This document shows positions 1 through 64,000 of a stretch of DNA of 64,000 bases, one piece after another. The notes under the pieces are model-generated. The model made no database searches. It saw only the letters and a program-made list of their open reading frames with translations, and was not told the DNA's origin. This stretch comes from a virus. The translations under genes and the position numbers were made by a program. The DNA lies in IMG/VR virus record IMGVR_UViG_3300047319_001031, positions 4,754 through 68,753 of that record. The stretch is one strand, 5' to 3'. Positions within the stretch are counted from its first letter, which is position 1. The number at the start of each line of letters is the position of its first letter.

Positions 1-2
1 CG

Positions 3-869
3 TACAAGATCTGGTACCGCGAAGACGACAACATGTCGACGGCGCAGTTTCCGTCCGTGCGCGAGGTAAAATTTGATTCGCACATTAAAGAGCTGCAAGG
101 CGTGGTTGAAATGTGCCAAGCGTTTGCCGATGCGGAGACGTTCGTTAATCCGGCCACCGGGGGTGACATGCAGAAGGGGCCGAGTGAACCGTTCCGCACG
201 GCTGCCGGCGCCTCGATGATCCAAGGACAAGCCGCGTTGCCGTTCAAGGATGTCGTGCGCAACTACGACACGTTCACCATGTCGGTGATCAATTCGATTG
301 TGCTGTTCAATAAGCATTTCAATCCGAATCGCGAGGTGCAGGGCGACTTCACTGTCATCGCACGCGGTTCGTCGTCGCTGATTGCGAAAGAAGTGCGCGG
401 CATGGCGCTCGACATGCTGGCGCAGACGGTGCAGCCGGAAGAGCGCAAGTACATCGACTGGTACAAGATGGTGAAGGAACGCCTCGGTGTGCGTGACGTC
501 GACATCTCCGAAGTGCTGCTCGATGCCGATGCTGCGAAGGCTGCCGAGCAGGCCGAGTCGGATAAACAGGCCGCGGATGAGCAGTCGATGAAGTCGCTGA
601 TGGCCGCGGAAGTGCGCAAACTCCTTGCGGATGCCACCAAATCGCTTACTGCAGCGGACTCGAATTCCGCATCGGCGGAAGCGAAATCGGCGCAGGCGCA
701 GGTGTCCACTTATGAGGCAGTGCTGCGCGGGCTCGAATCGGGTGTCACGCCGAAGGATGTGCACGCTGCGCACCAAGGTGCCGACGTTCCACCCGCGATC
801 GCAGCGGGTTTTCGGCGCACCAGCGGCAAGGATAAGCCGGTCACGAACGGTACCGGGACGACGCAATGA
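3..869 (+). CDS. probable portal protein, C-terminal part (5'-truncated)
   Basis: Frame is open from the window edge; helical C-terminus; lies upstream of the scaffold and capsid genes. Confidence 0.6.
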   Translation, partial: YKIWYREDDNMSTAQFPSVREVKFDSHIKELQGVVEMCQAFADAETFVNPATGGDMQKGPSEPFRTAAGASMIQGQAALPFKDVVRNYDTFTMSVINSIVLFNKHFNPNREVQGDFTVIARGSSSLIAKEVRGMALDMLAQTVQPEERKYIDWYKMVKERLGVRDVDISEVLLDADAAKAAEQAESDKQAADEQSMKSLMAAEVRKLLADATKSLTAADSNSASAEAKSAQAQVSTYEAVLRGLESGVTPKDVHAAHQGADVPPAIAAGFRRTSGKDKPVTNGTGTTQ

Positions 870-1105
870 AAGACGACCCACGCAAGCAGGAGACGGAGTG
901 CCGGGCGCGGATCTATGGTGCACGCGACAGCAGCACGACGGCGGATTTGATCGCGATGCTGACGTCAGTGATCGAGCGGGCGAAGGTATCGCTGCTCACC
1001 GCGGATGCCGCGGAGGTCGTACGGCTACAAGGGAAGTGCGCTGGGTTCCGGGAGGTCCTTAAATGGCTTACTGAGCCTGTTAACCTACCTGTTGACAAAG
1101 TGTAA
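866..1105 (+). CDS. small head-module protein (79 aa)
   Basis: ATGA overlap with the portal; 'RLQG..AG..E.L' helical protein of the kind found after portals. Confidence 0.7.
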   Translation: MKDDPRKQETECRARIYGARDSSTTADLIAMLTSVIERAKVSLLTADAAEVVRLQGKCAGFREVLKWLTEPVNLPVDKV

Positions 1106-1120
1106 TGCGTAGCTTATAAG
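1092..1120 (+). promoter_or_regulatory. sigma70-like promoter for scaffold/capsid genes
   Basis: TTGACA-17 nt-TATAAG. Confidence 0.6.
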
Positions 1121-1128
1121 CCACAAGC

Positions 1129-2079
1129 ATGACCACTCAAACCACTACATCTGGTGTTCCGGCTGATGAATTTGACCTAGTTTTTGACCAAATTACAAAG
1201 CTGGACGCGAAAGGCAATGAGCCGGATGTAGCGCCACCGGCAGCCGCTGCACCCCCGGCAGCAGCTGCCGCACCGGAAGCGAAAGCGCCCGAAACACCCG
1301 AGCCGCCGACGCCCCCGGAAGCGAAAGCACCCGAGACGCCCGAGCCGCCCGCGGCCGCGCCACCGGAGTCGCCACCGCCGACTGAAGCCGAGCTTGCTGC
1401 GCAGCGCATCGCTGAGCTGGAAGCTGAACTCGCTGCGGCCAAGAAACCTGCTGCTGCGCCTGCGCCCGAACCAGAGGGTGGCAAGCCTGCTGCAGAAGCA
1501 CCACCTGCTGCGCCGCCCGAGATTCAGTGGTACCAGCCGACGCCGGACGAAGTGGCAGTGATGACCGAGCACGCCAAGGAATGGCCCGAGATCGCGAAAG
1601 CGGAAGAGATCCGGACCAAGGCCGCGGTGTTCAACGCGGTGCAGTACGTGTTCTCGGAAATCGCCGCCAAATACGGCCCAGTGCTCGATCGCTTCAAGCT
1701 CACGGCCGACGCGATCGAGGAACAGCTCGCGCTGCAGGACATTCGCGGTGCGCATGGAGACTACGACGCGGTGCGCGACAAGGTTGCGAGCTGGGTCGAG
1801 ACGCTTCCTGTTGCGTTTAGGGCCGGTGCGCAGGAGATCATGAAGAGCGGCACGCCGGACGAAGTGTCGTCTCTCATCACCGAATTCAAGAAGCAAACGG
1901 CGGCTCCCGGAGCGCCGGCAGCACCAGCAGCAAAAGATAAGACCGAACTCTCAGTCGCGGCCAAAAAAGCGGTGGGCAACTTGAGTGTGGTCGATTCCAA
2001 ACGTACTTCTGTCCCAGCTGCTGCACCCGACAAGAACGACTTCGAAGGTGCATGGAATGAAGCGTCGGCCGCGGGATAG
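1129..2079 (+). CDS. probable capsid scaffolding protein
   Basis: Pro/Ala/Glu-rich N-half, helical core, C-terminal DFEGAWNE; upstream of the major capsid gene. Confidence 0.7.
   Translation: MTTQTTTSGVPADEFDLVFDQITKLDAKGNEPDVAPPAAAAPPAAAAAPEAKAPETPEPPTPPEAKAPETPEPPAAAPPESPPPTEAELAAQRIAELEAELAAAKKPAAAPAPEPEGGKPAAEAPPAAPPEIQWYQPTPDEVAVMTEHAKEWPEIAKAEEIRTKAAVFNAVQYVFSEIAAKYGPVLDRFKLTADAIEEQLALQDIRGAHGDYDAVRDKVASWVETLPVAFRAGAQEIMKSGTPDEVSSLITEFKKQTAAPGAPAAPAAKDKTELSVAAKKAVGNLSVVDSKRTSVPAAAPDKNDFEGAWNEASAAG
1273..1350 (+). repeat. in-frame tandem duplication (PEAKAPETPEPP x2, 42-nt period)
   Basis: CCGGAAGCGAAAGC at 1273 and 1315. Confidence 0.85.
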
Positions 2080-2099
2080 AAACCACTGGAGCAACCCAC

Positions 2100-2447
2100 A
2101 TGAGTGAAACCACCGACCGCATTCAGGCTTCGACTGCGTCGCACGATGTGAAGGAAGCGCTGGAAGCCATGCGCAAGGAGTACATGTCGCTTGGTTCTGG
2201 TGGTGGTGGCGAGACGCCGACGCTACCCGGGGGTGCGATTGCGCCCAAGGACGTGCAGGCCAATCTCGACGCATTGAAAGCTACCGTCATTGTGGATCTT
2301 AACAATCTGCATGCTGCGGTCGTCCATACGCTTACGCACCTTGATGAGCTGGGCGCAAAACTCAATGCGGATGTGGGCGTTACTGACGTCGATTACTACA
2401 CGGAAAACGTGCTCGACGATTCACCGCCCGCCATCACAACCGTCTAA
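2100..2447 (+). CDS. hypothetical head-module protein
   Basis: GGAG RBS; fills the scaffold-capsid gap. Confidence 0.7.
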   Translation: MSETTDRIQASTASHDVKEALEAMRKEYMSLGSGGGGETPTLPGGAIAPKDVQANLDALKATVIVDLNNLHAAVVHTLTHLDELGAKLNADVGVTDVDYYTENVLDDSPPAITTV

Positions 2448-2473
2448 CTCGGTCTTAATCTCAAGGAACCATC

Positions 2474-3511
2474 ATGGCCAATATCGTCACGTACGGCGAC
2501 ATCTCGCCGCGTACCGCTGCGTACGTCGTCAAGGAGCTTCTGAAGCGTGCCATGCCGTACATGGTGATCGAGCGCTTCGGTCAGAGCTATCCCATTCCGC
2601 TCAACAGCACGCGCACTGCGAAATTCCGTCGTTACTATCTGCAAGGTGCGACCGGCTCCGCAGGCGATGGCAATCCGGCGAATGCGTTTTTCACACCGCT
2701 GTCGCTGACGCCGCTGATCGAAGGTGTTACGCCTGCCGGTCTCAAGCTGGGGTTCACCGATTACACGGTGCAACTCAACCAGTTCGGTGATTACATTCAG
2801 ATCACCGACGTGGTTGAAGATACCCACGAAGACCCGGTGCTGTCGGAAGCCACACAGATTCTGTCGGAATCGGCTGCGCAGACATTCGAAGCCGTCCGAT
2901 ACAACATTCTCCGTGCAGGGACGAACGTGTTCTGGGCGAATGGCGGCGTGCGGACAGCAGTCAACACGCCACCTACGCTTGCGCTGCAGCGCCAAATCAC
3001 CACCGCGCTGACCCGCCAGAATGCGAAGCCGCTGACGACGATCGTATCGTCGGACACAAGGTTCCGCACGGAACCGGTTGAAGCTGCCTTCATCTGCCTC
3101 GCGCATCCGGATTCGGAAACCGACATCCGCACCATGGCCGGTTTTATTCCGACCAAGCAGTACGGGACGGTGACGCCGTTCGAAAACGAGATTGGTGCGG
3201 TCGAGCGTGTGCGCTATCTCATCTCGACGGTGTTCACGCCATTCCCGGATGCGGGTGGTGCCAAGGGCCTGATGCGTTCCACCAGTGGTGTCAACGCCGA
3301 CGTGTATCCGCTGCTCTACATCGCGCGGGATGCGTACGGGATCGTTCCGCTGCGTGGCCGTGATTCGCTGACGCCGATGGTCGTCAATCCGAAGCCTGCT
3401 GCGGGCGACCCGCTCGGACAGCGCGGCTCGGTGGGCTGGAAAGCGTGGCAGGCGGCAATCATCCTGCAGGATGCGTTTATGGTTCGCGCAGAAGTTGCGG
3501 CCACCGCGTAA
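2474..3511 (+). CDS. major capsid protein, N4-gp56-like family
   Basis: Motifs TYGDISPRTAA, NEIGAVERVRY, GDPLGQRGSVGWK; AAGGA RBS. Confidence 0.9.
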   Translation: MANIVTYGDISPRTAAYVVKELLKRAMPYMVIERFGQSYPIPLNSTRTAKFRRYYLQGATGSAGDGNPANAFFTPLSLTPLIEGVTPAGLKLGFTDYTVQLNQFGDYIQITDVVEDTHEDPVLSEATQILSESAAQTFEAVRYNILRAGTNVFWANGGVRTAVNTPPTLALQRQITTALTRQNAKPLTTIVSSDTRFRTEPVEAAFICLAHPDSETDIRTMAGFIPTKQYGTVTPFENEIGAVERVRYLISTVFTPFPDAGGAKGLMRSTSGVNADVYPLLYIARDAYGIVPLRGRDSLTPMVVNPKPAAGDPLGQRGSVGWKAWQAAIILQDAFMVRAEVAATA

Positions 3512-3541
3512 TTTTCCACACTGTCTTGACAAGGAACCACC

Positions 3542-3925
3542 ATGGCTCTCGTCATTAACACCGTATCGCAAGAAAACAGTGTCGCTAATTTCGCGTCGGG
3601 CAGGGTTACGACCGATGCGGGCGCGGCGGCGGACACATTTTTTCCTCTCGGTTTCAAGCCACGCATGATCGGGTGGATCATGAAGGCCGGCGCTGGTGTC
3701 GGAGGCATGCTGGAGTGGTTCGAAGGGATGCCGAATCTGACGTCGATGCGCACGGTCGCAGCGGGCACACGCACGGTGGATGCAGCGGGTCTTACCGTCT
3801 ATGGCCCCGGAGCGCCGGGTGCTGCGGCATCGCCAATTGCTGGCGGCGTGCAAGGCAACGGCTTCATGGTCAAGGCGGCGGATATTGCAGTGTCGGGCGA
3901 ATATTACTGGTACGCGTTCGGTTAG
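3542..3925 (+). CDS. putative capsid decoration/minor virion protein
   Basis: GFKPR...YWYAFG beta-rich; shares the CAAGGAACCA leader with the capsid gene. Confidence 0.6.
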   Translation: MALVINTVSQENSVANFASGRVTTDAGAAADTFFPLGFKPRMIGWIMKAGAGVGGMLEWFEGMPNLTSMRTVAAGTRTVDAAGLTVYGPGAPGAAASPIAGGVQGNGFMVKAADIAVSGEYYWYAFG

Positions 3926-3958
3926 TCCCACGCTGCTGACTCTATCAAGGAGTACGAC

Positions 3959-4450
3959 ATGAATTCGAATCAAGCAATCGCCTACGTCAACTCGCTGCCG
4001 CTCACCCCGGATGAGCAGGCGTACATCAAGCACCAGATCGAAGCGGCTGAGGCAAAGAAGCCCAAGGATGATCCTTTGGCAGAAGCGGCAGCGGCAGCAG
4101 AGGTTGCCGCCCGGGCAGCGGCAGCGGATGCAAAGGTGAAGGAAGACGCAGCGGAAAAGGCCAAGCGTGACGCCGAAGCTGCGAAGGATGGCGTCGAGAC
4201 GGCGAATGCTGAAGCTAAGGCTGCTGCTGATGCTGCAGCTGCTGCGGAAAAGGAAGCGCAAGACGCGAAAGCGGCGGCTGACAAAGCGGCGCAGGAAGCG
4301 ACGGCTGCGCACGATGCACTGGCGAAGGACGAAGCTGCTGCACCACATCCGAAGAAGAAGGAGCCAGCGAAGAAAGAGCATCTGACCAAGGAGCAGCAAC
4401 AGGTCGTGGATGACGAAAAAGCAGCAACGGCTCGCGCGCACGGTGGGTAG
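3959..4450 (+). CDS. Ala/Lys/Glu-rich low-complexity protein
   Basis: AAGGAG RBS; long Ala-rich helix. Confidence 0.7.
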   Translation: MNSNQAIAYVNSLPLTPDEQAYIKHQIEAAEAKKPKDDPLAEAAAAAEVAARAAAADAKVKEDAAEKAKRDAEAAKDGVETANAEAKAAADAAAAAEKEAQDAKAAADKAAQEATAAHDALAKDEAAAPHPKKKEPAKKEHLTKEQQQVVDDEKAATARAHGG

Positions 4451-4456
4451 CGTTGT

Positions 4457-4708
4457 ATGGACGACACCATCGTCCGCATCCGCAAGATCGACAACGGCTT
4501 CGTTGTCTGCGCGTGCGACCCGGCGATTCAAGCCGCCAACCGCGATCCGAAGAAACCCTATCGAGATCCGGAGTGTGAGTACGCGTTCGACACGTTCGAG
4601 AAAGTGATCAAGTGGCTTAAGGCGAATGTCGACACGCTGGTGCCGGAACCCGATGACCAATCGGAATACGCCAACAGCTTCGATAAGGCCGTCGCAGAGG
4701 AAAGGTAG
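4457..4708 (+). CDS. hypothetical protein
   Basis: Packed in operon; IRKIDNGFVV motif. Confidence 0.7.
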   Translation: MDDTIVRIRKIDNGFVVCACDPAIQAANRDPKKPYRDPECEYAFDTFEKVIKWLKANVDTLVPEPDDQSEYANSFDKAVAEER

Positions 4709-4710
4709 TC

Positions 4711-5094
4711 ATGGGTAACGATCTATTCGGCAACAATCTGGACGAGGAGCCGGGGCTGCCCGAGCTTCGGATGGAAGCCGCGGTCGTGCGGGATGCGCCC
4801 GTGCGTGAAGTGGTGAAGCCTGTCGTAACTGAACCGCGCGTGCGCATCATGCTTGAAGAGAACGACAGCATTCCACCCACCGGACTGTTCCTTCAAGCGG
4901 ACGGTCGCGCGTATATGATCAAGCCGAGTCTTGCGGTTGATGTGCCGATGTGCATCATCCACATTCTGGATACCGCGATCATGGCGACACCGATCGTTGA
5001 TCCGGTGACCCGACAGGTCACAGGGTTCCGCGATCGGCTACGGTTCCCCTACCGCGTACTGGCTCACGTTCCGGCGCACAAAGAGGCGGCTTAA
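4711..5094 (+). CDS. hypothetical head-module protein
   Basis: Packed in operon; C-terminal RFPYRV. Confidence 0.7.
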   Translation: MGNDLFGNNLDEEPGLPELRMEAAVVRDAPVREVVKPVVTEPRVRIMLEENDSIPPTGLFLQADGRAYMIKPSLAVDVPMCIIHILDTAIMATPIVDPVTRQVTGFRDRLRFPYRVLAHVPAHKEAA

Positions 5095-5096
5095 CC

Positions 5097-5855
5097 GTGG
5101 ATCTTGCCGACGCGCTCGACGAGCTGCGCGTCGGTATCCTGCGCGACTTCTCGACCCTCAAGTCCGGTACGCCACCGGACGATCATTACTGGACGGATAA
5201 GCGACTCGTCGCCTACATCGACGACGCGCACAAGCGCTTCGCGCGCATGACGCTGTGCATTCACGATGACACGACGCCCAACGTCACCCGGGTTGTGTTG
5301 AATGACGGCAAGGACATCTACCAGCTGCACCAGTCGATTCTGATGGTGCTCTCGGCGCGGCATCAGGATGACCAGCAGGACATGGTGCGCATCACGCACC
5401 AGCGCGTGGCCAACACCCAGAACACGTACACCGAGGACTTCGAGTTCGCGATCGTCACCACGCCCGGCAAGCCGGTGCGGTTCACGACCGACGAGGGCAT
5501 GGACCCGACACGCAATCACGCCATCCGCATGCGCTTTCTAGGCGTGCCGGATGACACGCAGGTGGGCAAGGTGGTGTATCTGCGCGTGATTCGTAAGCCG
5601 ATCGCGTCGGTCACGCTCGACAACATGGATGCGGAGTTCGAGATCCCCGAGGAATACCACCTCGACATGTTGGAGTGGGGCGCGTTCCGTGCGCTGCGCA
5701 ACTGGGACATCGATTCTGAAGATCGCGCGAAGGCGGTGCAGCATCGTGAGCGTTTTGAGCTGGCGGTCAAGGAATGCAAGCGTGACATCGAGCGCAAGAC
5801 GTGGGCGCCGTACATGTGGCAGTTCGGGCAGGCAAGCTGGTCTTACGTGAAGTGA
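5097..5855 (+). CDS. putative head-tail adaptor protein
   Basis: YWTD..L..YID.A and EIPEEYH motifs; position after head genes. Confidence 0.65.
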   Translation: MDLADALDELRVGILRDFSTLKSGTPPDDHYWTDKRLVAYIDDAHKRFARMTLCIHDDTTPNVTRVVLNDGKDIYQLHQSILMVLSARHQDDQQDMVRITHQRVANTQNTYTEDFEFAIVTTPGKPVRFTTDEGMDPTRNHAIRMRFLGVPDDTQVGKVVYLRVIRKPIASVTLDNMDAEFEIPEEYHLDMLEWGAFRALRNWDIDSEDRAKAVQHRERFELAVKECKRDIERKTWAPYMWQFGQASWSYVK

Positions 5856-5862
5856 ACTGATC

Positions 5863-7230
5863 ATGGCTACTACCCAATATCCCGGCAGTGACGCACTCGA
5901 TCGACGGTACCCGGTGGGCTATCAGATGCCAGCACCACCGGGTGGCTACGCGCCCGGTTCGCCGGAAGCGTTGACGATGGGCACTCGTCCGCAGCCTGTC
6001 TACAAGCCCAACGCCCCAGTGGACATGACTGCGGCGAACGCTGCGCTTAGGGCACGGCAGGCGGCGAATCCGCCCGGGGGTCGTCCCGGCGCATTCGACG
6101 CGCCCACAGCGGCGGATTTTCCGCGGACGACTGGGGCGTATCAGGACCTCATTTCGCAGCGAGATGACGCGATTCGTCGTGGCGACATGCCCGGTCGGGT
6201 GGGTAGTGTGCTTGCTGGGTCGGCTGCACTGATTCCTGCTGCTGCAGTCGACACGTATCAGGGATTGAAGACGGCAGCGCAGCCATTGCTTAGTGGTGGA
6301 CAGAATTTCTTGAGTGCGCTCACTAGTGGATTTATTCCGCGTGCCAATGCTGCGGCGACAACTGCTGCGGCGAAGGCGACGACCGCAGCTCAATCCACTG
6401 CTGCCGCTGCCGCCCCTGTTCCGTTTGAATCCGGATACAGCGATACGCCGACTACACCCGGTGGCACCAAGGGCACGCCGGAATCAGCTGACTCGAATGC
6501 GCGGTGGAATGCGTTTGTTCAGTCGCAGCTCGGAAGTCTGAACGCGCAGCCTGTCGCTCCGGGACCGATGGACCCTACGGGTAGCGGGCGCATGCCCACG
6601 TGGACCAAGCAAGCAGGTGAAGCAGCGATCGCTGCGGGCGGTGCGCCGCGAAATCTTGATTATGGCTATGGTACTGCGATCGTGGGATCGGGTCGGGGGA
6701 GCAAGGGGCAGTTCAACACCTTCACGGGTGTCGGCCAAGGTCCGGCGCCTATGGGTGGTGCAGGCTATTACGGGCCGAGCGGTGGACCCGGTGGCGCGCG
6801 TGGTGGTGGCAGCATAGATGACATTGTCGATTCACACATGCGTGATGTCATCGCGCAACACGATCAGTACAGCAACGATGGCACGATGACCGGTATGCGC
6901 AAAGCGCACGAGCTGCGCGGTTATCTGGCGCGGCTCGAAGGGCTGAGGCAAGGCGAGGCAACGCGTCAGTACCAGCAAGGAATTGTTGGTACGCAGCAAG
7001 GACAGCTTCAATTGCAAAGAGAGCAGACAGCCCCGGATACCTTCATCAAGGCTCTGACGGCAACGCAAATTGCTGACAAGAAGTGGGAAGAAGCCGAGAG
7101 GTCGAAGCGTTCTTATGGGGGTGAAGCGCCGGCAGCGCCGCCACAAACTCTAACGCCGGGGACGTATGTCTACAACCCTATGACCAAGACCAAGGAGTGG
7201 GTGGGTTGGCAAGGTTTGGCGAGTCCTTAA
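5863..7230 (+). CDS. putative internal virion/ejection protein
   Basis: Gly/Ala/Pro/Gln-rich; precedes the giant virion gene. Confidence 0.55.
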   Translation: MATTQYPGSDALDRRYPVGYQMPAPPGGYAPGSPEALTMGTRPQPVYKPNAPVDMTAANAALRARQAANPPGGRPGAFDAPTAADFPRTTGAYQDLISQRDDAIRRGDMPGRVGSVLAGSAALIPAAAVDTYQGLKTAAQPLLSGGQNFLSALTSGFIPRANAAATTAAAKATTAAQSTAAAAAPVPFESGYSDTPTTPGGTKGTPESADSNARWNAFVQSQLGSLNAQPVAPGPMDPTGSGRMPTWTKQAGEAAIAAGGAPRNLDYGYGTAIVGSGRGSKGQFNTFTGVGQGPAPMGGAGYYGPSGGPGGARGGGSIDDIVDSHMRDVIAQHDQYSNDGTMTGMRKAHELRGYLARLEGLRQGEATRQYQQGIVGTQQGQLQLQREQTAPDTFIKALTATQIADKKWEEAERSKRSYGGEAPAAPPQTLTPGTYVYNPMTKTKEWVGWQGLASP

Positions 7231-7242
7231 GCAAGGTCTGTT

Positions 7243-10200
7243 GTGCCTACTCCTGACGACTACCCGCAGCTGCAACCGCTTCCGTTCACAGCGTCTCCGG
7301 AAACGACGGCGTTCGTGCGCCGGGCGATGGCGAATATGCCGCCCCCTCCGCAGCCTGTAGCACCTGTACCACCAACGCGACCCAATAGTTTGTTGACCGA
7401 CATCGGTCACGGCTTCGCTGGTGGTGCGATGGTGGATCTGCCCGAGATGATCGGGCATGCCGCACAAGCGTTCACGCCGGATGACAGCGCCGTTAATCGC
7501 CTCGGTGCGTCGATGGTCAAGTTCGGTAAGGAGCGCGAGGAGCTGCCTCAATATCAAACGACTGGTGCGTTTGGTGCAGGGGCGAGATTTGTCGTACCCG
7601 CGTTGGGGGGATTGGCTGCGACAGCTGCTGCTGCACCCGTCGTGGGGACCACTGCTGCAGGAGCGTTGAGCACCGCAGCGCTTGGTGCACTTTTCGGTGG
7701 CTCCACTTATCAGGACATCAAAGAGCGGGGGTTGGCCGCAGGAACTGATCCGGATGTCGTGCATGCGCAGGCGGTTAAGGGTGGCCTTGTGCAAGGCATT
7801 GGACAGGGACTTGCGCAGATGGTTGGCGGCAGGGTTTTGGCTGGCGCTGGTGGTGCGCTGGTCAATAAAGTTATTGCGAAGGGCGGCGTGGACAACGCCA
7901 TTCAGTCCTTCACCAATCCGGGTTTTTTGAAGCCGTTCGGTAAGACGATGCTTGAGATGGCTGGTGTGCAGCTGCCACTGCAGGCAGGCACGTCTGCCGC
8001 GATGAACGAGATTGAAGAGGGTGCAGGCATCAACACCGGACAGACGTCGTGGGAAGCCGCCAAGGCCAGTCTCGCACCCACTGCCGCGATGACGATGCTG
8101 CTCTCGCCAGTTGGCGCGTGGGGCGTTCGTGCCAGCAACAAAGTAAAGGCGCGAACTGCAGAACTGGTTTCCGGTACAGATCCAACGGCGACACAGGAAC
8201 AACGCAAGGTTGCGCTTGCAGCGATGGCGAAAGAAATGCGCAAGACGGCGCCGCTGCAGGATGTTACCGAGTGGCAGCAGCAAGCGGAGTTGGCGATTCT
8301 TAACGACAAGCCTGTCGGAATGAAGGCTGACTTCAAGTACACCCCCGATGCGGAGCCTACGCCACCGCTCGCGCTGCCCGGGCCGCGGACTGCATTGCCC
8401 AGCGCGGTTCCGCTAGAACAGGCTGGTGGAACTGCAGAGCAAGCCGCCGATGAGAACGCGGCACGGATTCAAGCTGCACGCGATGCGGAAGAGGAGCGGT
8501 TAGCGGCGTTGCGTGGCGGACCACCTACTGAACCACCTGCTGAGCCGCCCGGCCCCGGTGGTGCCGGTCCCGGTGGCGTACCGCCGATGGAAGAGTCGGC
8601 TGCTGCGGCGACTGCGCGCACGCCGAAAGACAAAATCGCTGCGCAGGTTGGTGCACAGGTGGGACTGCAAGGCGAGCCCACGGCGCGCGAGATTCCACCG
8701 CGGCAGACGTTGCTCGAACGTGTGCCCCGTGCGCCCGAGTCGACGCGACTTCTGGATTTGCCACAAGAAGCGACCAAGCAGGAACAGGTTGACGATCTGA
8801 AAAAGAATTTTCTGCCGACTGCACCGAAGGATTTGATCGCACGGTTGATTGGGCCGTTGGAGGAGATGCCGGCGAAGATCAAGCAGTTGTGGACGGAGAA
8901 GGGTGGCGAGACTTCGGATGCGACGTACGTCAAGCATCTCGGTGATCTGTACAAACGGATCACGGGTGAAGAGATCAATGCGGAAGGAATGAAAGATGAA
9001 GGCGCCGCTCGTAACGAGCCCAGTGAAGTTGCCCCCGAAGAGCGTGCACGGACCGAACCCGAACCAGCCCCCGTTCAAGCTGAGCCCGAAGCTGCCCCCC
9101 GTCCTGTCGAAGTGGCTCAAGCGCAAGGGGATGCCGGAACCGGGGGCGAAGCTCGCGCAGCTGCGCAAGAACCTGCGCTGACGAAGGAAGCGAAAGCCAA
9201 GGCAGCGAAAGCAGCTAACGATGCTGAAGTTACAGGATCGGTCACCGATCTTAGGCAGTATCGGGCTCAAGACAAGGCCACTCGGCAGGAAGCGGAAAGT
9301 TTGGTTGCCGAAGCTAGGGAAGCGCTGACGACAGGACAGTTGTCGCTTGAGGAAGTTGAAGCTGCCAGAGGTGCTACTCCACTGGATACGATGCGCAACC
9401 TCAATACGGTATTGGCGAAAATCCGTAACAAAGGACGCGCCGGTGCTGCGAATGATGAGCCAGCGCCTGTCCCGAAGCAGACGAAGGAAGAGAAGGCTAA
9501 GGCGGCGAAAGCTGCAAAGGTCAGTGAAGAAACAAGACACGAGCCGCCCACTGCTGAAGAAGGTGCGCGAGCGCTCGCTGAAGGTCAACCAGCGGACGAA
9601 GGGATTTTTCCCAGAGCAGGAGGTACCGATGCCGTTATTCCCGGGCAAGAAGAACGTGGGGGCGAACCTCAAGGCGGAACTGGCGGCGGGGAAGCCGCGG
9701 GGGCAGGCGCTGGCGATCGCACTGTCGGCGTCGCGGAGGGGGGCACCGAAGCCCAAGGCGGGGAGCAAAACGCCCAAGTAAGGGAGCAGCGTCGTGCCGA
9801 CAACCGGCGCTTTCGTGCGCACGGTGATTTGGCGGCATACGACGCCAAAACGCAGGCGTTGATTGCTGAGGCCAATGCACTGGAAAAGAGAGATCCCGAG
9901 TCTCCTGATCTGAGAAGGAAACGACTGGAGATCGGCCGGCGCATGAACGAAGGGCGCAAGGAGCTGCATCGTCGAGCGATCGATGCTAATGCCGAGGCCG
10001 ATCGCGTCAGAGACAAGTGGAAAGAACCGGGATGGGATGCAGGCAATGCCCTGTATGCGATGCCGAACGCACTGAACGAAAATAATCATGCCGACACGTT
10101 GTCGTTCCTTGCGGCACGTGAGCTGCTTGGTGAAAAGTTGAGCGATGAAGAAAAGGCATTGCTCAGTAACCGCGGTATAGAAAAGAAAGGCACCCGCGCC

Positions 10201-13200
10201 AAGGAAGAAGCAGACCTCGCCATGAAGTCGTTGTCTGCTGATCAGAAAGCGCGCTGGCAGGCGCGAGTGGAGCGGATGGCGGCGTCGGCCAAACTCATGG
10301 ACGAGATGGCCACCATTCGGGACGAAATCGAAAAGAAGGACAAGAAGCGAGAGGGCAGGACGGCACGCAACGTTCAGCAGGAAGCGGACGATCGGCTGGA
10401 CGACGAGCAAAAACTGCAAGCGATCGACGAGAGCGTTAAGGGCTGGGTGAAAGTCACCAGCGAGTTGGGTACGCACTGGGTGGTGGAAGGGCACGAAAAG
10501 CAAGTGCTCGATGCGATGGCTGCAGCTGCCAATCGTGATGCGATCCAGAGCCGCGGATTGTCAGGGATCTCCGACGCCGCGCTGGGTGCCAAAGTGGCTT
10601 TGACGCCGCACGCTGGCACCATCATGGAACACCTCGCCAAGACGCACAACAATCCGTTGATGCGCGTCGTGGCCAAGATGCTCGCCAAAGCCAATCCGAA
10701 CGCCGAGATCGTCGAGATTCCGGGTGCTGCGTTCAATGGCGGTCGCTATGTGCCATCGAGCCACAGGATTGAAATCGGTCGCGGTGGCATGAACCCGATT
10801 ACGTTGATGCATGAGACGGTGCACTCGCTCGCGCATGCAGCGATCTATCGCGCCATGGACAATCTCACTCGACCGTTCGCTGAACTGCACCCGCAAGAGC
10901 GAAAGGAAATGGAAGGGCTGCAGGTTATTCGCAATGCGATGGATGCGTTCGCCAAGGTAGCCGACTACAGCCGTGAGGATCATCGGCTGGCGTTGGATAA
11001 CGAGCACGAATTTCTGGCCGAAGCTCTGAATAACCCGCACATTCAGGAAGCATTGGGTGGCCGGTCCGGCTGGTATGGACGAGTCGTGAATTGGGTGCGC
11101 TCGTTGTTCGGCAAGGATGCGATCAACCAGACGGATTTCGAAAAGCTGATGGACGTTACACCGTCGCTGTTCGGTAGTCCGAATCGCAGCCTTACGGAAG
11201 TGTTCAACAGCAACCTTAATCGGGCCGAGAAGATTCCCGGTTCGCCGCCGCAGTTGATTGGGGAGACGAAGGCCGCGTTCTCCAAGGCCGCTGAGCTGAT
11301 GTCACAGGCCCGCAAATTGGTGCCCTCGGACCTGGATCTGAAGGCGCTTGCCTTGTGGCTTAAGGGCACGACGGTCAACAATAAGCAGCACATGCTGCGT
11401 AATTATCGCGAGCGGGTGGTTCGAGAATTCCCGAAAGTGGCGCCCCTATTCGACCGGGTGATTGCTGCGCATGACGCTATTCAACGGGTGACCCAGAGTC
11501 GCAATGCCGGTACGCAGCATTTGATGAATGCACCGGGAGAAGGAAACGATCAGGTACGCGAAGCGGCCAAGTTCGCACACGAGAATAAACAGCAGGCACG
11601 GGAGATGTTCGAACTGCAACGTCGTGAACGTGACGCGGGGGTATTTTCCGGCGACACATGGAAGCAGGCTGAGGCACGTGGCGTTACCCGAGACATGTTC
11701 AACAGTCCGCTCGCTGTCGAAAACCGGACCAAGATGGCAGCCATGCGTGCGCGCGATCTCGCGCGTTTCGAAAAGGAATTTGCTGCAGCCAAAAACCTGA
11801 ACCCAGCGCTTACCAAAGACACGTGGAATGGCCCGCTTACGGCAACTCGTGTGTACGACCACATGGCTACCTATCATGAGCTGACGCTGCAGCGCACCGC
11901 CATGGAGCAGTTGGCAGCGATGCGCAAGACGTGGGGTCTGAACACTGACCCGAGTCTTTACTGGAAGGCGCATACCTACGGTAAAGACAACCGGGCGATT
12001 ACCGATCCGCGTGTACAGCTGCAGAATGTGAAGGCTGCCATTGCGAGATCGCGCGCTGCGACGGCTGCCGCAATAGAAAAAGCGGGCTTTGATCCGAAGT
12101 CCAAGTTTGGTCAGGACGTCACTTCCTACCGTGAAGCGTCCGAGTCGATGCTCAACGAAGCCAATCGACAGGCCAATGTTCCGTACTCACCTCGTACGCG
12201 TCCGGGCGAATTTTTCCTGCACGCTGAGATTGCCGATAAGCCCGGACTCTACGAGCGTGTGCGTTCGATTGTGCGCCCTGAGTTTGATCCCAAAAATCCC
12301 AATGCCGGTGGTCTCGGTCGCGACATGGGACCCGAGCTGAAGGGCGGCAGCCGCACGATTCGCATGCACTTCGACAATGAAGGGCAGCTGAAATATGCGG
12401 AGCAGCGGCTGCAAGCGTTGCGCGATGAGGGAGCGTTTCACACCAAGGCGAAGGAGGGTTTGCCGAGTGAGGACACGTTTGCTTCGGGTACGGTCATTGG
12501 CGATGCCAAACCGCATGAGGGTGCTACTGCAGGCTGGGTGCGCGCGTTCGAAAAACGTATTGATGACAACCCGGACTGGAAGGGCGACGTCAAACAGCAA
12601 ATGAAGCAGGAGGTGCGGCAGGCGTACATCAACAGTTTGACCGAGATGAATCCGCTCAAGGCGCTAAAACACGCCGACAAATCGGCTGGTGCCAGCACTG
12701 ACATGGTGCGCGGATACTCCGATCGTTTGCAGCGTGGTACCACCCAGTTGTCGGCTATTCGTGCCGCATCGCTTATGGGTGATGCGATGAATCAGCTTAA
12801 TAATGCGATGGGGGAAATTGAAAAGCAGCCGGCGAATTTTACCGAGCATAAAAATAAACTTGCGGTATTTGCGACGGAAGCCAAACGTCGCGTTGACGAT
12901 ACGCGGACCGCGGTCAATACGCCGTTTCGGGATGCCATCAGGGCCATCGCAGCGCCGTTCCGACTGGCGCTTTCACCTGCGTATCTGATGATGACCGCGT
13001 ACCAACCGTGGCAAATGACGCTGCCGTGGCTTGGTGGCAAGCACGGCTACGTCACAAGCGCGGCGACCATGGCACGTAACTACGGTGTCTCGCACGCGAT
13101 GATGAGCGCCATGATCACGGACGCGTATCAAAACAGTTCCGGCACGAGCAAATTCCAGAAGCTCGTTGATGCCGCTAATCCCGCGGCGTACTTCAGCAAC

Positions 13201-14676
13201 ATCAAGCGAGCAGACGGCACGTACTTGTTTGATGGAGCGAAGCTGGAAGCGGTCAATCGGCTTGCGGAGTCTGGTCTGACTGCGTTCGGTCAGTACAACC
13301 AGATCTGGCGTCCGCAAACGACCGAAGGATTCGAGGCCGCGAAAGGTGGGCTGCAGCAAGCCAATCGTCTTGCGTCGCTGCTTCCGCATTACGTCGAGAT
13401 GTCGAATCGCATCGTGGCGTACCTGTCTGCACACGAGCTATATCTCACCAAGGGCATCAAGTACGCGGAGGGGGCTACCAAGGCAGAGCGGGCGAAAGCG
13501 CGCGACGACATGATGAACGCCGCGTCGGCGGAACAGAAACGGGCGGCAGAGGAATACGCACTCGGCATGATCCGTGATACGGACGGTGATCATTCGCAAG
13601 GCAATATCGCGCGCATGTTCGGACGGCACGGCTTTATTGGCGGATCGACGCCACTGGTTGTCGGCTTCGGTCAGTACGATCTGCAGATGGTCGAGTCGAT
13701 GATCCGCAGCATGGTTACAGCAGCGGGTAGGGGCGACATTAAGAACACAGGAGCCAAGGTCGCTGCGAAGCAACTGGCCGGCGTCGTCGCGATGACATCA
13801 CTCATGGCCGGTACGCTGGGCGCACCGTTCATGGGACTCATGACCGGCCTGTGGAATCGTCTTGGTTCGATGTTTCAGGATGATGCCGACACGCCACCAG
13901 ACTTCGAGAAAAGCTGGCGTGACGCGATGGAAGGAATTTTCGGTGAGAAGGGTGGCGAGATTGTGTCGCGAGGTCTGCCACATCTGCTCGACTTCGACAT
14001 GAGCCAGCGCTCCGGTTATCAGGATCTCGCGCCGTTTACTAACTTCCTCACTGATCGTCAGAAGATCGACGACACGATCAAAACGCAGGCGATGAATTTT
14101 CTCGGCCCAGCCGTGGGCGTGGGTGTGGGGGTCGCCACAGGTTCAGCTGCTGCCATTCGTGGCAACTGGCCGCAAGCCATTGACGATGCGTTGCCAGCGT
14201 TTGCTCGCAATCTTTTCAAGGCGGGGCGTTTGGCGGCGTATGGGTATGAGCGCAAGAGTGATGGCAATGCGCCGATTCCGTTGCATGTGTCGACATGGAA
14301 CGTGGTCATGCAGGCGGGTGGTTTTGGTTCGGCAGCAAAAGAAGAAGAAGGAGAGATGCAGAATTATTGGAACGTCAACCAAGCCATCATGCAGCAGCGG
14401 ATTGCCAAGATTCGCAACAAGTGGCTGGTTGCGCAGGATCACGGTGATGCTGCTGGTGTGGGCGATGCAATGGAAGATCTTGTTCACATCGCTGAGGTAC
14501 AGCCGCAGTACGCAGGTGCTCCTAGCTCGGTCGGACCAGCGTACAAGGCGCGACAGCAGGCGGTGGCGCTGGGTCAAATGACTGGTGGTGTAGGAGTGCA
14601 CAAACGTGCCTTGCCGTTCTTCATGCAGTTTCAGGGTGCCAATCACTACCCTGAGCTGGCAGCACCGAACTACTGA
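7243..14676 (+). CDS. giant internal virion (polyvalent-type) protein with zincin HExxH motif
   Basis: 2477 aa; MHETVHS...EHEFLAEA; PYSPRTRPGEF resembles the PLxRFG motif; hydrophobic Gly/Ala termini. Start is GTG, exact start uncertain. Confidence 0.75.
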   Translation: MPTPDDYPQLQPLPFTASPETTAFVRRAMANMPPPPQPVAPVPPTRPNSLLTDIGHGFAGGAMVDLPEMIGHAAQAFTPDDSAVNRLGASMVKFGKEREELPQYQTTGAFGAGARFVVPALGGLAATAAAAPVVGTTAAGALSTAALGALFGGSTYQDIKERGLAAGTDPDVVHAQAVKGGLVQGIGQGLAQMVGGRVLAGAGGALVNKVIAKGGVDNAIQSFTNPGFLKPFGKTMLEMAGVQLPLQAGTSAAMNEIEEGAGINTGQTSWEAAKASLAPTAAMTMLLSPVGAWGVRASNKVKARTAELVSGTDPTATQEQRKVALAAMAKEMRKTAPLQDVTEWQQQAELAILNDKPVGMKADFKYTPDAEPTPPLALPGPRTALPSAVPLEQAGGTAEQAADENAARIQAARDAEEERLAALRGGPPTEPPAEPPGPGGAGPGGVPPMEESAAAATARTPKDKIAAQVGAQVGLQGEPTAREIPPRQTLLERVPRAPESTRLLDLPQEATKQEQVDDLKKNFLPTAPKDLIARLIGPLEEMPAKIKQLWTEKGGETSDATYVKHLGDLYKRITGEEINAEGMKDEGAARNEPSEVAPEERARTEPEPAPVQAEPEAAPRPVEVAQAQGDAGTGGEARAAAQEPALTKEAKAKAAKAANDAEVTGSVTDLRQYRAQDKATRQEAESLVAEAREALTTGQLSLEEVEAARGATPLDTMRNLNTVLAKIRNKGRAGAANDEPAPVPKQTKEEKAKAAKAAKVSEETRHEPPTAEEGARALAEGQPADEGIFPRAGGTDAVIPGQEERGGEPQGGTGGGEAAGAGAGDRTVGVAEGGTEAQGGEQNAQVREQRRADNRRFRAHGDLAAYDAKTQALIAEANALEKRDPESPDLRRKRLEIGRRMNEGRKELHRRAIDANAEADRVRDKWKEPGWDAGNALYAMPNALNENNHADTLSFLAARELLGEKLSDEEKALLSNRGIEKKGTRAKEEADLAMKSLSADQKARWQARVERMAASAKLMDEMATIRDEIEKKDKKREGRTARNVQQEADDRLDDEQKLQAIDESVKGWVKVTSELGTHWVVEGHEKQVLDAMAAAANRDAIQSRGLSGISDAALGAKVALTPHAGTIMEHLAKTHNNPLMRVVAKMLAKANPNAEIVEIPGAAFNGGRYVPSSHRIEIGRGGMNPITLMHETVHSLAHAAIYRAMDNLTRPFAELHPQERKEMEGLQVIRNAMDAFAKVADYSREDHRLALDNEHEFLAEALNNPHIQEALGGRSGWYGRVVNWVRSLFGKDAINQTDFEKLMDVTPSLFGSPNRSLTEVFNSNLNRAEKIPGSPPQLIGETKAAFSKAAELMSQARKLVPSDLDLKALALWLKGTTVNNKQHMLRNYRERVVREFPKVAPLFDRVIAAHDAIQRVTQSRNAGTQHLMNAPGEGNDQVREAAKFAHENKQQAREMFELQRRERDAGVFSGDTWKQAEARGVTRDMFNSPLAVENRTKMAAMRARDLARFEKEFAAAKNLNPALTKDTWNGPLTATRVYDHMATYHELTLQRTAMEQLAAMRKTWGLNTDPSLYWKAHTYGKDNRAITDPRVQLQNVKAAIARSRAATAAAIEKAGFDPKSKFGQDVTSYREASESMLNEANRQANVPYSPRTRPGEFFLHAEIADKPGLYERVRSIVRPEFDPKNPNAGGLGRDMGPELKGGSRTIRMHFDNEGQLKYAEQRLQALRDEGAFHTKAKEGLPSEDTFASGTVIGDAKPHEGATAGWVRAFEKRIDDNPDWKGDVKQQMKQEVRQAYINSLTEMNPLKALKHADKSAGASTDMVRGYSDRLQRGTTQLSAIRAASLMGDAMNQLNNAMGEIEKQPANFTEHKNKLAVFATEAKRRVDDTRTAVNTPFRDAIRAIAAPFRLALSPAYLMMTAYQPWQMTLPWLGGKHGYVTSAATMARNYGVSHAMMSAMITDAYQNSSGTSKFQKLVDAANPAAYFSNIKRADGTYLFDGAKLEAVNRLAESGLTAFGQYNQIWRPQTTEGFEAAKGGLQQANRLASLLPHYVEMSNRIVAYLSAHELYLTKGIKYAEGATKAERAKARDDMMNAASAEQKRAAEEYALGMIRDTDGDHSQGNIARMFGRHGFIGGSTPLVVGFGQYDLQMVESMIRSMVTAAGRGDIKNTGAKVAAKQLAGVVAMTSLMAGTLGAPFMGLMTGLWNRLGSMFQDDADTPPDFEKSWRDAMEGIFGEKGGEIVSRGLPHLLDFDMSQRSGYQDLAPFTNFLTDRQKIDDTIKTQAMNFLGPAVGVGVGVATGSAAAIRGNWPQAIDDALPAFARNLFKAGRLAAYGYERKSDGNAPIPLHVSTWNVVMQAGGFGSAAKEEEGEMQNYWNVNQAIMQQRIAKIRNKWLVAQDHGDAAGVGDAMEDLVHIAEVQPQYAGAPSSVGPAYKARQQAVALGQMTGGVGVHKRALPFFMQFQGANHYPELAAPNY
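8996..9181 (+). CDS. possible nested +1-frame Lys/Pro-rich protein (61 aa)
   Basis: AAGGA 7 nt before the ATG; inside the low-complexity part of the giant ORF. Confidence 0.35.
   Translation: MKAPLVTSPVKLPPKSVHGPNPNQPPFKLSPKLPPVLSKWLKRKGMPEPGAKLAQLRKNLR
9629..9781 (+). CDS. nested +1-frame small basic protein (50 aa)
   Basis: AGGAGGT at 9618-9624; MPLFPGKKNVGANLKAELAAGKPRGQALAIALS resembles a common phage small-protein pattern. Confidence 0.65.
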   Translation: MPLFPGKKNVGANLKAELAAGKPRGQALAIALSASRRGAPKPKAGSKTPK

Positions 14677-14685
14677 GGAAGCCCC

Positions 14686-14826
14686 ATGCCATTGACGAAA
14701 GAAGAACTGTCCGCTGCGGTAGCAAATCTGTGGGGCAAGATTGCACGGCACATGTACGTCGTTCTCGTGCTGGAAGCTGTTGCCGCTTTGGTCGTTGGCT
14801 ATCTTGTTGGTCGTGCGGGGCACTGA
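14686..14826 (+). CDS. small single-TM membrane protein (46 aa)
   Basis: GAGGA RBS; MPLTKEELSAAVANLWGKIARHMYVVLVLEAVAALVVGYLVGRAGH. Confidence 0.6.
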   Translation: MPLTKEELSAAVANLWGKIARHMYVVLVLEAVAALVVGYLVGRAGH

Positions 14827-14829
14827 CTT

Positions 14830-15441
14830 ATGGCTGCTAAACAACTGGATCTGGTGATCGAGCAGGGCAAGACATTCTCCCGGGTGATTCGGTGGGAGAC
14901 AGAAAACCTTGTTTGGCGGGCGATCACGGCGATTGATCAGGTTGCACCTATGCGGGTTACGTCGCTTGCGCACGGCATACCGGATGGCTGGCGCGCGGCG
15001 ATCACGGATGTGGTCGGCATGCTGCAGGCCAACGCGCTGCACACGCCGCCATGGGACAACGAGCTGCAGCTGGTGGCGTTTGCCGGCGCCAGCGCTGTGC
15101 TGTTCCCCAACGTCTCGGCCGCGAGCTTCGATCCGTACGAGTCGGGGGGCTACCTCGTGTACTACGACCCGGTGGATCTTGCCGGTATGACAGCGCGGAT
15201 GAAGATCAAGGATCAGGTGGGTGGCAATGAGCTGGAATCGATCGTGACGAAAGCTGGCACCGGCTTCGTGATCGACGATCTGGCCAAGACCATCACGCTT
15301 ACGATCACTCCCGTGGATACGGCGTTGTTCGAGTGGCAGACCGGTGTCTACGATTTGGAAATGGTTGATGGGTCGAGTGGCGATGTCGTGGCCATTCTGT
15401 CGGGTGCGGTAACGGTCACCGAGGAAGTCACCACAGCATGA
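14830..15441 (+). CDS. tail-associated protein
   Basis: DLVIEQGKTF...DLAGMTARM...GVYDLEM (BppU-like adaptor pattern). Confidence 0.65.
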   Translation: MAAKQLDLVIEQGKTFSRVIRWETENLVWRAITAIDQVAPMRVTSLAHGIPDGWRAAITDVVGMLQANALHTPPWDNELQLVAFAGASAVLFPNVSAASFDPYESGGYLVYYDPVDLAGMTARMKIKDQVGGNELESIVTKAGTGFVIDDLAKTITLTITPVDTALFEWQTGVYDLEMVDGSSGDVVAILSGAVTVTEEVTTA

Positions 15442-15635
15442 AAATTGACATGGTGAACGTCCCTGAGTTGTGGGACGTCCCGAACGCTATCGAAGCACAG
15501 ATTGTGATCACCAGAGTGCCATGTGGTACGTGTTACACCACGGCGTTTTACGATGTGCGGAACGTTCTGCTACGGCAGGATCAGCACGTCGTCGTGGACA
15601 AGTTCCAATCGCTTAACGGCGCAGCGTCTCTCTAG
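15438..15635 (+). CDS. hypothetical protein
   Basis: ATGA coupling. Confidence 0.55.
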   Translation: MKIDMVNVPELWDVPNAIEAQIVITRVPCGTCYTTAFYDVRNVLLRQDQHVVVDKFQSLNGAASL

Positions 15636-15647
15636 GGAGTAGCGACT

Positions 15648-16088
15648 ATGGCCTTTACCGGCAGCTATATGTGCACGAGCTTCAAAGCCGAGCTGGCCAA
15701 GGCCCAGCATAACTTCTCGGCGGCTGGGGGTCACTCGTTCAAGATCGCGCTCTATGACAACACGGCGACGTTGAACGCTGCGACAACGGCGTACACCAGC
15801 GCGGGCGAACTTGCGGCTGCGGGTGGGTACGGGACGGGCGGGCAGGCACTGGCGGCGAACATTGATCCAACGACGGGTGGCACGACCGCGTTCTGGAGCT
15901 GGACCGCCAATCCGCAGTGGGTGACGGCAACGTTCACAACGTACGGCGCGCTGATCTACAACTTCACCAACAGCAACAAGGCCGTCGCAGTGCTCGACTT
16001 CGGTGGTGCGAAGCCGGTGTCGTCGGGTACGTTCACGATCGTGCTGCCGACCAACGACGCCAGCAATGCCATTCTACGCATCGCTTGA
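15648..16088 (+). CDS. tail/virion structural protein
   Basis: MCTSFKAEL...FKIALY...AVAVLDFGG pattern; GGAG RBS. Confidence 0.75.
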   Translation: MAFTGSYMCTSFKAELAKAQHNFSAAGGHSFKIALYDNTATLNAATTAYTSAGELAAAGGYGTGGQALAANIDPTTGGTTAFWSWTANPQWVTATFTTYGALIYNFTNSNKAVAVLDFGGAKPVSSGTFTIVLPTNDASNAILRIA

Positions 16089-16196
16089 TTGGGACTGGGC
16101 GGATCTCGCGATGGCAGCGCCGTTGGTCTTGCTGATGCCGATTCTTGCGCTCTATGTTTTGCGGTGTAAGCGCAAGCGCAAATCGAAGGAATAGTC

Positions 16197-16367
16197 ATGA
16201 CGGTCACCCACAAGTTCGCCTCAGTCATCAGCGACGCTGCTGACACCACACTGGTGCGCCCGTCGAACTGGAACGATACGCACACTGTGCTGATCAACGA
16301 TGTTGTGGAGGTCCCGGTTGCCGCCTCTGCGCTGATGGTAGCTGCCGCGCTTAACGGAGCGTTCTAA
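16197..16367 (+). CDS. small tail-associated protein (56 aa)
   Basis: AAGGA RBS; THKF...VRPSNWNDTH; TAATG overlap with the next gene. Confidence 0.65.
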   Translation: MTVTHKFASVISDAADTTLVRPSNWNDTHTVLINDVVEVPVAASALMVAAALNGAF

Positions 16368-16762
16368 TGCCCGCCAACGTCAACGCGATCTTTCCGGTAA
16401 CGCCTAACTGGGGCGTAGCTGCACTCTCGACGGGTCTCACAACGCGCACGGTGGTCGGTGTCGCAGGGCTAACGTTGCTGCTGGCAGCGGGTGGGAACGG
16501 TACGCGGGTTGACAGCATCACCATGCTTGCAACGGGCACGACCACGGCGGGTGTCATTCGCTTGTGGAAGTACAGTGGATCGGGCAACGCAGCGCTGGTT
16601 TCCGAGACGCTGGTAACCGCTGTTGTTCCGTCGACGAGTCAGGCTGTGTGGTCAGCTGAACAAGCCCCAGTTAACTACGCGCTTGAAGCTGGTGAGAGCT
16701 TGTATGCGTCGACGCATAACTCCGAGGGCTTCAACGTTCATGCGCGTGGTGGCGATTACTAG
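16367..16762 (+). CDS. virion structural protein
   Basis: AGGNGTRVDSI...GGDY beta-rich. Confidence 0.7.
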   Translation: MPANVNAIFPVTPNWGVAALSTGLTTRTVVGVAGLTLLLAAGGNGTRVDSITMLATGTTTAGVIRLWKYSGSGNAALVSETLVTAVVPSTSQAVWSAEQAPVNYALEAGESLYASTHNSEGFNVHARGGDY

Positions 16763-16764
16763 CC

Positions 16765-17949
16765 ATGTTTCCACAGGCAGCACCTGCCGGTTGCCTCAGC
16801 GTCAACGGCGACCTGATCTTCAACAAGCCGAAGAGCCGGGTTACGATTTTTGCACAAGGCAGTCGGGCTGAAGCGCGCACAATATTTACCGCTGCGCCGG
16901 GACAGAATGCCATCTTTGGCGCTATGCCCGGCTCCGGTGCGCCTACTGCCGGGATTCAGGTGTACAGCGTCAATCTGGATTCTGCATTGCCGGGCGGATT
17001 TCGTTATGGCGATCTTCGTGCAACACCCGGCTTCATTCAGCTTACTTGCGCGGCGCTTGGTCCAGATAGTGGTGGTACGGGAGCGCCGACGCCGTGGCCA
17101 CTTCGTTTTTTGGTAAATGGTCGGCAGCACATTATTGGTATTGACGGTTCGTGGAGCTTCAACGGTGGTCAGACGATTCTCGACACGAATGGCAATCTTG
17201 GATTAGGCGTTGCACCCGCAGTAAAACTTGAGATTGGACCGGGCGGGATGCTGCAATTCGATTCACCCGGGGGAAATTCGTTTCGTAATGGGTACCCCAA
17301 CAGCGATCTGCTGCTGACGTGGAATTTCAACGCTGGCGCTACGATCATGTCGTTGGACAATGCTGGCAATCTTGCGATTGCGGGTACGTTTAACGCGGCG
17401 GGTGGCGTTACTGGTTTGCCTACTCCTGCAATGGTGCGAATCGCACAAGTGGTGTGCGCCGGTTCGCAGACGACCGTAGATTTTTCTGGTATCCCGGCTG
17501 GATACACCAATCTGATGGTGGTGTGGCAGGGCCGCTCGACCAGTGCGGCAGTCGGTGACAACAAAATGAAGTTGATGATAAACGGAGACACTATCTCGGG
17601 GCATTACCAAGCGGGGCAATACGGCTCGCACGCCAGCACGGTCAATACGGCCGGGACCACGGCAGCGACGACCGCGGGTGCTGACATTGGCGATATGCCG
17701 GGAACTACCTCGGTCGCCGTGGCGAGTGGCACAGGGACACTCCTTATCCCCGGTTATTCCGGCACCACCTTTGTTAAGCAAGTGCTTTCGGACAGCGTCG
17801 AGTTCTATATCAACAACACTACCGGCCTGCCGCGCGTGGTGCGTGCGTTTCAATGGTCGGTGGCATCGGCCATCAACCAATTGACTTTTTCACTGGTGGC
17901 CGGAAATTTTCTCGATGGCTCCACTTTCACTGTGTATGGATTGGCTTAG
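16765..17949 (+). CDS. tail fibre/receptor-binding protein
   Basis: NGNLGLGV..P..KLEI; C-terminal VDFSGIP.GY.NL...TVYGL; lower GC. Confidence 0.7.
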   Translation: MFPQAAPAGCLSVNGDLIFNKPKSRVTIFAQGSRAEARTIFTAAPGQNAIFGAMPGSGAPTAGIQVYSVNLDSALPGGFRYGDLRATPGFIQLTCAALGPDSGGTGAPTPWPLRFLVNGRQHIIGIDGSWSFNGGQTILDTNGNLGLGVAPAVKLEIGPGGMLQFDSPGGNSFRNGYPNSDLLLTWNFNAGATIMSLDNAGNLAIAGTFNAAGGVTGLPTPAMVRIAQVVCAGSQTTVDFSGIPAGYTNLMVVWQGRSTSAAVGDNKMKLMINGDTISGHYQAGQYGSHASTVNTAGTTAATTAGADIGDMPGTTSVAVASGTGTLLIPGYSGTTFVKQVLSDSVEFYINNTTGLPRVVRAFQWSVASAINQLTFSLVAGNFLDGSTFTVYGLA

Positions 17950-17959
17950 GAGAGGGTAG

Positions 17960-18109
17960 ATGGATCTCGTGTTACGCGTCACCGAAGAAGAAGCCAACGT
18001 CATCGTCAACGCGTTGGCCAATATGCCGTACGGCATGGTGCGCGAGCTGATGCCCAAGCTCGAAGCGCAGTTCAAAGAGCAGATGACGCTCCCCGCATTG
18101 GTGAAGTGA
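17960..18109 (+). CDS. small helical protein, possible fibre chaperone (49 aa)
   Basis: AGGAG RBS; EEANVIVNALANMPY..V. Confidence 0.6.
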   Translation: MDLVLRVTEEEANVIVNALANMPYGMVRELMPKLEAQFKEQMTLPALVK

Positions 18110-18115
18110 TCGATC

Positions 18116-20128
18116 GTGGCAATAAGAAAATTCTATCTTGACGAATTTGTAGCATCGCCTACTCAGTTTCCTCGGGCGTTTGAGGGAAGTGTTCCGGCAG
18201 ATTCGCCAGTCTCCCCTAATACCAGTGGCGCGTTGTTCTGGGGTGCCCCCACAAGTCAAACCGGTTATGGGCAAGGTTTTCATACTGGTGGGAATGATCC
18301 ACTAGCTGCAACGGTAAAACCGTCGACGGCTGTTCCTGATAGCACCCGGGGCGATTCTTACAGGTTGGATGGACCGATTACCGGTGTGTTTGCTGCCGGT
18401 ACGTGGACGCTCAGCTACAGATTTATTTTTACAGGGACAACTGCAGGCAATGTTGGATTCGCAGTGTCTGTCCGAGTATTCCGGTCATCCAATGCAGATG
18501 GATCGGGGGCTACCGAAATAACGTCGGGGGTTTTAGCTGGCAGTTCTGCAACGCTTACAAGTGTGTATACGCAGGTGACGTCTTCCATTGCGTGGAGCGC
18601 GCCAGCGCTTACACTTGTTAACGAATACCTGTTTTTCAAAACTGCGATACAAGTAACATCCCCGAGTGCCACCGGGCGGGGGCCACAGACGGCTGTTGGC
18701 AGCAACGCATTCATTACCACAACGAATTTTAGTGCTGACCAATCAGTCACTGTGCTCGGTGTTGTTGGCACGGCGCTCCTTGGTACTGCTGGCGCGGTCA
18801 TCGGTGTAGGTGCTGTTCCCAATGTTGTTGCTCCCGCAGTTACTTCAGTCGGCACCCCCGGTATCGAGGTCTTCTACGCGCAGGACACCGGCAATCCTGC
18901 GTACGGACGCAACGTACCGTTCATTGGCATCGCACCGAGCAATCTGGTTAACGTCGGTGTTAATGGTGTGGTTGGTGCAGGTGCTGTTGGACGAGTTAGT
19001 GCGGGCATTGAGGGTGGTGCATTCGAACCTGCTGCGTTTCAGAATGATGCATTTCAGGTCGTGCTGCCGGGCACTAACGTTCCGGTTACAGGCGTCTACG
19101 GCACTGCGCTGCTGAACCCCAACGTCGGTCTTGCGGGCGGATACAGGGTCGTCTCGGTTAGCGGCGTGCTGGCGAGCGCGTTCGTTAACAACAGTCCGCC
19201 AATTCTTGGCGGTATACAGATCGGCATCGGTGCGCCGGTCACGGGCGTGTTTGGTACTGGTCAGGTCGGCATCGTCAATGCGTCGGCCGCGCTGATCGCA
19301 CCCAGTGTTGTTGCATACGGCATCGTCGGCACGGTCCTGATTCAGTCGGATCTTAGCTTCACGCTGCCGCGCGGGCTTTACGATCTGCGTCCGATGCGCG
19401 GTCGACTCGGGCGCATCAGTTTGCAGACAGGAGCGAACCCGACACTCACCGGGCTGCAAGCGACTGGCATGGTGGGCAACGTGGTGTACGAGTCGAGCGT
19501 GAGCCCTGCCGGATTGCAAGTGGTCGGCCTACTGGGCGGTGTCTCGACGCGCACGGATTTCGGTGTCATTCCTGCCGGGTTGCAGGCGGTCGGTGTGCTC
19601 GGGCAGCTGGTCTACAAGAACAGCTACGCGATCGCAGGCGTGCGTGGCACAGGCGCGGTGGGTGTGCCCACAGTGAACATTCCCGCGCGAGTCAGTGAGA
19701 CCGGTGTCGCTGCGGCAGGTGGCGTTGGCGTGGTGGGTTTCCGTGTCGACTGCAATGTGTCAGTCGCCGGGCTGCAGGCTGTGATGGCGCTGGGGACCAC
19801 GAGCATCCGGGTGAATCCGAGCGTGGCGGTTGCCGGGCTGGCGTCGATCGGACAGGTGGGCAGCACGGTCGAGGAATCCGCCTATGCGGTGCTGGGCGTG
19901 CGGGGGAAGGGGCATGTCGGTGTGCCATCTCCTACCTACGCCGTGGACTTCCGCCATGGTGTGCAGGGCACGGGACAGGTAGGTGCGGTTACCATTCGAA
20001 ACGACTACACTATGTTCCCAACGGGTGTATACGGTATTGGCATCGTTGGTGTACCAGAATATCCGCACCTTATATCGCCCGCGGATACTGACAAGATGAT
20101 CTACACTCGCGCACCACAGCCGAGGTAG
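18116..20128 (+). CDS. tail protein with Val/Gly-rich repeats
   Basis: Recurrent G(V/L).(G/A).G.VG units. Confidence 0.7.
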   Translation: MAIRKFYLDEFVASPTQFPRAFEGSVPADSPVSPNTSGALFWGAPTSQTGYGQGFHTGGNDPLAATVKPSTAVPDSTRGDSYRLDGPITGVFAAGTWTLSYRFIFTGTTAGNVGFAVSVRVFRSSNADGSGATEITSGVLAGSSATLTSVYTQVTSSIAWSAPALTLVNEYLFFKTAIQVTSPSATGRGPQTAVGSNAFITTTNFSADQSVTVLGVVGTALLGTAGAVIGVGAVPNVVAPAVTSVGTPGIEVFYAQDTGNPAYGRNVPFIGIAPSNLVNVGVNGVVGAGAVGRVSAGIEGGAFEPAAFQNDAFQVVLPGTNVPVTGVYGTALLNPNVGLAGGYRVVSVSGVLASAFVNNSPPILGGIQIGIGAPVTGVFGTGQVGIVNASAALIAPSVVAYGIVGTVLIQSDLSFTLPRGLYDLRPMRGRLGRISLQTGANPTLTGLQATGMVGNVVYESSVSPAGLQVVGLLGGVSTRTDFGVIPAGLQAVGVLGQLVYKNSYAIAGVRGTGAVGVPTVNIPARVSETGVAAAGGVGVVGFRVDCNVSVAGLQAVMALGTTSIRVNPSVAVAGLASIGQVGSTVEESAYAVLGVRGKGHVGVPSPTYAVDFRHGVQGTGQVGAVTIRNDYTMFPTGVYGIGIVGVPEYPHLISPADTDKMIYTRAPQPR

Positions 20129-20130
20129 TA

Positions 20131-20337
20131 ATGATCGATTCCAACTTCGTCTATACACGTCCCACCGTCGAGCGAATTGTTGTGCGGCCCGGGCGGGTAA
20201 TGGTGGTGACGCGCTACCAGCTGACGCGGATCGATGTGCGCACCGGGCAGCCGGATCTCACGGTCCGCAGCATGGTCGAGACGATCAACATTCGCCTGCG
20301 TCCTGATGACATCTGGGTTCGCGATGCCACGCCATAA
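20131..20337 (+). CDS. hypothetical protein
   Basis: GAGG RBS. Confidence 0.5.
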   Translation: MIDSNFVYTRPTVERIVVRPGRVMVVTRYQLTRIDVRTGQPDLTVRSMVETINIRLRPDDIWVRDATP

Positions 20338-21628
20338 ACCCCTTGCGGAAGAGGTCAAGTTCGCGGCGGATTTTGCCGGGCTGGTTAACACCAAGCGCAT
20401 CAAGGATTTCGGTCAGAAGGCGCTGACGATCGGCACCAATATCGAGATCACCGACACCAAGAAGATCGTTCGTCGCAACGGCTACATCCTGAAGGCGACC
20501 GGCGCGTACACCGCGATTTATGGCACTGATGCGCAGACGAAGAAGTATGCAGTTAAGGCAGGCACCCTGATCGACATCGATCACAAGGGTGTCGAGACTG
20601 TGCTGGCGTCAGGGCTTCTCGGCAGCATCTTCACGTGGGATGAGGACCCGAACAACAACGTGTACTTCTGCAGTGAGCAGGGCAGCTCGGGCATCATCAC
20701 CAACGACGGTGCCTTCCTGCCGCTCTCGCTGCCAGTTCCAGTGATTACTAGTGCCGGTGTGCTCGATCCGGGCACATGGGAGTACCGGCCGTTTCAGCTG
20801 GGCAAGAAGTACAGCGACAGCTCACGCGTACGCATGCAGATCATGGCGACGTACCTGATGGCTGATGGCCGCGAGACGGCACCGTCTGCAACGATCGAAG
20901 TTGCGATCGCACCCGAGATCCGAATGATCCGGGTCATCGTACCCACAGGTGGTGTTGCTACGCGGGTGTATGCCACGGCTCCCGGAGGATCGTCGTATTA
21001 CCTCGTGGCGATCAGCACCAACGCGACGATCACTATGCTGGTGCAGAACATGAACTGGATGGTGTCCGGGGAAAAGTATCCGTACTCCTCAGCGCTGGAA
21101 AGTTTTCCGCCTGATGCGCGGATGCTCTGCCATACGCACGATGGCCGGCTCATGGCCGCGGTGTTCGATCCGCTTGCGGACATGGGAGCGATCTACATCT
21201 CGCTGCCGCTGCAGTATCACCTGTTCAACAAGAGCAGAGATTTTGTCAGCGTGTCGAGCTGTCCGCTGCTGCTTCTGCCGCACGCCAACGGCGTCATCAT
21301 CGGCACCAACACCAACATCTACAACTACGTGCCTTCCGCGCACCACAACGTGACCGGGGTGGCGAGCCCCGAGTCGCTGACGGAGATCGCCAATTACGGA
21401 GTCCCGCCCGGTGGCTGCGGCGACGTCGACAAGGATGGCACTCCGTACTTCTGGACTGCCCGCGGCATAGCCAAGGCGATGCCATTTGAGCTGGTCACCC
21501 AAGAGCACTTTTATGGTGACCCGGGTGTATACAATAGTGCAATGATCATATACGATAGGGGTTACGCTAAATTGGTAGCGTCGACTATCTCGGGGGCACC
21601 AACGTTTAACCAGTGGAGTGAGCGATGA
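20324..21628 (+). CDS. putative tail tubular/nozzle protein
   Basis: FAGLVN...NIEI....IVRRNGY start, beta-rich; ATG 20324 preferred over the track start. Confidence 0.55.
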   Translation: MPRHKPLAEEVKFAADFAGLVNTKRIKDFGQKALTIGTNIEITDTKKIVRRNGYILKATGAYTAIYGTDAQTKKYAVKAGTLIDIDHKGVETVLASGLLGSIFTWDEDPNNNVYFCSEQGSSGIITNDGAFLPLSLPVPVITSAGVLDPGTWEYRPFQLGKKYSDSSRVRMQIMATYLMADGRETAPSATIEVAIAPEIRMIRVIVPTGGVATRVYATAPGGSSYYLVAISTNATITMLVQNMNWMVSGEKYPYSSALESFPPDARMLCHTHDGRLMAAVFDPLADMGAIYISLPLQYHLFNKSRDFVSVSSCPLLLLPHANGVIIGTNTNIYNYVPSAHHNVTGVASPESLTEIANYGVPPGGCGDVDKDGTPYFWTARGIAKAMPFELVTQEHFYGDPGVYNSAMIIYDRGYAKLVASTISGAPTFNQWSER

Positions 21629-22080
21629 CCGTCCGCATTAGCACAGGCATGCGCAATTCGGTTCTGAACGGTGGTGCCAACAATGGCATCGGTGCGGCAC
21701 TCCGTCTCGGGTTTCTCTACCTCTACGATGGCACCCAGCCGGCGTCAGCCGATACCGGCGCCACCGGCACGCTGCTCGGTAAGGTCACGATCAACAACGA
21801 CGGTGTGACTGGTCTGACGTTCGATCCCGCCGCCAATGGCGTGATGCACAAAGCCGCGGCCGAGAACTGGCAGTTCCACGGACTAGCTGCTGGCAACGTC
21901 GGTTGGTTCCGGTTCTGCGAAGCTACGGACGTACCCGGCAACACCTCAAGCACCACCAAGCGAGTCGACGGACTGGTGGGCACTGCTGGTGCGGATGCCA
22001 ACATCTCCAACACGGCGATCGTCGCGGGTGCGATCAGCACGGTCGATGACTGGTCGTTCACGATGCCGCCGAGTCTGTAA
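21625..22080 (+). CDS. virion structural protein (paralog 1)
   Basis: STGMRN...YDGTQPASAD...GWFRF. Confidence 0.75.
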   Translation: MTVRISTGMRNSVLNGGANNGIGAALRLGFLYLYDGTQPASADTGATGTLLGKVTINNDGVTGLTFDPAANGVMHKAAAENWQFHGLAAGNVGWFRFCEATDVPGNTSSTTKRVDGLVGTAGADANISNTAIVAGAISTVDDWSFTMPPSL

Positions 22081-22535
22081 TGTCGCTGCAACTGTCGACC
22101 GGGTTGCGCAACAAGATGCTGGATACGGCGCCACTGCGCACGATCCTCAATCTCGGCTTTCTCTCGATCTACAGCAATGCGGGCGCGCTGCCGCCCACCG
22201 CAGATGCGGCGCTGGTCGGTGGCACGCATGTGCTGCTCTGCCGGATCTCGAATAACAACACCACGACCGGTCTGACGTTGGCTGCTGCGGCAGCGAACGG
22301 CGTGATCACCAAGAATCTTGCCGAAGTGTGGAGCAAGGCCGCGGTGGCTTCGGGGCTCGCTGCGTTCTGGCGCTTCGAAGCAGTGGGGGATACCGGAGTG
22401 CTGTCAGCTGTGGAAGCGCGGTTGCAGGGACTGTGCGGGCTCGCCGGATTCGAGCTGGATGCGCCAAGCCTGAATCTCACGGCGGGTGTGGTGTATCCGG
22501 TGAGCAACTGGTCTTTCGCCCTGCCGACACTGTGA
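22080..22535 (+). CDS. virion structural protein (paralog 2)
   Basis: STGLRN...PPTADAA...AFWRF. Confidence 0.75.
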   Translation: MSLQLSTGLRNKMLDTAPLRTILNLGFLSIYSNAGALPPTADAALVGGTHVLLCRISNNNTTTGLTLAAAAANGVITKNLAEVWSKAAVASGLAAFWRFEAVGDTGVLSAVEARLQGLCGLAGFELDAPSLNLTAGVVYPVSNWSFALPTL

Positions 22536-22539
22536 TGCC

Positions 22540-25494
22540 GTGCTGCATCTGCACCGTCGTCTCTCCGACGCCAGCCTAGCGCCTTACTTCGGTCAGTATT
22601 TCCAGCGGCTGCGTGCGCTCCATAAGCAGGGCGTGCGCTGGTTCAATGAGGTGTTCGTCGGTCGGCACCACACCGCGCACCTTTCCATCAAGCAGGACAA
22701 TCTGCACGTCGGGCTCGAAGCACGCGACGTAGCAACGTTCGAGTTTTTCACCACCGGCAATCCGATCGTTGCGAGTAAGAACGCCTGTATTGCTGTCACT
22801 GCAACGGTTCAACACAACACCGTTTCGCTTAGTTCCCAGATCCGTACCGGCGCTCGCGGTGCGCATGGGCAAGAGATTTCTCTGGTCGAGCGTCCGTTTC
22901 AGGTGCAGCTCATTGACGAGCCGGTGCACGAGCTGCCGCCCGTTTCATTCATTCTGAATCGACCGAAGTATTTCTACACCATCTACGAAACGTGGGCGCC
23001 GATGCACTCGCATACAGGCGTCCATCTGACGAGCTACAACCATGGCAAGTTCACCACCAGTCTCGTTCGTACGAATCAGAATCCTTCCACCGAGAGCATC
23101 GGTGGCACGTTGGCCGGTATCCATGGCGCTTACAGTGCGCACGCAACGCGTGATGTTCAAGTCGATCAGTGGTGGCAGGAAGGATTCAAAGGGCGACCCG
23201 TCGATGGCGCAGTGCTGACGGATGAGACGGCGGTGCCACCCGCAGACTGGCCTCGTGCGAGCGGGCTGCAGGTGGTGAAGGATGACGTCTGGGGTACGCG
23301 CGAGTTCGCGATCTACATCGATGCCTATTCGCAGGTGTCGGTGTTCCCTACATCGCAGATCGTTGGTGTGCCGGATGCTGCACTTGATCAGAACGTCAAT
23401 CCGTTTTATGTGCGGACGGTGCGCGCTGCGTTACCGAGCTGGGTCTACCAGATGAGCCAGCGCTTCAAGGACTGGTACGCGGCGCATGGCACGGCGGGGC
23501 TCACCGATTTTCCCGAGAACGATTGGAAGATCCATCCGCTTGGCACTAAGGCGTGCGCGGTTGTATACAAGCGGCAAGCAGTCGTCTTCGATGCGGCGTT
23601 CTGGGACAACGGCACGCCCGGTGGCTCGATGACCGCGGGGGACTTTGGCGATTATTACCAGAACTACACCGGCTACGGACACCGACACGATTCGAATGTC
23701 GTCGGCACAAGCGGGCCGCGTTACATCAGCGCGCCGGGGCTGCTGGAGATGGGCATTACCATCCAACTTACGGGTCCGGGTGACGAAGACTATTCACTCA
23801 GCACCACGATGACTGTTCTTCGTGATCCGGAGCTGACGAATTTCTGCACGCTCTTCGCTGGTTACGTGTGGCACGACATGCCGGATGGCAGCGCCAAGGC
23901 AGGTGACTTGTGCGTGTGGGACATCGAGCGCTACTACCGCACGCCAACGGACGAGCTGCTAGGCGCCGTTGGCAATCCGCAGGTTGTTCTGAATAACTTG
24001 CAGGATCACGAGCGGTATTGGGATGCAGGGATTCAGCAGTGGTCTGTCTTCACTGGGCCACCGCCCTTTTTGCAGCTAAACCAGCGGTGGCAGAACGGCT
24101 ACAACATTACTACGCAAGGCATTACCTATCTTGATTCGCGCCGTACGCTGTATTCGCTGAAGAATCTGACACAAGGTACGGAGCTTAAGACTTTTCCCGC
24201 ACCACCATCTGGAGTGTTCGCTCCTGAAGTGCATCCAGATTTTACCGTGCATCAAAGAATTTCTGGAGTGGATTACGACTTCGTTGTTAAAAATCTGCTG
24301 GTCACACCATGGTCGGCGCGTGCGCAGTTCGTCAAGGTCGACATGGCCACGCTGTCCTTCGTGCTCAATTTCAAAGTGGGCACAGTGCAGATTCGGGATG
24401 TCACCGACACTACTGCAGTGCCGCCGCAAGTTCTCAATTACAACTGGTTCACTTATCACCCGGGCACCGCGGTGTACACGTTCAACACGTTCCGCGAGGG
24501 CTTCTTTCCCAACACGTTGCCGCAGGTGCAACAGGATGATCTGCTGCACACCATGCAGAGCGACTTCCGCGCGGTGTACGTTTCCGGTGACTGGACACTG
24601 CTGGGCTTAGGTGCGGGGCCACCGGGCAAGTCGAATACGGCCGACTGGACGGACAACGAGCTGGGCGTGCTGCGCTACTACATTATTTCTCACAGTCTTG
24701 GCTCAGGGGAAGGTGCGGCATTTAACGGCATCGATGTGCTGGGCCAACGCCCGCCGCTCAACACGATGCCAATTCCTTGGTATCCCGCCGATCTTGCTTA
24801 TTGGTATGGCGCGATCGAGACCTATAGTAAGGCGATCGGCCTGACGCTGATCAACAACCCACGCTTTCACTGGTACATGTATTCCGATCTGATTATGAAT
24901 GCGCTGGCGTGGACGCCATGGTCGACATTCTTCGTGCATCCGAACGGCACGTGGGCGCTGTTCGATCAGTCGCAGGTGTACAACCCGAACGGTGTGCACA
25001 TGGTGGGCGATGTTTATTACAACAGCATCTACTACCTTAACCTTGCTGCAACGTGTGACTACTCGCTGCTGGAGCATTGCATCTACGATCGCGTGCATCT
25101 GGAATTCAAGCTGGCCAACAGCAAGTACAGCGCGGACACGACGTTCAGGGATCTCTACAACGATGCGGTGCGGCGGGCGATTGACGACAACATCATTCCG
25201 AAAGACGAGGTGTTCAAGCCGATCGCGCCGGTCGATCTCAAGGCTACGTTCAGTAAGCTGCCCGACGCGGCCAATCCGTCCGGGGGGATTTACATACAGG
25301 CAGTGTGGGAGGGGCACACCTACGTGTTCCACGAGGACTCGGTGTCCCGGGGCGGCACCGGTTTCTATGACCATTATGGCGGCAACAGTGGTAGTATCGA
25401 CCTGTCTTTAGACTACCTCTTTGCGGGTGTATCGCCACAGGCCAACGCGCAGCACAAAACCTTCTCGTCCTGCCTCTTGGTCGAGACTGATTAG
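22540..25494 (+). CDS. large tail-module protein, function unknown
   Basis: 984 aa, aromatic/beta-rich. Confidence 0.75.
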   Translation: MLHLHRRLSDASLAPYFGQYFQRLRALHKQGVRWFNEVFVGRHHTAHLSIKQDNLHVGLEARDVATFEFFTTGNPIVASKNACIAVTATVQHNTVSLSSQIRTGARGAHGQEISLVERPFQVQLIDEPVHELPPVSFILNRPKYFYTIYETWAPMHSHTGVHLTSYNHGKFTTSLVRTNQNPSTESIGGTLAGIHGAYSAHATRDVQVDQWWQEGFKGRPVDGAVLTDETAVPPADWPRASGLQVVKDDVWGTREFAIYIDAYSQVSVFPTSQIVGVPDAALDQNVNPFYVRTVRAALPSWVYQMSQRFKDWYAAHGTAGLTDFPENDWKIHPLGTKACAVVYKRQAVVFDAAFWDNGTPGGSMTAGDFGDYYQNYTGYGHRHDSNVVGTSGPRYISAPGLLEMGITIQLTGPGDEDYSLSTTMTVLRDPELTNFCTLFAGYVWHDMPDGSAKAGDLCVWDIERYYRTPTDELLGAVGNPQVVLNNLQDHERYWDAGIQQWSVFTGPPPFLQLNQRWQNGYNITTQGITYLDSRRTLYSLKNLTQGTELKTFPAPPSGVFAPEVHPDFTVHQRISGVDYDFVVKNLLVTPWSARAQFVKVDMATLSFVLNFKVGTVQIRDVTDTTAVPPQVLNYNWFTYHPGTAVYTFNTFREGFFPNTLPQVQQDDLLHTMQSDFRAVYVSGDWTLLGLGAGPPGKSNTADWTDNELGVLRYYIISHSLGSGEGAAFNGIDVLGQRPPLNTMPIPWYPADLAYWYGAIETYSKAIGLTLINNPRFHWYMYSDLIMNALAWTPWSTFFVHPNGTWALFDQSQVYNPNGVHMVGDVYYNSIYYLNLAATCDYSLLEHCIYDRVHLEFKLANSKYSADTTFRDLYNDAVRRAIDDNIIPKDEVFKPIAPVDLKATFSKLPDAANPSGGIYIQAVWEGHTYVFHEDSVSRGGTGFYDHYGGNSGSIDLSLDYLFAGVSPQANAQHKTFSSCLLVETD

Positions 25495-25502
25495 GACTGA
25501 CG

Positions 25503-26657
25503 ATGGATAGCACACTCGTCGCACTTTACCCCGTGGTCACCGGCACCATCGGGGCAGCTATCCCGGCTTTCCGCAGTGGTCAGACGCTGGCCATGCAGTA
25601 CCCGGTGGTGCAGTCGGAGGTGTACAACCGGCTGACCGGGGATGTGACCCTGCCGCCGCTGGTCTGCGACGACACCAACCGGATCACCCAGAACGCGGTC
25701 ATGGAAGGCACGATGAGCCTTCCGATCGAGCTTCTGGTCACCATGGCGCTGGGCTCCCGGGTCTCGATCGATTTGCCGCCCATTGGGCTCTCCGGGCAGA
25801 TCACCAACCCGATCGTCCTGCGGGGCCATATCGGGCTCCCAGCGCTCGCCAGTGGCGGGCAGATCACCACGACAGGGCTGATGGAGGGCGCGGTCACCTT
25901 GCCCGTTCTGACGGTCTCCATGGCGGTCGGCTGGCGGTTCTCGCCCAAGGTCCTGCCCGCGCTGAGCAGCACCGGCCACTTCTATCAGGCGCTGGCCTTC
26001 GGCAGCGGGGCTGAAGCCGGGGGTGCGATCGTCCTTCCGGCGCTCCGGGCGTCCGGGTCATGGCACCAGACGCAGGGGGTCCTCACTGGCCACATCATGT
26101 TGCCAGCACTGGCCGGCGCCGGGACGTCGATCTACGACGCCGATGTCGTCCTGCCGCCGCTGCGCGCTTCGGCCCAGATCCTGAACGGGACGGTCGCCAC
26201 CTCGCGGGCATGGGCGATGAACCTGTCGAATAAGGCGGTCACCCAGTTTCTCAATTACCCTTTCCGGCAGATGGCCTACGCCTTTAACGAATACTCGGCG
26301 GTGGGCTTCGACGGCAATCTGTACGACTTCGGTGGTGACGAGGATGCAGGAGTCAAGATTAATTGGCAGTGGCGTACCGGCATTAGCGATCTCAATACGC
26401 GTGGGTTGAAGGGTGTGCTCGGTTACTACATCGACGGCATCATCGAATCGAAGATCACCGTTGATCTTGTGCTCGACACCGGAGTGTTCGTCTATCGGCA
26501 CGATCCGCGTGGCGTGCCGAACGATTACAAGACGCACCGTATTCCCACCGGTCGCGGCTTGCGCAGCTCGAATGTCGGCATCGGCGCGGCCGGCACCTGT
26601 TACATCGCGATCGACTCGGTCACACCTGACTACGTCGTATCCAACCGGAACCTCTGA
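25503..26657 (+). CDS. tail-module protein with LPxL repeats
   Basis: Repeated LP(A/P)L; WAMNL.N.AVTQF.NYPF. Confidence 0.7.
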   Translation: MDSTLVALYPVVTGTIGAAIPAFRSGQTLAMQYPVVQSEVYNRLTGDVTLPPLVCDDTNRITQNAVMEGTMSLPIELLVTMALGSRVSIDLPPIGLSGQITNPIVLRGHIGLPALASGGQITTTGLMEGAVTLPVLTVSMAVGWRFSPKVLPALSSTGHFYQALAFGSGAEAGGAIVLPALRASGSWHQTQGVLTGHIMLPALAGAGTSIYDADVVLPPLRASAQILNGTVATSRAWAMNLSNKAVTQFLNYPFRQMAYAFNEYSAVGFDGNLYDFGGDEDAGVKINWQWRTGISDLNTRGLKGVLGYYIDGIIESKITVDLVLDTGVFVYRHDPRGVPNDYKTHRIPTGRGLRSSNVGIGAAGTCYIAIDSVTPDYVVSNRNL

Positions 26658-26659
26658 CC

Positions 26660-28594
26660 ATGGCCGACGACATCGCAGCAATCGAACGTATCTTCGCTAC
26701 CCAGACGCAGCTCGCGCAGGATCTGGTGAAGAGCGCGCAGAGCGACATCAACGCCACGTTCAAGGCATTGGCCAACTCGTCGATCTGGAACTACGCGCCG
26801 TATAAGTGGGAGTTGCCGAGCCAGCCTACCATTGGAACGTTTCCTGAACATGGGGGTCCGCAGCATCCGGCATCAGGTCAGCGCCCGGATAAGCCGACAC
26901 TGGTGGCGCTTGGTGTGAACGTGCCGAATCCGGAATTTGGTGAGGTACCGCAGGACTCGGCTGTTGCTCCGCAATTTCAACCAATCCCCCTGCCCGGTAA
27001 TCAACCATCGAACACAACAGGCAACCCGCCCACGGTGCACACGCCGACGTTTCCTAATCCGCCCACGCTGCTGCCGCTGCCACCGTACGCGCTGCCCTAT
27101 CCGTATCTCACCATTCCCCCGGCGCCGGTCTACGTGCCGCCTGTGTTCAATGGTGTTGCACCGGACGACATTCACACCATGACGGTGGAGGAATATCTGG
27201 CTCAGCTTACCAACAGCTACGACAAGTATTCGCAGCTGGTGCCGGGGCTGGTGCAGAACAATACCTTCGTCTGGTTTCGCGCGATGCTCCACGAGAATCC
27301 GAACATCCGCCTGCTCGACAATATGATCACCGCGTACACCACCAATGGTGGTGCTGGCATTCCGGTGCCGATCGAGGAGGGCATCATCACGCGCGCCGTC
27401 GATCGCGTGACAGCTGAGAATCGTCGGGCCAACGAGGAAGTGTGGGAGGGCGTCGCGCGCCGGGGTTTAACCCTTCCCAGTGGCGCGCTGATGTCCGGCT
27501 TGAAGGAAGCCCGACAGACCGCTGCGGAAGCCACGAGCAAAGTGATCGTCGATGTGTCGATCGAGAACCTTAAGCTCGAACACGATCACATGAAGTTCAT
27601 GCTGAATCTGGGCATGGAGCTGCAGAAGCTGTTGACTGGCTTCGCTACCGATACCGCGAAGATCGTGCTCGAATGCAATGCGCAGGCGATTGAGCTGACG
27701 AAGCTCGTGCTGACCGGCATGATCGAAGCGAACAACATGATGGTCCGCGTCTACCTTGCCAAGTGGGAGGGCTACAAGGCGGCGGTCGAAGTGTTCAAGG
27801 CGCAGTGGCAGGCGATCGAAGTTCAGACTCGCGTGTTCGAAGCGCAGATCCGGGCCGAGCTGGCCAAGACCGAAATCAACAAGGCAGTGGTCGCCGTGTT
27901 CGAGGCGGTCGTGCATGCCAATACGTCGGTGGTCATGCTGTACAAGGCCCAGATTGATGCGGAGACGGCGAAGCTCGAAGCCGATCGCGTCGCGATCCTT
28001 GGCTACGAAGCGTCGGTGCGAGCTTACATTGCGACGCTGGAAGGATGGAAGACGCAGTGGGATGGTTATCGGTCGCAGATCGAGGGCCAGCTCGCGCAAG
28101 CCAAGGTGTACGAATCGCAGGAGATGGGCTACCGGGCCAAGGTTGAAGGCTTTGCTGCGGGGGTGAATGCATACAAGGCGCAGGTGGAGGGTTACACCGC
28201 GCAGATCGAGGCGATCGCCAAGCAGAACGAAGAGAATCTGAAGGCGTACTCCATCGAGCTGGATGGGGTGTTGAAGGCGTACGCGGAGGACATTGCGGCC
28301 TACACTGCGGAGTGGGGTGCGATCGAGCAGCAAGCGAAAATTGGTGCCACGATCACCGGCATCCAGTCCGAATTCCTGACCCGCATGTACACACAGCAGA
28401 TGCAGATCGAGATCGAGCGCTCACGCGAGCACCTGTCGCAGTGGGAAGCGCAGCTGCATGCCGCCATACAGGTAGCGGCGGGGATGAACGGTGCGGCAAA
28501 GACATCGACGGATCTGGCAGGGAGCATCCTGAACAGCCTGACCACCTTCTCCGGGCAGCTTTCCACGGCGCAGACAGCGACCCAAGCAAGCTGA
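26660..28594 (+). CDS. Pro-rich plus coiled-coil virion protein
   Basis: Y.A.VE heptad-like repeats. Confidence 0.75.
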   Translation: MADDIAAIERIFATQTQLAQDLVKSAQSDINATFKALANSSIWNYAPYKWELPSQPTIGTFPEHGGPQHPASGQRPDKPTLVALGVNVPNPEFGEVPQDSAVAPQFQPIPLPGNQPSNTTGNPPTVHTPTFPNPPTLLPLPPYALPYPYLTIPPAPVYVPPVFNGVAPDDIHTMTVEEYLAQLTNSYDKYSQLVPGLVQNNTFVWFRAMLHENPNIRLLDNMITAYTTNGGAGIPVPIEEGIITRAVDRVTAENRRANEEVWEGVARRGLTLPSGALMSGLKEARQTAAEATSKVIVDVSIENLKLEHDHMKFMLNLGMELQKLLTGFATDTAKIVLECNAQAIELTKLVLTGMIEANNMMVRVYLAKWEGYKAAVEVFKAQWQAIEVQTRVFEAQIRAELAKTEINKAVVAVFEAVVHANTSVVMLYKAQIDAETAKLEADRVAILGYEASVRAYIATLEGWKTQWDGYRSQIEGQLAQAKVYESQEMGYRAKVEGFAAGVNAYKAQVEGYTAQIEAIAKQNEENLKAYSIELDGVLKAYAEDIAAYTAEWGAIEQQAKIGATITGIQSEFLTRMYTQQMQIEIERSREHLSQWEAQLHAAIQVAAGMNGAAKTSTDLAGSILNSLTTFSGQLSTAQTATQAS

Positions 28595-28653
28595 TATAAT
28601 AGCCACTCCTCGGCTGCGAAGTTTCTCTCCTTTCTATCTTCGCAGCTTCTTCC

Positions 28654-28689
28654 AGCCCCCGCAGTCCATGTCTGTCGGGGGCTTTTTTT
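28654..28689 (+). terminator. Rho-independent terminator ending the late arm
   Basis: AGCCCCCGCAG-loop-CTGTCGGGGGC followed by T7. Confidence 0.8.
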
Positions 28690-31523
28690 CAGGGTGCGTC
28701 GAGCTTGCTCAGATCGATCTCCACGCATCGTACCTGTCCTGCTGCCCACTTGGTACCCATGCCTAGCACCTTGCGGGTGTTGTCCTGCAAGACGATGCGC
28801 AGATCGTACAGGTCGCGCAGCATGCGGGTCAGGTTGATGCTGTGCTCAGCGCAGTAATCCTGCAGCGCGTTGCGGCTGATGAAGGCAATGCCGGTGTCGA
28901 GTTCCTTGCGGATCAGCAGCTCGATGCGGGGCTCGCTCGCCACGTTGTCGATGTTGCCTGCGTTCTTCGCTGACAGCACTAGCGTATTCGATTGGTGCTC
29001 GTCGAGGAAGGAAGCGATCGTCTCGGCCGGTATGGCGTTGTGTTCCCGGATGCGGTACCGGATCACGTTGATTTGTTCGTACAACCAGTTGATGTCGTCG
29101 GTGATCGGGAAGCCGGCGAACAGTCCCAAGTCGTAGCCGATCTCCGCGGCGCAGCGGCACACGGCGACCCATGCGGTCCAGAATCGTTCCTCACTCTTCG
29201 CGTCGACGGCGCGATCAGCTTCGGCGTTGTACTTGAGCACGCGACGGCGGATCTCGCTCTCGTGCTGCGCGATGTAGGCGGCGAAGTCACGACCGGCGTG
29301 TCCGTAATTGGCGTTCACCAGCTGGCGCACCATGTCGCCTTCGGCTTTCGTCACCGTAGTGATGTCGGGGAATTCGAGCTGCACCAGACGCGCGGCTTGT
29401 GGATCGCTCTCGCGGCTGACACTCGCCATGGTGGCGTACACATCGGTGTTGCTGTTGGTGAGCCCGAGATTGCTCCACGTGGCCAAGTCGGCGCGGATGC
29501 CACCCCCGGACTGGCTGCGCAGTCGCCCCTTGCCGCCGCCGTAGCCGAAGATGAATGCGGAAATGTCCTTGGCGGTACGGTTGGTAATTTCGTCGAGCAT
29601 GCAGGGTAAGTTGTGCATGGCATTGCAATTGATTTCTGCTGCTGCGCGAGTAGTGTCGCGCATGACGATGGCGCGAGGGTTGCCCCAGATCGCCGCCACG
29701 ACGTCGAGCACCGTGGACTTGCCAATGCCGCCGCGGCCGCTGGCGTTGACGCAGGCGGCTACCTGCCCGGTCATGCAGTACAGCGGACTGCCGAGCCCCG
29801 AGTAGAGGAAGGCGCGATAGGCTTGCAGCCCGTCGCGGTTGTACAGCTGCGCGGCGCGCTGCCACAGCGCTGGATCACCCTCGGTCACCATGCCGTTCTG
29901 TGTGGCCTCTTCCAGCGTGTGGCTCATGCGGTGGTTCTCGGTCAGCCCGTCCTTGGTGTAGAGCGTGTCGCCGACGATGAAGCCGTTCTTGCGCCAGCCC
30001 ATTTTGACGTAGGCCATTTCACGCGGGACCTCGTTCTGCAGCTTGCGTACGTAGTTAGTCATGAACGATGCCATCATGTGGGTGCGGTGCTCGTCGACAT
30101 AAATGCCGCGCTTCTGCAGCATGAGGGATAGCTGTATCTTGCCAGTGTGAGGGATGTCGAGATTGGTCCAGCCGACGTGGGGCAGGTTCACTTTCCAGCC
30201 CACGCTGTCCTCGATCATGGTGCGCTCGTCGTACTGCATGCGCACCGGGTACATGTCGTAGGGACAGAAGATCTCGGTGATGTTGGCGCCGGTTCGATTG
30301 TCGGCGGTGCGGATGCCGATGCCCCTGTCGGTGCGGATGTAGGGGTCGGGTGGTGGCACGATCTTGCGCTCGATCACGACGCCTTCATCGTTGACGTCCT
30401 GTATCACCAGTGGTGGGATCAGCTTGAAGTAGCGCGCGACGACCGCGGGTGAAGTGATCTTGCCTTCGCTCGGGCAGCCGTCACACACGTTGCTGCCGTC
30501 GTGATCTTCCCACGCTGCCTTGTATTTGGCGCACGTGGTCGGACCCATGCCTTGCTTTTCCCAGCGATCGTATTGCGCGTCGACGTAGGCCGCTGAATAA
30601 CGTGGGTCCTTGTCCGAGATCGAGTGTGCCACCTTGCGCCCGCTCTTGCAGTGCACCGCGAGCATCATGGCGCACATCCATGCAGGCTCGGGGATCGCGT
30701 CGCGCCCGAGCTTCTGGTTGTCGGGGTCGACCGTGCGGCGAAACGCGGCGCAGTTCTGCACCAGCAGTCGCGGGTCAAGACATTCAGGTTCGAAGCGGTT
30801 GGTATTGTTGCCGAAGAAAACCGGAGGACCGGCGTGGCCGTTGAGATGGGGTGCGGGGGCAGCGTTGTTGTTCAGATCGAGCGTTGCGTGGAAGCTCGTG
30901 GTGGGTGTATCGACGCCGAGATTAAGCACGATGACTTCAGGCTTCTCGGGATACTTGTAGTTGTGCGTACCGACCACGCGCAAGATGGATGCTGCATCGA
31001 CCGAGCGCGCCGAGTCATGCTTGACGTCGAGCGCTTTGGCCATCGCGGACAGTTGGCGTCCGCGTTCTCTCCACTCCGCTTTCGGAACTTCGTCGGTCAA
31101 TGTCCAGTAGATGTGGAGTCCGAATCCACTCTGAACGACCGTGGGTTTTGGAAGCCGATAGTGCCGGCAGAACCGAACCAAATCACGGATCGCATCGTCG
31201 GTCGTGTTATAGGCACGACCATTGCCTGCGTCCATATCCATTGTGTAAGACCGTAGGGCGCGAATATTTTCTGCCTTGCGGACGACACGCCAGTATCCAT
31301 GGTCCTCACCCTTGCTCGTGTCCCAGTGCTTAGCTTGTAGCAGTGCGCCTACGGCGAAGAAAACATTTTCATTCTCGCGATCCTGCTCAGCAGCGATCGC
31401 TGATGCTTCGTCAATATCTTCTGCTGCGAAGTGCCAGTGCGCACCATCAGGTTTTTTTACGACAATGCAGTACGGACCGGATAAAGGAAGGACGTGCTGC
31501 AGAAATTCCGCTGTCGCGCTCAA
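28689..31523 (-). CDS. primase-helicase (primase N-domain plus DUF927-like P-loop)
   Basis: DMD and SGFGLHIYW primase motifs, Cys cluster, Walker A GRGGIGKST, LDE. Confidence 0.85.
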   Translation of the reverse strand: MSATAEFLQHVLPLSGPYCIVVKKPDGAHWHFAAEDIDEASAIAAEQDRENENVFFAVGALLQAKHWDTSKGEDHGYWRVVRKAENIRALRSYTMDMDAGNGRAYNTTDDAIRDLVRFCRHYRLPKPTVVQSGFGLHIYWTLTDEVPKAEWRERGRQLSAMAKALDVKHDSARSVDAASILRVVGTHNYKYPEKPEVIVLNLGVDTPTTSFHATLDLNNNAAPAPHLNGHAGPPVFFGNNTNRFEPECLDPRLLVQNCAAFRRTVDPDNQKLGRDAIPEPAWMCAMMLAVHCKSGRKVAHSISDKDPRYSAAYVDAQYDRWEKQGMGPTTCAKYKAAWEDHDGSNVCDGCPSEGKITSPAVVARYFKLIPPLVIQDVNDEGVVIERKIVPPPDPYIRTDRGIGIRTADNRTGANITEIFCPYDMYPVRMQYDERTMIEDSVGWKVNLPHVGWTNLDIPHTGKIQLSLMLQKRGIYVDEHRTHMMASFMTNYVRKLQNEVPREMAYVKMGWRKNGFIVGDTLYTKDGLTENHRMSHTLEEATQNGMVTEGDPALWQRAAQLYNRDGLQAYRAFLYSGLGSPLYCMTGQVAACVNASGRGGIGKSTVLDVVAAIWGNPRAIVMRDTTRAAAEINCNAMHNLPCMLDEITNRTAKDISAFIFGYGGGKGRLRSQSGGGIRADLATWSNLGLTNSNTDVYATMASVSRESDPQAARLVQLEFPDITTVTKAEGDMVRQLVNANYGHAGRDFAAYIAQHESEIRRRVLKYNAEADRAVDAKSEERFWTAWVAVCRCAAEIGYDLGLFAGFPITDDINWLYEQINVIRYRIREHNAIPAETIASFLDEHQSNTLVLSAKNAGNIDNVASEPRIELLIRKELDTGIAFISRNALQDYCAEHSINLTRMLRDLYDLRIVLQDNTRKVLGMGTKWAAGQVRCVEIDLSKLDAP

Positions 31524-31550
31524 ACTAAGCCCCCCGGCTATGAGGGACGA

Positions 31551-31916
31551 TTATGCTCTGACAGTGGTCTTTTGCAACCCCCTAGCATTAGCTAAAAAGG
31601 TGGTCATTGCCCCTGCCAGTTGTTGTTCTTTTTGTCTGGTGTTGCCAACAAGTGGGGGAAGTTTCTCATCGTACATCCAGCACAGGAATGAAATGAGCTT
31701 CACCACCCTTGAAAGCAACGGTGGTGGGACCAGTGCGCGTCCGGTCATCCAACGCAGCACGGTTTGTTCATGCACGTCAAGGGACTCGGCGATCAGTGCT
31801 ATTGGGATTTCCAACCTGAGTGCGTGATGGCCGAGGAAAGGACCGAGGGCCAGTGGATCGACGTTGCGTGCTGTGTTAATCCACTTCTTGGTCTCGTCGC
31901 GTGGTCCGGGATTCAT
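31551..31916 (-). CDS. HTH DNA-binding protein
   Basis: IAESLDVHEQTVLRWMTG. Confidence 0.65.
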   Translation of the reverse strand: MNPGPRDETKKWINTARNVDPLALGPFLGHHALRLEIPIALIAESLDVHEQTVLRWMTGRALVPPPLLSRVVKLISFLCWMYDEKLPPLVGNTRQKEQQLAGAMTTFLANARGLQKTTVRA

Positions 31917-32217
31917 GCGTGGTCTCCCGCACCATGTTCACAGCGCGAGCATGCCCGGCCAGTGCTTCGGCTTTGGTGGCGTAGCGATCCATGTACTGAT
32001 CGTGCTGACCACCGAAGATCATGGTCTCGAACAGGATCGGTGGTCCATGGGGATTGAAGTTGTGATCGATTCCGAGGAAGACCGTGGAGATCCGCACAGG
32101 TCCGACGACGTCCTGTGCCATGTGTCGATTGGCGACTTCGAACCAGCGCGCCCATGTCATCAGGCTCTCGCATCGGACGACCCGATCGCCGATCATGATG
32201 TATTTGCCGAGGCCCAC
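31876..32217 (-). CDS. hypothetical phage protein
   Basis: ISTVFLGIDHNF...PILFETMIFGG. Confidence 0.7.
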   Translation of the reverse strand: MGLGKYIMIGDRVVRCESLMTWARWFEVANRHMAQDVVGPVRISTVFLGIDHNFNPHGPPILFETMIFGGQHDQYMDRYATKAEALAGHARAVNMVRETTHESRTTRRDQEVD

Positions 32218-32370
32218 AGCGCATAGTTTACTCGTCGGGATGCATAAACTGCATCACCAGCTTCTCAACGTACGAACAAAGTGCCAGCAGCGCGGCCTCG
32301 GATTCGCGGCCGAACGGGGCCACCTTGTAGGCTTGCGCCAGCCGGACGAATTCGTCCATGGGTGCTTCCA

Positions 32371-32565
32371 TCAGTGCTCCTCGATCTTCACTGGGGGTTT
32401 CTCGGGCGGTCGGGCGGTGAGCCTGCGCACGGCTTCCTGCGCGTTTATTCGGCAGACCTTGTGCACCCGCACCGGGCCGTCCGGGGTCACGACCACGGCA
32501 TAGTGCAGCCCGCCCATGGTCGACAGTTTGGTGCCGCAGTGCCAGCAGCGGGTCGATGCGCTCAT
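32371..32565 (-). CDS. small Cys/His protein
   Basis: CWHC...HKVC. Confidence 0.5.
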   Translation of the reverse strand: MSASTRCWHCGTKLSTMGGLHYAVVVTPDGPVRVHKVCRINAQEAVRRLTARPPEKPPVKIEEH

Positions 32566-32927
32566 GCTTTTTCCCTGATCAGCGGCACCACGTTGTCGGG
32601 TTTTGTCTTAGACGTTTTGCCCGCCAGCACCTGCAGTTTCCAGCGCAGCCAGCTGTTCACTTTCTTCCAGCGCTGGTGCGGCGTGGCGTTCGGTGGCAGG
32701 GAATCGTTGACCGCGGCGACCTCGTCGATCAGCGTGTTGTTCAGCGTTACGTGGGGGTTGTCGGCCCAGAAAGCGCCGATCGCGCAGTGCCTGCCGGCAC
32801 CGTCATGGAGCCGCCCATAGATCAGCGAGCGGCGGCGCGCGACCGAGTCGCGGATGAGGAACAAGGCCGTCTCGTCGGGCAGTGCCGGGTGGGTGCCGGT
32901 CTTGCATTCTGGTCGTAGCTTGCTCAC
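32562..32927 (-). CDS. hypothetical protein
   Basis: AGGAG RBS; HCAIGA...VND. Confidence 0.65.
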   Translation of the reverse strand: MSKLRPECKTGTHPALPDETALFLIRDSVARRRSLIYGRLHDGAGRHCAIGAFWADNPHVTLNNTLIDEVAAVNDSLPPNATPHQRWKKVNSWLRWKLQVLAGKTSKTKPDNVVPLIREKA

Positions 32928-32943
32928 TTTTTTCTCCTTTCCG

Positions 32944-33129
32944 ACTTCTACATTTAACTTGCCGTCCCTCTGTAGTTTTTGGGCTTTTTTCGTTTTTCAT
33001 GTAGAAGTGCCATAGCAAATTCGCGCGACAGATCAACGCGTTAAGCTCTTTATTTTCCGAATATTTTGTATTTGGAACCTACTTTATAATCAATACGTTA
33101 CAAGCGATTTTATGTAGAACGTTCTACAT
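32944..33129. other. attP-like region
   Basis: AT-rich; IHF-like AATCAATACGTTA (33088) and GATCAACGCGTTA (33031); four TTCTACAT/ATGTAGAA copies. Confidence 0.6.
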
Positions 33130-34080
33130 TTTGACCCGTTTGAGCGGCGCGACCGTGGTGATCTTCCGGCCCCGCAAGTACGCCTTGGTTGTGTTCGGGT
33201 CCGTGTGTCCAAGGAACTTGGTTGCGTCCTGACCCGCGGCATCGACATCGGTTCCAGCCTTGGCTCGAATGTCGTGCCAGATGGCACGCTCTTCGATACC
33301 GGCAGCTTTGAGCGCCTTTCGCCACCAACGTCCCACGGTCTGTCGAATCAACGGCTGACCACCGCGCCCGGAGAGAACGTAGATGCTTCCCACGTTGTCG
33401 CTTTGAAGCGCACGCGCTTGGGCAAGCAGCTCTCGGAAATCATTGTCTAGGACGTACCTCTGACGAGCGCCGGTCTTTTTGGTGTGAACCGCGGACCCAT
33501 CATCAAACTGGTCCCAGCGCAATTTGCAGAGATCGCTGATGCGCAAACCCGTGGCATAGGACAGCTCGATCGCTACGGAGAGTAGAGGGGGTGCGTGGCT
33601 CAACACATCGCTCAGTTCGGTGTGGGTCAAGTAACGGTCTCTCGACGCCCGCTTCCGATCCGACTTAGCACCTATGCAGGGGTTAAAGGTCAGCTTCTCC
33701 AGCTTCAACCAACGACTGTAGCTTTTCGAAAGCAGGCTGATTTCACTGCGACCACTGGTTCGTGGGCAGAGGTCGAGATACTTGGCGATGTCACCCTGCG
33801 TTATGGACGCAGCGTCCATCTCACCGAAGACTGCTTCGATGTGCCGTTGCCACGCGTTATGTTGGAGGTGCGTTGATGGTGCTTGTTTGCCGGCGATCGA
33901 GGCAAGGTATTCTCGGAGCATGGTGCTGACCGATTGCACAGCGCCAGCTTGTTGGCATAGTGCTCGGTACCTTGCTATTGCTACCGATTCAATGGACCCA
34001 AGGGCGACCCACTTTCTCGGTGTCGCTTGAGTGTCGTAATAGAATGCGCGGCCTTTGCGCCGCAAGCGGGGAAATTTCAT
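33124..34080 (-). CDS. int: tyrosine integrase
   Basis: TGLRISD, KKTG, HDIR, LGH, Y catalytic residues all present. Confidence 0.92.
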   Translation of the reverse strand: MKFPRLRRKGRAFYYDTQATPRKWVALGSIESVAIARYRALCQQAGAVQSVSTMLREYLASIAGKQAPSTHLQHNAWQRHIEAVFGEMDAASITQGDIAKYLDLCPRTSGRSEISLLSKSYSRWLKLEKLTFNPCIGAKSDRKRASRDRYLTHTELSDVLSHAPPLLSVAIELSYATGLRISDLCKLRWDQFDDGSAVHTKKTGARQRYVLDNDFRELLAQARALQSDNVGSIYVLSGRGGQPLIRQTVGRWWRKALKAAGIEERAIWHDIRAKAGTDVDAAGQDATKFLGHTDPNTTKAYLRGRKITTVAPLKRVKM

Positions 34081-34274
34081 TATGTGATTTTATCCCAATG
34101 GGGACCTTTGTTGCGCGCCTTCGAGCCCGACGGGTCAAGGGCTTCGATGCGGACCAAGGGCTCTCCTGTTGCCGCGGTTGTATACCGGATGCCAAGCCTG
34201 TTCAACGCCCGGCGCTGTGCTGAGTACCGCAGCTTCCCGGTGAGACGAACAACCTCGTCGACAGACAGAAACAT
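34080..34274 (-). CDS. excisionase-like protein (DUF4224-like)
   Basis: MFLS.DEV..LTG....SAQ.R.L...GI....G.PLV; coupled to int. Confidence 0.8.
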   Translation of the reverse strand: MFLSVDEVVRLTGKLRYSAQRRALNRLGIRYTTAATGEPLVRIEALDPSGSKARNKGPHWDKIT

Positions 34275-34333
34275 CCCGGCCTTCTCCTACCCCCCGGCAA
34301 TTGCTGCCGGGGGTCCCACACATCAGTTGCAGA

Positions 34334-35461
34334 TTACGCGTCCCACCCCGCCAGCAGTGAGCCCAGCCCCGACGCAGCTGCCGTCGTGTCCACCGTTGCC
34401 GCTGGGGCCACAGGCGGCGGTGCCTTCGCTGCAGGCGCTGCAGCAGCAGGAGCCGCAGCACCCACAGCAGGCGGTGCGAACGATGCCGGGGTGTCATCCG
34501 GATCTGTCGCAGGCGCCATCGCAGCAGCAGTCGCCGCAGCGGCCTTGGGTGCCGGGCGCGGTCGCGTTGCCGGTTTAGTCGCTGCCGCAGGCGTCGCGGT
34601 GGCAGGGGCCGCGACCGGAGCAGCGGGTGCCGGGGCGGCGACCGCGCCCGACGCAGCAGGTTGCTCGAACTCTTCCGGTGCCGGTGCCGTTCCCTCATGC
34701 GTGGGACCGACGTCGATCACGTTCAAGATCTGATCGAGCAATTCTTTTTCGGCGAGCTGCGCCTTGATCTTCTCGACGTTCTCCGCAGGTGTCCACCCGG
34801 CAGCTGAGAAGATCAGCTTGGGATAGGACATGCGTGCATCGAAGCTGATCTTGGTCGTGATGTTCGCCGTGTGGTTAACACCCTTACGCTTAAGCAGGTC
34901 CATGTACTGGTCAAAAGCGTAGAAGCCACGCGCTTCGTTTTCCGCGTTGTTCTTGTCCCACATCGACGTCTGCGGGATTTTGATCAGCAGCGGAACGAAC
35001 GACGGATCGTGCAACGGCACGACCACCATGCGCTTGAACTGCGCGCACGCAGCCACTTCCTTGCCCGACTCGGTGACACGTGAGCCCTTGGTCGACTGCG
35101 GACAAGCAGCGCACGTGGACGATTGCTTCTGGCCCGGGGGCACGCTCAAGTCGGGCGCGACGCCATCCTTCGACCAGCAGGTGGGCGGGGTGCTCTTGCC
35201 CTCTTCGAAGCCGCCTGCGTAGTACGCACGCGAGCGCAGCTTGTTGTAATCGAGGATTGTCACCTGCACCGATTGCACCGGGTCACCCCCGGAGTTGCGC
35301 ACGATGTTCTCGACGCCGTCCACGATCACGCGCCATGCCTTGCCGCGGAACGAGAGCTGGTTGGTTTGCGGACGGGCAACGATGTTGCCCTGTTCATTCA
35401 ACTCGGCCAGATGCGCAGGCAGCTGGCTGTTGTCGAAGATGGTCAATGCTTGCGGGTTCAT
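34334..35461 (-). CDS. putative ssDNA-binding protein
   Basis: PTCWS.DG..PD, CAACPQ; Ala/Pro tail ending in WDA. Confidence 0.65.
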   Translation of the reverse strand: MNPQALTIFDNSQLPAHLAELNEQGNIVARPQTNQLSFRGKAWRVIVDGVENIVRNSGGDPVQSVQVTILDYNKLRSRAYYAGGFEEGKSTPPTCWSKDGVAPDLSVPPGQKQSSTCAACPQSTKGSRVTESGKEVAACAQFKRMVVVPLHDPSFVPLLIKIPQTSMWDKNNAENEARGFYAFDQYMDLLKRKGVNHTANITTKISFDARMSYPKLIFSAAGWTPAENVEKIKAQLAEKELLDQILNVIDVGPTHEGTAPAPEEFEQPAASGAVAAPAPAAPVAAPATATPAAATKPATRPRPAPKAAAATAAAMAPATDPDDTPASFAPPAVGAAAPAAAAPAAKAPPPVAPAATVDTTAAASGLGSLLAGWDA

Positions 35462-35472
35462 GATCTCTCCAG

Positions 35473-35913
35473 TTATTTAGTACGAACGGTGATTCCCTGT
35501 TCCTTGAAAATCGAAATGCCCGGGGGCAGACTGTCCCCGTGCTCTCGCATGTATTCGCGCAAGTGCTCGACCTTGATCCGCTTCTGGTAAAAGTCGAGGT
35601 CGCCTGACTCTCGCACGAAGGCCCGGAACGCTTCCTCGTCGGCGATCTGCGCTTTCACCGACTCGTCGATGAATGCCGTGCCGAACGTGGTCTTGGTCTG
35701 GGTCGCGCCGCGAGCGAGCAAACGCCGCAGCAACTCGGTCTCCAGCTGCTCTTTCTGGGTCTTGATTACTTTGATCCGCGCGTCGCTCTCTTTAGTTTCG
35801 AGCGTGATCGCTTCGCGCATTTTTACGATGGCCTTGACGATACGGTCATCGCCAATTTCCACTTCTGCTTCCAGAACTGCTTCCATGGTGCTCTCCTTTT
35901 TAGCCTCGGTCAT
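35473..35913 (-). CDS. conserved replication-module protein
   Basis: KTTFGT...QKRI...LPPGI. Confidence 0.75.
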   Translation of the reverse strand: MTEAKKESTMEAVLEAEVEIGDDRIVKAIVKMREAITLETKESDARIKVIKTQKEQLETELLRRLLARGATQTKTTFGTAFIDESVKAQIADEEAFRAFVRESGDLDFYQKRIKVEHLREYMREHGDSLPPGISIFKEQGITVRTK

Positions 35914-35932
35914 GCTGTTTTAACTACACTTG

Positions 35933-35962
35933 ATTATAGACTTGCTATTTGCCAATAAGCAA
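35933..35962 (-). promoter_or_regulatory. possible sigma70 promoter
   Basis: TTGCTT-18 nt-TATAAT. Confidence 0.45.
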
Positions 35963-35973
35963 CTACGGCGGGT

Positions 35974-37530
35974 CTATTGCAACACTTCATTGTGATACAG
36001 ATCAAGCATGCTCATTTGACTCACTTTCTGTCCTGCAACTTGTTGGTAGATCGCCCATTCCAACGGCATCGCGCCAAGCTGGATGATGGTCATCTTGCGG
36101 GTCTGCCCCGGTCGATTGAATCGCTCGATCGCCTGTTGATCGTGGTTGTTGGAAAAGATCGGCCCGTAGAAGATCGTGGTATCAGCCTCGGTCAGATTGA
36201 TGCCATGTGCCATCACCTGTGGATGACAGAGCAGCACGCGTGGGTCCTGCTCCCGTTTGAACCGGGTGAAGATTTCATCGCGCTGCTTTTTGGTGACGTC
36301 GCCATTGATGATCTCGCAGCTGTATTCCTTACCCACTTCCTTGGCTAGTGCCAGCACGATGCCTTTGAACGGCACGATCACGATCACCTTGGCTGCCGCT
36401 TGGCTGATGCATTCCAGCAGCACCTTGAGCCGCGGTTTGTGATCGAGCAGTTCGTATTCATCATCCGTGCCGGGAACCTTCACCACACCGAGCAGGATCT
36501 GGCGTAGCTTGTTGACCCGGTCGGCTGCGTTGACTGCCGTGATCGTGCCAGCATCGCCCATCATGACCATCTGGTTCTTCATCGTGCTGTACGCTTTCTT
36601 CTGCTGCGGCGACAGCTCGACTGCACGCTTCTCGTACAGCACGGGTGGCAGATCAAGGCAATCAGCTTTGCGGAATCGGATCGCTGGTTGCAATGCTTGA
36701 AAGGCCATCTCGTAGCTGCCCTCGCGCGGAATCCATTTGTGCGTGGACAGCTGCATCATGGTCTGTCGTTTCCACGACCCGAAGTACACCGGCACTTGAT
36801 GCTTGTTCACCAGTCGCGCCTGTGCCCACGCATCGGTCGGCGCCTTCGGTGTCGGCGTGCCAGTCACCATCCACAAGCGACGTCGGCCGATCGCTCCTGC
36901 CAACGTCTCGTACATGTCGGTGGTGGAGTTGCGATACTCGGCGGATTCATCCACGACGATGAGATCGATGTCCGAGCGACCCTTGAGATCGTCGGTGAGG
37001 ATGTCGAGCCCGTGGTGGTTGATGATGTAGAAATCGAAGTCCTGCGCGAACAGATGCTGCCGGCGCTCGCGCGAGCCGTGCAGCACGGCACAACGACGAT
37101 GCATGAGCGTGCCGAAGATTTCCTGTGCCCACACCAGATCGAGCGTGGAGAGCGGGGCGTTGATGATCACCTTGCGGATCTGCCCGATCTTCATCAGGTA
37201 ATCGCATGCCCACAGAATCGGCACCGTCTTCGCGGTGCCCGGGTCGTTCAGGACGAAGAGTCGGGGGTAGAGCGTGCAGAACGCCGCCGTCTCTTTCTGG
37301 TGGGCGAAAGGGGTACGTCCCGCCTGTATGGGAAAGTCGTAGTAATAAAGGATCGGCGGTGGCGCAGCGACGCCCAAGTTCCGAAGTATTCGCACTGCAT
37401 CCATTGAGTGCGGGACCGCAAGGTTGTGACCCTCATAGTCGATCGTCTTCCACTTTGGCAGGATGTTGCAGATCGCGGCTGGGCTACGAACCCGGAGCAG
37501 CAGCGACTTGCTGGGTGTGTGCACGATCAT
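35974..37530 (-). CDS. SNF2-family helicase
   Basis: DPGTAKT, VVDES, TGTP, HGINLT, QAIERFNRPGQ. Confidence 0.9.
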   Translation of the reverse strand: MIVHTPSKSLLLRVRSPAAICNILPKWKTIDYEGHNLAVPHSMDAVRILRNLGVAAPPPILYYYDFPIQAGRTPFAHQKETAAFCTLYPRLFVLNDPGTAKTVPILWACDYLMKIGQIRKVIINAPLSTLDLVWAQEIFGTLMHRRCAVLHGSRERRQHLFAQDFDFYIINHHGLDILTDDLKGRSDIDLIVVDESAEYRNSTTDMYETLAGAIGRRRLWMVTGTPTPKAPTDAWAQARLVNKHQVPVYFGSWKRQTMMQLSTHKWIPREGSYEMAFQALQPAIRFRKADCLDLPPVLYEKRAVELSPQQKKAYSTMKNQMVMMGDAGTITAVNAADRVNKLRQILLGVVKVPGTDDEYELLDHKPRLKVLLECISQAAAKVIVIVPFKGIVLALAKEVGKEYSCEIINGDVTKKQRDEIFTRFKREQDPRVLLCHPQVMAHGINLTEADTTIFYGPIFSNNHDQQAIERFNRPGQTRKMTIIQLGAMPLEWAIYQQVAGQKVSQMSMLDLYHNEVLQ

Positions 37531-37823
37531 GGGATGGTCTGCAGCCAGTCGATCAGTCGTGCGGTGTCGTTACTGCTGAGATCGTCGATCACGAACACAA
37601 CGCCACCTGCAGCACGGATTTCCTTGATGGTGTTCTCCTGCCGTAGCGTAGGCTTGCCCCCGGGTGCTTTGGCTTCGATGGCGAAGTAGCGGCCATGCGA
37701 GCAGCCGATGTAATCGAGCGTCGGCTTGCCCATGCCGTTCTGCACCGGCTTGTGCCAGTAGCAGTGCCACGCATCTGCGAGCACGCGATCGATACCCTGC
37801 TTGATCTTGCCTTCGGGCGTCAT
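37527..37823 (-). CDS. VRR-NUC nuclease
   Basis: MTPEGKIK...D...FAIEAKAPGGKPTLRQ. Confidence 0.85.
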   Translation of the reverse strand: MTPEGKIKQGIDRVLADAWHCYWHKPVQNGMGKPTLDYIGCSHGRYFAIEAKAPGGKPTLRQENTIKEIRAAGGVVFVIDDLSSNDTARLIDWLQTIP

Positions 37824-37824
37824 G

Positions 37825-38001
37825 TCAATCCTCGTCGTCATCCTCATCCTGATCGCGATGGCCGAAGTGCGGCTGGCCGAAGCGACGATCGGCTTGTTCT
37901 TTGGCAACAGCTTCGGTGCAGTGAAAGCACAGCACCTGATTGAGCTGCGAGTAGAACACTTCGACATTCATCAGCGTGCAGTTGCAACGTGAACAGATCA
38001 T
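37825..38001 (-). CDS. small Zn-finger protein (58 aa)
   Basis: CSRC...CFHC, acidic tail; AAGGA RBS. Confidence 0.55.
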   Translation of the reverse strand: MICSRCNCTLMNVEVFYSQLNQVLCFHCTEAVAKEQADRRFGQPHFGHRDQDEDDDED

Positions 38002-38011
38002 TCCTTTCTCC

Positions 38012-38176
38012 CTATCGTGGACCGTTGATCGAACATGGAAAACGTTTCAGCTTCACTCCCCCTCTCGACCATGACAGCGGACCCTTGTCTCCCATGGTGG
38101 TTATCGTTCGTCCTAATAGTTTTCCTCCTGAGTAAGAGTGCCCGCTTCTGATCAGGTAGTAGGGCATCAGGATCAC
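38012..38176 (-). CDS. MI-head Ser/Arg/Gly-rich micro-ORF (54 aa)
   Basis: MILMPYYLIRSGHSYSGG...; GTGA overlap with the exonuclease stop. Confidence 0.45.
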   Translation of the reverse strand: MILMPYYLIRSGHSYSGGKLLGRTITTMGDKGPLSWSRGGVKLKRFPCSINGPR

Positions 38177-38844
38177 TGCTTTCTCCGCTTCGGTTTCCAG
38201 AAGTCGCACGTCGTCACTGGACACCAGCCGTTGCACAATCCGCTCTGCCGCGGCTGCCACGTGTTGGTCATGAACGCATCCCGGAACTGCTTGATGTCGG
38301 GTAGAAACTCCTGCCACAGTGCCGGGATGTCAGCTCGCACGAACGTGTCGGTGTCCTTCGCTTTCACCTTGAGCCAGAAGAATCCCACCTTGATCTTTTG
38401 CACAGCAGGGAAGTGCTGGAAGATCAGCAGCGCCATGAGCTTCATCTGCTTGCTGTCCTGCTTGCGGTTACCGGTCTTGTGGTCCATGGCGAATGCCATA
38501 TCGCCATCCACATGCAACACATCCGCGACGCCGCGCACGAATACGTTCTTGGCAAACTTTTCGCAGGGGTTGAGCTGGTTGTCGAGCGCCATTTCGTGCT
38601 CGACATACATCGTGCCCCGCACCGCCTTGATCGCGTCGAGGTAGCCCTGATACATCGACAAGTCGATCGGCAACGGCTTGCCATCTTTCAGATACGCCTC
38701 GAATGCTTCGTGCACCCGCTCGCCCCATAGCACTGCCTCGCCCCGGACGTCGACGACATCCTTCACCACCTTGAGGTGGTAATACTGCTTGGGGCAGTTG
38801 CTGAACTGCGACAGTGCAGTGTGGGACCATGCGTTCGGTTTCAC
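38173..38844 (-). CDS. PD-(D/E)XK exonuclease (Cas4/RecB-like)
   Basis: CPKQYY, RGVAD, DHKTG, C-terminal LCNGWCPVTTC. Confidence 0.85.
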   Translation of the reverse strand: MKPNAWSHTALSQFSNCPKQYYHLKVVKDVVDVRGEAVLWGERVHEAFEAYLKDGKPLPIDLSMYQGYLDAIKAVRGTMYVEHEMALDNQLNPCEKFAKNVFVRGVADVLHVDGDMAFAMDHKTGNRKQDSKQMKLMALLIFQHFPAVQKIKVGFFWLKVKAKDTDTFVRADIPALWQEFLPDIKQFRDAFMTNTWQPRQSGLCNGWCPVTTCDFWKPKRRKQ

Positions 38845-39095
38845 TGGGTGGTTGCAGCGGCCGACAGTTGCTTGGGTCCACCCGGCTCTCCCTCGATGAA
38901 GGGGATGTGCGGCGTCTTGCCCAGCAACTTGTTGTATTCCATTTCCAACTTGACGGTCGATAGAATCTTGCCGGTCGCATTCGTCACCGCATTGACATTC
39001 GCAGCAGTCGTTGTTCCGGTGCGGATCTTGGCGATCTCGTCGGCCAGAATGGCTCGCAAATCATCGATGGTTCTGATTCCTGCCACGGTATCCAT
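38841..39095 (-). CDS. small helical protein
   Basis: DLRAILADEI...KILSTVKLEMEY. Confidence 0.65.
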   Translation of the reverse strand: MDTVAGIRTIDDLRAILADEIAKIRTGTTTAANVNAVTNATGKILSTVKLEMEYNKLLGKTPHIPFIEGEPGGPKQLSAAATTQ

Positions 39096-39630
39096 GGTGG
39101 TAAGCCTCTCTTTTTAAGATGAGATAAAGCCGGTAGCATTCAACGAAGGACTCCGGCAATTCCTTCACGGGCAAATTGTTGACGTAAGCAATGTACCCTC
39201 GCGTTAGTTGCTCTCTTACTCGTTGCCTTTGGTCGCGTTTGGTTGCTGCAGCCTTCTCTGGGTGCTCTGTTTTCCGGCGGGTATGTTTCCGCTTAGCTTG
39301 CTCCGGGTGGGCTTCTTGGTATCGTTTCCGGTACGCGGCTTTCTGCTCGCGGTGAGTTCGTGAATATTCTTTGGCTCTGATGGCGAGACACAGCTTGCAC
39401 TGCTTACGAGAATTCAGATTCTCTGGCGTTCGTTCATGCCCGCGTATGCAATGCGTAACACGCTCATGCAATTCGAGGCACATCTGCTTGGGCTCAGCGC
39501 GCCAATATTTTTTACTCCGGATAGATCGGCACAGCTTGCAATTCCTGTTGGCATCAAGATTCTCTGGCGTTCGTTCATGCCCGCGTATGCAATGTGTCCT
39601 ATTGCGGGCGTTCATTGCTGGGACGTTCAT
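39061..39630 (-). CDS. basic protein with tandem THCxRGH Zn-binding repeats
   Basis: THCIRGHERTPENL..CKLC x2. Confidence 0.7.
   Translation of the reverse strand: MNVPAMNARNRTHCIRGHERTPENLDANRNCKLCRSIRSKKYWRAEPKQMCLELHERVTHCIRGHERTPENLNSRKQCKLCLAIRAKEYSRTHREQKAAYRKRYQEAHPEQAKRKHTRRKTEHPEKAAATKRDQRQRVREQLTRGYIAYVNNLPVKELPESFVECYRLYLILKREAYHHGYRGRNQNHR
39416..39594. repeat. 38-bp direct repeat
   Basis: AGATTCTCTGGCGTTCGTTCATGCCCGCGTATGCAATG at 39416 and 39557. Confidence 0.9.
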
Positions 39631-39633
39631 TGC

Positions 39634-39903
39634 TTAAGCCTTGATCGCCCCACTGTGGGTGCGTGCGTACGAACGATTCTTGTGCGCGCTTTCGATCCGC
39701 AGGTTGCTCGCCACGTTGGCGCCGCCCTTGCTGAGCGGCTTTCGGTGATCGACATCCTTGCCGTCGAACGGATGCACGAGACCCTTCTTCATTTCCAGTC
39801 GCCGTGCTACATGTCGTTCGGCGTTGCCCACATCCTCGCCCCGCGCCTTAGCGGTCTTTTCTTCCTGCTTGTAGTCGCGTTTGTACCCGGGTGCGCTAGG
39901 CAT
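39634..39903 (-). CDS. HNH endonuclease
   Basis: DVDHRKPLSKGG.N...NL......NR. Confidence 0.85.
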   Translation of the reverse strand: MPSAPGYKRDYKQEEKTAKARGEDVGNAERHVARRLEMKKGLVHPFDGKDVDHRKPLSKGGANVASNLRIESAHKNRSYARTHSGAIKA

Positions 39904-40084
39904 TTTGCGTCTCCCTGATTAACGTGTAGCCATCTTTCTTCACCTTTTCCTTGGTGAAGCCCTTCACTTCGAACCTGCCGTGCCGGCCCTGCAACGTGGC
40001 CGTCTTGTTGGTCGCGTTGAACTTCAGGATCTCGTAGCGCAGCGACGGCTGCTTAACACAAACGAGAAAGAGCTTTTCCTTCAT
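39896..40084 (-). CDS. hypothetical protein
   Basis: MKEKLFLVC...; start approximate. Confidence 0.5.
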   Translation of the reverse strand: MKEKLFLVCVKQPSLRYEILKFNATNKTATLQGRHGRFEVKGFTKEKVKKDGYTLIRETQNA

Positions 40085-40252
40085 CTCCGTCGAGCCTCCG
40101 CAAAACCGAATCAAAATACTCCAGCGTGGCAGCATCCATCGGGCAGCGCTTCTTGCGCACGTTCGCGATGTACTTGGCCCGCATCGTGCGCATCAGCAGT
40201 CGCATGCTGTTGACTGTGCTCATCGTGTTTTTGCTTTTCAAAATCTCTCCTT

Positions 40253-42130
40253 TTATTTTGCTTCGCCGTAACGGACGGCCACCGTGCCTTCCGCTGCCAC
40301 TGGCAAGTCCGGCGCCCACGCAGGCGGGATGCTCAGTGCAGCGTTGGCGTCCTTCAGTACATCACCTGCAGCGTCTTCGTCGGCGAGGAACACGCCCTCG
40401 TCGTGCGTCGACATTTTCCAATCATACTTCTGCGACACATCAAGCAGCTGGTCCATGACTATTATCTTTGCCAGTGCTTGTACCACGTTCTCGACTATCT
40501 TACCGCCATACAATTTACTACGCAAACCTCGACTGTTGACTGCAAATGACCACTCCCTATCGTCTAGGTCGTACCTCAGATCGGGATACTTTATCCGCAA
40601 CATGTTGGGGAGAACGATCGAGTTCTTGTCGAGCGCGAGCACGCCCCGGGGATCGAGCTGGCGATCGCCATCCGGGCCGGCAGCGATGGCGCCGAGCGCA
40701 TTCTGGGCACGGTTCCACAGCTGCACCACCATAGGATGTGCCTGCCGGTAGGTCCGCACACCATGCTCAGACTGGGCGTCGGTGAGATCCAGCCCGCCGA
40801 TGATGCGCGCCGTCTCCTTGAACTTGGGTGGCCCCATGCCGAAACCGCACCCGAGCTTCACGTGCTTGCCCGTCTTGCGCTCTTCTTCATTGGATAAGGT
40901 GATGTCCCGACCATACAAACGACTGGCCATGACGCAATACACATCCGGCCCCTCGCGGCGATCGTAGCGACGATAGACCTCCACCATGTCTTCTTGCATC
41001 GCCAGCCAGTCGAGCACACGCGACTCGATGTTGCGCGAATCGATCACCACCAGCAGCTTGCCCTCGGGAGCGTAAATTGCATCGCGCAGCTCACCACCAT
41101 GGAAGCTGCCGTTGATGCGCTTGCGTCGCGACAGGTTCTGCCAGTTGAGCTTGTCGCCACCGGACACGCGCATCGTTTGCATGGCGCCGGCATACTTGTA
41201 GTAGATGCACGCGGGGCCACGGCTCGCCATGTCGGCCATGCGTCGTGCCCGCGTCTCGTTGATCGTGGTCTTGTTGCCCAACCGCGCTGCTACCAGCGTC
41301 TGCACGCGATCGTCCTCGTGCTCTTCCAGTGCCTGCAATTCCGGATCGACCTTGGCGAACGCCCACGTTGGCTTGCCGGTTCGCGGCGAGATCTTCTTCG
41401 GTGGATCGACACCGAGACGCTGCAGCGCTTCGGCGAACTTGTCGTTGCTCATCACTTCATCGAGCGTGACACCAGCTTGGTAGAGCAGGGTGAGCTTTTC
41501 AACCTGCAACGTCTGTGCGTAATCACGCAGCAACTCTTCATCGAGCAGTAGCTCAGGCTCGGTGAACATGCGGATCAGCTTGTCGATCTGCTTCAGCTCC
41601 GATTTCGGAAAGCCGGGGAGCATGTGCCAAGCGAAAATGCGGTAGGTCCCCTCGACGTCGTCGCAGCAGTAGCGACCGTAATGCATCAGATCGTCGCTGC
41701 AAGTGGGATCACCAAAATCAGCAAGCCGCTTGTTCTTGGCTTGCACAAGGTACGTGCCTTTGGTGATACCTACTGGATAGAACTCTAAAAGTTTCCCGAG
41801 CGACCCACCCACGTCAATACCGTGAATCGCACGCGCCATAGAGAGAGTGTCAAACCAGACACGTGGCCGATGCCCGAAATGATGCGATAGGATAAGCCCG
41901 TCGAAGTGGGCGTGATGACAAAGTACAGCGTTGTTCTCGATGTCAAGCGAATCGAGTACCTGCTGAATCGCTGCTCCCCCGACCACAAATTTCGTGTGAC
42001 CGTCATCAACCTTGTACCCCAGCAGGATGGCTTCAAAGCGCGGATCACGGATGTAGGCTTCGGTGGTGAGCTGCTTGAGTGTGTAGTCGTCCGAATAGTA
42101 CGTTTCGAAATCGAGCGTGATGAGTTTCAC
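40253..42130 (-). CDS. DNA polymerase family A (3'-5' exonuclease plus polymerase)
   Basis: ExoI DFET; motif A DSRNIESR; motif B RKTGKHVKLGCGFG; motif C HDE. Confidence 0.92.
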   Translation of the reverse strand: MKLITLDFETYYSDDYTLKQLTTEAYIRDPRFEAILLGYKVDDGHTKFVVGGAAIQQVLDSLDIENNAVLCHHAHFDGLILSHHFGHRPRVWFDTLSMARAIHGIDVGGSLGKLLEFYPVGITKGTYLVQAKNKRLADFGDPTCSDDLMHYGRYCCDDVEGTYRIFAWHMLPGFPKSELKQIDKLIRMFTEPELLLDEELLRDYAQTLQVEKLTLLYQAGVTLDEVMSNDKFAEALQRLGVDPPKKISPRTGKPTWAFAKVDPELQALEEHEDDRVQTLVAARLGNKTTINETRARRMADMASRGPACIYYKYAGAMQTMRVSGGDKLNWQNLSRRKRINGSFHGGELRDAIYAPEGKLLVVIDSRNIESRVLDWLAMQEDMVEVYRRYDRREGPDVYCVMASRLYGRDITLSNEEERKTGKHVKLGCGFGMGPPKFKETARIIGGLDLTDAQSEHGVRTYRQAHPMVVQLWNRAQNALGAIAAGPDGDRQLDPRGVLALDKNSIVLPNMLRIKYPDLRYDLDDREWSFAVNSRGLRSKLYGGKIVENVVQALAKIIVMDQLLDVSQKYDWKMSTHDEGVFLADEDAAGDVLKDANAALSIPPAWAPDLPVAAEGTVAVRYGEAK

Positions 42131-42178
42131 GAGTGAAAAAGGGGAGTGCGGCTACACACCGCACCCCCAACGGCTTCT

Positions 42179-42778
42179 TTACTTCGCTGCGCTGACGTAC
42201 ACCAGCACCGGCTTGGTGCCAGCACCTTGCCACAGGATCGCGGGCTTGGTGTTTGGCGGCGGGGCAGGTGCGTCACCCTTCGGCGCCGGTACGTGCGCAC
42301 CAGTGAGCGCAATGATCAGCGCTGTACCAGCAGGCAGTTGCGGCAGGTAGATCGGAAGATCGATGCCGATGTCCGGATTGGGTGGAATGAAGATCGGCTG
42401 ATCCGGTGGAACACCCGGCAGCGTGTTGTCGGTTCCCGGTGGCAGCGCCGGGGGCCACATGCCCGGTGGCAGTACGATGGGCACTGACGGACGTACAGGC
42501 GGGACGGGCAGCGCGTTGCCGGGGCGTCCTTCCCAGCTGCCGGGTGGACGGTTACCGGGGTGACCCGGCGCCCATGGCAGATCGTGATCGGGGCGACCGT
42601 AGCCGGGCAGGCCATGGCCGGGATGCGGCAGGGTGCCGATGCCGTAGTCGGGATCACCCGGCGCAGGCATGCCGCCACCGAAGCCGGGATCGACGCCACG
42701 TACCGGATCGACAAGGTACAGGTCGCCGCCTACGGATGTAACTCGTGCGAAAAAGCGTTGCATGTTGTTCCTTTCCAT
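42179..42778 (-). CDS. Pro/Gly-rich repeat protein
   Basis: PGHGLP, PDHDLP, PGNRPP, PGNALP, TDNTLP units. Confidence 0.7.
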   Translation of the reverse strand: MERNNMQRFFARVTSVGGDLYLVDPVRGVDPGFGGGMPAPGDPDYGIGTLPHPGHGLPGYGRPDHDLPWAPGHPGNRPPGSWEGRPGNALPVPPVRPSVPIVLPPGMWPPALPPGTDNTLPGVPPDQPIFIPPNPDIGIDLPIYLPQLPAGTALIIALTGAHVPAPKGDAPAPPPNTKPAILWQGAGTKPVLVYVSAAK

Positions 42779-42927
42779 TAGTGCATCGGGTTATGAATGA
42801 CGACGTTAGGATTTTCAACGTCGGGTTGCGGGTTGCACCAACAGGTGTACCCCACGCATACGTGCTCACGACCATCGAACACCGGGTAGATATGCTGGTA
42901 ACTACCGACCTCGGCATCGTCGGTCAT
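42778..42927 (-). CDS. small His/Cys protein (49 aa)
   Basis: HIYP..D..EH...CWC.P...IH. Confidence 0.6.
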   Translation of the reverse strand: MTDDAEVGSYQHIYPVFDGREHVCVGYTCWCNPQPDVENPNVVIHNPMH

Positions 42928-43091
42928 TTGAAAAAGACTTCGCTTCCTCGGAAGAAAATCTGCACGAGAATCAGCAGGGCCAGCGCGAGCCAGCCGAAGT
43001 TCGCGGGCCGGATCGTGCTCGATCCCTTCCACGCTTCGATCAAGGCGAAGACCAGCGCGAAAACTAGAACAACGAGGGCAGTGACGTTCAT
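42924..43091 (-). CDS. two-TM membrane protein (55 aa)
   Basis: GGAGG RBS; two hydrophobic segments. Confidence 0.7.
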   Translation of the reverse strand: MNVTALVVLVFALVFALIEAWKGSSTIRPANFGWLALALLILVQIFFRGSEVFFK

Positions 43092-43095
43092 GGTG

Positions 43096-43341
43096 TTACC
43101 TCCGTTCCGTGTTGTGTTCCGGCTCGATGTTCTCCGTTGGTTCAATCGAGAGAGCACGCTCTGCTGCTGCTTTACAGCCAGCGCACGCTTGCAGCCGGCA
43201 CCGACTGATCACCCACAGTGTTTTCTCCATACGCTTGCAGCGTTCGATCAGTAGATCCATCGTCGCTGCCGTAACAATGTCCTGATGGTCGCGCAACCAC
43301 CGCGCCTGCCGCTGCGCCACTGCCAGATAGTCGGCCATCAT
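43096..43341 (-). CDS. hypothetical protein
   Basis: Packed ORF. Confidence 0.55.
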   Translation of the reverse strand: MMADYLAVAQRQARWLRDHQDIVTAATMDLLIERCKRMEKTLWVISRCRLQACAGCKAAAERALSIEPTENIEPEHNTERR

Positions 43342-43346
43342 TTGAA

Positions 43347-43913
43347 TCAGTCGTCGCGGCGCTCATCACGCTTGGTCTGCCGATCGTCTTGGCGTGCGTC
43401 GCGCTCGCCCTTCCGCTCGTCTTGCTTGGCATCGCGCTCAGCTTTCCGCTCGTCACGGCTACCACGATCAGGCCGCTCGTGGCCGGGAGTTCCGGGTACG
43501 AAGCCGGGCGGTGTTTCAGGCTCGGGTGGCGGCACCACACCATCCTTCGATCCCTTCACGACCAGCAGCGATTGATCGGTACAGATGACCACACCCGATG
43601 GGTGTCCGTTCTCGTGCGCGCCGTAGTCGTAATACGTGCCGGTGAAAATGTCATAGCGCGGCGGGCCGTTGCTCGCCATGACAGCGTTGTAATCCGCGTT
43701 GCTCATGAAATCGAGAACTTCCAGATCGCCGAACTTGTAAATGAAACCGGCAGCGACCGCTGCCTGTTGTCGATGGCCGGGGATGTTCTGCTCGCCGCCC
43801 GTGACCGGCAGTGTCTTCGACCAGTCGGTCACCTTTTTTCCGAGATCGGTCAGGTGGCGTTGTGCCGACTCGCCGTGTTCAAATTCGACCATCACTTCGT
43901 CGAGATCAATCAT
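43347..43913 (-). CDS. hypothetical protein with charged repeat tail
   Basis: AGGAG RBS; DERK.ERDA repeats. Confidence 0.7.
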   Translation of the reverse strand: MIDLDEVMVEFEHGESAQRHLTDLGKKVTDWSKTLPVTGGEQNIPGHRQQAAVAAGFIYKFGDLEVLDFMSNADYNAVMASNGPPRYDIFTGTYYDYGAHENGHPSGVVICTDQSLLVVKGSKDGVVPPPEPETPPGFVPGTPGHERPDRGSRDERKAERDAKQDERKGERDARQDDRQTKRDERRDD

Positions 43914-44317
43914 GTTGACTCTCCTTTGGGGGATTCACTGCTTACAGCATGAACATTGGTGTCAGCAGGATGCGTAACCAAGTGGTCCATGTGTTCCTCG
44001 GTGGGTGGTACGGCGAACAGAGGGGTATTCTGCAGTGCCTTTTCGTATGAGTCAATGCGATCGATGAGGCCAACGTAGCCAGCGACGTCAATTAGCGAGT
44101 CACGATGGCGTGGTGAGTGCATCAGCCGTGCCACTTTCATCAGCACCATCATCATGGCAACATCTTCCACCGTGAGCGACAGCGCCACGTGGTGTTTCCG
44201 TTCGATGAAAACGCGCCACAGCTCGGCGATGTTTTCGAGGTTGACGCCCGGGCTGCCGTAGGTCTGCTCGCGATCGCCGTGGATGATCTCGTGCGCTTCG
44301 GTGAGGATGTCTTTCAT
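43910..44317 (-). CDS. DUF6378-like protein
   Basis: ILTEA..IIHGDRE..YG.P...K.AR...DS.IDVAGY; start approximate. Confidence 0.8.
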   Translation of the reverse strand: MKDILTEAHEIIHGDREQTYGSPGVNLENIAELWRVFIERKHHVALSLTVEDVAMMMVLMKVARLMHSPRHRDSLIDVAGYVGLIDRIDSYEKALQNTPLFAVPPTEEHMDHLVTHPADTNVHAVSSESPKGEST

Positions 44318-44392
44318 GCAAACACCATAGGTAATGACCACATGCTGATGTGGTCAATAGTATAGTGGGATTGGTACTGCTGAGGTAAAGCT

Positions 44393-44414
44393 CCCCCCGG
44401 GCGGCCGGGGGGTT
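44393..44414. terminator. GC hairpin after micro-ORF cluster
   Basis: CCCCCCGG-GCGG-CCGGGGGG; no clear U-tract on the - strand. Confidence 0.45.
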
Positions 44415-44417
44415 AGA

Positions 44418-44564
44418 TCACTTCGGCCATCTTCCTGAGCGTGAGTGTTGCCACGACCAAGGCATAGGTTGAGATCCGCCTGTTCGTGACGCACCGTACG
44501 GCCATGTGCCTGACTTCGACACGGACAGCATCCACTTCCATCGCCAAGGCGGAAGGAAGATCAC
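44418..44564 (-). CDS. MI-head Ser/Arg/Trp micro-ORF (48 aa)
   Basis: MIFLPPWRWKW...WSWQHSRSGRWPK; GTGA overlap. Confidence 0.55.
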   Translation of the reverse strand: MIFLPPWRWKWMLSVSKSGTWPYGASRTGGSQPMPWSWQHSRSGRWPK

Positions 44565-44698
44565 CGCGTCGACTCCGATCGGATGCGCGGGCTCGACCGA
44601 GACCGGCACCACGACCAGCACACCGGGCCGGTGCGCGATGCACAGCGTGATAGGCGCTCCAACATGGTCCGGGTCACCCAGCCGGGGAAGCGGATCAT
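44561..44698 (-). CDS. MI-head Ser/Arg micro-ORF (45 aa)
   Basis: MIRFPGWV...WSWCRSRSSPRIRSESTR; ATGA overlap. Confidence 0.55.
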   Translation of the reverse strand: MIRFPGWVTRTMLERLSRCASRTGPVCWSWCRSRSSPRIRSESTR

Positions 44699-44826
44699 CG
44701 CCAGCTCACTGATTTCGCCGTGGCTCGCCCCCTTGCCGCTCCTGACCACGACCACGCCTGCCCTCGGAACGACGAGACGTCCTTCCGCTTGTTACCCTTT
44801 GGTGTGACAGGAAGTAGAAGGATCAC
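44695..44826 (-). CDS. MI-head Ser/Arg micro-ORF (43 aa)
   Basis: MILLLPVTP...AWSWSGAARGR...SVSWR; GTGA overlap. Confidence 0.5.
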   Translation of the reverse strand: MILLLPVTPKGNKRKDVSSFRGQAWSWSGAARGRATAKSVSWR

Positions 44827-45218
44827 GCCGCCACTTTCTTCTTCGGCCGCTTGGTGTGGGCCTTTTCTGTAGGGAACACCGAGCGCACTTTGCCATGCTT
44901 CTTACCGTTGACCTTGGCCACCACCTTGGCCTTGGCTGGCTTGGCAGCGCGCGGTGGTTGGTGCATCACCATGTCGTCTGGTAGGCGCCACAGCCGCATG
45001 CCCCCTTGGTCCTTCCGGATCATCACCTGAATGTTGAGCTTCTTGGCCACACGATAGAAGCGCGTGGCGCGCTTGGCGATCGGCGCATCGAAGTAGATGC
45101 TCTCGCCCGGCTGCAGCGCCTTCAAGAGTGCAATGTTGTGCCCCTGCCGCGCTGCTACCGGTGGAATCGGAACGTTCTGTTCCACCGTGAAACCGTAAAC
45201 AATTCGCTTGCTGCTCAT
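44823..45218 (-). CDS. putative DNA-binding protein with Lys-rich tail
   Basis: VEQNVPIP...LQPGES...MRLWR; AGGAG RBS. Confidence 0.7.
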   Translation of the reverse strand: MSSKRIVYGFTVEQNVPIPPVAARQGHNIALLKALQPGESIYFDAPIAKRATRFYRVAKKLNIQVMIRKDQGGMRLWRLPDDMVMHQPPRAAKPAKAKVVAKVNGKKHGKVRSVFPTEKAHTKRPKKKVAA

Positions 45219-45271
45219 TTTATAGTCCTCTCCTTTGTAAGCCATGTGTAAGGTGGGATCACCTGAGTAAG

Positions 45272-45568
45272 TTAGTCGGGTACCTCTGTTGCCGGTGGTA
45301 TTGCCACCGACCCTACGATTTGCCCGGCGTGCATAATTGCCACTTCCGGTGCAATTATAGATTGCGTGCGACAAAAGGCAAGTATGTCAGCTATTGTAGT
45401 ATCCAACCCTACAAGCTCAACAAGTGGCGGGGTGGCTCTTACGAGGGTCAACCGGTTGGCCCCCCGGAAGGCGTCGACGCCCATCGCGACGCATAGGCGG
45501 GTCAGCCGAGTCTCCGTCCTAGTAGCTCGCGCTAGTATTTCTTGTAGCATGTTGTGGTCATTTGCCAT
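45272..45568 (-). CDS. hypothetical protein
   Basis: AAAGGA RBS; RTETRLTRL. Confidence 0.6.
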   Translation of the reverse strand: MANDHNMLQEILARATRTETRLTRLCVAMGVDAFRGANRLTLVRATPPLVELVGLDTTIADILAFCRTQSIIAPEVAIMHAGQIVGSVAIPPATEVPD

Positions 45569-45740
45569 GTTGCTTTCCTTTGGTAAATGCTGATCTATCG
45601 TGGCTACCGGATAGAGATGTAGAAAAAGACCACGCGTGCATCGAGCACCACAGTTTAGTAGAGCCCGAGTGCGATCGCGAGACCCGTACGGGCAGCAGCT
45701 TAGTGTTCCGGCATATCAGCCATGGGGGCAGGGGGATCAT
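45558..45740 (-). CDS. MI-head Ser/Arg micro-ORF (60 aa)
   Basis: MIPLPPWLICR...SRSHSGS...WSFSTSLSGS. Confidence 0.55.
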   Translation of the reverse strand: MIPLPPWLICRNTKLLPVRVSRSHSGSTKLWCSMHAWSFSTSLSGSHDRSAFTKGKQHGK

Positions 45741-45895
45741 CGCTGCGTCTTTCTTCCTTGTTGCCTCGATCCCGAGTACGCCATTGAACGTGCTCCATGC
45801 CACGATGCAAACCCCGACGTGCGTCGCGTTGCCGATCCTGATCGAGACGCTCGGGGTGCCCGTTGCGTAACGGGCCAAAACAGAATCAGGATCAT
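45737..45895 (-). CDS. MI-head Ser/Arg micro-ORF (52 aa)
   Basis: MILILFWP...SRSGS...YSGSR. Confidence 0.55.
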   Translation of the reverse strand: MILILFWPVTQRAPRASRSGSATRRTSGFASWHGARSMAYSGSRQQGRKTQR

Positions 45896-46035
45896 CGCGG
45901 CCCCGATTTCGATTGAACATACGATCGCGATCTAGCTAGGCCATTTTTTGTTCCTGACATTGACCATGGACGTTTGACCACGCCCGATCCTGAACGTGAC
46001 CCTCTTGCATTCCACCATCGAGGAATAAAAATCAC
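45892..46035 (-). CDS. MI-head Ser/Arg micro-ORF (47 aa)
   Basis: MIFIPRWWNARGSRSGSG...RSRSYVQSKSGPR. Confidence 0.55.
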   Translation of the reverse strand: MIFIPRWWNARGSRSGSGVVKRPWSMSGTKNGLARSRSYVQSKSGPR

Positions 46036-46844
46036 GCCGCCCTCACGCGAATGTTACGGTGCTCGGTGCGCACCGTCTTTGTGTTGAACCACTTCGGATC
46101 GCCCAGCTCGGCGCGCAGCAGGCAGTTGATCAGGGCCTCGGTGGCGCCGATGGGATCGGCATGCTTGGTGGCTCGTCCAACCCGCCCGTAGCACGCCCGC
46201 CCAAGGGGCGAGGTGTTCGTGGCGCAGCGAGCGATGTCAGCGTGGTCGGCCTGTGCATCGAGCAGCCTGAACAGCTCGCGTCTCGCCTCGTGGCCATCGG
46301 GTGCTGAGGCGTACCCGTCGAATCCGACCAGCTTCGGAAACTCGCCCAGTACCAGCCGGGCAAAGCAGGCGTTGCGGAAGTGCTCGCCGATGCGCCGCCG
46401 CTCGGCCTTCAGCTCGGGCTTGACCCGGATCTCATCTCGAACCTTGACGATGACGTTCTGCACGGTGCCATCCGGCAGCACCACGATCGCTCGATCCATG
46501 GGCCACCAGTCGCCGTAGATGTCGCGGAACACCTGCTGTCCGTGCTCGACGCCTACTGAGAACGGTCCGTGCTCGCTGGTGCAGCTGCGCGTGATGTTGC
46601 TGTCCCAGTCGTTCACGATCACCGTGCCGTCGCGAAAGAACTGCAGGATGTCGGTGCGGTAGAGCCGCATGCACATCGCGCGCTCGTACTCGTCGCTCAC
46701 CGGATGGATGTACTCTCTGGATCGCAGTCCATAGTTTTTGCTGCGGCCCTCAGCGATCAGGACCTCGGGTTTATCCAACAATAGCTCAGCGATACGGTCG
46801 TAACTCAACCGCCCACTGATCTTCAGGCTCGATCTTCCGTACAT
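46032..46844 (-). CDS. hypothetical protein (270 aa)
   Basis: ACTAAAGGA leader; RLYRTDILQF..DG. Confidence 0.75.
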   Translation of the reverse strand: MYGRSSLKISGRLSYDRIAELLLDKPEVLIAEGRSKNYGLRSREYIHPVSDEYERAMCMRLYRTDILQFFRDGTVIVNDWDSNITRSCTSEHGPFSVGVEHGQQVFRDIYGDWWPMDRAIVVLPDGTVQNVIVKVRDEIRVKPELKAERRRIGEHFRNACFARLVLGEFPKLVGFDGYASAPDGHEARRELFRLLDAQADHADIARCATNTSPLGRACYGRVGRATKHADPIGATEALINCLLRAELGDPKWFNTKTVRTEHRNIRVRAA

Positions 46845-46877
46845 GGTTTTCCTTTAGTAAATGGTTTGCTACACCTG

Positions 46878-47453
46878 TCACAAAACCTGTTGCGCCAGCT
46901 TCACCAGCTCCAGCACCAGCCGCACGCGAGCATCGTCATCTGCTGAGTGAATGCGTTTGGCGTAGACTTTTTTCTCCGCGCGTGCCGGTATGGCATCGAG
47001 CGGGAAGCTCCCCACCAGTGCTGGCAGCTCCGCTGCTGATCCGTTCCCGTTGACTGGATGACCATTGCCGGGTAGACCAGCTGCCTTGCGCGCGGCTACG
47101 CTCGCAGCGAAGTTTTTATGCTGCTCATCAGTCCACGGGTGCCCGTTTTTTCCGTACTTCAAGCCCGTTCTGGCTTTAACAAAATTGGCGCGGTGCTCGG
47201 ATGTCCAGATCTTGTTGTTGGCCTTGTCGGGCTTGCCAGCCACCTTGCGCGCTTTCAGACCTTTGGCAATATTCTCCGCATGCTCCTTCTTCTTCGCTGC
47301 ACTGCGTGCTGCCATGGTCGCGGAGAATTTCTTGTGCCGTTCCGGCGTCCATTTCTGCGGATGCTTTTTCATGTATGCCTTCACTCGTTTTGAGGTTGCT
47401 GCTCTTTGCTCCGCGGTCCACTCGTAGCCACTATTTTTCGTAGCCATCATCAC
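46878..47453 (-). CDS. basic protein with WT.E.R repeats (NUMOD3-like)
   Basis: WTAEQR, WTPERH, WTSEHR, WTDEQH. Confidence 0.7.
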   Translation of the reverse strand: MMMATKNSGYEWTAEQRAATSKRVKAYMKKHPQKWTPERHKKFSATMAARSAAKKKEHAENIAKGLKARKVAGKPDKANNKIWTSEHRANFVKARTGLKYGKNGHPWTDEQHKNFAASVAARKAAGLPGNGHPVNGNGSAAELPALVGSFPLDAIPARAEKKVYAKRIHSADDDARVRLVLELVKLAQQVL

Positions 47454-47686
47454 CTCAAGAAGTCAATGGAATGAACACGTCGCGTGTACTGCCCGAGCAT
47501 GCGCCCGGTCGTGGCGTTGTAGACTTCGATCGTGGTACCGATCTCTGCCCAGCGCGCCTCGATCAGAGCACCAAGGTGCGCGTTGCGATCGTGTGCGTAG
47601 TAGCGGTGTGGCAGGTTCTCCTTTCTCACAGCATCCCAAAGACGAAACGGTCGGACTGTTTCGTAATCGATCTCGGGGTACTTCAT
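47450..47686 (-). CDS. hypothetical protein
   Basis: Coupled ORF. Confidence 0.65.
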   Translation of the reverse strand: MKYPEIDYETVRPFRLWDAVRKENLPHRYYAHDRNAHLGALIEARWAEIGTTIEVYNATTGRMLGQYTRRVHSIDFLR

Positions 47687-47713
47687 GATGATGTCACCAT
47701 CACTGCTCTCCTT

Positions 47714-48010
47714 TCATCGTTGTTGTTCAACTGCAGGTAGTGCTGCCTTCATCGTCTGCACCCACTTTGCTACATCATCAGCGGCAAGCAGCATCTGGTT
47801 GCGCTTGTAGGTCTTGCCGCAGATCTCACCCGCCCGCCTGAGCATCGCGGTCGGCGTGTAAGCACGGTTGACCTTGATGCGATGCTTGGCATAGAGCCGC
47901 ATCGCTGAGACCAGTGTCGCTGCTGCGTACAGGGCGACCGCATCGGGTCCATAGAAGCCCGTTGCATGGCCATCGGGTCCGTATTCGATGTGGCTGTCTT
48001 TGTCGCTCAC
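47714..48010 (-). CDS. hypothetical protein
   Basis: Coupled ORF; GKTYKR. Confidence 0.65.
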   Translation of the reverse strand: MSDKDSHIEYGPDGHATGFYGPDAVALYAAATLVSAMRLYAKHRIKVNRAYTPTAMLRRAGEICGKTYKRNQMLLAADDVAKWVQTMKAALPAVEQQR

Positions 48011-48188
48011 GCTTTCGTCCTTGCCAGAGCTGCCATATAGTCGGCGCGTGCATTGTCCTTAAGGTCCAGTTCGATGCAACGCATGATTTCGTCACGTGTC
48101 GCTGCATTGCGTACCCATCGCGACGACAAGCGCATACGTTCGCGCGCCTCAGCATCGGTAAGTTTTGGTGGTTCTGATTGAGTAGTGT

Positions 48189-48404
48189 TCATCCGTTGTC
48201 CGTGGTGAAGTTAGTGTTGAGCCACACAAGAAACCCAGCCTTGGTGCCCGGTATGTTGTGAACGTAAACGCTCGTTGTCGGATCGTTGTTGTCCATCTCT
48301 ATTGCTTGCTCACGCAGGGCTTGCTCAGCAGCGCGGCGACTGCCATGCCATGACAACAAAGTGCCATGTTGGCCGTCGATATAAGCAGCGCGGTAAATTT
48401 TCAT
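48189..48404 (-). CDS. hypothetical protein
   Basis: ATGA coupling. Confidence 0.55.
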   Translation of the reverse strand: MKIYRAAYIDGQHGTLLSWHGSRRAAEQALREQAIEMDNNDPTTSVYVHNIPGTKAGFLVWLNTNFTTDNG

Positions 48405-48619
48405 GCATGCACCTTGGCGTCCGCTTCCTGCCGGCGCAGTGCCATCACCCGGCGTGCGATGGTCGTGGCCGATACGTCGAACAGGTCAGCCACCAGTGCC
48501 GTTGTCACGTACTCGCTGACCCGGCGCTCAGCGTTGGGGTCCCCCGGGCCATCCTCGCCCGGGTTGTCGTTCACCGCGATCCATTCGACCGCGGCCTTCA
48601 GTGTCGGTCGACTCATCAT
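48401..48619 (-). CDS. small HTH-like protein
   Basis: AVEWIAVND...LVADLFDV....IA. Confidence 0.6.
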   Translation of the reverse strand: MMSRPTLKAAVEWIAVNDNPGEDGPGDPNAERRVSEYVTTALVADLFDVSATTIARRVMALRRQEADAKVHA

Positions 48620-48750
48620 GTTGGTCCTTTCATTTTCGCCAAGAGAGAACGCGCAACAGATACTTCTGCACGCGCGGCCAATCCTTCGGGTGCACCCAGA
48701 ACTGGCGAAGAACGAAGCCACGCTCTCGCATGGCCTCACGTTCATCCCGC

Positions 48751-49203
48751 TTACGCTGCGTTGCGGACTTTGGCTTTGCCATTGGATTTCATAAAGCCGG
48801 GTTGAATGCCTGCTGCCTTGCGCTCTTCAGCGAGCCGTTTCCCATGGCGCTTCCGAAGTTTCGTCGTGATCGAATCACGCTGCCGGTCGATAACAGACAG
48901 CACCGCACTCGGCAGAATTGTTCGCACCGAGCCCTGCGCGCTGACTTGCGTAACAAACGCCGTTACGCTTTCGTCTGTTCGCACCGTCTGGATGATGTAG
49001 GTAGTGGCATTGCCATAGAAGTCTATGGCCTGCACCACGGCGGGCTTGGTGTGGGCACCATTGGGCAGCCCGATCATGCCCGACAGCATTTTGTCGAACG
49101 GGTCCGACGAGCGCCCTGCCGTCACTTTGTGCTCTGGTCTGTTGTACGTCTGTTGCGAGTCGTCGTTCATTACTTGCTCCGGTTGTCGTGGTTCAATCAC
49201 CAC
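48751..49203 (-). CDS. hypothetical protein
   Basis: 150-aa ORF; start uncertain. Confidence 0.6.
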   Translation of the reverse strand: MVIEPRQPEQVMNDDSQQTYNRPEHKVTAGRSSDPFDKMLSGMIGLPNGAHTKPAVVQAIDFYGNATTYIIQTVRTDESVTAFVTQVSAQGSVRTILPSAVLSVIDRQRDSITTKLRKRHGKRLAEERKAAGIQPGFMKSNGKAKVRNAA

Positions 49204-49323
49204 GACATCATTATAACATGTGACATGTCACGCTCATAGCTGGAAACGCACAAAAGCCATGTTCAGAACTTGTGCCACACGTGCTGCGTCAATAAGTTAT
49301 CGAGCCGACGAACGGTCGAACAG

Positions 49324-49614
49324 TCATTCGATCGGCACTGCATTCCGTGCAGCTTCGACGTCACTGAAGCCACCTTCGTCGTCGGCTATGCCGTCGCCAG
49401 TGGCCTGCCACTTATCGAACTCCTCGACGAACGCCACCAAGGCGGCGTAGCTGTTGCACGCACGGACGATAATCTGCGCTGCTTCCTCGTCGTAAACCGT
49501 AGCGATACAGGTGTCGGTGTTGCCGTTAGCCGTACCATCTGCTTCGCGAATGGTATGGTGGCCAAGCGCATCCGGGCACTCGTCAACAACGAGCATTCCT
49601 AGGGTCGGCATCAT
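49324..49614 (-). CDS. hypothetical protein
   Basis: AAQIIVRACNSY motif. Confidence 0.65.
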   Translation of the reverse strand: MMPTLGMLVVDECPDALGHHTIREADGTANGNTDTCIATVYDEEAAQIIVRACNSYAALVAFVEEFDKWQATGDGIADDEGGFSDVEAARNAVPIE

Positions 49615-50366
49615 TCCTTCACCTCTGCATTCGGTGCCAGCGCCTTGGCTTGTTCGAGCGCGTACTCATGCCCGACGAACCCCCAGCACGAATCGATCTC
49701 GTCGCCGTGCTCGTCCTCGATCACGTAGCCGTAGCACTCGCCATTAAGCCAGCGACCGAACGCCTCGACCGAGCCCTCCAGCGACTTCAGGCACGACTCG
49801 CGGATCTTCTTGGTCACGATCTTGCCACCATGCCATTCGAGCGCAGTCGCTTTGGTGATGTAGGCCACCCCGGAGAGCCCGCTATCCCACTCGGCATGAC
49901 CTTGGGGCAGCAAGCCTGCCCAGCTGCTCGCTTTGAGCGCCACGCCACTGTGGACGTAGGCGTACACCGGTAGGCCGATCAGCTCGCCCGATTGGATTCG
50001 AGCCACCAGCTGCTCGAATTCTTCCTGCTCGACAGGCGTGTTGCCCAGCGTGTAGCGCGAGCCCTTCTTGTATGTGATGACGATGTCGTCGTGTTCGAGC
50101 GGGCTCTCGCAGTCCTGATCGTGCTCGATGCGGATCGTCGTCGGCGTGGGCTTCACCGCCTCGTAATGCTCTCCCTCTTTCAGATCCTCGATGCCCTGTG
50201 CCAAGCGCAGCACCGGGCCGCTGAGCATGATCGGCCCGCGGTCGGAGTCGTGCCCGTCCTTGAAGTTGTCGAAGTCGATGATCTCCACATCAACCTCACC
50301 ACTGGTTGCAGCGACGTCAGCAACGCCCCCGCTCACCGTGATTAATACAGCTGCCTTACCCATCAC
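49611..50366 (-). CDS. hypothetical phage protein
   Basis: YVHSGV...WDSG..G...GECYGY...DSCWGF. Confidence 0.75.
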   Translation of the reverse strand: MMGKAAVLITVSGGVADVAATSGEVDVEIIDFDNFKDGHDSDRGPIMLSGPVLRLAQGIEDLKEGEHYEAVKPTPTTIRIEHDQDCESPLEHDDIVITYKKGSRYTLGNTPVEQEEFEQLVARIQSGELIGLPVYAYVHSGVALKASSWAGLLPQGHAEWDSGLSGVAYITKATALEWHGGKIVTKKIRESCLKSLEGSVEAFGRWLNGECYGYVIEDEHGDEIDSCWGFVGHEYALEQAKALAPNAEVKE

Positions 50367-50526
50367 GTTCTCCTTTAGTTAGTTTTGCTACGCGTGCCAT
50401 GCGGATGCAACCAGCCCTTCTTTGTGATGTGCACACGCTTTCCGCATGTTAGGCAAGTTCCATAATTGCCCCAGCGTGCACCGCCTTGTGTTCGCCCGCC
50501 ACCCTTGTACTCACCACGACACCAGT

Positions 50527-50892
50527 TCATCTGTTGATGGGTGCGGGGTGAGCCCATAGTCCCTCCGGTGGGGTGGTCTGAACAGCCAGCTTGATGACGA
50601 GCTGCAGCGTGTCGTCGAACTCGGGCATGAGATGGAATTCTTGACACACCCGCACGCCCTCGGTGAAATCGCCCGGCGTACTGGATCTCTTGCCGTCCGC
50701 TCTGCGCAGCGGGATGTCCACGCGACCATCCGCTGAAAATTTCACCGTACGAATGAGATCGAGGAACAACAGCCCGTCGTCAGTCGACTCGGGGTTGCCG
50801 GGAATGCGCATCGACTCGTCCGCAACGGCTACCTCTGCTGGTTCAGCAATAAAATACGAATGCCCACAACGTAATTGAAGCGCCCATTTCAT
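50527..50892 (-). CDS. hypothetical protein
   Basis: ACTAAAGGAG leader. Confidence 0.65.
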   Translation of the reverse strand: MKWALQLRCGHSYFIAEPAEVAVADESMRIPGNPESTDDGLLFLDLIRTVKFSADGRVDIPLRRADGKRSSTPGDFTEGVRVCQEFHLMPEFDDTLQLVIKLAVQTTPPEGLWAHPAPINR

Positions 50893-50910
50893 ATCGTTCT
50901 CCTTTAGTGA

Positions 50911-50930
50911 ATTGTGAGACGTCTCACAAA
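50911..50930. promoter_or_regulatory. 20-bp palindromic operator-like site
   Basis: ATTGTGAGACGTCTCACAAA. Confidence 0.75.
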
Positions 50931-50939
50931 TCGGCCCTA

Positions 50940-51074
50940 CTATGTCGGTGGCTGCCATAGCTTCGGCTTGGCCTTCGCCTTCGGTTCCTTCAGGTGAAGC
51001 CGTACTGCCAGATACACGCACACACCAGCGATCGTGCCTGCCAGTGCGGCGACTACAACAGCAAAGAATTCCAT
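50940..51074 (-). CDS. single-TM peptide (44 aa)
   Basis: MEFFAVVVAALAGTIAGVCVYLAVR plus Lys tail. Confidence 0.55.
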   Translation of the reverse strand: MEFFAVVVAALAGTIAGVCVYLAVRLHLKEPKAKAKPKLWQPPT

Positions 51075-51463
51075 CACTGATTCTTTTGGTCGACTCGCTT
51101 CTGTGTGGCAGCCAGCAGCAACTTCATCAGACCGAGCTTCCACTTCGCCAGTTTCACTTGTAGCTCCAGCATGCGGGCCAAGGTAAACACAGGCGGGCCG
51201 TCGTCGTTGAAAAGAAAGTTCGGCTCTGAGCCGCGTTCCAGTGCACGGTGGGCACGTTGAATCTTTGCCCCTTCGGTCTCGACCAGCTTCTTTAGCTCAA
51301 CCATCTCCTCAGCAAGTTGGGCTAGCTCTTCACGTGTCAGCACGTAGTTGTTCGCGTGCACCAGCGTCTCAGGCAGCTGCACTTGCCTTGTCTCGCGGTC
51401 ATACCATGGGTTGCGCGGGTTGCGCTCGAACCAATGGAAGGGCACGGTCTCGGCGTGCTTCAT
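51074..51463 (-). CDS. hypothetical protein
   Basis: Coupled ORF. Confidence 0.6.
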   Translation of the reverse strand: MKHAETVPFHWFERNPRNPWYDRETRQVQLPETLVHANNYVLTREELAQLAEEMVELKKLVETEGAKIQRAHRALERGSEPNFLFNDDGPPVFTLARMLELQVKLAKWKLGLMKLLLAATQKRVDQKNQ

Positions 51464-51696
51464 GCTGCGCTCGTAACTTCTTCGATGTACTGGAATGCCT
51501 CATCCAGCGATCCTACGGCGCTCTCCAAGCTGGTAGCGGCGGCATCGAGCGCCTGACCCTTCTCGCTCTCCTGCGCCTTCTCGCCCTTATTATCGAACTC
51601 TTCGCGAGCTTCGCTGGCAATCGTCTCCAGATCGGACTTCACCTGCTCGATCGACGATGCGATGACGGACAGGGCTTTCAGTTGTGATGCTTTCAT
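51460..51696 (-). CDS. acidic helical protein
   Basis: E.FDN..E..QESEKGQ. Confidence 0.7.
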   Translation of the reverse strand: MKASQLKALSVIASSIEQVKSDLETIASEAREEFDNKGEKAQESEKGQALDAAATSLESAVGSLDEAFQYIEEVTSAA

Positions 51697-51708
51697 TGCT
51701 CTCCTTTT

Positions 51709-51921
51709 TTATAAGTTGCGAACGAGGACCGTGTTGTCGAATTCACGCTTGCGCTTCCGGTCCATCTTGTACGCATAGCGTTGCGTTGCTATTTCAGCGA
51801 ACCACTGCCGCAGCTCGTGGCCATCCCACTCTTCCGGGACTTGCGGCAGATGTTCAAGCATGTGCTTCTTGGCGCCCTCGCACATCTCGGCGATGATGCG
51901 AGCTTGATCATCTTTGGTCAT
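51709..51921 (-). CDS. hypothetical protein
   Basis: VPEEWDGHELRQ. Confidence 0.65.
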   Translation of the reverse strand: MTKDDQARIIAEMCEGAKKHMLEHLPQVPEEWDGHELRQWFAEIATQRYAYKMDRKRKREFDNTVLVRNL

Positions 51922-51935
51922 TCCCTTTCCTTTAG

Positions 51936-53159
51936 TTAGTTGACGTTCACCACTTCACCGAACGGCGCCGTAGAGATCTGGCTCACACTTACCCAGATCA
52001 CAGGAATATCCGGCTCGCGTCCGAACCTACCTTCCATATCGGTCAAGAACAGACAGACCTCGGGCCGCTCTTCGCAATCCTCAAGATCATCTGCAAGCCA
52101 GCTGAAGTTCGTACCACCGCCGCCGACTTGATGCACTTGAACCTCAGCATCACCGCGGTCGAAGCGCTGGTCGTACTCGTGATTGACTGTGGTCTGGAAG
52201 TAGCGGACCTCGATCCACTTCGGCTTGACCTCTTCCCAGATGTCCTTCATGTGGTGATTGAAGACAGGAAGATCATCCCAGCAGGAACCGGAAGCATCGA
52301 TGTACATCCGGACACCGCCCATGGCGGGCTGGTATAAGTCCGGTGCGATCACGCCGGTCTTGATAAATTCCCGACGACTGAAGCGAGACCATGAGTAGTC
52401 CGCTATCGACATGGATTTAAGATGCTGCTCAACAACTTCATACCAGTGCACCCTAACGTGGTCAGCGGACTCAAGAGCCCGCTTCATCCACGCTGGCACA
52501 TTACCTGCCATCTTAGCAGCCTGATCCGCCGCCTTCAACTCATGGCGTACCCGGTTCTCAAACTCCTGCTCGGTCTCTTTGGGCCGGTCGGTCGGTGCCT
52601 CTTCCGGCTGGCCGTCCGGAGTCTCCCCGAACCGGACCAGATCCTTGGCAGTCCCGACCATCTCTTCGGTGAATTCTTCAAAGGTCTTGCTGCCCCCTTG
52701 CTTCTTGTGCTCCTCATGGGCCTTATCCATGAGATCGTCGTACACCGCTTCAGTGGTCCAGTCCTTGTACTCCGGATCACAGAACCAGTTGAACGGCTTG
52801 CCATCGATCGTCATGTCTGCCAGCGGCTTGAAGCCCGACTCCTGCAGCATCAGGTTGATCACGTGATCCCCGGCAATATTCCAGATGAACGGGTTGCGCG
52901 CACCAAGCCGGGACGGGTGCATGAACACCTTGTGCCCCAGCTCGTGCGCCACAGCCGTCATCTTTCGATCCCGGTCCAACTGCCCCCAGAACTTCGGATC
53001 GACCCACACCGACACACCATTCGTTGCCAGCGTCTTGAACGGCAGATCGTGGCACTCGTAGAACTGCATGGTGTAATACATTCCCATGAACCATGAGTAG
53101 CGCAACATCAACCGCGCTGCGGTCGGCGCCATCTGGTCGAAGGGTTTGTTGTACGTCAT
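51936..53159 (-). CDS. DUF2201-like metallopeptidase plus vWA protein
   Basis: TLATNG, AHELGH, WNIAGDHVIN; MIDAS DASGS, GGGGT, LTD. Confidence 0.85.
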   Translation of the reverse strand: MTYNKPFDQMAPTAARLMLRYSWFMGMYYTMQFYECHDLPFKTLATNGVSVWVDPKFWGQLDRDRKMTAVAHELGHKVFMHPSRLGARNPFIWNIAGDHVINLMLQESGFKPLADMTIDGKPFNWFCDPEYKDWTTEAVYDDLMDKAHEEHKKQGGSKTFEEFTEEMVGTAKDLVRFGETPDGQPEEAPTDRPKETEQEFENRVRHELKAADQAAKMAGNVPAWMKRALESADHVRVHWYEVVEQHLKSMSIADYSWSRFSRREFIKTGVIAPDLYQPAMGGVRMYIDASGSCWDDLPVFNHHMKDIWEEVKPKWIEVRYFQTTVNHEYDQRFDRGDAEVQVHQVGGGGTNFSWLADDLEDCEERPEVCLFLTDMEGRFGREPDIPVIWVSVSQISTAPFGEVVNVN

Positions 53160-53174
53160 GACACTTCCTTTCAG

Positions 53175-54050
53175 TTAGTTGGGTATCAGCACTGCGATGC
53201 GCGCCGCCAGAGCCTCAGCCTTGCGCTGCCGCTCCAGCCGGAACATATCGCTGTCCTTCAGATCCTTCCGCGTTACGCCATCCACCAGCGACACCGCTTC
53301 CGCCGCCAGTGCATCGATGCGAGGATCACGTGCGATGTTCAAGCGCTGTGCCGCTGCGCCCATGTTGCGCACGTTCTCGATCAGCGAGTCGTAGATTTTC
53401 TTGACGTCGCCATCGGTGTACGCCTTGAGCTGCTTGGCCATGTGCTGTACTGGCGTCAGCAACTCGGTGAACGCGTGGCTGATGCTCGCGTTGTACACCT
53501 TCTCCTGCTCTTCCTTCAGGCTGGCCTCGATCTCGGCCCGGACATGCGCCGGTATCTCGGTCAGCACCCGCACGTCGTTCGCATTCGGCAGCGGCTGCAC
53601 TGCCAAGCGCAACGCAAACCTAGCCCGCACGTGTTCCCACGCCGGGTAGTCGTTCGGATCGAACATGTCGCGCAACGTCTCCCGCATGGTGGCGATCTTG
53701 CCCGGGTACACGACCTCGAACGCATCGAGCAGCGGTTCCAGCCCGGCTTCCTTGTCGCCGAAGTCGGTCATCAGCTCCATGTGATTCTCGGCCTTGCCCA
53801 CCCGTACGCCCCGGGCCTCACCCCACGGCGCCGTGTGCAGGTAGAACCACGACCGGGTGCCACCGATCCAGCTGGCCACCGCCTTCAGCTCGTCGCAGTC
53901 GGGCAGGATCAGCTTGTTGAAGTTGCCCGCATCGGTGCTGTCACTCACCCCGTTGGCGACCTTGGCTTGGGACGTAACCCTCTTATCCAGCTTGCGCGCC
54001 GTCCACGTTGGCGCGTTAAGGCTGTACATCAGCAGCGACGTCAATTCCAT
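53175..54050 (-). CDS. DUF3150-like helical protein
   Basis: WTARKLD...T.PW...FDPNDYP; between AAA and vWA genes. Confidence 0.6.
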   Translation of the reverse strand: MELTSLLMYSLNAPTWTARKLDKRVTSQAKVANGVSDSTDAGNFNKLILPDCDELKAVASWIGGTRSWFYLHTAPWGEARGVRVGKAENHMELMTDFGDKEAGLEPLLDAFEVVYPGKIATMRETLRDMFDPNDYPAWEHVRARFALRLAVQPLPNANDVRVLTEIPAHVRAEIEASLKEEQEKVYNASISHAFTELLTPVQHMAKQLKAYTDGDVKKIYDSLIENVRNMGAAAQRLNIARDPRIDALAAEAVSLVDGVTRKDLKDSDMFRLERQRKAEALAARIAVLIPN

Positions 54051-54069
54051 TTCCGACTCCTTTAGTTAG

Positions 54070-54089
54070 TTTGTGATACCTCTCACAAA
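54070..54089. promoter_or_regulatory. 20-bp palindromic operator-like site
   Basis: TTTGTGATACCTCTCACAAA. Confidence 0.75.
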
Positions 54090-54471
54090 ACGCGATGCGG
54101 CGTGAAGCCATCCACGGCCGCGCAATACATCAGTACGACTGGTATGCAATGCGTGTCATAGGCATAGCTTAGAAACATCTCGCCATCCCACAGAGCAACC
54201 TTGCCCGTCCAGCCATCGCCGTAATACCACGTACCTTGCACCAATCTTTCACGGGGTATGACGGTGTGTTCGACTGCGGTGCGCTCGGCCATGATCGGCC
54301 TCCTTCGGTTGCGGCTTGATTTCACATTCCGCCTTGCAGCGCTCGCAAAACTCAGCGCCGTAGGCGACCAGCTTGCTGCGATCGTTGATGGCAACCCGCG
54401 CATCGACATACACGCGCGAGCTGCCGCACCTCGTACAGATCCATTTCATGATGCACACTCCCAGAACTGCC

Positions 54472-55584
54472 TTACACCTCCGAACCGGACCCGCGCATCA
54501 GCCTGTTGATATGCGGCTGGCACATCCAGTCCTTGTACTCCTTGCTCACCTGAATGACGCCCATGGCTGCGTTCTCACTCTTGTCAATCCGTTCATTGAT
54601 CAGTCGCGTGAATGCATTCTGAAACTCGTGCTTGTACCGCGCCATGTACACCAACATCGGTTTGAACGTTTTCGGAGCGATGGTAAGGGCCAACATGTAG
54701 GTCAGGGCAAAGCACTCATCCATCCGTTCCGGTACTTTCGCCTTGTCTGGACGCTTGAGAATTTCCTCGATCGTGGCGAGGTTGTCCACCATGCTTAGAT
54801 AAGTTTCGAACGTTGCCGCCACACCTGAGCCCACGTTGCGTGCGATCTCGTCCGGTATCAGTGGTTCGTGTGTCTCGTCGACATCTTTCAGAATGCGGCT
54901 CACCTTGTCCCACGAGCGCAGGTTGGCCCAGATGCCCATCTTGCCTTCCTGCACCATGAGATCGTTGGCCTCGCGCTTCTCGTCGAACACCGTGGCGTAG
55001 TTGGACAGGCACGCCGGGTGCTTCATGAGGAACGCGGATACCTTCTCGTGGAAGTTATCCTTAGCCACATCGAGCGCGTACTCCGGATCGAATTCCAGCT
55101 CCACCGTCATGAACCGGCTCATGATGGCCCGGCTCTGCTGTTGTGCCTGACTGCGGTGCTTGAACCCGTTGCCATCCGCGACGAAGATGACGCCATCCGG
55201 AATCCGGAACCCACCCAGATCCTCGTGGTTGATCAGCTTCTGGAAACCGCGGCTGGTCTCGGCACTCATCAGCATCCACTCGCCGATGTAGATGATGCCG
55301 CGCATATCCGGCGTGTTGTACGCGTTCGGCAGTCGGCCATCGATCAGACGCAGGATGCTTCTGGCATCCATGTCCGGCATCGCCATGACCGTATCCGTTG
55401 GCGCCATCGTGCCACCGTCCATGCGTTGAAAGCAGAAATACGGATCAGCTGCTTTCTCTTCTTCGCCCACCTTGTTGATCATGGTGGTCTTGCCCAGCGC
55501 CGGCTCGCTGATGAGCAGCAAGTTGTACCGACACCGCAGCGCCCGTCTGACCAATGGGCGCACTTGGTTCATCGATGAAGCCAT
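54472..55584 (-). CDS. MoxR-like AAA+ ATPase
   Basis: SEPALGKT, IYIGE, DGN, SRF, RSW. Confidence 0.8.
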   Translation of the reverse strand: MASSMNQVRPLVRRALRCRYNLLLISEPALGKTTMINKVGEEEKAADPYFCFQRMDGGTMAPTDTVMAMPDMDARSILRLIDGRLPNAYNTPDMRGIIYIGEWMLMSAETSRGFQKLINHEDLGGFRIPDGVIFVADGNGFKHRSQAQQQSRAIMSRFMTVELEFDPEYALDVAKDNFHEKVSAFLMKHPACLSNYATVFDEKREANDLMVQEGKMGIWANLRSWDKVSRILKDVDETHEPLIPDEIARNVGSGVAATFETYLSMVDNLATIEEILKRPDKAKVPERMDECFALTYMLALTIAPKTFKPMLVYMARYKHEFQNAFTRLINERIDKSENAAMGVIQVSKEYKDWMCQPHINRLMRGSGSEV

Positions 55585-55614
55585 TACGTTTCTCCTTCGT
55601 TAGTAAATAAATGG

Positions 55615-55634
55615 TTTGTGATACCTCTCACAAA
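55615..55634. promoter_or_regulatory. 20-bp palindromic operator-like site
   Basis: TTTGTGATACCTCTCACAAA. Confidence 0.75.
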
Positions 55635-55660
55635 TAGTACTGCACTTACACTTGCACCTG

Positions 55661-55891
55661 CTACTGCTCATACCATCCATCCAGCCCGTATTGGTGATCG
55701 AGCTGATCGGATGTAAATCGATGTGCATCGTCGCGGCAATCGCCAAAGTAATCGGCAAGGTGGTACTCACTACAACAGCCACACTCGACTACTAGGACGG
55801 GCGGACTGAACCAGCTCTGCGTGTTCGATCGCGTCCGCGACCCTGACGTTGATCGGCACGTAGGGTAGGCGACAAAGGGTAGGAAGATCAT
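55661..55891 (-). CDS. MI-head micro-ORF fused to a Cys/acidic domain (76 aa)
   Basis: MIFLPF...RSTSGSRTRS then ECGCC..YH...GDCRDD. Confidence 0.55.
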   Translation of the reverse strand: MIFLPFVAYPTCRSTSGSRTRSNTQSWFSPPVLVVECGCCSEYHLADYFGDCRDDAHRFTSDQLDHQYGLDGWYEQ

Positions 55892-56043
55892 CGGCCATAC
55901 CTCGGACCACGACGACCACCAGAAAAAGAAGTGAAACTTTTGACGCCGCTAATGCGCGACTTTGATGTGGAAAAGTAATATCTAAATCGTGTCGTCGTGG
56001 TAACTCCGCGCGTGTTCGTTAGCCAGAGGGGTAGGGGGATCAT
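55888..56043 (-). CDS. MI-head Ser/Arg micro-ORF (51 aa)
   Basis: MIPLPLWL...; ATGA overlaps. Confidence 0.6.
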   Translation of the reverse strand: MIPLPLWLTNTRGVTTTTRFRYYFSTSKSRISGVKSFTSFSGGRRGPRYGR

Positions 56044-56204
56044 CGTGACCCTATTCTCGATGCGAACTTTGTCCATGGATATTTACTTCCCGAAAGCGAA
56101 TAGGGCTGACCACGCAACCCAGATTCTGACCAGCCGTAGTTGCGGCTCCTACCAGTAGCCTTCGAATACGAACCACTCGTTGCCCAATAGGGTAGGGGGA
56201 TCAT
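56040..56204 (-). CDS. MI-head Ser/Arg micro-ORF (54 aa)
   Basis: MIPLPYWATSGSYS... Confidence 0.6.
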   Translation of the reverse strand: MIPLPYWATSGSYSKATGRSRNYGWSESGLRGQPYSLSGSKYPWTKFASRIGSR

Positions 56205-56380
56205 CGCCCTCGATCTCCTGAATACGAACGATGCGAACCTTGGACTCTTGACCCGCTGTGTCGTTTGTAAAACGAACATGCACAGCCAGCACTGAGTGAC
56301 CACGTACGATGCGTTGTCGGGACCATGCGTGACTTGATCGTCATCGGATGTGCCAGCATGAAACCGGGGACGAGGATCAC
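56201..56380 (-). CDS. MI-head Ser/Arg micro-ORF (59 aa)
   Basis: MILVPGF... (GTG start). Confidence 0.55.
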   Translation of the reverse strand: MILVPGFMLAHPMTIKSRMVPTTHRTWSLSAGCACSFYKRHSGSRVQGSHRSYSGDRGR

Positions 56381-56574
56381 AATGTTCTCTTTCCCGAACG
56401 GAACCACGAAGCGTAGCGCATACCACTAAGCGAGTAACACTTCGATCGGTACACGGATTCACTTGCCGTGCTGGTTATGGATACCGCACGCCCTCGGCAA
56501 GTAGACCATGCGCCTCTACCAGAAGCAGCCCAACAGAACGAAAGGTTGGACCCGTAATGGCTAAGCAGGATCAT
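56377..56574 (-). CDS. MI-head Ser/Arg micro-ORF (65 aa)
   Basis: MILLSHY... Confidence 0.55.
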   Translation of the reverse strand: MILLSHYGSNLSFCWAASGRGAWSTCRGRAVSITSTASESVYRSKCYSLSGMRYASWFRSGKRTL

Positions 56575-56855
56575 TGCGGCACCAGCAGCAACTGATACGG
56601 TTCCACATCCAACGCATAAGCGATCGCAGCAACAGCATCCATGCTCACGCCGTATTCTCCGGCGAGAATGTAGCCAATGGTTCGAGCCGACACCAGCTTG
56701 CCCTTCTTGATCCCGGATAAATAGCGGGCCTGCAAACGCTTAACGCCTATGCGTTTTGCTTTCATCAGTGCCTTGATGTTGTCAGCCAGCTGGCGACGAT
56801 AGTCGATCGGCATTGAACGACCACACGTTGGACAAATGTTAGCTTTGGTTTTCAC
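56571..56855 (-). CDS. XRE-family HTH regulator with CxxC
   Basis: CPTC; LADNIKAL...VSARTI..I..G....SMD.V..IA.AL.V.P..LL. Confidence 0.75.
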   Translation of the reverse strand: MKTKANICPTCGRSMPIDYRRQLADNIKALMKAKRIGVKRLQARYLSGIKKGKLVSARTIGYILAGEYGVSMDAVAAIAYALDVEPYQLLLVPQ

Positions 56856-57019
56856 TATGTCTCCCTCGATTCCGATTTCCAAACGGATGCTGACCTAGAT
56901 CCAAACCTTGACTTCGGTGGTGACCGATGGTCTCGTCCTGACCGTGAGTACCAGTACATCATCGTCCTTGATCGAGACCACGACCGTGCATCATCTAGCC
57001 AGCTACCGAGCAGGATCAT
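56855..57019 (-). CDS. MI-head Ser/Arg micro-ORF (54 aa)
   Basis: MILLGSWLDDARSWSRSR... Confidence 0.6.
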   Translation of the reverse strand: MILLGSWLDDARSWSRSRTMMYWYSRSGRDHRSPPKSRFGSRSASVWKSESRET

Positions 57020-57168
57020 GACGAGTGTGCCCTCGATGTGAACATCGACCCCGAGCGCGATCGATTCCGTCTCTGCGTTGCCGTACCACACGACGAACTC
57101 CTGCGCCGTATTCTCTTTGCACCTGAGCGTGACTGCAATCCCAGCCGCCAGAAGGGTAGGGGGATCAT
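57016..57168 (-). CDS. MI-head Ser/Arg micro-ORF (50 aa)
   Basis: MIPLPFWRLGLQSRSG... Confidence 0.6.
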   Translation of the reverse strand: MIPLPFWRLGLQSRSGAKRIRRRSSSCGTATQRRNRSRSGSMFTSRAHSS

Positions 57169-57335
57169 GATGATTGCGATCTCGTCCACGCCCCCAGCAC
57201 CGACTGCACACGACCGTTGCCTTTCCGCCCTCCAGATATTGATGCCCATACTGATCCGGACGCAGCCCCCGATGACGACATGCATTTTTGCTGGGAACGT
57301 ACTACCGACAACAACCACGGATGCAAGGGGATCAT
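57165..57335 (-). CDS. MI-head Ser/Gly micro-ORF (56 aa)
   Basis: MIPLHPWLL... Confidence 0.6.
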   Translation of the reverse strand: MIPLHPWLLSVVRSQQKCMSSSGAASGSVWASISGGRKGNGRVQSVLGAWTRSQSS

Positions 57336-57475
57336 TGCACCACCGGCCACCATGACTTACGCGAGCGCCATTGCGACCACATCCGCCCAACGGAATGCGA
57401 TTGCCCCAACAAGCCGGACCTCCCACGCGATCGAGAGTACCGTTTGCCCCGCCATACGGGGTGTAGCAAGATCAT
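57332..57475 (-). CDS. MI-head Ser/Arg micro-ORF (47 aa)
   Basis: MILLHPVWRGKRYSRSRGRSG...WSQWRSRKSWW. Confidence 0.6.
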   Translation of the reverse strand: MILLHPVWRGKRYSRSRGRSGLLGQSHSVGRMWSQWRSRKSWWPVVQ

Positions 57476-57494
57476 TTGTGAGAGGTCTCACAAA
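57475..57494. promoter_or_regulatory. 20-bp palindromic operator-like site
   Basis: TTTGTGAGAGGTCTCACAAA. Confidence 0.75.
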
Positions 57495-57497
57495 CCG

Positions 57498-57857
57498 TTA
57501 CTTCTGCACCCGCTGCAGCTTCGACACGATCTTCGCATCGACGATGCACCCGCGGTTGACGATCACGTGGCCATCAGGGAACGGCTCGCACTCGTTGAAC
57601 GTCTCGGTCTTGAGCGCATCGGCGAACCGGCCCGTGTCGGGAATCCACGCTGCATCTTCCAGCAGCAGCTCGTGCTCGCTGATGGCGATCAGCCGGCCGA
57701 CGTTGGTCATGGTGACGGTGCGAATGAAGTAGATCGCCCCGAGGCGCCACAGCCCGATGTGCTTGGGATCACTGGGGATGATCTCGGTCTGCTGCGTCAG
57801 CTTCTCAGTGATGATCGCGTCGACCTCGGCTTGGGTGTACGTCGCTTTCTTTGCCAT
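57498..57857 (-). CDS. small beta-barrel (Sm-like?) protein
   Basis: G.IYFIRTVT...GRL...ELLLEDAAWIPDTGRF...EP...VNRG.IVD; ACTAAAGGA leader. Confidence 0.75.
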   Translation of the reverse strand: MAKKATYTQAEVDAIITEKLTQQTEIIPSDPKHIGLWRLGAIYFIRTVTMTNVGRLIAISEHELLLEDAAWIPDTGRFADALKTETFNECEPFPDGHVIVNRGCIVDAKIVSKLQRVQK

Positions 57858-57924
57858 GATATTTTTCCTTTAGTTAAGGTTGCTGCAGGCTACACGCTCG
57901 AATGAACGTGCACCCAAGAGGAAC

Positions 57925-58080
57925 CTATTGCGACCTTGCTCTCTTCATCATCTTATTTGATTCCGATACTGACCCTGATCTCCTTCCCGTACGGCACCCG
58001 AACACTGACCACATTCGTTTCACTCCTGTTCGTGACCCAGACGCGTTGCGCCACATCTGCCACGGCGAAAATAGGATCAT
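57925..58080 (-). CDS. MI-head Ser/Arg micro-ORF (51 aa)
   Basis: MILFSPWQMWRNASGSR... Confidence 0.6.
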   Translation of the reverse strand: MILFSPWQMWRNASGSRTGVKRMWSVFGCRTGRRSGSVSESNKMMKRARSQ

Positions 58081-58217
58081 CTCGACCTCGACCCACACCA
58101 CGAATACACCCGTGACGCAGAGTGCGATGTATGCATGGTTGTTTTATTGCCACGTGACCGGGACTTTATGCTCTGCCCCTTGCGATTGTGGAATTTCCAC
58201 GGGTTGAACAGGATCAT
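58077..58217 (-). CDS. MI-head Ser/Arg micro-ORF (46 aa)
   Basis: MILFNPWKF...YSWCGSRSR. Confidence 0.6.
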   Translation of the reverse strand: MILFNPWKFHNRKGQSIKSRSRGNKTTMHTSHSASRVYSWCGSRSR

Positions 58218-58399
58218 CCCACTCCCTTTTCACCACGTGACACCGATCGTGATTTGTCCCCTGATGTTGAAGCTGGGGCAATGCGGTTGCGTGACTGGGT
58301 GAACGATCGCGCTACTTGACCGAAGCGCGACCACTCCACTGGCTTTGACCGTGCACCTGAGCGGGACATGCGAACGTGCCAACGTTGTATCAGGATCAT
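58214..58399 (-). CDS. MI-head Ser/Arg micro-ORF (61 aa)
   Basis: MILIQRWHVRMSRSGARS... Confidence 0.6.
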   Translation of the reverse strand: MILIQRWHVRMSRSGARSKPVEWSRFGQVARSFTQSRNRIAPASTSGDKSRSVSRGEKGVG

Positions 58400-58759
58400 T
58401 GCGCGCGACTACTAGGTCTCTTCACGCGCGTTGCTGATCAGCAGGCTGATCAGGTTCTCCAGATCACGATGCTGATGCGCTGTGATTGGCGTGTGCTGAT
58501 AGATGATGCGTGCCATGTTGTTGATGACGTTGGCTGACACAACAACGTCGGTGTTGCTCGGTAGGGTAGGGTTCACAACGTCGCCCCATCGATCTCGATC
58601 AGCTCATCGTTCCCGGGCTCATCCTGCTCGGCCGGGAATGTGCACGACCCAATGGTGACCGTGATCTCATGCGCGTGATCATCGATCCACTTGCGTGCCT
58701 CAGCCTCACTCGTTGCCCTAATGCGCATCGTCGTGAACAGCTTCACATCAAAGCCGTAC

Positions 58760-59275
58760 TCATGCGTCGTCATCATCATCCCCTTCTTCATCATCACCAA
58801 ACTCCAGATACAATGCGACCACGCCCATCTCGTTAGTGATGGTGAAGCATCGATAGCTACCGTCACCAAAGGCTGAGCTGCTGACCACGCCGCTGTCATC
58901 GATCACGCCCCAGCCATGGCCCGGGTGCGCTGTGGTAGCGCAACACTTGCCATAGAAGCTGGCCTTATCGTCGTACTCACCACCATGATGCTGGTTGAAA
59001 TACTCAGCATCGAAGAACCCTGCTTGGCCTGAGTCCACGCCAACATCGATGTCCGAGTCCACCCACAATTCATCCGTTGTCGGCATCGGAACCTTGTCGT
59101 GCCATGCGAAGATCCGCATCTGGCGCAGCCCCCACTGACCTTGGTGTTCCGTTTCCACATTACAAAACCAGCGGCCCTTGGCCACGTTCTCGATCGTGCC
59201 AGCGCACCACGTGTCGGGCTTGTAGCATGGGTCAGTGACCCGCACCTTGCCTGACTTGATTGTGAAGCTAAGCAT
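58760..59275 (-). CDS. DUF4241-like protein
   Basis: VTDPCY, GVDSGQAGFFD, SAFGDGSY. Confidence 0.75.
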   Translation of the reverse strand: MLSFTIKSGKVRVTDPCYKPDTWCAGTIENVAKGRWFCNVETEHQGQWGLRQMRIFAWHDKVPMPTTDELWVDSDIDVGVDSGQAGFFDAEYFNQHHGGEYDDKASFYGKCCATTAHPGHGWGVIDDSGVVSSSAFGDGSYRCFTITNEMGVVALYLEFGDDEEGDDDDDA

Positions 59276-59286
59276 TCCGTTCCCCT

Positions 59287-59538
59287 TCAGTTAGTAACAG
59301 CCTCATGCAGCGGCAGCTGCACAGGTGTGTAAGCGCACGTGATGATCTGCCGGTACGCAGTGGTAACCCAAGCGCGCTCGATCCATACCGGACCACAACG
59401 CATCTCGCCCATGGTGTCACTCCACACTGCCTCGCCTAACAACAGCTTGGTAGGAGTGAGCGCGGTCAGCTTGCCTGTCGCTGTCAACGTGGGTGTACTA
59501 ACCACGTACACCGCCCCGACTTGCCAGTCATTCTTCAT
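59287..59538 (-). CDS. possible paralog of 57498-57857
   Basis: GAVYVVSTPT...TGKL...LLL.EAVW. Confidence 0.6.
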   Translation of the reverse strand: MKNDWQVGAVYVVSTPTLTATGKLTALTPTKLLLGEAVWSDTMGEMRCGPVWIERAWVTTAYRQIITCAYTPVQLPLHEAVTN

Positions 59539-59558
59539 TGCTGTCCTTTAGTCAGTGG

Positions 59559-59578
59559 TTTGTGATACCTCTCACAAA
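59559..59578. promoter_or_regulatory. 20-bp palindromic operator-like site
   Basis: TTTGTGATACCTCTCACAAA. Confidence 0.75.
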
Positions 59579-59769
59579 TTGTTGATGGTACCGAGCGGCT
59601 GCGCCTTGCCCTGCGCCCGCAACGCGAGCTTGTGCATCAGCAACCCTGCCTTGATGACGTCATCCACATCGTTGTCGAATGCGTCAGTTTTGATGTAGCT
59701 ACGCAACGCTGCGATCAGCATCTTCGCCTCGTTGCTGTTCACCTGCACGTGATCGAACCGCGTTTCCAT
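59572..59769 (-). CDS. hypothetical protein
   Basis: ACTGAAAGGA leader. Confidence 0.6.
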   Translation of the reverse strand: METRFDHVQVNSNEAKMLIAALRSYIKTDAFDNDVDDVIKAGLLMHKLALRAQGKAQPLGTINNL

Positions 59770-59782
59770 GATTTCCTTTCAG

Positions 59783-60163
59783 TTATGGTGCTACGTCCTC
59801 GTCCACTCGCTCGATGATCTTGGCCTGCACCGCAGCCGGGATGCTGTCCCATTCCTCACTGGACAGATCGAAGTAGGCCATGATGTTGGCCACGCCCCAT
59901 GTTTCTATGGGCACGGTCTCAACGAATCCATCCATGCGCTCCTGCAATTCCACACGCTTGACGTCAGCCAGCTCGGGAAATTCCTTGCGGTCCTCGTCGG
60001 TCACGTTGAACTTGGCCACACCATCGTCGTCACTGTCGGCGCCGCCATGCATCATCAGATCGTAGAAGTACAGCGCATACACCGGCTCACCCTCGAACTT
60101 GCCGGGTGAGATGATGACGCCATCCTTTACCTTGTATTGTGCTTCGATCTCAGCGCGTGTCAT
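59783..60163 (-). CDS. hypothetical protein
   Basis: SPGKFEGEP. Confidence 0.65.
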   Translation of the reverse strand: MTRAEIEAQYKVKDGVIISPGKFEGEPVYALYFYDLMMHGGADSDDDGVAKFNVTDEDRKEFPELADVKRVELQERMDGFVETVPIETWGVANIMAYFDLSSEEWDSIPAAVQAKIIERVDEDVAP

Positions 60164-60164
60164 T

Positions 60165-60383
60165 TCATTTTCCTTGAGTGAATACCGCTTCCAGCATGTA
60201 CGCCATGTAATCGGCGTCGTTCTCCTGCCCGGTTACCTTGTTGATCCGCGGCATGGCAGGTATCACCACTTCGTCTCGCACGCGCGAATGAAACAACGGC
60301 GACATCCGGGTCTTCGCCCACAACGCAGCGGCTTTGGCCAGCTCCTGCTCAGTGAACAGCTTGCCCAGTGCGATCTTTTTCAT
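60165..60383 (-). CDS. hypothetical protein
   Basis: TGQEND..Y.AY. Confidence 0.6.
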   Translation of the reverse strand: MKKIALGKLFTEQELAKAAALWAKTRMSPLFHSRVRDEVVIPAMPRINKVTGQENDADYMAYMLEAVFTQGK

Positions 60384-60559
60384 TCGTTATCCAGCATCGA
60401 TTGGTATTCGTCATTCACCTGCTGATCGGTCAGGTTGTTGTACTGCACCCAACCGTCACCCATCAGCACGCTATGCAGGAACGAGTGGTCATCGTCGTAA
60501 TTCAGAATCGAATCGATGTCGCGCTCAACCAGCCGCTTTACCTTTTCGTCGCGTGTCAT
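60380..60559 (-). CDS. small acidic protein (59 aa)
   Basis: ATGA-coupled at both ends. Confidence 0.55.
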   Translation of the reverse strand: MTRDEKVKRLVERDIDSILNYDDDHSFLHSVLMGDGWVQYNNLTDQQVNDEYQSMLDNE

Positions 60560-60759
60560 CCCACTTCCTTCAGCTGCCCATCGATGAACGTGTAATTCAC
60601 CGGATCAGCACACTCGACCACACGTGTGCCCGTCACCAGCATCCAGCGCCGCTTGAGATCAGCGACGTTATCCAACGCTTCCTGCTCAGTGGCAAAGCGC
60701 AGTGCGTTGCCACACCACGTGCCACTGCTGTCCGCTTGTACTTCGGGTTTCCAGCTCAT
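60556..60759 (-). CDS. hypothetical phage protein (67 aa)
   Basis: SWKPEV...W..NALRFAT..EA. Confidence 0.7.
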   Translation of the reverse strand: MSWKPEVQADSSGTWCGNALRFATEQEALDNVADLKRRWMLVTGTRVVECADPVNYTFIDGQLKEVG

Positions 60760-60777
60760 TGCATTTCCTTTCAGTGA

Positions 60778-60797
60778 ATTGTGAGACCTATCACAAA
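60778..60797. promoter_or_regulatory. 20-bp palindromic operator-like site
   Basis: ATTGTGAGACCTATCACAAA. Confidence 0.75.
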
Positions 60798-61057
60798 CCG
60801 CACACATCAGCCAGCATCGACACCGTAGTAGATGCGTCTGCATCGGTCACAGTGAAGCGCCAGCCTGTGTTGCGATTGGTCACCACCACGTACCGATACC
60901 CCTTGGTAGCAACCATGCGCTGCGCTGCTGCGATGGCCCGGTTAGGGCAGGCGTGGAACCTGCCTACCTGCACGTGAGCACCCTCACCCATGCTGCCCTT
61001 GACATCAGCAGTGATGGCGTACGTGCCCACGCTCTTGCGATGATAGTCTAGGAACAT
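60791..61057 (-). CDS. hypothetical protein
   Basis: GGAG RBS. Confidence 0.55.
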   Translation of the reverse strand: MFLDYHRKSVGTYAITADVKGSMGEGAHVQVGRFHACPNRAIAAAQRMVATKGYRYVVVTNRNTGWRFTVTDADASTTVSMLADVCGL

Positions 61058-61233
61058 CGCGCTCCCTCATTGAACACCAGCTCGTCGGTGCGCACCCACG
61101 TGAATGGGTTGACCCGCTCGCCAAAGTTACAGAAGCACCGCTCGCTGCCATGCACTAACACCATGCAGCGAAACCCGGTGCGCACGTGCGTTGCTGCCAA
61201 CTGCTCGTTGGCTTGGTACTCGGAATGCTCCAT
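61048..61233 (-). CDS. hypothetical protein
   Basis: ACTAAAGGA leader. Confidence 0.55.
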   Translation of the reverse strand: MEHSEYQANEQLAATHVRTGFRCMVLVHGSERCFCNFGERVNPFTWVRTDELVFNEGARCS

Positions 61234-61412
61234 GATTTTCCTTTAGTGAATGTGCTGCTCTGCCTCGTTGGCCATGCGCACGAACACCTGCGCCAGCCAG
61301 CGTAAGTCCTCGGGCCTGCTCACACCTGTGCGATAGCCATCGATCTCGACCATGACCACGGTCGTGCTCGTGTTGCGCTTGGGCCGGCGCAACTCGGTGA
61401 TCATTTTCTTTT

Positions 61413-61658
61413 TCACGCTTTCCCCGGGATGGAGTAGACCACCATATCGATACCGACATCGATGCAAGCTGCCATCTCGCGCAGCATCTCGTGCGTCTCG
61501 CGATCGTTGAAGATCTGCCCACCACAGGGCACAAAGCCCAGCCCGATGGCGACATAATCCGCGATCACTTCGCTCGGCGCCGCGATCCAGATGGTCGCTT
61601 CGTCAGCCTCGATTGGGAGCTTCGGATTGTGATACTGGTACGTGTAGAGATGTTGCAT
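61413..61658 (-). CDS. first early gene, hypothetical (81 aa)
   Basis: ACTAAAGGAAAGGA leader. Confidence 0.6.
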   Translation of the reverse strand: MQHLYTYQYHNPKLPIEADEATIWIAAPSEVIADYVAIGLGFVPCGGQIFNDRETHEMLREMAACIDVGIDMVVYSIPGKA

Positions 61659-61732
61659 GATCCTTTCCTTTAGTAAGTGGAGTTGCTTGGGTTGTGCGCC
61701 CTCGATGGACGTTCGTCTCGATGAAGATGCAC

Positions 61733-61779
61733 AAAAAAGCAACCCCGCAGGGCTGAGCAGAGCCCAGCCCCTGTGCTGC
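61733..61779 (-). terminator. possible terminator/attenuator
   Basis: GGGGCTGGGC-TCT-GCTCAGCCCT stem followed about 11 nt later by T6. Confidence 0.45.
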
Positions 61780-62255
61780 GGCGCTTCCGGCTTAGGTGGT
61801 AGAGCCCACCGTCCCGGTACGAAGTTAGATGTTTGAGTTTTAACGGCCGCAGCGCGGGTGCGCTGTGTTGAAGTTTGTCCGGCGTCTCACGACGCTGACC
61901 CAGCGGGATAGTTAGTCCGGATGAGTGACGCGATCGACGGGGGCTTGCGCTCCCCGGGGAACATGATGTTCCCTGTGGCATCACGTGCTGCGCGCACGTG
62001 CATCGATCACTGGCGCATGAGCCTATGTGGTCACGCGTGGATGTTGCAGCCTACCTGAGCTTTTACGGGGGTCGCTGGACTACTTCGCTGCCTGCTCGAC
62101 CATGCGTTGCCTGCCCACGCGACTCCCTGCGTTGGCGTACGTTCCGGCGTGCTATCAGTCGAGGCCACTAAACCCGCTACACCTGCCGCTGCTCTGGCGT
62201 ATCCATCCGGTGCGCGCTGCCCCTTCCCTGCCTAGGCGCTTCGTCGGGCACGCGC

Positions 62256-62275
62256 TTTGTGATACGTCTCACAAA
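62256..62275. promoter_or_regulatory. 20-bp palindromic operator-like site
   Basis: TTTGTGATACGTCTCACAAA. Confidence 0.75.
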
Positions 62276-62513
62276 CCGCATGGTCTCCGATCCCGGCCCG
62301 GCTTACACATCCACGCGAGCCCGAAAGAGCGATCGAAAAGCGACCGCCCAGACTGGACTCACGCGCTACTCGTGCATGCAAGACCACTAACACCACGATC
62401 ACGTTACGGAGCGCGTGGGATGACGTCGGACAGCAACGTGCATCCACATCGCCTCCCGGCGACCTGGTGTTACTTGCCTACACTTCCGTTTTGTAAAAGA
62501 GCATTGATAGCGG

Positions 62514-62533
62514 TTTGTGAGAGGTATCACAAA
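62514..62533. promoter_or_regulatory. 20-bp palindromic operator-like site
   Basis: TTTGTGAGAGGTATCACAAA. Confidence 0.75.
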
Positions 62534-62601
62534 GCACCCCAACAGACTGCCTTGCTGGCACCTACTTCACATACAACACTTACTCTATCACTATCAACTA
62601 C

Positions 62602-62630
62602 ATTATACCACAATACCACACTAATGTCAA
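62602..62630 (-). promoter_or_regulatory. consensus sigma70 early promoter
   Basis: TTGACA-17 nt-TATAAT with extended -10 TG. Confidence 0.85.
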
Positions 62631-62863
62631 ATACCACCAGTCGGTATAACGACGATAAGCCCATGATAATGCTCCACATTTGTTGTTATGTTGCGGCGCA
62701 ATAATACTTGTTACACGAATGGGGATATTTCGAAGCGGCGGTTACGTAGCGCTAACGTGCTGATACTACGGTGTCGATCTGTCGTACGGAGTTGGCATAC
62801 AGTGGACTTTGGCGCCGGATAGTCACGCAATGCACTTTATAGTCCGGCAATGTGCATCGTAAG

Positions 62864-63157
62864 TCATTGATCTGGGGTAGGCGTTTTGACGGCCATGCCA
62901 TAGGCCCGATACGCCTCGCGGCGCCGGTCATTACGAATCTCGGTAGCACTGCGTCGAGCCCGTTCGAAGACTCGGCGTTGTTCCACGGTTGTTGCCTGAA
63001 ACTCCTGCTTGGCAACGTTCATCATTAGGGTGTATTCGGCGTTAGCCTCATCCAGTGCCTGCTGGCGCATTTCCAGACACTTTGCTCGGTGGCGTAGCGT
63101 GGCTATCCTAGAGTGCATCATCATCTCCCAGTGGCGGGTATTTGAGCTTGGTACCAC
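62864..63157 (-). CDS. hypothetical basic helical protein
   Basis: 97-aa ORF; likely start at MMMH after GGGAG. Confidence 0.45.
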   Translation of the reverse strand: MVPSSNTRHWEMMMHSRIATLRHRAKCLEMRQQALDEANAEYTLMMNVAKQEFQATTVEQRRVFERARRSATEIRNDRRREAYRAYGMAVKTPTPDQ

Positions 63158-63365
63158 CAGCCGCTAGGCGCTGATCGCGGATGAAACGCCAACGACGGTA
63201 GAGAAAACGCGCGTTCTCGCGCGCTTGGTAGATACGCCCATCATAATTGGTGGAATTCCTACCGCGACGATGCAGGGGCAGGGCTGCGATTGCTTTGTAG
63301 CGCCGGACAGCTAAGCGCCACGATCGGTGCAATGCTAGGTCCATCTCGACCAAATTTGTTGCCAT
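63108..63365 (-). CDS. hypothetical Arg-rich protein
   Basis: 85-aa ORF. Confidence 0.4.
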   Translation of the reverse strand: MATNLVEMDLALHRSWRLAVRRYKAIAALPLHRRGRNSTNYDGRIYQARENARFLYRRWRFIRDQRLAAGGTKLKYPPLGDDDAL

Positions 63366-63884
63366 GCGGTAATGTACGGCTAACTCACAATTACAGAATT
63401 GATATTAGTGCCTAGGGGTACATTACGCCCACGCGTGCATCTTAGCAAGCGCCTCGCGCCCGCGCGTAGGGGTTCATAAATATGTAACTGAGAGTTACTA
63501 GTACATTAGATATATCCATTTTATTCCAATCATGGACATAGCACTACGTATGCCGGGATTTAGTGTGACAATTCGGCAAACATAGCGAATCTGTGGCAAT
63601 AGCGTTTCCTCATTTTTCAAATGGTTGGCGTGCACAATAGCTGACTAGTGGGCATATTCTTGTAGGATCATAGACTTAACCTAATTTGGGCGTTTTTCAC
63701 CTGCTGCTGGGCGCTCGCATTGTGTGCAGTATCAGAGTGTTGCAGTGTGCAATGCGTGGCTATGTGAGTGCTGCACCATCATCAACTACGGTGTCGCTGA
63801 GCGTGCTGAGACTGGTCGACTGAGAGGCTGCACAGGGAGTGTGGACTTGGCGTTGACAAGAGTGTGCAGAGTGTGCTTGTGCGA

Positions 63885-63904
63885 TTTGTGAGACGTCTCA
63901 CAAA
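63885..63904. promoter_or_regulatory. 20-bp perfect palindrome, operator-like
   Basis: TTTGTGAGACGTCTCACAAA. Confidence 0.75.
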
Positions 63905-63988
63905 CCGTGCAGTGTGCCAGCGTGTGCGCGCCGAACATCAGCAACACAACAACACATCAACAACTACTAGGTCGATTTTGCGCCGCGG

Positions 63989-64000
63989 TTTGTGAGAGCT
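63989..64000. promoter_or_regulatory. truncated operator-like site
   Basis: TTTGTGAGAGCT at the window edge. Confidence 0.5.

Follow-up and report, generated by a model that had tools for sequence, protein, structure and literature searches.

The six short open reading frames (ORFs) at positions 44,418 to 46,035 of the window, by which we mean the whole 64,000-nucleotide stretch of viral DNA analysed here, are on the evidence of their sequences decayed members of a widespread phage micro-protein family. Taken as a whole, the best explanation is probably that these are real, translated micro-protein genes, from a family that lies behind a gene for an Sm-like protein and that has been multiplied to 18 copies in this phage.

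An initial annotation of this DNA had described six micro-ORFs on the minus strand, arranged as two runs of three, with the heads MIFIPRWW, MILILFWP, MIPLPPW, MILLLP, MIRFPGW and MIFLPPW. All six are present, and each triplet is hooked, as had been described, by a GTGA onto an ordinary gene, at the TGA of 46032-46844 or of 44823-45218. These satellite ORFs are 43-60 codons long, three of them start with GTG, and the units within each triplet are chained by ATGA or GTGA overlaps, so that in all six the start codon lies at or overlaps the stop of the preceding co-oriented ORF. The heads read M-I-[FLPR]-[ILF]-..-W in five cases, unit 44826 being the one without the W, and they can be aligned with the canonical heads of members from other phages. 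The features of this region are as follows.

46032..46844, minus strand: ordinary 270-aa gene, the stop of which carries triplet 1; its homologues are syntenic in relatives
45892..46035, minus strand: triplet 1 unit 1, 47 codons; GTG start overlaps the TGA of gene 46032-46844
45737..45895, minus strand: triplet 1 unit 2, 52 codons; ATGA overlap with the previous unit
45558..45740, minus strand: triplet 1 unit 3, 60 codons; extends 11 nt beyond the ATG (45568) of the next ordinary gene
44823..45218, minus strand: ordinary 131-aa gene, the stop of which carries triplet 2
44695..44826, minus strand: triplet 2 unit 1, 43 codons; GTG start overlaps the TGA of gene 44823-45218; head without Trp
44561..44698, minus strand: triplet 2 unit 2, 45 codons; ATGA overlap with the previous unit
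44418..44564, minus strand: triplet 2 unit 3, 48 codons; GTGA overlap with the previous unit
44413..44421, minus strand: remnant of a further head, read from the sequence as GTG ATC and then TAA
44393..44412, minus strand: GC-rich, terminator-like hairpin with an 8-bp stem and a 4-nt loop, directly 3' of the triplet 2 array

The 5' ends of both triplets thus overlap a flanking stop. At the other end, the last unit of triplet 1 overlaps the start of the next gene, and triplet 2 ends at the hairpin rather than on the start of a next gene. The head remnant provides the TGA that closes unit 44564, and the hairpin went unflagged in the terminator scan because its T-run is short.

Both triplets had been assigned to the same family as a main array elsewhere in the window, and this assignment holds: six satellites and 12 main-array units make up 18 members, sharing the head M-I-[LPF]-[LIF]-x-x-W. 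Runs of three had also been reported for the main array, of which there is one, the other sub-arrays being of four and five units. The array and the gene that lies within it are as follows.

55661..58399, minus strand: main array; its 12 units form runs of three, four and five, with two ordinary genes between the runs
58399, 58217 and 58080, minus strand: unit starts of the run of three
57475, 57335, 57168 and 57019, minus strand: unit starts of the run of four
56574, 56380, 56204, 56043 and 55891, minus strand: unit starts of the run of five
57498..57857, minus strand: gene for a predicted Sm-fold protein of 119 aa, the usual upstream partner of the micro-protein family

Several lines of evidence define the family and its reading frame. 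A strict head pattern, RTGATCY-NNN-T-N7-TGG, has 12 minus-strand matches in the 68.7-kb genome and none on the plus strand, against a calculated chance expectation of about 0.13, and a reversed control of the same pattern had no match in this genome. There are no stops in the 965 codons of the 18 units in the family frame, compared with averages, for two types of shuffling run 2000 times, of 27.7 (minimum 14) and 34.3 (minimum 17). Since the unit ends were defined by that stop, the non-circular part of the frame evidence is the phase of the spacings: in 14 of 14 unit-to-next-head spacings, the TGA of the head has the phase needed to close the ORF before it. The head is kept as amino acids with synonymous variety: codon 3 draws on five Leu codons, and codon 4 is NTN. 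What all units, which range from 132 to 231 nt, have in common is this head of about 21 nt and a composition (S 17.9%, R 13.2%, G 9.2% and W 5.3%) from which strict alternation has been lost. Mean column identity over the 18 units is 33%, just eight columns are conserved in at least 90% of them, and the bodies can barely be aligned, with a paralogue similarity 1.8 score units over a reversed-sequence null. Codon usage is off-frame-like, the pooled codon adaptation index (CAI) being 0.417 in the family frame versus 0.685 for long genes and 0.40-0.43 for the off-frames of the latter. In a collection of 5.8 billion proteins, there was no gene-caller product for these ORFs except the 76-aa unit 55661-55891, which was also the sole match when a profile of the 18 units was used in a protein search. 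Composition-based gene finders will miss such micro-genes or choose the wrong frame, which is a warning for annotation. As for RNA features, ARAGORN found no tRNA genes and Rfam no matches in the window.

The product of gene 57498-57857 is predicted to adopt an Sm/LSm fold, a strongly bent small beta-barrel. Its structural model has a pLDDT of 91.4, and the top rows of a Foldseek search with it were nearly all Sm/LSm chains, with E from 7.7e-4. The VIA fold comparison gave a Z of 9.2 and an rmsd of 1.9 Å over 66 residues, with Hfq at Z 6.2-6.6. At the level of sequence profiles, there was no LSM/Hfq match and no PHROG match, and a Pfam scan at E≤1 returned a chance-level DAC match alone. Homologues are numerous in public metagenome proteins (at least 5,848), where all are unnamed. 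The sole match in a 50,697-record phage collection was one uncultured record, with no cultured example, and the gene is present in none of the four complete relatives (G001-G004). Within the main array, only the run 57475-57016 directly follows this gene, and the satellites lie 11-13 kb away, i.e., not directly downstream of an Sm-like gene.

In other phages, the pairing of the two genes is the rule. We considered the 40 other viral loci in which a homologue of 57498-57857 is followed by 200 nt of sequence or more (at least four of these loci are near-duplicates); in 38 of them, a micro-ORF encoding a Ser-X repeat came after the Sm-like homologue. These phages span 28-63% GC, the micro-ORF is never without its start, conserved head and stop, and at nine loci there are 2-7 micro-ORFs in tandem. 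Overlap with the upstream stop, seen in all satellites, is a family-wide trait rather than a satellite-specific one, the micro-ORF starting 3 nt before the upstream stop in 21 of the 38 loci. The hallmarks of the family are 1) a short ORF of about 35-120 codons, 2) a hydrophobic N-terminal head, I/L-L-x-x-x-W/F/Y, and 3) a tail in which serine alternates with Trp/Arg/Gly. At one locus, L110, a homologue that is 59% identical to gene 57498-57857 is followed by two ORFs, chained by ATGA, whose tails are pure (NGG TCG)n.

Codon choice in these tails bears directly on what is under selection. The Ser codons differ by phage (AGC 141, TCG 145, TCT 91 and TCA 28), and this switch between AGC and TCN is explained by selection at the protein level alone, which marks the family frame as the translated one. 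A protein reading fails to account for the X codon: of 376 W/R/G codons counted in canonical tails, 354 are NGG, even in phages of 30% GC, which points to an extra constraint at the nucleotide level. The window offers a natural experiment in the decay of such repeats. Its units retain the S/R/G/W composition, but their Arg/Gly third positions have changed, with a third-position G in 62 of 210 Arg/Gly codons versus 239 of 261 in canonical tails. Synonymous sites have therefore drifted while residue classes were kept, which argues that the product is a protein.

Membership of the satellites was assessed with an HMM built from 28 members from other phages and scored on 610 ORFs, of which 592 were background. 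Units of the window hold ranks 1-9, and four of the six satellites, with scores of 13.9-20.0 bits, lie above all 592 background ORFs (best 11.0). In triplet 1, unit 46035 scores 14.6 bits, 45895 scores 20.0 (the top of all) and 45740 scores 15.8. In triplet 2, unit 44698 scores 13.9 bits, and three background ORFs score higher than units 44826 (7.7) and 44564 (7.8). The separation from background that had been expected with a main-array HMM is clear for two of the six satellites and not clear for the remaining four. We found no Pfam or PHROG entry for the micro-protein family and, supplementary files aside, no paper on Ser-X repeat micro-proteins or on how these pair with the Sm-like genes of phages. 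When other viral contigs were searched, the head as an exact 15-mer had 13 single matches, none with arrays, and a two-head pattern was found at 69 loci, with no tiling arrays.

Comparison with relatives bears on how the triplets arose. Whether they are precise insertions at a TGA had been posed as a question to be settled by alignment, and both triplets are missing from the relatives. In all five relatives examined at triplet 2 (L083/G001, L126, L127, L134 and L179), the homologue of 44823-45218 either overlaps that of 43910-44341 or adjoins it, the gaps being 0-15 nt, and it abuts the DUF6378 gene. Since the flanking genes abut in the relatives, triplet 2 is an insertion in the window phage with respect to them. 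At the position of triplet 1, relatives carry one or two ordinary genes instead. The family HMM, which matches nine ORFs at E≤0.01 in the genome of the window phage, had no matches in G001 and G003. No close relatives were found through the 270-aa gene in viral or metagenome contigs, or through the ATPase gene, and a DNA search of the phage collection gave no match.

Contigs of a strain that is roughly 97% identical, with 640 differences in the comparison, lack whole main-array units, with breakpoints exactly at the ATGA junction. Missing are units 58399, 57335 and 57019, the joints lying at heads, and in the absence of 57019 the HTH gene starts at that ATG and overlaps the previous stop. Comparison of the two strains shows directly that units are gained and lost whole, and precisely at the ATGA overlaps. 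As for the satellites in the variant strain, triplet 1 is intact, with a net 3-nt, frame-keeping deletion at 45687-45690 (unit 45740), and triplet 2 has one weak, ambiguous joint (44581 to 44692, side 23), no presence/absence polymorphism of the two triplets themselves being seen. The family had been suggested to spread by landing at stop codons. The part of this that survives is that the triplets are always RTGA-joined to the upstream frame and are extra with respect to relatives; no evidence of an active landing mechanism emerged, as there is no transposase, the joints share no more than 3-9 nt, and none of the copies are near-identical. The data are accounted for equally well by unequal or illegitimate recombination.

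We weighed the translated micro-protein reading against three others. It is unlikely that the units are selfish filler resembling MIRUs, that is, intercistronic cassettes that persist through in-phase starts and stops and through coupling, with peptides that do nothing. Such filler would fit units that sit at stop/start overlaps, are absent from relatives, are present or absent as a whole between close strains exactly at ATGA, are poorly adapted in codon usage and have almost unconserved bodies; according to a review, MIRUs insert at start codons with a -4 overlap and little disturbance of expression (PMC12548453). It fits poorly with the retention of a like ORF behind Sm-like genes at 38 of 40 loci across such a range of GC, with a head conserved at the amino-acid level, with Ser retained through AGC/TCN codon switches, with residue classes kept in the window units while synonymous sites drifted, and with copies that are too divergent in column identity to be near-identical DNA repeats. 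Less likely still is an element acting as RNA, in which the periodic GG (one per six bases) might form a binding array for a ring-shaped Sm-like protein, and translation would be a by-product or a regulatory competitor. The model for this is TRAP, for which triplet repeats in RNA serve as a binding array. The prevalence of NGG at X whatever the genome GC, together with the predicted RNA-binding fold of the neighbouring protein, is what such an element would predict, but the GG periodicity has decayed in the window, the other half of the hexamer is conserved as serine alone and not as bases, the ORF always comes with its start, conserved head and stop, and there is no excess RNA structure (mean folding z -0.06 over 18 units).

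The last alternative is that the real genes lie in the -1 frame, which is rich in Val/Ile, and encode small beta-rich proteins that ribosomes might access by a frameshift at every head; this is very improbable and already close to refuted. This frame does look like coding sequence, since in 15 of 18 units GC content peaks at position 2 of the family frame, a pattern that fits -1, GTC and ATC are overwhelmingly in that phase, and its CAI (0.514) is the highest of the three frames. However, the look arises because the frame is a relic of (NGG TCN)n hexamer repeats, which are intact in L110. Its 24 stops in 18 units equal the codon-shuffle expectation (24.9), a consistent start is missing, and in phages with AGC or TCT repeats the same frame reads differently or has stops; nor did its translation match Pfam.

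Some narrower identities were rejected along the way. Stop-codon reassignment in the -1 frame was dismissed because the stops there mix TAA, TAG and TGA. The I-G-V motif of that frame resembles CsrA, but a CsrA-like product found no Pfam match, and PF02599 had no match in the genome at E≤10. A CsrA sponge, suggested by seven TCAGGA versus 0.5 expected, lacks both structure and a GGA-loop pattern. The GGTC found every 6 nt in the window repeats, a recognition site of T7-type primases, does not make them a primase-site array, since other phages use GGAGC hexamers instead. Structured RNA units were discarded on the folding scores given above.

Returning to translated micro-protein genes, we propose the following scenario. 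In other phages, the family lies directly behind a small Sm-fold gene, to which it is probably coupled in translation, and the tail of the micro-proteins is basic and probably unstructured. The window phage has multiplied this micro-gene to 18 ATGA/GTGA-chained copies, some of them planted at other gene junctions, and a ribosome that finishes one ORF would restart on the next through the overlap. Recombination between short conserved heads, or between RTGA junctions, could lengthen or shorten the arrays and seed them elsewhere, and since every unit comes with an in-phase start and stop, its gain or loss would leave downstream expression undisturbed. From the gene neighbourhood, we infer that the micro-proteins may be basic disordered partners of the Sm-like protein. 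That the peptides and this protein act together on RNA in early infection, as detachable basic tails, is a tentative possibility. A bolder version, rather doubtful as it stands, is an Sm-like RNA chaperone with a swarm of detachable Ser-X tails, the genes of which would be self-propagating into stop/start overlaps with fast turnover; if so, sets that differ between 97%-alike strains would fit an arms race between the peptides and a host target, an RNA or a defence. The Sm-like gene and its micro-ORF are among the commoner phage gene pairs without a description, Pfam or PHROG entry, and the window phage, with its 18 copies, shows the largest expansion among the loci in this analysis.

These features invite comparison with known systems. 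The early proteins GoF, MotB.1 and Frd.2 of T4-type phages are small, have a predicted LSm-like fold and are suspected of a role in RNA biology (PMC12152347). They resemble the product of gene 57498-57857 by fold prediction, and differ in that the abstract describing them mentions no repeat-peptide partner (PMC12152347). MIRUs are like the window units in being short co-oriented cassettes between operon genes, with an ORF of their own that overlaps its neighbours by 4 nt, coupling being kept, and in having a copy number that varies by strain (PMC12548453), as for main-array units 58399, 57335 and 57019 here. Unlike the window units, MIRUs are near-identical DNA repeats without a conserved protein partner, whereas the window units are members of a protein family that widely differing phages retain. 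A MIRU unit measures 40-100 bp. In eukaryotes, SmD1, SmD3, SmB and LSm4 carry C-terminal Arg-Gly dipeptide-repeat tails on their Sm core. The likeness lies in the combination of an Sm-fold core with a basic, low-complexity dipeptide-repeat tail, but in the phage system the tail would be a separate, coupled Ser-Trp/Arg/Gly micro-protein in up to 18 copies.

The initial annotation had described two triplets of minus-strand micro-ORFs, each hooked on an ordinary gene. All six ORFs (the satellites) are present with exactly the coordinates and heads claimed, the head being a conserved N-terminal M-I-[LPF]-[LIF]-x-x-W, and each triplet opens with a GTG overlapping the TGA of its gene. The ORFs within both triplets are linked by ATGA or GTGA overlaps. 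Together with a main array, these micro-ORFs (units, named here by start coordinate) are laid out as follows.

Units and adjoining features in the window
45892-46035, 45737-45895 and 45558-45740, minus strand: triplet 1, hooked on gene 46032-46844
44695-44826, 44561-44698 and 44418-44564, minus strand: triplet 2, hooked on gene 44823-45218
3' end of triplet 2, minus strand: head remnant of two codons, then a GC-rich hairpin
55661-58399, minus strand: main array of 12 further units in runs of 3, 4 and 5, with two ordinary genes between runs

This arrangement is more than chance. Across the whole genome, this strand holds 12 occurrences of the strict head pattern and the other strand none, and a reversed control pattern is absent as well. 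In 14 of 14 cases the next head is spaced from the unit before it in the phase that lets its TGA terminate that unit's ORF, and the family frame (the reading frame of the units) is free of stops over 965 codons, compared with 28 to 34 in shuffles, whose minimum was 14. ARAGORN and Rfam scans of the window returned no match. At 57016-57471, three consecutive units leave all three forward frames nearly stop-free except for the heads' TGA, and the resulting apparent ORFs of 148-151 codons could be taken for genes by a gene caller.

By composition, the family frame looks noncoding. The distribution of GC over its codon positions is inverted, with position 2 the most GC-rich in 15 of the 18 units; at 0.417, codon adaptation is level with that of the off-frames of real genes (real genes themselves reach 0.685); and Ser is encoded by TCN 152 times and by AGY only 18 times. 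GTC and ATC triplets fall overwhelmingly in the -1 phase, whose translation is Val/Ile-rich, protein-like text. We rejected the -1 frame as the true gene, since it has 24 stops (24.9 in shuffles), no start that recurs between units and no match to any family; a resemblance of its translation to CsrA did not hold up on testing. When all frames were compared by tblastn with fetched relatives, one spot matched, in locus L110 of another phage, where two ATGA-chained ORFs each have a Pro/Phe/Trp-rich head and a tail of nothing but (NGG TCG)n hexamer repeats, read as Ser alternating with Trp/Arg/Gly. Since in other frames such repeats give (Gly-Arg)n and (Val-Val/Ala)n, the periodic GTC signal in the window is a relic of decayed repeats of the L110 type.

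The L110 pair lies directly behind a homologue (59% identity) of gene 57498-57857, a 119-aa minus-strand gene, Sm-like as detailed below, which in the window is followed by a run of units starting at 57475. Searching viral contigs with this gene yielded 47 loci, of which 40 extend 200 nt or more beyond the homologue; in 38 of these 40, a Ser-X micro-ORF comes immediately after it (the loci include at least four near-duplicates). The micro-ORF starts 3 nt before the homologue's stop in 21 of the 38, and nine loci have 2-7 micro-ORFs in tandem; the chains number seven in L212 (862-2300), five in L222 (4252-5400) and four in L221. In L200 (3626-4000), the ORF around the Sm-like gene, taken at its longest, opens with a Val/Ala/Gly repeat, so a hexamer-repeat region also precedes that gene.

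Heads are similar across phages of 28-63% GC and alignable with those of the window, and Ser is encoded by AGC 141, TCG 145, TCT 91 and TCA 28 times, the choice differing by phage. Because the Ser codons switch in this way, what is conserved is the amino acid in the family frame and not the bases, and we take this as the deciding observation for that frame. An HMM built from 28 members of other phages only, run against 610 ORFs of the genome, ranked window units first to ninth. Four of the six satellites scored 13.9-20.0 bits, above all 592 background ORFs (best 11.0), and units 44564 (7.8 bits) and 44826 (7.7 bits) fell below three of them. An HMM of the main array alone, the comparison suggested initially, was weaker: two satellites clearly exceeded the background maximum of 11.9 bits (24.1 and 19.6 bits), and the others stayed below it (9.8, 6.0 and two below 5.3). 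The six ORFs are real genes, and the family to which they belong is widespread yet undescribed; we found nothing on Ser-X micro-proteins or their pairing with the Sm-like gene in the literature, Pfam or PHROGs.

A role of the hexamer repeats at the RNA level stays a rival, because one feature is not accounted for by protein reading. In the Ser-X repeat tails of other phages (canonical tails, L196-L241), the residue between successive serines has the codon TGG 115, GGG 109, CGG 71 and AGG 59 times, and other Arg/Gly codons 22 times; this near-universal NGG, a nucleotide-level rule, extends even to phages with a GC content near 30%. In the window's units, no excess RNA structure was found (mean z -0.06), and G-ending Arg/Gly codons are about random (62/210, compared with 239/261 in canonical tails). 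A strong G/C preference persists at codon position 2, and 46% of residues are still Ser, Arg, Gly or Trp. With third positions random but residue composition kept, synonymous sites have drifted while residue classes were retained, which looks like purifying selection on the protein.

The product of gene 57498-57857 was modeled from a 37-sequence alignment (pLDDT 91.4). Its top Foldseek rows are almost all Sm/LSm proteins, and a Foldseek-independent search matched an Lsm chain at Z 9.2 (rmsd 1.9 Å over 66 residues) and Hfq chains at Z 6.2-6.6; sequence profiles (Pfam, PHROG) did not detect this likeness. Public protein predictions contain at least 5,848 members of the family, none of them named, and the single match in the phage collection comes from an uncultured record, where the micro-ORF behind the gene is labeled "hypothetical protein." We infer that the units may act as basic, disordered partners of the phage Sm-like protein. 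Over 35 residues, the product of an 83-aa gene at 59287-59538 is 43% identical to the Sm-like protein, and the gene may be a partial paralogue.

In five relatives (polymerase 59-70% identical, local gene order kept), homologues of gene 44823-45218 and of the DUF6378 gene (43910-44341) abut or overlap in 5/5, so triplet 2 is an insertion after gene 44823-45218, as had been proposed; at the triplet 1 site, the relatives have one or two ordinary genes instead. The Sm-like gene was not found in the four complete relatives (0/4), and two of these, scanned in full, had no ORF matching the family HMM; nine ORFs match at E≤0.01 in the virus's own genome. The genes carrying the triplets share identical last 11 bases (46035-46045 and 44826-44836), both Ala-Ala-stop, and their homologues in relatives end differently, so the junctions may include a few bases that came in with the arrays.

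A variant strain was available as contigs of two other soil or rhizosphere runs, with flanking genes about 97% identical; one contig shows 128 differences and 12 gaps over 3.8 kb. There, unit 58399 is absent (a 182-nt skip between two heads with 9 nt in common), unit 57335 is skipped head to head, and unit 57019 is absent (a 164-nt skip), with codon 2 of the HTH gene coming directly after the remaining ATGA; this gene therefore starts at the head's ATG, overlapping the previous stop. Units are thus gained or lost exactly at stop/start overlaps. The stretch between 57325 and 55634 measures 1,971 nt in the variant, compared with 1,690 in the window; triplet 1 is intact with one net 3-nt deletion, and for triplet 2 the evidence is weak. 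The claim that the family spreads by landing at stop codons is partly supported, by this turnover and by the insertion of triplet 2, but no dedicated insertion mechanism was found; recombination between heads or at the ATGA/GTGA microhomology is enough to account for the findings. Further 200-290-nt replacements or deletions separate the strains between ordinary early genes (49322-49611, 50383-50582, 51076-51318 and 51705-51936), so cassette turnover is concentrated in the early region as a whole, a hot spot for such events.

An 18-bp palindrome, TTGTGAGAnnTnTCACAA, has nine copies at positions 50912-63903 of the window, against 0.05 expected.

Palindrome sites
50912, 54071, 55616, 57476, 59560, 60779, 62257, 62515, 63886: copies of TTGTGAGAnnTnTCACAA

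The sites inspected (54071, 55616 and 57476) are intergenic within the early region, and one copy directly adjoins the start of unit 57475. The palindrome probably serves as an operator, or else as a promoter or terminator specific to the phage.

The IMG/VR virus record, of which the window covers 64 kb, has 68,753 bases and is rated complete; its replication genes include those for a family-A polymerase, an SNF2 helicase and a DUF2201/ATPase pair. The best tblastn matches of the ATPase, at 23-24% identity, are Escherichia phages such as G7C, which are N4-like, so any relationship is distant at best.

Eukaryotic Sm proteins can carry Arg-Gly tails, which the Sm-like and Ser-X module recalls in composition, here divided over two genes. 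Predicted LSm-like early proteins are described in T4-type phages (PMC12152347). In behavior, the satellites resemble MIRUs, which according to a recent review (PMC12548453) insert at start codons, overlapping them by 4 nt. Unlike MIRUs, they are not near-identical DNA repeats and are members of a conserved protein family.

Follow-up and report, generated by a model that had tools for sequence, protein, structure and literature searches.

A fixed-spacing palindrome dispersed along the early arm of an uncultivated soil phage: a possible operator array of a lineage-specific regulator

What reads a 20-bp palindrome, TTTGTGA-N6-TCACAAA, that recurs along the early arm of an uncultivated soil phage? 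The window analyzed here (64,000 nucleotides; positions 4,754 to 68,753 of the 68,753-bp circular record IMGVR_UViG_3300047319_001031) ends where the record ends. A sequence-only reading of this window had placed three answers side by side without choosing among them: roadblock sites for a repressor, sites for host CRP-family proteins, and mRNA hairpins. The present analysis favors the first, weakens the second, and finds the third to be without covariation. The orientation used in that reading required correction: the early genes are all on the minus strand, forming one leftward operon of ~16 kb, so that ‘upstream’ means higher coordinates.

A scan allowing ≤2 mismatches returned 10 matches in the window versus 0.16 expected, a number reached in none of 100 shuffles, and all copy coordinates proposed from the sequence alone were recovered. 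Extending the scan to the whole record (68,753 bp, ≤3 substitutions), a check that the earlier reading had proposed, identified 12 distinct copies confined to ~18 kb (26% of the record), within the leftward early arm and the control region that separates the two arms. The late arm was said to be free of copies, and it contains none, even of the looser TGTGA-N6-TCACA with ≤1 mismatch. All copies are non-coding, except for four that overlap stop codons. The copy described as truncated at the window end (63989..64000) is genuine: the last 29 bases of the record repeat its first 29, and a contig from another run crosses the record end into the record start (loose end 63997), so this copy is the one at record positions 21-40. 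A further copy is found outside the window, at record 797-816.

Seven copies are located inside the operon, all on the minus strand, each in the gap from one early gene’s stop to the next ribosome-binding site (RBS). At 46865..46884 (a degenerate copy with two mismatches), the TGA of the palindrome is the stop of the gene at 46878-47447, and the ATG of the gene at 46032-46844 follows 20 nt downstream. The same overlap, which the earlier reading had pointed out for some copies, is seen at 54070..54089 (perfect; stop of the ORF at 54083-54409, ATG of a conserved 291-aa gene 19 nt downstream), 59559..59578 (perfect; stop of the gene at 59572-59769, ATG of the gene at 59287-59538 20 nt downstream) and 60778..60797 (one mismatch; stop of the gene at 60791-61057, ATG of the gene at 60556-60759 18 nt downstream). 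The copy at 50911..50930 (one mismatch) precedes the ATG of the gene at 50527-50892 by 18 nt, and the perfect copy at 55615..55634 stands 30 nt before the ATPase gene at 54472-55584, which completes the six copies correctly described as just upstream of a strong RBS. The seventh (57475..57494, perfect) lies 4 nt past the stop of the gene at 57498-57857 and heads a poorly coding, strain-variable block of 1.8 kb. Five of the six RBS-linked copies are directly followed by an extended RBS, ACT[AG]A(A)AAGGA, which is associated with 12 starts on the minus strand (46858..61674) and none on the plus strand; the RBS behind the sixth, at 55615, reads ACTAACGAAGGA.

The other five copies, also on the minus strand within the window, cluster in a control region of ~2.6 kb, some around the leftward gene P0001, including its promoter and terminator, and others within the early promoter’s leader. 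This early promoter is likely the sigma-70-type consensus sequence at 62602..62630 (minus strand; TTGACA-17-TATAAT with TG, 12 of 12 matches). A perfect copy at 62514..62533 covers approximately +62 to +81 from this promoter, and another, at 62256..62275, falls in the early operon’s non-coding leader, which a terminator-like hairpin with a T run (61741..61764, minus strand) separates from the first early gene (ATG 61658). A third perfect copy occupies 63885..63904, the copy at record 21-40 is just downstream of the P0001 terminator, and that at record 797-816 is ~55 bp upstream of the P0001 start predicted by eye from an extended -10 promoter. Promoter-like sites are scarce in the 18-kb arm (three versus 9.1 in shuffles), and none coincides with a palindrome, so the internal copies are not promoters.

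Alignment of the 12 copies revealed a full site of 26 bp with dyad symmetry, CG-N-TTTGTGA-[G/T]A[C/G]|[C/G]T[C/A]-TCACAAA-N-CG, in which the spacing never varies and arm positions 1-7 are the same in every copy. The same holds for A9 and T12 (12/12), though they flank a two-nucleotide centre and could not pair in RNA, and positions 8 and 13 draw on complementary alphabets (G8/T3/C1 versus C6/A5/G1). The spacer had been described as constrained to KASSTM; 10 of the 12 copies conform, and the other two, at 46865 and record 797, read CACCTG and TACATC, respectively. Of the flanking bases, G(-1) is present in 10 of 12 copies and so is C(22), whereas the pair just inside them, 0/21, is complementary in one copy and G-T in three others. 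With respect to transcription, the half-site triplets can face either way (GAG|TAC in three copies, TAC|GAG in one; GAC|TAC and TAC|GAC in one each), and isolated half-sites are not in excess (three versus ~4.6 expected). Since the dyad continues across a centre unable to pair and the half-site variants are used both ways, the palindrome points to a dimer that reads double-stranded DNA rather than to a hairpin in RNA.

The element is restricted to a narrow lineage. It is absent from all 10 complete or near-complete relatives, and the two closest of these, G001 and G002, have no palindrome at the orthologous junctions, which makes the element dispensable for this gene set. Among 109 relative loci (1.08 Mb), a related palindrome was found only in L042, whose capsid protein is 89% identical and which carries TTAGTGAAAC|GTTTCACTAA at the equivalent control-region position, with both halves changed symmetrically. 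Each of four other relatives has a palindrome of different sequence, and in three the order of stop, palindrome and RBS is identical. G006 has six copies of AGTTTGTA-NN-TACAAACT, and a contig of G011 (C28) has six copies of GCTCTATTC-AN-GAATAGAGC in 7.4 kb, one of them with a stop 2 nt upstream and an ATG 21 nt downstream; the two-nucleotide centre of both palindromes leaves no space for a hairpin loop. Pseudomonas phage Rollin has a 25-bp palindrome four times, clustered in the control region. G004 has seven copies of GGACATTCCGG-N8/9-CCGGAATGTCC with a spacer varying from 8 to 9 nt, two of which have a sense-strand T facing a G, and this palindrome looks more like a hairpin. No related multi-copy carrier was found in the viral, genome and metagenome collections scanned; across bacterial genomes of 185,579 species, the extended motif occurs in nine, once each, and none has more than one exact copy.

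A repressor is favored as the reader by the fixed spacing, the dyad that passes through the centre, the two-way use of half-sites, the lack of isolated half-sites, the lineage-specific sequence and the analogous palindromes of relatives. We give about an even chance to the copies being a stoperator-like operator array, through which a dimeric regulator encoded by the phage and specific to its lineage would silence the early genes. A dimer bound to the control-region copies would set promoter output, and one bound within the operon would stop elongating RNA polymerase in the manner of a stoperator. The early arm would thus be shut off late in infection or in lysogeny, the latter being an option because the phage encodes a tyrosine integrase. 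We infer that the best candidate for the binder is an XRE/Cro-type helix-turn-helix protein encoded within the early arm itself, at 56571..56855 on the minus strand (94 aa; GTG start, GGAG RBS). It scores 20.8 bits against Pfam HTH_26, under the Pfam cut-off of 22, and its Atlas model gives a TM of ~0.8 against XRE regulators. Only two homologues were found in 5.8 billion proteins and none in 11 relatives, so that gene and motif are equally lineage-restricted. Counting against the operator reading, the copies can fold as RNA hairpins and show a mild strand bias at the centre, G001 and G002 do without the element, and the spacers of G004 vary.

Other phages are already known to have arrangements of this kind. 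Among mobile elements more widely, global regulators with palindromic operators scattered over the element include KorA/KorB of RK2, with the conserved inverted repeats of phiC31 and the C1 operators of P1 as further cases; about a dozen copies of one operator across the element serve one element-encoded regulator, as proposed here, although sequences, proteins and hosts differ. Cluster A mycobacteriophages have stoperators, at which binding of the phage repressor halts elongation (PMC9283540); like the present copies, they are many near-identical sites in short intra-operon gaps and at early promoters. They are, however, asymmetric sites of 13-14 bp spread genome-wide and bound by a monomeric two-domain repressor, in contrast to a palindrome of 20-26 bp whose 12 copies are confined to the early arm. 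Cluster O mycobacteriophages have a 17-bp palindrome, TGTTCGGNNNCCGAACA (PMC4351075). Like the present motif, it has invariant 7-bp arms around a centre that is short and variable, is without meaningful orientation and recurs many times between ORFs. Corndog carries 34 copies genome-wide, ten of them well within ORFs, whereas here none of the 12 is within an ORF and none is in the late arm.

The copies could alternatively act in RNA, as a hairpin of 7-9 bp placed 5′ of the next cistron’s RBS and serving processing, stability, translation or antitermination, possibly through a phage RNA-binding protein; we regard this as unlikely, though it accounts for several features of the locus. Every copy is on the transcribed side of an operon read in a single direction, the hairpin is part of the minimum-energy fold in 9 of 12 contexts (-5.8 to -13.9 kcal/mol), and four copies contain the upstream gene’s stop, so that terminating ribosomes would melt it. 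The sense-strand centre is GG in five of the six RBS-linked copies and CC in none, three of them being identical 20-mers. The spacing to the ATG is tight (18-20 nt in five of six), but it is forced by the extended RBS, which is family-wide and also found without palindromes. The 12 copies, with invariant arms, show no compensatory changes, positions that cannot pair are conserved symmetrically, and flank pair -1/22 is retained where 0/21 is not. The ‘loop’ itself varies (GAGGTA, TACCTC, GACGTC and others), so a protein reading it would meet different loops. Among relatives, G004 with its variable loops and U-G-compatible changes fits a hairpin, whereas the palindromes of G006 and G011, with a mere two nucleotides at the centre, do not. 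Rfam returned no match. In the leader, the 62514 copy is followed after 10 nt by a boxA-like 13-mer, TGCTCTTTTACAA, which matches the rrn boxA at 12 of 13 positions, and then by the terminator at 61764-61741, a layout reminiscent of antitermination sites. The boxA-like sequence is, however, not common to the relatives, and by our own arithmetic about one chance match is expected per dozen genomes. Also on the side of an RNA role, two small Arg-rich genes are nearby, and their strain substitutions fall at third codon positions.

A partial parallel to the RBS-linked copies is provided by the start-associated sequences (SAS/ESAS) of Cluster K mycobacteriophages, which contain a Shine-Dalgarno (SD) sequence and mark a subset of genes (PMC3203893). 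Their function was described as unverified as late as 2025 (PMC12699233), and the ESAS of Adephagia is now interpreted as SigA-like promoters accompanied by an inverted repeat (PMC11373665). Common to both systems are a conserved SD-containing start sequence on some genes of the non-structural arm only, an inverted repeat just upstream of about half of these (here 5 of 12, with the sixth SD-linked copy before the variant RBS) and a repeat consensus that varies by sublineage. Unlike the ESAS, with imperfect 17-bp arms and a variable spacer, the present element has invariant arms and fixed spacing; no promoter is detectable, copies also occur away from gene starts, and phage and host group are unrelated.

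The resemblance to CRP sites is closer in sequence. The core and 6-bp spacing are identical to TGTGA-N6-TCACA, the CRP-family consensus, with no mismatch in 9 of the 10 window matches. A host protein of this family (CRP, Vfr, Clp) might couple the early arm to host physiology or be titrated by replicating phage DNA, on which 12 strong sites could be a sizeable sink, and the record 797-816 copy lies ~55 bp upstream of the predicted P0001 start. We nevertheless consider such a role improbable. The nearest relative with a copy, L042, reads AGTGA...TCACT, so that the T of the CRP core is lost, and other relatives have unrelated palindromes in equal architecture. All 12 copies have the same TT ahead of TGTGA and the same A9/T12; at these positions the E. 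coli CRP logo has little information and prefers other bases. Geometry excludes activation of the downstream genes by the six RBS-linked copies: at 18-30 nt, the ATG is too close for a site centred at -41.5 or -61.5 to serve that gene. The rarity of the extended motif in bacterial genomes also speaks against a host site, and a scan of 59 phage ORFs found no cNMP/CRP domain.

Slightly less probable still is a role of the palindromes as short modules of recombination or copy-paste, which would mark early-gene cassettes and promote their exchange with no trans-acting reader, comparable to the promoter-stem-loop cassettes of T4-type phages. In a strain variant seen in two runs, homology breaks exactly at the motif edge (joint 55634 -> 55750), copies 57475 and 55615 flank the strain-variable 1.8-kb block, which relatives lack, and four of the seven intra-operon copies separate a gene conserved in G001/G002 from a non-conserved one. 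Against this, 13 of the 15 strain joints listed are not at motifs, four of seven is by our own estimate not significant relative to ~30% of junctions expected, five copies lie by control-region promoters and terminators rather than between cassettes, and the constancy of 14 arm positions and the flanks over the 12 copies, together with the symmetric L042 variant, argues for a selecting reader. Compared with the relatives, the palindrome resembles an insertion between the stop and the family-wide RBS. The variant contig over 62222-62340, which includes the 62256 copy, shows no difference, as deduced from the comparison table. At 50911 of the variant strain, in an alignment that is itself uncertain, an inserted T would restore TTTGTGA.

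The palindrome TTTGTGA-N6-TCACAAA is real: it forms an array of 12 dyad-symmetric sites, specific to this lineage, in the early (right) arm of the genome and the control region between the arms. At the coordinates given by the sequence-only reading, a scan of the window at ≤2 mismatches recovered 10 matches against 0.16 expected, and none of 100 shuffles got to 10. The late arm, in which that reading had seen no copy, contains none even of the looser TGTGA-N6-TCACA core at ≤1 mismatch, which adds a single site in the whole window, at 58732 in the right arm. The copy that had appeared truncated at the window end is real and equals the copy at record positions 21–40: the final 29 bases of the 68,753-bp record repeat its first 29, and in the contig of an independent run, window position 63997 runs directly on into the record start. 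The end overlap and the contig crossing the end indicate a genome that is circular or was circularly permuted in assembly. The assembly break fell within a motif copy, and the record's final three bases (63998–64000) read GCT, where another run's contig gives CGT as the true continuation. With an additional copy at record 797–816, the genome-wide scan that had been proposed yields 12 distinct copies (≤3 substitutions), all from record 51618 across the junction to 816, or ~26% of the genome; seven are intra-operon and five lie in a control region. Copies 55615, 57475, 60778, 62514 and 63885, named by window start coordinate, are identical in contigs of two further runs and hence are not an assembly artefact.

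The stretch was found in rhizosphere and soil metagenome runs, two of which carry a ~97%-alike variant; there was no RNA run among the public runs carrying it. Among the 40 listed of 709 substitutions, none falls inside a copy. A contig over 62222–63997 has 39 substitutions, seemingly all beyond 62340 to judge from equal counts in two contigs, leaving copy 62256 untouched. Within copy 50911 the variant shows two small insertions, one of which would give a perfect TTTGTGA, but the alignment is uncertain there.

Transcription of the right arm runs leftwards, with its genes on the minus strand, and the intra-operon copies are placed closely with respect to stops and starts. Six copies do precede a strong ribosome-binding site (RBS) and ATG, as had been noted, at 18, 18, 19, 20, 20 and 30 nt to the ATG on the sense strand, and the overlap with TGA stops was found at 46865, 54070, 59559 and 60778, where motif bases 5–7 are the stop of the upstream gene. 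A start-associated sequence, ACT[AG]A(A)AAGGA, has 13 matches on the minus strand and none on the plus strand; 12 of the 13 mark gene starts, from 46.8 to 61.7 kb (46858–61674). Five of the six RBS-linked copies precede such a match, and copy 55615 is followed by a variant RBS, ACTAACGAAGGA. The predicted gene starts of the late arm, as called in this analysis, have weak or no Shine-Dalgarno sequences and nothing comparable to the early-arm RBS.

When the 12 copies are aligned on the sense strand, positions 1–7 are invariant and positions 14–20 nearly so, departing only in the degenerate copy and in two terminal A-to-T changes, with the spacer constant at 6 bp. Within it, A9 and T12 are invariant, position 8 (G in 8 copies, T in 3, C in 1) is matched by its mirror complement at position 13 (C in 6, A in 5, G in 1), and the centre dinucleotide is CG in 4, GG in 5, CC in 2 and TG in 1. 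The flanks C(-2)G(-1) and C(22) are present in 10 of 12 copies, and pair 0/21, between flank and 20-mer, is complementary in one copy and G-T in three. The symmetry therefore includes positions that are unable to pair in a hairpin and skips one that must pair. Variant half-sites face both ways relative to transcription: GAG|TAC is seen in three copies and TAC|GAG in one, GAC|TAC and TAC|GAC in one each. Isolated half-sites are not enriched (3 versus ~4.6 expected), and monomer sites were rejected on this count. On sequence grounds, the symmetry pattern, the two half-site orientations and the lack of a half-site excess are as predicted for a dimer on double-stranded DNA. The likeliest reading, to which we give roughly an even chance, is that the array comprises the operators of a dimeric regulator made by the phage, which would silence the early arm or shut it off.

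A function of the copies as RNA hairpins is unlikely. As RNA the copies would still fold at -5.8 to -13.9 kcal/mol, with the hairpin present in 9 of 12 context folds, and the centre is GG in five of the six RBS-linked copies and CC in none, a mild strand bias in which three of them are identical 20-mers. However, a protein reading the loop would encounter GAGGUA at some sites but UACCUC at others, and the symmetry at unpairable positions together with its absence at pair 0/21 weakens the reading further.

Cultivated kin are distant, with capsid or polymerase identities of 33–47%, and comprise Pseudomonas phages Rollin and KPP25, Stenotrophomonas phage StenR_269, Xanthomonas phage DES1 and Rhizobium phages; IMG/VR holds 187 capsid relatives, and capsid relatives also occur in MAGs of many phyla. 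The motif is in none of ten complete or near-complete relatives, by a direct motif scan for five and a palindrome screen for all ten (perfect 6–7-nt arms, spacer ≤12 nt). The two closest, G001 and G002, have orthologues of the genes that follow copies 46865, 54070 and 55615, and their corresponding junctions contain only the family-typical RBS CCAyTAACTAGGAG, immediately past the stop codon; the palindrome is thus an insert specific to this lineage, placed between the stop and the RBS. Further relatives fill these slots with palindromes of their own. Genome G004 carries seven copies of GGACATTCCGG-N8/9-CCGGAATGTCC, two with T opposite G; genome G006 has six copies of AGTTTGTA-NN-TACAAACT and one degenerate; the MAG contig G011:C28 (capsid 79%) has six copies of GCTCTATTC-A[G/C/A]-GAATAGAGC in 7.4 kb upstream of terminase, one with a stop 2 nt before and an ATG 21 nt after it; and Rollin has a 25-bp palindrome, AAAAGGTAGYAASTTRCTACCTTTT, in four copies and a half-site, clustered in its control region. 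The centres in G006 and G011:C28 have only 2 nt and so are not hairpin loops. The G004 palindrome, with its variable spacers and two T-opposite-G copies, resembles a hairpin more closely and speaks against reading all of these palindromes as DNA sites. Judging by these sequences, sister lineages either use another palindrome in each slot or leave it empty, which suggests regulator-operator pairs that diversify rapidly and may define immunity groups.

Among 109 relative loci (1.08 Mb), the sole related sequence is in L042, a 9.3-kb fragment (capsid 89%), whose site TTAGTGAAAC|GTTTCACTAA lies ~115 nt upstream of L042's own leftward gene, in a position that corresponds to record 797. The halves of this site have co-changed (T3A with A18T, G8A with C13T), turning the core TGTGA into AGTGA. 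A search with this variant pattern matched 114 loci, all single, and the only related contig was L042's own; two others, L311 and L346, are A+T-rich distant phages. In viral, genome and metagenome collections the exact motif gave unrelated single matches only, and the looser N6 pattern gave at least 120 viral loci, nearly all single and with A+T-rich spacers; the spacer TTAATC/GATTAA occurs in 17 of the 120 listed. Three pairs of loci from other phages (L190/L191, L199/L200, L256/L257) have two motif copies with A+T-rich spacers beside TTATCCACA-like sequences, which resemble DnaA boxes. Searches for closer early-arm relatives with the 291-aa protein encoded behind copy 54070, with P0004 (a homologue of the helix-turn-helix (HTH) gene discussed below) and with the ATPase encoded at 54472–55584 behind copy 55615 returned at most G002 and two distant loci. 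Early-arm RBS contexts in relatives read ACTAGGAG in G001 and G002 and CACTTAAT..AGGAG in G006. A further relative, G003, has TTAGGAGTCCTAA-like 13-mers five times, at 17539, 29568, 41043, 61681 and 61879, and also repeats CTTTGTCCTAAC-NN-GTTAGGAG upstream of genes, a palindrome that contains the RBS itself. Two unrelated metagenome contigs, L126 (2001–2200) and L128, have 90-bp tandem repeats, each with TTTGTGATACCTATCACAAAA adjoining a TATAGCGAGAGG-like sequence.

It is improbable that a host protein of the cAMP-receptor (CRP) family reads the twelve sites, which would gate elongation through the whole early operon by host metabolic state; on the same account, replicating phage DNA would soak up a host global regulator, with the array as a decoy or sensor made of consensus-core CRP sites. 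Nine copies match TGTGA-N6-TCACA with no mismatches and a 6-bp spacer, a core and spacing equal to the CRP-family consensus. CRP sites act at about -41.5, -61.5 and so on relative to the promoter; the placement here is unlike that of CRP promoters, with no promoter-like site at any copy, and the RBS-linked copies are too near the ATG (18–30 nt) to serve as activator sites of that gene. The TT before TGTGA and A9/T12 are invariant, whereas the E. coli CRP logo is weak or favours other bases at those positions. The core is lost in L042 (AGTGA), and unrelated palindromes are found in sister phages. Across 185,579 species, just 9 genomes contain the extended motif, each in a single copy, and no cNMP/CRP domain was found in 59 phage ORFs scanned. 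That the copies mark cassette boundaries is more doubtful still, the sole direct hint being a homology break that coincides precisely with one edge of copy 55615 (joint 55634 to 55750). Promoters and intrinsic terminators were both discarded: no sigma-70-like site lies at any copy, the TATCAC within some copies being, by eye, without a -35 and final T, and the arms are A+T-rich, not a G+C-rich stem, with no T run after.

The five remaining copies lie in a poorly coding control region of ~2.6 kb. The copy at record 797–816 is, by eye, upstream of an extended -10 promoter of P0001, the leftward gene of this region, and centred near -55; the copy at record 21–40 is directly past the terminator of P0001; and copy 63885 adjoins CACAC-type short repeats and an A+T-rich stretch. 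Between two motif copies, 63400–63960 contains an A+T-rich stretch and CACAC/GCACACT-type repeats (TRF periods 8–9), and may be an origin or packaging site. Copies 62514 and 62256 are within a leader, between a promoter (62630–62602, minus strand; TTGACA-17-TGgTATAAT, 12/12 consensus) and a terminator-like hairpin (61764–61741, minus strand) that precedes the first early gene (start 61658, minus strand). The leader is ~850 nt long, and strain variants change its length by 1, 2, 42 and 143 nt, so it is non-coding. Ten nt downstream of copy 62514, itself at ~+62 from the promoter, is a boxA-like 13-mer, TGCTCTTTTACAA (62503–62491), which matches rrn boxA at 12 of 13 positions. A lambda-type nut site consists of boxA and boxB, a hairpin with a conserved loop adjoining boxA, downstream of an early promoter. 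As putative nut sites, the copies do not conserve the loop in one orientation, and the boxA-like 13-mer was found at none of the other 11 copies; relatives are without such a sequence, and boxA was rejected as a family feature. Rfam gave zero matches at gathering thresholds in the window and none at E ≤1 over 55400–64000, and no tRNA or tmRNA was found.

The nearest design is that of the SAS/ESAS of Cluster K mycobacteriophages, described as an RBS motif at gene starts of the non-structural arm, about half of its copies preceded by inverted repeats, with a consensus that varies by subcluster (PMC3203893). One recent account interprets the ESAS of Adephagia as a promoter plus inverted repeat (PMC11373665), and another, of 2025, still terms SAS/ESAS function unverified (PMC12699233). 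The present phage likewise has a conserved start-associated sequence that includes the RBS and is confined to the early arm, with a palindrome directly upstream of about half of the start-associated RBS copies. However, SAS/ESAS have imperfect 17-bp arms, a variable spacer and an embedded SigA-like promoter, whereas here the arms are invariant, the spacer is fixed at 6 bp and no promoter-like site is present. The Cluster O palindrome is reported with invariant 7-bp arms in 34 copies (PMC4351075), and Cluster A stoperators (PMC9283540) are a further analogue. As with stoperators, many copies are in short intergenic gaps inside operons and others at early promoters; yet stoperators are asymmetric 13–14-bp sites oriented with transcription, whereas here the sites are palindromic with half-site variants both ways, and the stoperator is bound by an immunity repressor and stops elongation, for which this phage offers only a candidate HTH gene. 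The element lacks defining features of each analogue and would thus act like them without being a member. Actinobacteriophages offer well-described examples of dispersed regulatory repeats in stoperators, SAS/ESAS and the Cluster O palindromes, two of the three still without known function. The same design, a start-associated RBS with a palindrome ahead of about half its copies in the early arm only, is now found in an unrelated group of phages from soil and rhizosphere; the hosts of their cultivated kin are Pseudomonas, Xanthomonas and Stenotrophomonas. Because Rollin is in culture, the operator idea is testable and, if borne out, would also inform what ESAS-type elements do.

The HTH protein, P0001 and two Arg-rich ORFs were considered as putative binders. 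The XRE/Cro-type HTH ORF (56571–56855, minus strand; GTG start behind GGAG) scores 20.8 bits against Pfam HTH_26, under the 22-bit cut-off, and its Atlas model has a TM of 0.75–0.81 to XRE regulators; a search of solved structures with its profile found no relative. Its homologues number just two, at 82% (P0004, encoded on an 8,970-bp contig) and 76%, with none in 11 relatives. P0001 was rejected as an orphan (one homologue at 97%, one at 40%, no relative in viral contigs) with an AF2 model of pLDDT 51; L042, moreover, has a related palindrome yet an unrelated gene in that position. The Arg-rich ORFs, of 85 and ~88 aa (63108–63365 and 62864–63130, minus strand), match no family and are probably both real genes, with strain-variant substitutions on third codon positions. 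By phyletic profile, no phage ORF is common exclusively to palindrome-bearing relatives; Pfam gave no clear regulator family in the early arms of G004 and G006, with two weak sub-threshold matches (RPA and MarR_2), and zero matches for the 18 ORFs of the G011:C28 contig.

The HTH gene is enclosed in a poorly coding block (55635–57475) of about nine units 140–190 nt apart, each starting ATGATCC(CCCTACCC). Strains differ by the presence or absence of several of these units, with joints at 56045, 56851, 57168 and others, and in P0004 the HTH reading frame runs on from the preceding unit, without the 164-nt unit of this phage. Elsewhere, the late arm has a 2,477-aa ORF (7243–14676, plus strand) that matches only an uncharacterised PHROG, and a tyrosine integrase gene (33124–34080, minus strand) lies within the replication module.

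Follow-up and report, generated by a model that had tools for sequence, protein, structure and literature searches.

An amplified family of small Ser-rich micro-ORFs associated with a predicted Sm-like gene in an uncultured soil phage

The 68,753 bp record IMGVR_UViG_3300047319_001031, which represents an uncultured soil phage, carries 18 small basic Ser-rich micro-ORFs of 43-76 aa, all on the minus strand of the 64-kb stretch of DNA that was analysed (hereafter, the window). Twelve of them lie at 58399-55661, and the others form two triplets at 46035-45558 and 44826-44418. The units and the genes set among the first twelve are given below.

58214..58399, minus strand: unit 1, 61 aa, head MILIQRW; lacking in the related strain of run X5
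58077..58217, minus strand: unit 2, 46 aa, head MILFNPW; ATGA overlap with the stop of unit 1
57925..58080, minus strand: unit 3, 51 aa, head MILFSPW; ATGA overlap with unit 2
57498..57857, minus strand: gene for a 119-aa protein with a predicted Sm/LSm fold, identified from relatives, a structure model and Foldseek PDB matches
57332..57475, minus strand: unit 4, 47 aa, head MILLHPVW; 20 nt behind the Sm-like gene, the canonical partner position
57165..57335, minus strand: unit 5, 56 aa, head MIPLHPW; ATGA overlap; partly skipped or replaced in the X5 strain
57016..57168, minus strand: unit 6, 50 aa, head MIPLPFW; ATGA overlap
56855..57019, minus strand: unit 7, 54 aa, head MILLGSW; ATGA overlap; missing in one X5 contig
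56571..56855, minus strand: ordinary gene within the array, 94 aa; contains a CxxC motif and a region resembling HTH_26; unit 8 starts on its stop
56377..56574, minus strand: unit 8, 65 aa, head MILLSHY
56201..56380, minus strand: unit 9, 59 aa, GTG start, head (M)ILVPGF
56040..56204, minus strand: unit 10, 54 aa, head MIPLPYW
55888..56043, minus strand: unit 11, 51 aa, head MIPLPLW
55661..55891, minus strand: unit 12, 76 aa, head MIFLPFV; acidic C-terminal extension, pI 4.8
45892..46035, minus strand: unit 13, 47 aa; GTGA overlap with the stop of an unrelated 270-aa gene, not Sm-like
45737..45895, minus strand: unit 14, 52 aa, head MILILFW
45558..45740, minus strand: unit 15, 60 aa, head MIPLPPW
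44695..44826, minus strand: unit 16, 43 aa; GTGA overlap with the stop of an unrelated gene, not Sm-like
44561..44698, minus strand: unit 17, 45 aa, head MIRFPGW
44418..44564, minus strand: unit 18, 48 aa, head (M)IFLPPW

The first-pass annotation of this DNA had described 12 consecutive minus-strand ORFs of 46-76 aa between 55661 and 58399. All of them were present at these coordinates, but the run is not unbroken, as two ordinary genes (57857-57498 and 56855-56571) lie inside it, and the count of 12 members has to be raised to the 18 carried by the phage record. The observation that most starts fall on the previous stop was borne out: this was the case for 10 of the 12 units, with units 1 and 4 following gaps of 10 and 20 nt, and across the whole set 16 of 18 units begin on the stop of the preceding ORF via ATGA or GTGA. 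The 20-nt gap in front of unit 4 contains a palindrome. Unit 4 is also the only one of the 18 that has the Sm-fold gene directly upstream on the same strand; the upstream neighbours of the remaining 17 are other units, the HTH-like gene or unrelated genes, and the six units of the two triplets hang on genes that are not Sm-like. The Pfam HTH_26 match of the 94-aa gene (E 4.6e-4, 20.8 bits) was below the cutoff of 22. Below a consensus promoter at 62630-62602, the array occupies the minus-strand arm, a position that may point to the early expression proposed in the first-pass annotation. The micro-ORFs belong to the replication and early arm, the structural genes being on the opposite strand. 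The stop of unit 18 falls within a vestigial head, GTGATCTAA, after which there is a G+C hairpin. In a collection of 5.8 billion proteins only unit 12 (P0030) of the 18 units was present, which indicates that gene callers miss this family.

Across 965 codons the frame of the micro-ORFs was free of stops; multiplied over the units, the chances of this under dinucleotide shuffling come to about 7e-12. All 14 start-to-start spacings within runs were 2 mod 3. The motif RTGATCYYNYT was found 15 times, always on the minus strand, in comparison to 1.5 ± 1.25 times in 100 shuffles, and 13 of the 15 occurrences were heads of the family. Hence, the coincidence of head and stop coupling, for which a shuffling check had been proposed, is indeed enriched. 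SD-like tetramers preceded 11 of the 18 starts (4.3 ± 1.8 at random places). Within the head, nucleotide positions 1-8 were nearly fixed, T occupied position 11 in 18/18 units and TGG positions 19-21, whereas the wobble positions 9, 12 and 18 were free. Together, the stop-free frame, the 2 mod 3 spacings and the codon-wise conservation of the head show, at the level of sequence, that the micro-ORFs are read as proteins. The earlier description of coding units that keep their head while the body changes fast, and that are linked to one another by start/stop overlaps, was therefore supported, and we infer that the units are genuine translated paralogous micro-protein genes.

The predicted peptides share a seven-residue head, M-I-[LPF]-hydrophobic-x-P-W, with [LFIV] in the fourth position, followed by a strongly basic tail that is probably disordered and in which Ser tends to occupy every other position, with Arg, Trp, Gly or Lys in between. 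Their composition includes Ser (17.6%), Arg (13.0%), Gly (9.6%) and Trp (5.1%), with only 2.7% of Asp plus Glu, and the pI was 10.3-12 in 18 of the 19 listed ORFs. Ser recurred with a period of two (lag-2 0.40 vs 0.19 in shuffled sequences, z 7.7; lag-1 0.05, z -5.3). S[WRG]S occurred 31 times compared to 10.0 ± 3.0 expected, yet Ser makes up 20% of the body residues and not 50%, so the tails are degenerate. Ser was encoded by TCN in 153 of 173 cases, and GGTC reached 13.9 per kb as opposed to 3.4 per kb in ordinary genes. Ser, Trp and Lys were 1.7-2.3 fold above the expectation from base composition, while Asp and Glu were depleted. However, the body composition correlated with that of the +1-frame reading of the phage's ordinary genes (r 0.81), so that the abundance of Ser, Arg and Trp may in part be due to origin and not to function. 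The bodies, which had been described as not alignable, were poorly alignable, but a weak alignment with a nearly invariant Gly was found.

The 119-aa protein encoded at 57857-57498 had 886 relatives. Its structure model (pLDDT 83.5) contained a helix at residues 9-24 and strands at 42-47, 51-59, 63-72, 97-101 and 105-111, and Sm/LSm chains made up the entire top 50 of the Foldseek matches in the PDB (best E 2.4e-4; TM 0.53-0.77 on the target). According to this model, the protein is an Sm/LSm fold composed of an N-terminal helix and a bent five-stranded sheet. PF22253 (DUF6948) gave no match at E up to 10 with the 119-aa protein, the 83-aa protein or two relatives. In the Atlas feature search a DUF6948 cluster appeared only at 0.82, which we regard as a lead only. 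When 50,697 phage records were searched by tblastn with the 119-aa protein, only one record, an uncultured one, was hit.

When the surroundings of the Sm-fold relatives were inspected in IMG/VR, a (Ser-Trp/Arg/Gly)n micro-ORF was found behind the Sm-fold gene in 74 of 79 loci, at -4 to +90 nt from its stop and in 59 cases via a 4-nt overlap; two chained peptide copies were seen in 2 loci (first count of the Sm-fold IMG/VR loci). The canonical head of these peptides, M-N-A-A-[VI]-L-R-[AT]-G-[FLYW]-D-x-S in the 74 loci, is not matched by the heads in the window. In 18 loci, a profile built from the 18 units weakly matched the sequence that directly follows the Sm-like gene (best E 5e-4), although the likeness to the canonical peptides sits in the low-complexity tail and may stem from composition alone. 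Given the Sm/LSm fold of the 119-aa protein and the (Ser-X)n ORF in 74/79 loci, the 18 ORFs probably represent, in diverged and amplified form, the (Ser-X)n peptide gene found beside the Sm-fold gene in many uncultured phages. The earlier statement that no described system matches the array holds in so far as the literature search found no paper on the Sm-fold and (Ser-X)n pair; it does not hold in the sense that the array would be without relatives.

The window was also compared with a related strain represented by contigs of run X5 from another metagenome, and the differences considered are those listed, beside which there are 47 further rows. For unit 4, seven differences were among those listed, and none of them changed a residue in the ORF frame, whereas all seven would be replacing in each of the other two frames (P 6e-5 to 3e-4). 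This silent-site result rests on one unit, and it implies that the unit 4 peptide has been held constant between the strains by selection. Thus, the term "hypervariable" used in the first-pass annotation is too strong at least for unit 4, the peptide of which is identical in the X5 strain despite seven listed nucleotide differences. The 94-aa HTH_26-like gene had at least 13 silent and at least 15 replacing differences among those listed. At the same time, the array itself differed between the strains. An X5 joint from 58208 to 58391, with 9 shared letters, skips 182 nt, the length of unit 1; in one contig, a joint from 56851 to 57016 skips 164 nt, the length of unit 7; and a joint from 57168 to 57325 spans part of unit 5, which is skipped or replaced. 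Units 1 and 7 are thus each missing from this strain as exact units, and the array varies in steps of whole units between the window and X5. The contigs of runs X2, X3 and X4 were identical to the window (0 differences).

The explanation that we consider the most probable, though with considerable room for doubt, combines translated paralogous micro-proteins, an amplified family of Sm partners, turnover of whole units, and RNA-binding tails that act with an Sm-like ring. As 16 of 18 starts lie on the preceding stop, a terminating ribosome could restart at the ATGA/GTGA overlaps, and whole runs would be read off minus-strand operons. The Sm-like gene lies inside the array, and unit 4 takes the partner position. 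The array would gain or lose whole units at the start/stop overlap in such a way that the reading chain stays intact. The shared head could be the part that docks on a common partner, the Sm-like ring being the most plausible one, and the basic Ser-alternating tails may bind RNA or drive RNA condensation during host takeover, comparable to the Arg-rich tails of eukaryotic Sm/LSm proteins but in the form of separate, exchangeable genes. The action of RNA-binding tails together with an Sm-like ring is our best guess for function. A more specific version, which we put forward tentatively and consider doubtful, is that 18 peptides with one docking head load in mixed sets on a single Sm-like ring and constitute a combinatorial ribonucleoprotein, or a scaffold for a condensate, by which RNA of the host or the phage is captured in the early phase of infection. 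The exchangeable set of RNA-binding tails would then evolve fast, because whole units could be gained or lost at the overlap without breaking translation.

Several features would also be expected if the units were translated spacers or a selfish cassette that spreads by recombination at RTGA overlaps and stays open only to keep downstream coupling, the peptide itself being functionless. Units are present or absent exactly at the overlaps, two triplets stand behind unrelated genes, the tails are poorly alignable, their composition is like that of the +1 frame of ordinary genes, and such ORFs are absent from five complete phage records that are linked to this phage by the ATPase. However, the exclusively silent listed differences in unit 4, the conservation of the head at the amino-acid level with free wobble positions, the Ser periodicity with the Ser/Trp/Lys enrichment and Asp/Glu depletion, and the retention of a related peptide gene beside the Sm-like gene in 74/79 loci make this reading unlikely. 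The peptides could alternatively be substrates of a modifying enzyme, i.e., a RiPP-like, phosphorylated or glycosylated library in which the head is a recognition leader and the Ser-rich tail the modified core. A fixed head with a variable Ser-rich body resembles precursor libraries, and there are many tandem paralogs. Nevertheless, we find this rather improbable, as the head has only about seven residues in contrast to the long conserved leader of RiPPs, there is no Cys or Thr pattern, no kinase, dehydratase, cyclase or radical-SAM family was detected among the neighbouring genes scanned, and the constant neighbour in other phages is an Sm-fold protein and not an enzyme.

Packaged internal peptides, for which the internal proteins of T4 provide an analogue, would likewise have a fixed N-terminal head (here a capsid-targeting signal), variable basic bodies that neutralise or accompany DNA, and several paralogs. 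We assign this a low probability: the genes are in the replication/early arm, while the structural genes are on the other strand, the head has no protease-site-like motif, and the association with the Sm-like gene would be left unexplained. A similarly low probability applies to a non-coding region in which the ORFs are incidental to a repeated structured RNA or to an RNA/DNA sponge of GGTC-rich words, e.g., for the Sm-like protein. GGTC does show a 4-fold enrichment, and GTCACG has a density of 3.4 per kb compared to 0 in ordinary genes; but the window contained no tRNA genes, the Rfam search of 54000-60000 (E up to 1) gave no match, the folding z-scores of the 18 units ranged from -1.78 to +1.55 (mean -0.26), and coding constraint is indicated by the frame staying open, by the spacings mod 3 and by the listed differences being silent only. 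Finally, a single larger gene split by frameshifts or assembly errors is exceedingly improbable: although the frame of the next unit reads ordinary-looking and the +2 frame is gene-like in codon-position base composition and fully open in 6/18 units, fragments of such a gene are excluded by the codon-shuffled level of stops in the other two frames (24 vs 24.9 ± 3.8, the +2 frame, with 6.3 fully open units expected, and 38 vs 40.7 ± 3.6) and by the identical contigs of the three other runs, the large genes elsewhere in the window are intact, and the relatives have no single gene at this place.

The array represents a clear case of copy number shifting by whole units at 4-nt start/stop overlaps. 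If the peptides act as proposed, the phage would have its own version of the Sm core and basic tail combination, divided among separate, amplified genes, and this would be a mode of RNA-binding assembly not known to have been described for bacteria or their viruses. The Sm-like partner family has hundreds of members in uncultured phages that are without annotation; because the family is so large, a function for either gene would annotate many genomes.

The closest system is the Sm-fold and (Ser-X)n pair itself. The array contains a gene of the same Sm-fold family; its peptides, likewise small and basic, have a tendency of Ser to recur at every second residue, Ser being encoded by TCN codons on GGTC-rich DNA, and chaining occurs by ATGA/GTGA overlap. 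In contrast, there are 18 copies here and usually one elsewhere, the head is M-I-[LPF]-x-x-P-W instead of M-N-A-A-[VI]-L-R-x-G-F-D, degenerate tails stand in place of pure dipeptide repeats, and six copies are placed behind unrelated genes. Among phage proteins, the small early proteins GoF, MotB.1 and Frd.2 of T4 have, like the 119-aa protein, a predicted LSm-like fold, and a role in RNA stability has been proposed for them (PMC12152347). The abstract of that work mentions no partner repeat peptide. The tblastn search of the 50,697 phage records found no sequence relation between these proteins and the 119-aa protein.

The RS domains of eukaryotic SR splicing factors are strongly basic, disordered and RNA-associated stretches of alternating Ser and Arg, and they are parts of large RRM proteins controlled by dedicated kinases. 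The phage peptides share the strong basicity and a tendency of Ser to alternate with Arg, and they would probably be disordered and RNA-associated as well, but they would be free and are rich in Trp and Gly. Basic low-complexity tails are also found in the eukaryotic Sm/LSm proteins SmB, SmD1, SmD3 and LSm4. The Sm proteins of Borgs carry tandem-repeat extensions, described as N-terminal units of 4-17 residues (PMC9879509). In both groups an Sm fold likewise goes with a disordered repeat region, for which docking of partners or of RNA is assumed. However, Arg-Gly differs from the Ser-X in the phage, and the tail there is fused to the Sm domain, whereas here the tail is encoded by a separate multi-copy gene, the putative partner of the Sm-like protein.

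The Ser/Arg-rich micro-ORFs on the minus strand of the window are real coding units that are chained through start/stop overlaps. The twelve ORFs recorded in the first-pass annotation have exactly the coordinates ascribed to them there, but the claim that they form one unbroken run was not borne out, as they fall into three runs with two ordinary genes between them. Six further members of the same family were found on this strand. A profile built from all 18 units recovered exactly those 18 in the whole record and nothing more at E values up to 1; the window covers 64,000 of the 68,753 bases of this single virus record.

Members of the micro-ORF family and the genes that separate its runs
58399-57925, minus strand, units 1-3 (run 1)
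57857-57498, minus strand, gene of the 119-aa Sm-like protein, an ordinary gene separating runs
57475-56855, minus strand, units 4-7 (run 2)
56855-56571, minus strand, gene of a 94-aa HTH-like protein that has a CxxC motif and resembles HTH_26 below the threshold, an ordinary gene separating runs
56574-55661, minus strand, units 8-12 (run 3)
46035-45558 and 44826-44418, minus strand, six further family members

A lone ORF at 38176-38012 was left out of the family, the family profile giving no match to it at E up to 1. This 54-aa ORF (38012-38176, minus strand) has a GTGATCCTG start that sits on the stop of a PD-(D/E)XK exonuclease gene.

The heads and their coupling, as described earlier, are patterned beyond chance when compared with shuffled sequence. 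The motif RTGATCYYNYT occurs 15 times, always on the minus strand, as against 1.5 ± 1.25 times in shuffled sequence, where 15 occurrences were reached in 0 of 100 shuffles; 13 of the 15 are family heads. Within runs, the start-to-start distance was 2 mod 3 in all 14 cases, and therefore each ORF terminates at the TGA inside the next (A/G)TGATC. Not a single stop was found in the ORF frame across 965 codons. After dinucleotide shuffling a mean of 5.3 of the 18 bodies were open, and none of 1000 trials left all 18 open; multiplying the open-frame chances of the single units gives about 7e-12. Read in the ORF frame, the head also varies as coding sequence does: nucleotide positions 1-8 hardly change and all 18 units have T as the second letter of codon 4, the wobble positions 9, 12 and 18 vary freely, and most units have TGG as codon 7. 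In addition, SD-like tetramers lie 4-16 nt upstream of 11 of the 18 starts, in comparison to 4.3 ± 1.8 at random places in units.

One alternative was dual coding or serial frameshifting of a larger gene. The +2 frame, which is the frame of the following unit, looks protein-like, and at each of the three codon positions its base composition is that of real genes. However, this explanation was ruled out by a control in which the codons were shuffled within each unit and the peptide composition was kept: the +2 frame contained 24 stops (24.9 ± 3.8 in the control) and was fully open in 6 units (6.3 expected). Thus, the protein look of this frame is a by-product of the Ser/Arg/Gly/Trp codons. A tRNA array, which the repeated head and the Ser/Arg/Gly/Trp reading first suggested to us, was rejected with 0 genes from ARAGORN and 0 Rfam matches. 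RNA folding of the 18 units revealed no excess (z from -1.78 to +1.55, mean -0.26).

Read as coding units, the 18 ORFs specify peptides of 43-76 residues with 17.6% Ser, 13.0% Arg, 9.6% Gly, 5.1% Trp and 2.7% Asp plus Glu. Their net charge ranges from +5.6 to +11.6 in 17 of 18 cases, unit 12 being the exception because of an acidic extension. When compared to the expectation from base composition, Ser (2.3-fold), Trp (2.1-fold) and Lys (1.7-fold) were over-represented and Asp, Glu, Leu, Ile and Pro were under-represented. The unit composition correlates with that obtained when the ordinary genes of the phage are read in the +1 frame (r 0.81), and part of it may reflect the origin of such sequences. 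The tails are not featureless: a Ser is followed two residues later by another Ser in 40% of cases (shuffles 19%, z 7.7) and by an adjacent Ser in 5% (z -5.3). Of 173 Ser codons, 153 are of the TCN type, and GGTC is enriched four-fold. The bodies had been described as not alignable; they align weakly, with an almost invariant Gly in an S-x-S-G context.

The array is present in public sequencing runs labelled rhizosphere or soil metagenome; none of the runs listed was an RNA run, which is neutral as to expression. Contigs of three runs (X2, X3 and X4) were identical to the window over the parts covered, so the array sequence is no assembly accident; stretches that X3 and X4 leave uncovered carry no meaning. 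A fourth run, X5, contains both the window's strain and a related one. The comparison with this related strain indicates that at least one unit peptide is under selection. Among the differences listed, on which all silent and replacing counts rest (47 rows of the comparison lie beyond them), seven fall in unit 4, the one unit that the count covers, and these change 0 residues in the ORF frame and seven in each of the other frames. With silent changes making up 25-32% of those possible, the chance that the unit 4 differences would be silent only is 6e-5 to 3e-4. In the Sm-like gene, 4 of 4 listed differences were silent. The HTH-like gene (56571-56855) is fast-evolving between the strains, with 13 silent and 15 replacing differences listed, and in the X5 contig it carries a 1-nt insertion together with a compensating 1-nt deletion (56742/56746).

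Moreover, units are gained and lost whole. One joint in the X5 contigs (58208 to 58391) skips 182 nt, which is the length of unit 1, with nine letters common at the joint, and another (56851 to 57016) omits 164 nt, equal to unit 7 in length. Judging from the coordinates, the second joint would put the second codon of the HTH-like gene directly after ATGA, so that in this strain the ATG start of the gene would coincide with the unit 6 stop. Other joints were seen at 57168 to 57325 and at 55634 to 55750; the whole-unit skips rest on the 182-nt and 164-nt joints. These skips imply that the array changes by whole units and that the chain is kept intact.

Searches for relatives of the array gave no match by blastn against 50,697 phage records, and in IMG/VR a 35-mer from unit 4 had 0 matches. 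With the 15-mer from the head, IMG/VR gave 13 single matches, of which 0 lay in a chain of such ORFs, and these were judged to be chance. Against 5.8 billion proteins the 18-unit profile detected only the window's own 76-aa ORF, and against 1.84 billion representatives it detected this ORF plus three long proteins with several matching stretches. In five complete related records the best match to the array ORFs had an E value of 0.017 and contained a stop, and at the loci of ATPase relatives (L001-L018) ordinary genes and no array were found upstream. Phages related to ours via the ATPase, namely these five records and L001-L018, are without the array.

The units are associated with an Sm-fold gene. 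A search of the protein collection gave 886 relatives of the 119-aa Sm-like protein at E values of 0.001 or below. Neither Pfam nor PHROG supplied a family for it, and its single match among the 50,697 deposited phage records was an uncultured record. Foldseek ranks 1-50 for its model (pLDDT 83.5) were occupied by Sm/LSm chains only. At 74 of 79 IMG/VR loci with relatives of this protein (L034-L112), a Ser-alternating ORF starts -4 to +90 nt from the stop of the Sm-like gene, and in 59 of the 74 the two are linked by a 4-nt overlap; at the other five (L035, L037, L043, L061 and L112) this partner was not found. The partner ORFs have a median length of 71 residues and the head M-N-A-A-[VI]-L-R-[AT]-G-[FLYW]-D-x-S. 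In 18 loci the profile of the window's units matched weakly right after the Sm-like gene, at E values of 5e-4 at best, and these matches sit in the tail and may come from composition. Among the Sm-like proteins closest to that of the window are those of L043 and L061 (67% and 65% identity), where a single coupled 69-aa Ser-rich ORF lies two genes downstream (4551-4760 in L043, from 4545 onward in L061). Its start, M-I-C-L-A-H-Y, recalls the unit 8 head M-I-L-L-S-H-Y, which provides a lead to a possible single-copy form of the window's head type. We consider it quite probable that the units are a real translated family related to the pair of Sm-fold gene and Ser-X peptide.

At loci L034-L112, the hexamer arrays of the (Ser-X)n ORFs can also be read without stops in the two remaining frames, which give (Gly-Arg)n and (Val-Ala/Gly)n, and some of these readings continue into the next real gene (e.g., L045, L062, L109); gene callers may wrongly extend neighbour genes at such ORFs. 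In the window, an 83-aa protein (59287-59538, minus strand) is 31% identical to the 119-aa protein; its alignment falls on the N-terminal half of the Sm-like family, and it is perhaps a shorter, second Sm-like paralog. No Ser-X ORF was found behind its gene.

The minus-strand arm contains all nine copies of a TGTGA-N6-TCACA palindrome with flanking T and A runs (50913, 54072, 55617, 57477, 59561, 60780, 62258, 62516 and 63887), the core of which resembles the CRP consensus. One copy occupies the 20 nt that separate the Sm-like gene from unit 4 and another comes just after unit 12; in the X5 strain, a copy is altered by a G>C change at 57484. The palindrome could be an operator for the HTH-like protein. 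A perfect promoter, TTGACA-17-TATAAT with a TG extension (62602-62630, minus strand, score 12 of 12), sits upstream of the whole arm. An N4-like identity of the phage, first read from about 23% identity of its ATPase to those of N4-like coliphages, was withdrawn because the C-terminal part of the 2477-aa ORF (7243-14676, plus strand) matches DarB-like/methylase proteins and not a virion RNA polymerase. Residues about 1780-2410 of this ORF resemble proteins of Rhizobium, Sinorhizobium, Pseudomonas and Microcystis phages that are annotated as DarB-like antirestriction or DNA methylase (21-28% identity).

As to how the array might work, translation would restart at the start/stop overlaps, and the common head would dock onto a common partner, most plausibly the Sm-like ring; a complex prediction for the Sm-like protein and unit 4 scored 0.00 and is neutral as to binding. 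Eukaryotic Sm/LSm proteins have basic tails, and by analogy the basic, Ser-alternating tails of the units could bind RNA or drive condensation. The analogy also draws on Borg Sm proteins, which carry repeat extensions (PMC9879509). Head docking together with RNA-binding tails is a tentative proposal, and we regard it as rather doubtful.

In the literature we found no description of the pair of Sm-fold protein and (Ser-X)n peptide or of such arrays. The described phage proteins nearest to the Sm-like protein are early proteins of T4 whose predicted fold is LSm-like and which may act in RNA stability (PMC12152347); no sequence link to them was found. The window adds a new head type, degenerate tails and dispersal behind unrelated genes, together with strain-level evidence for selection on one peptide and for the gain or loss of whole units.
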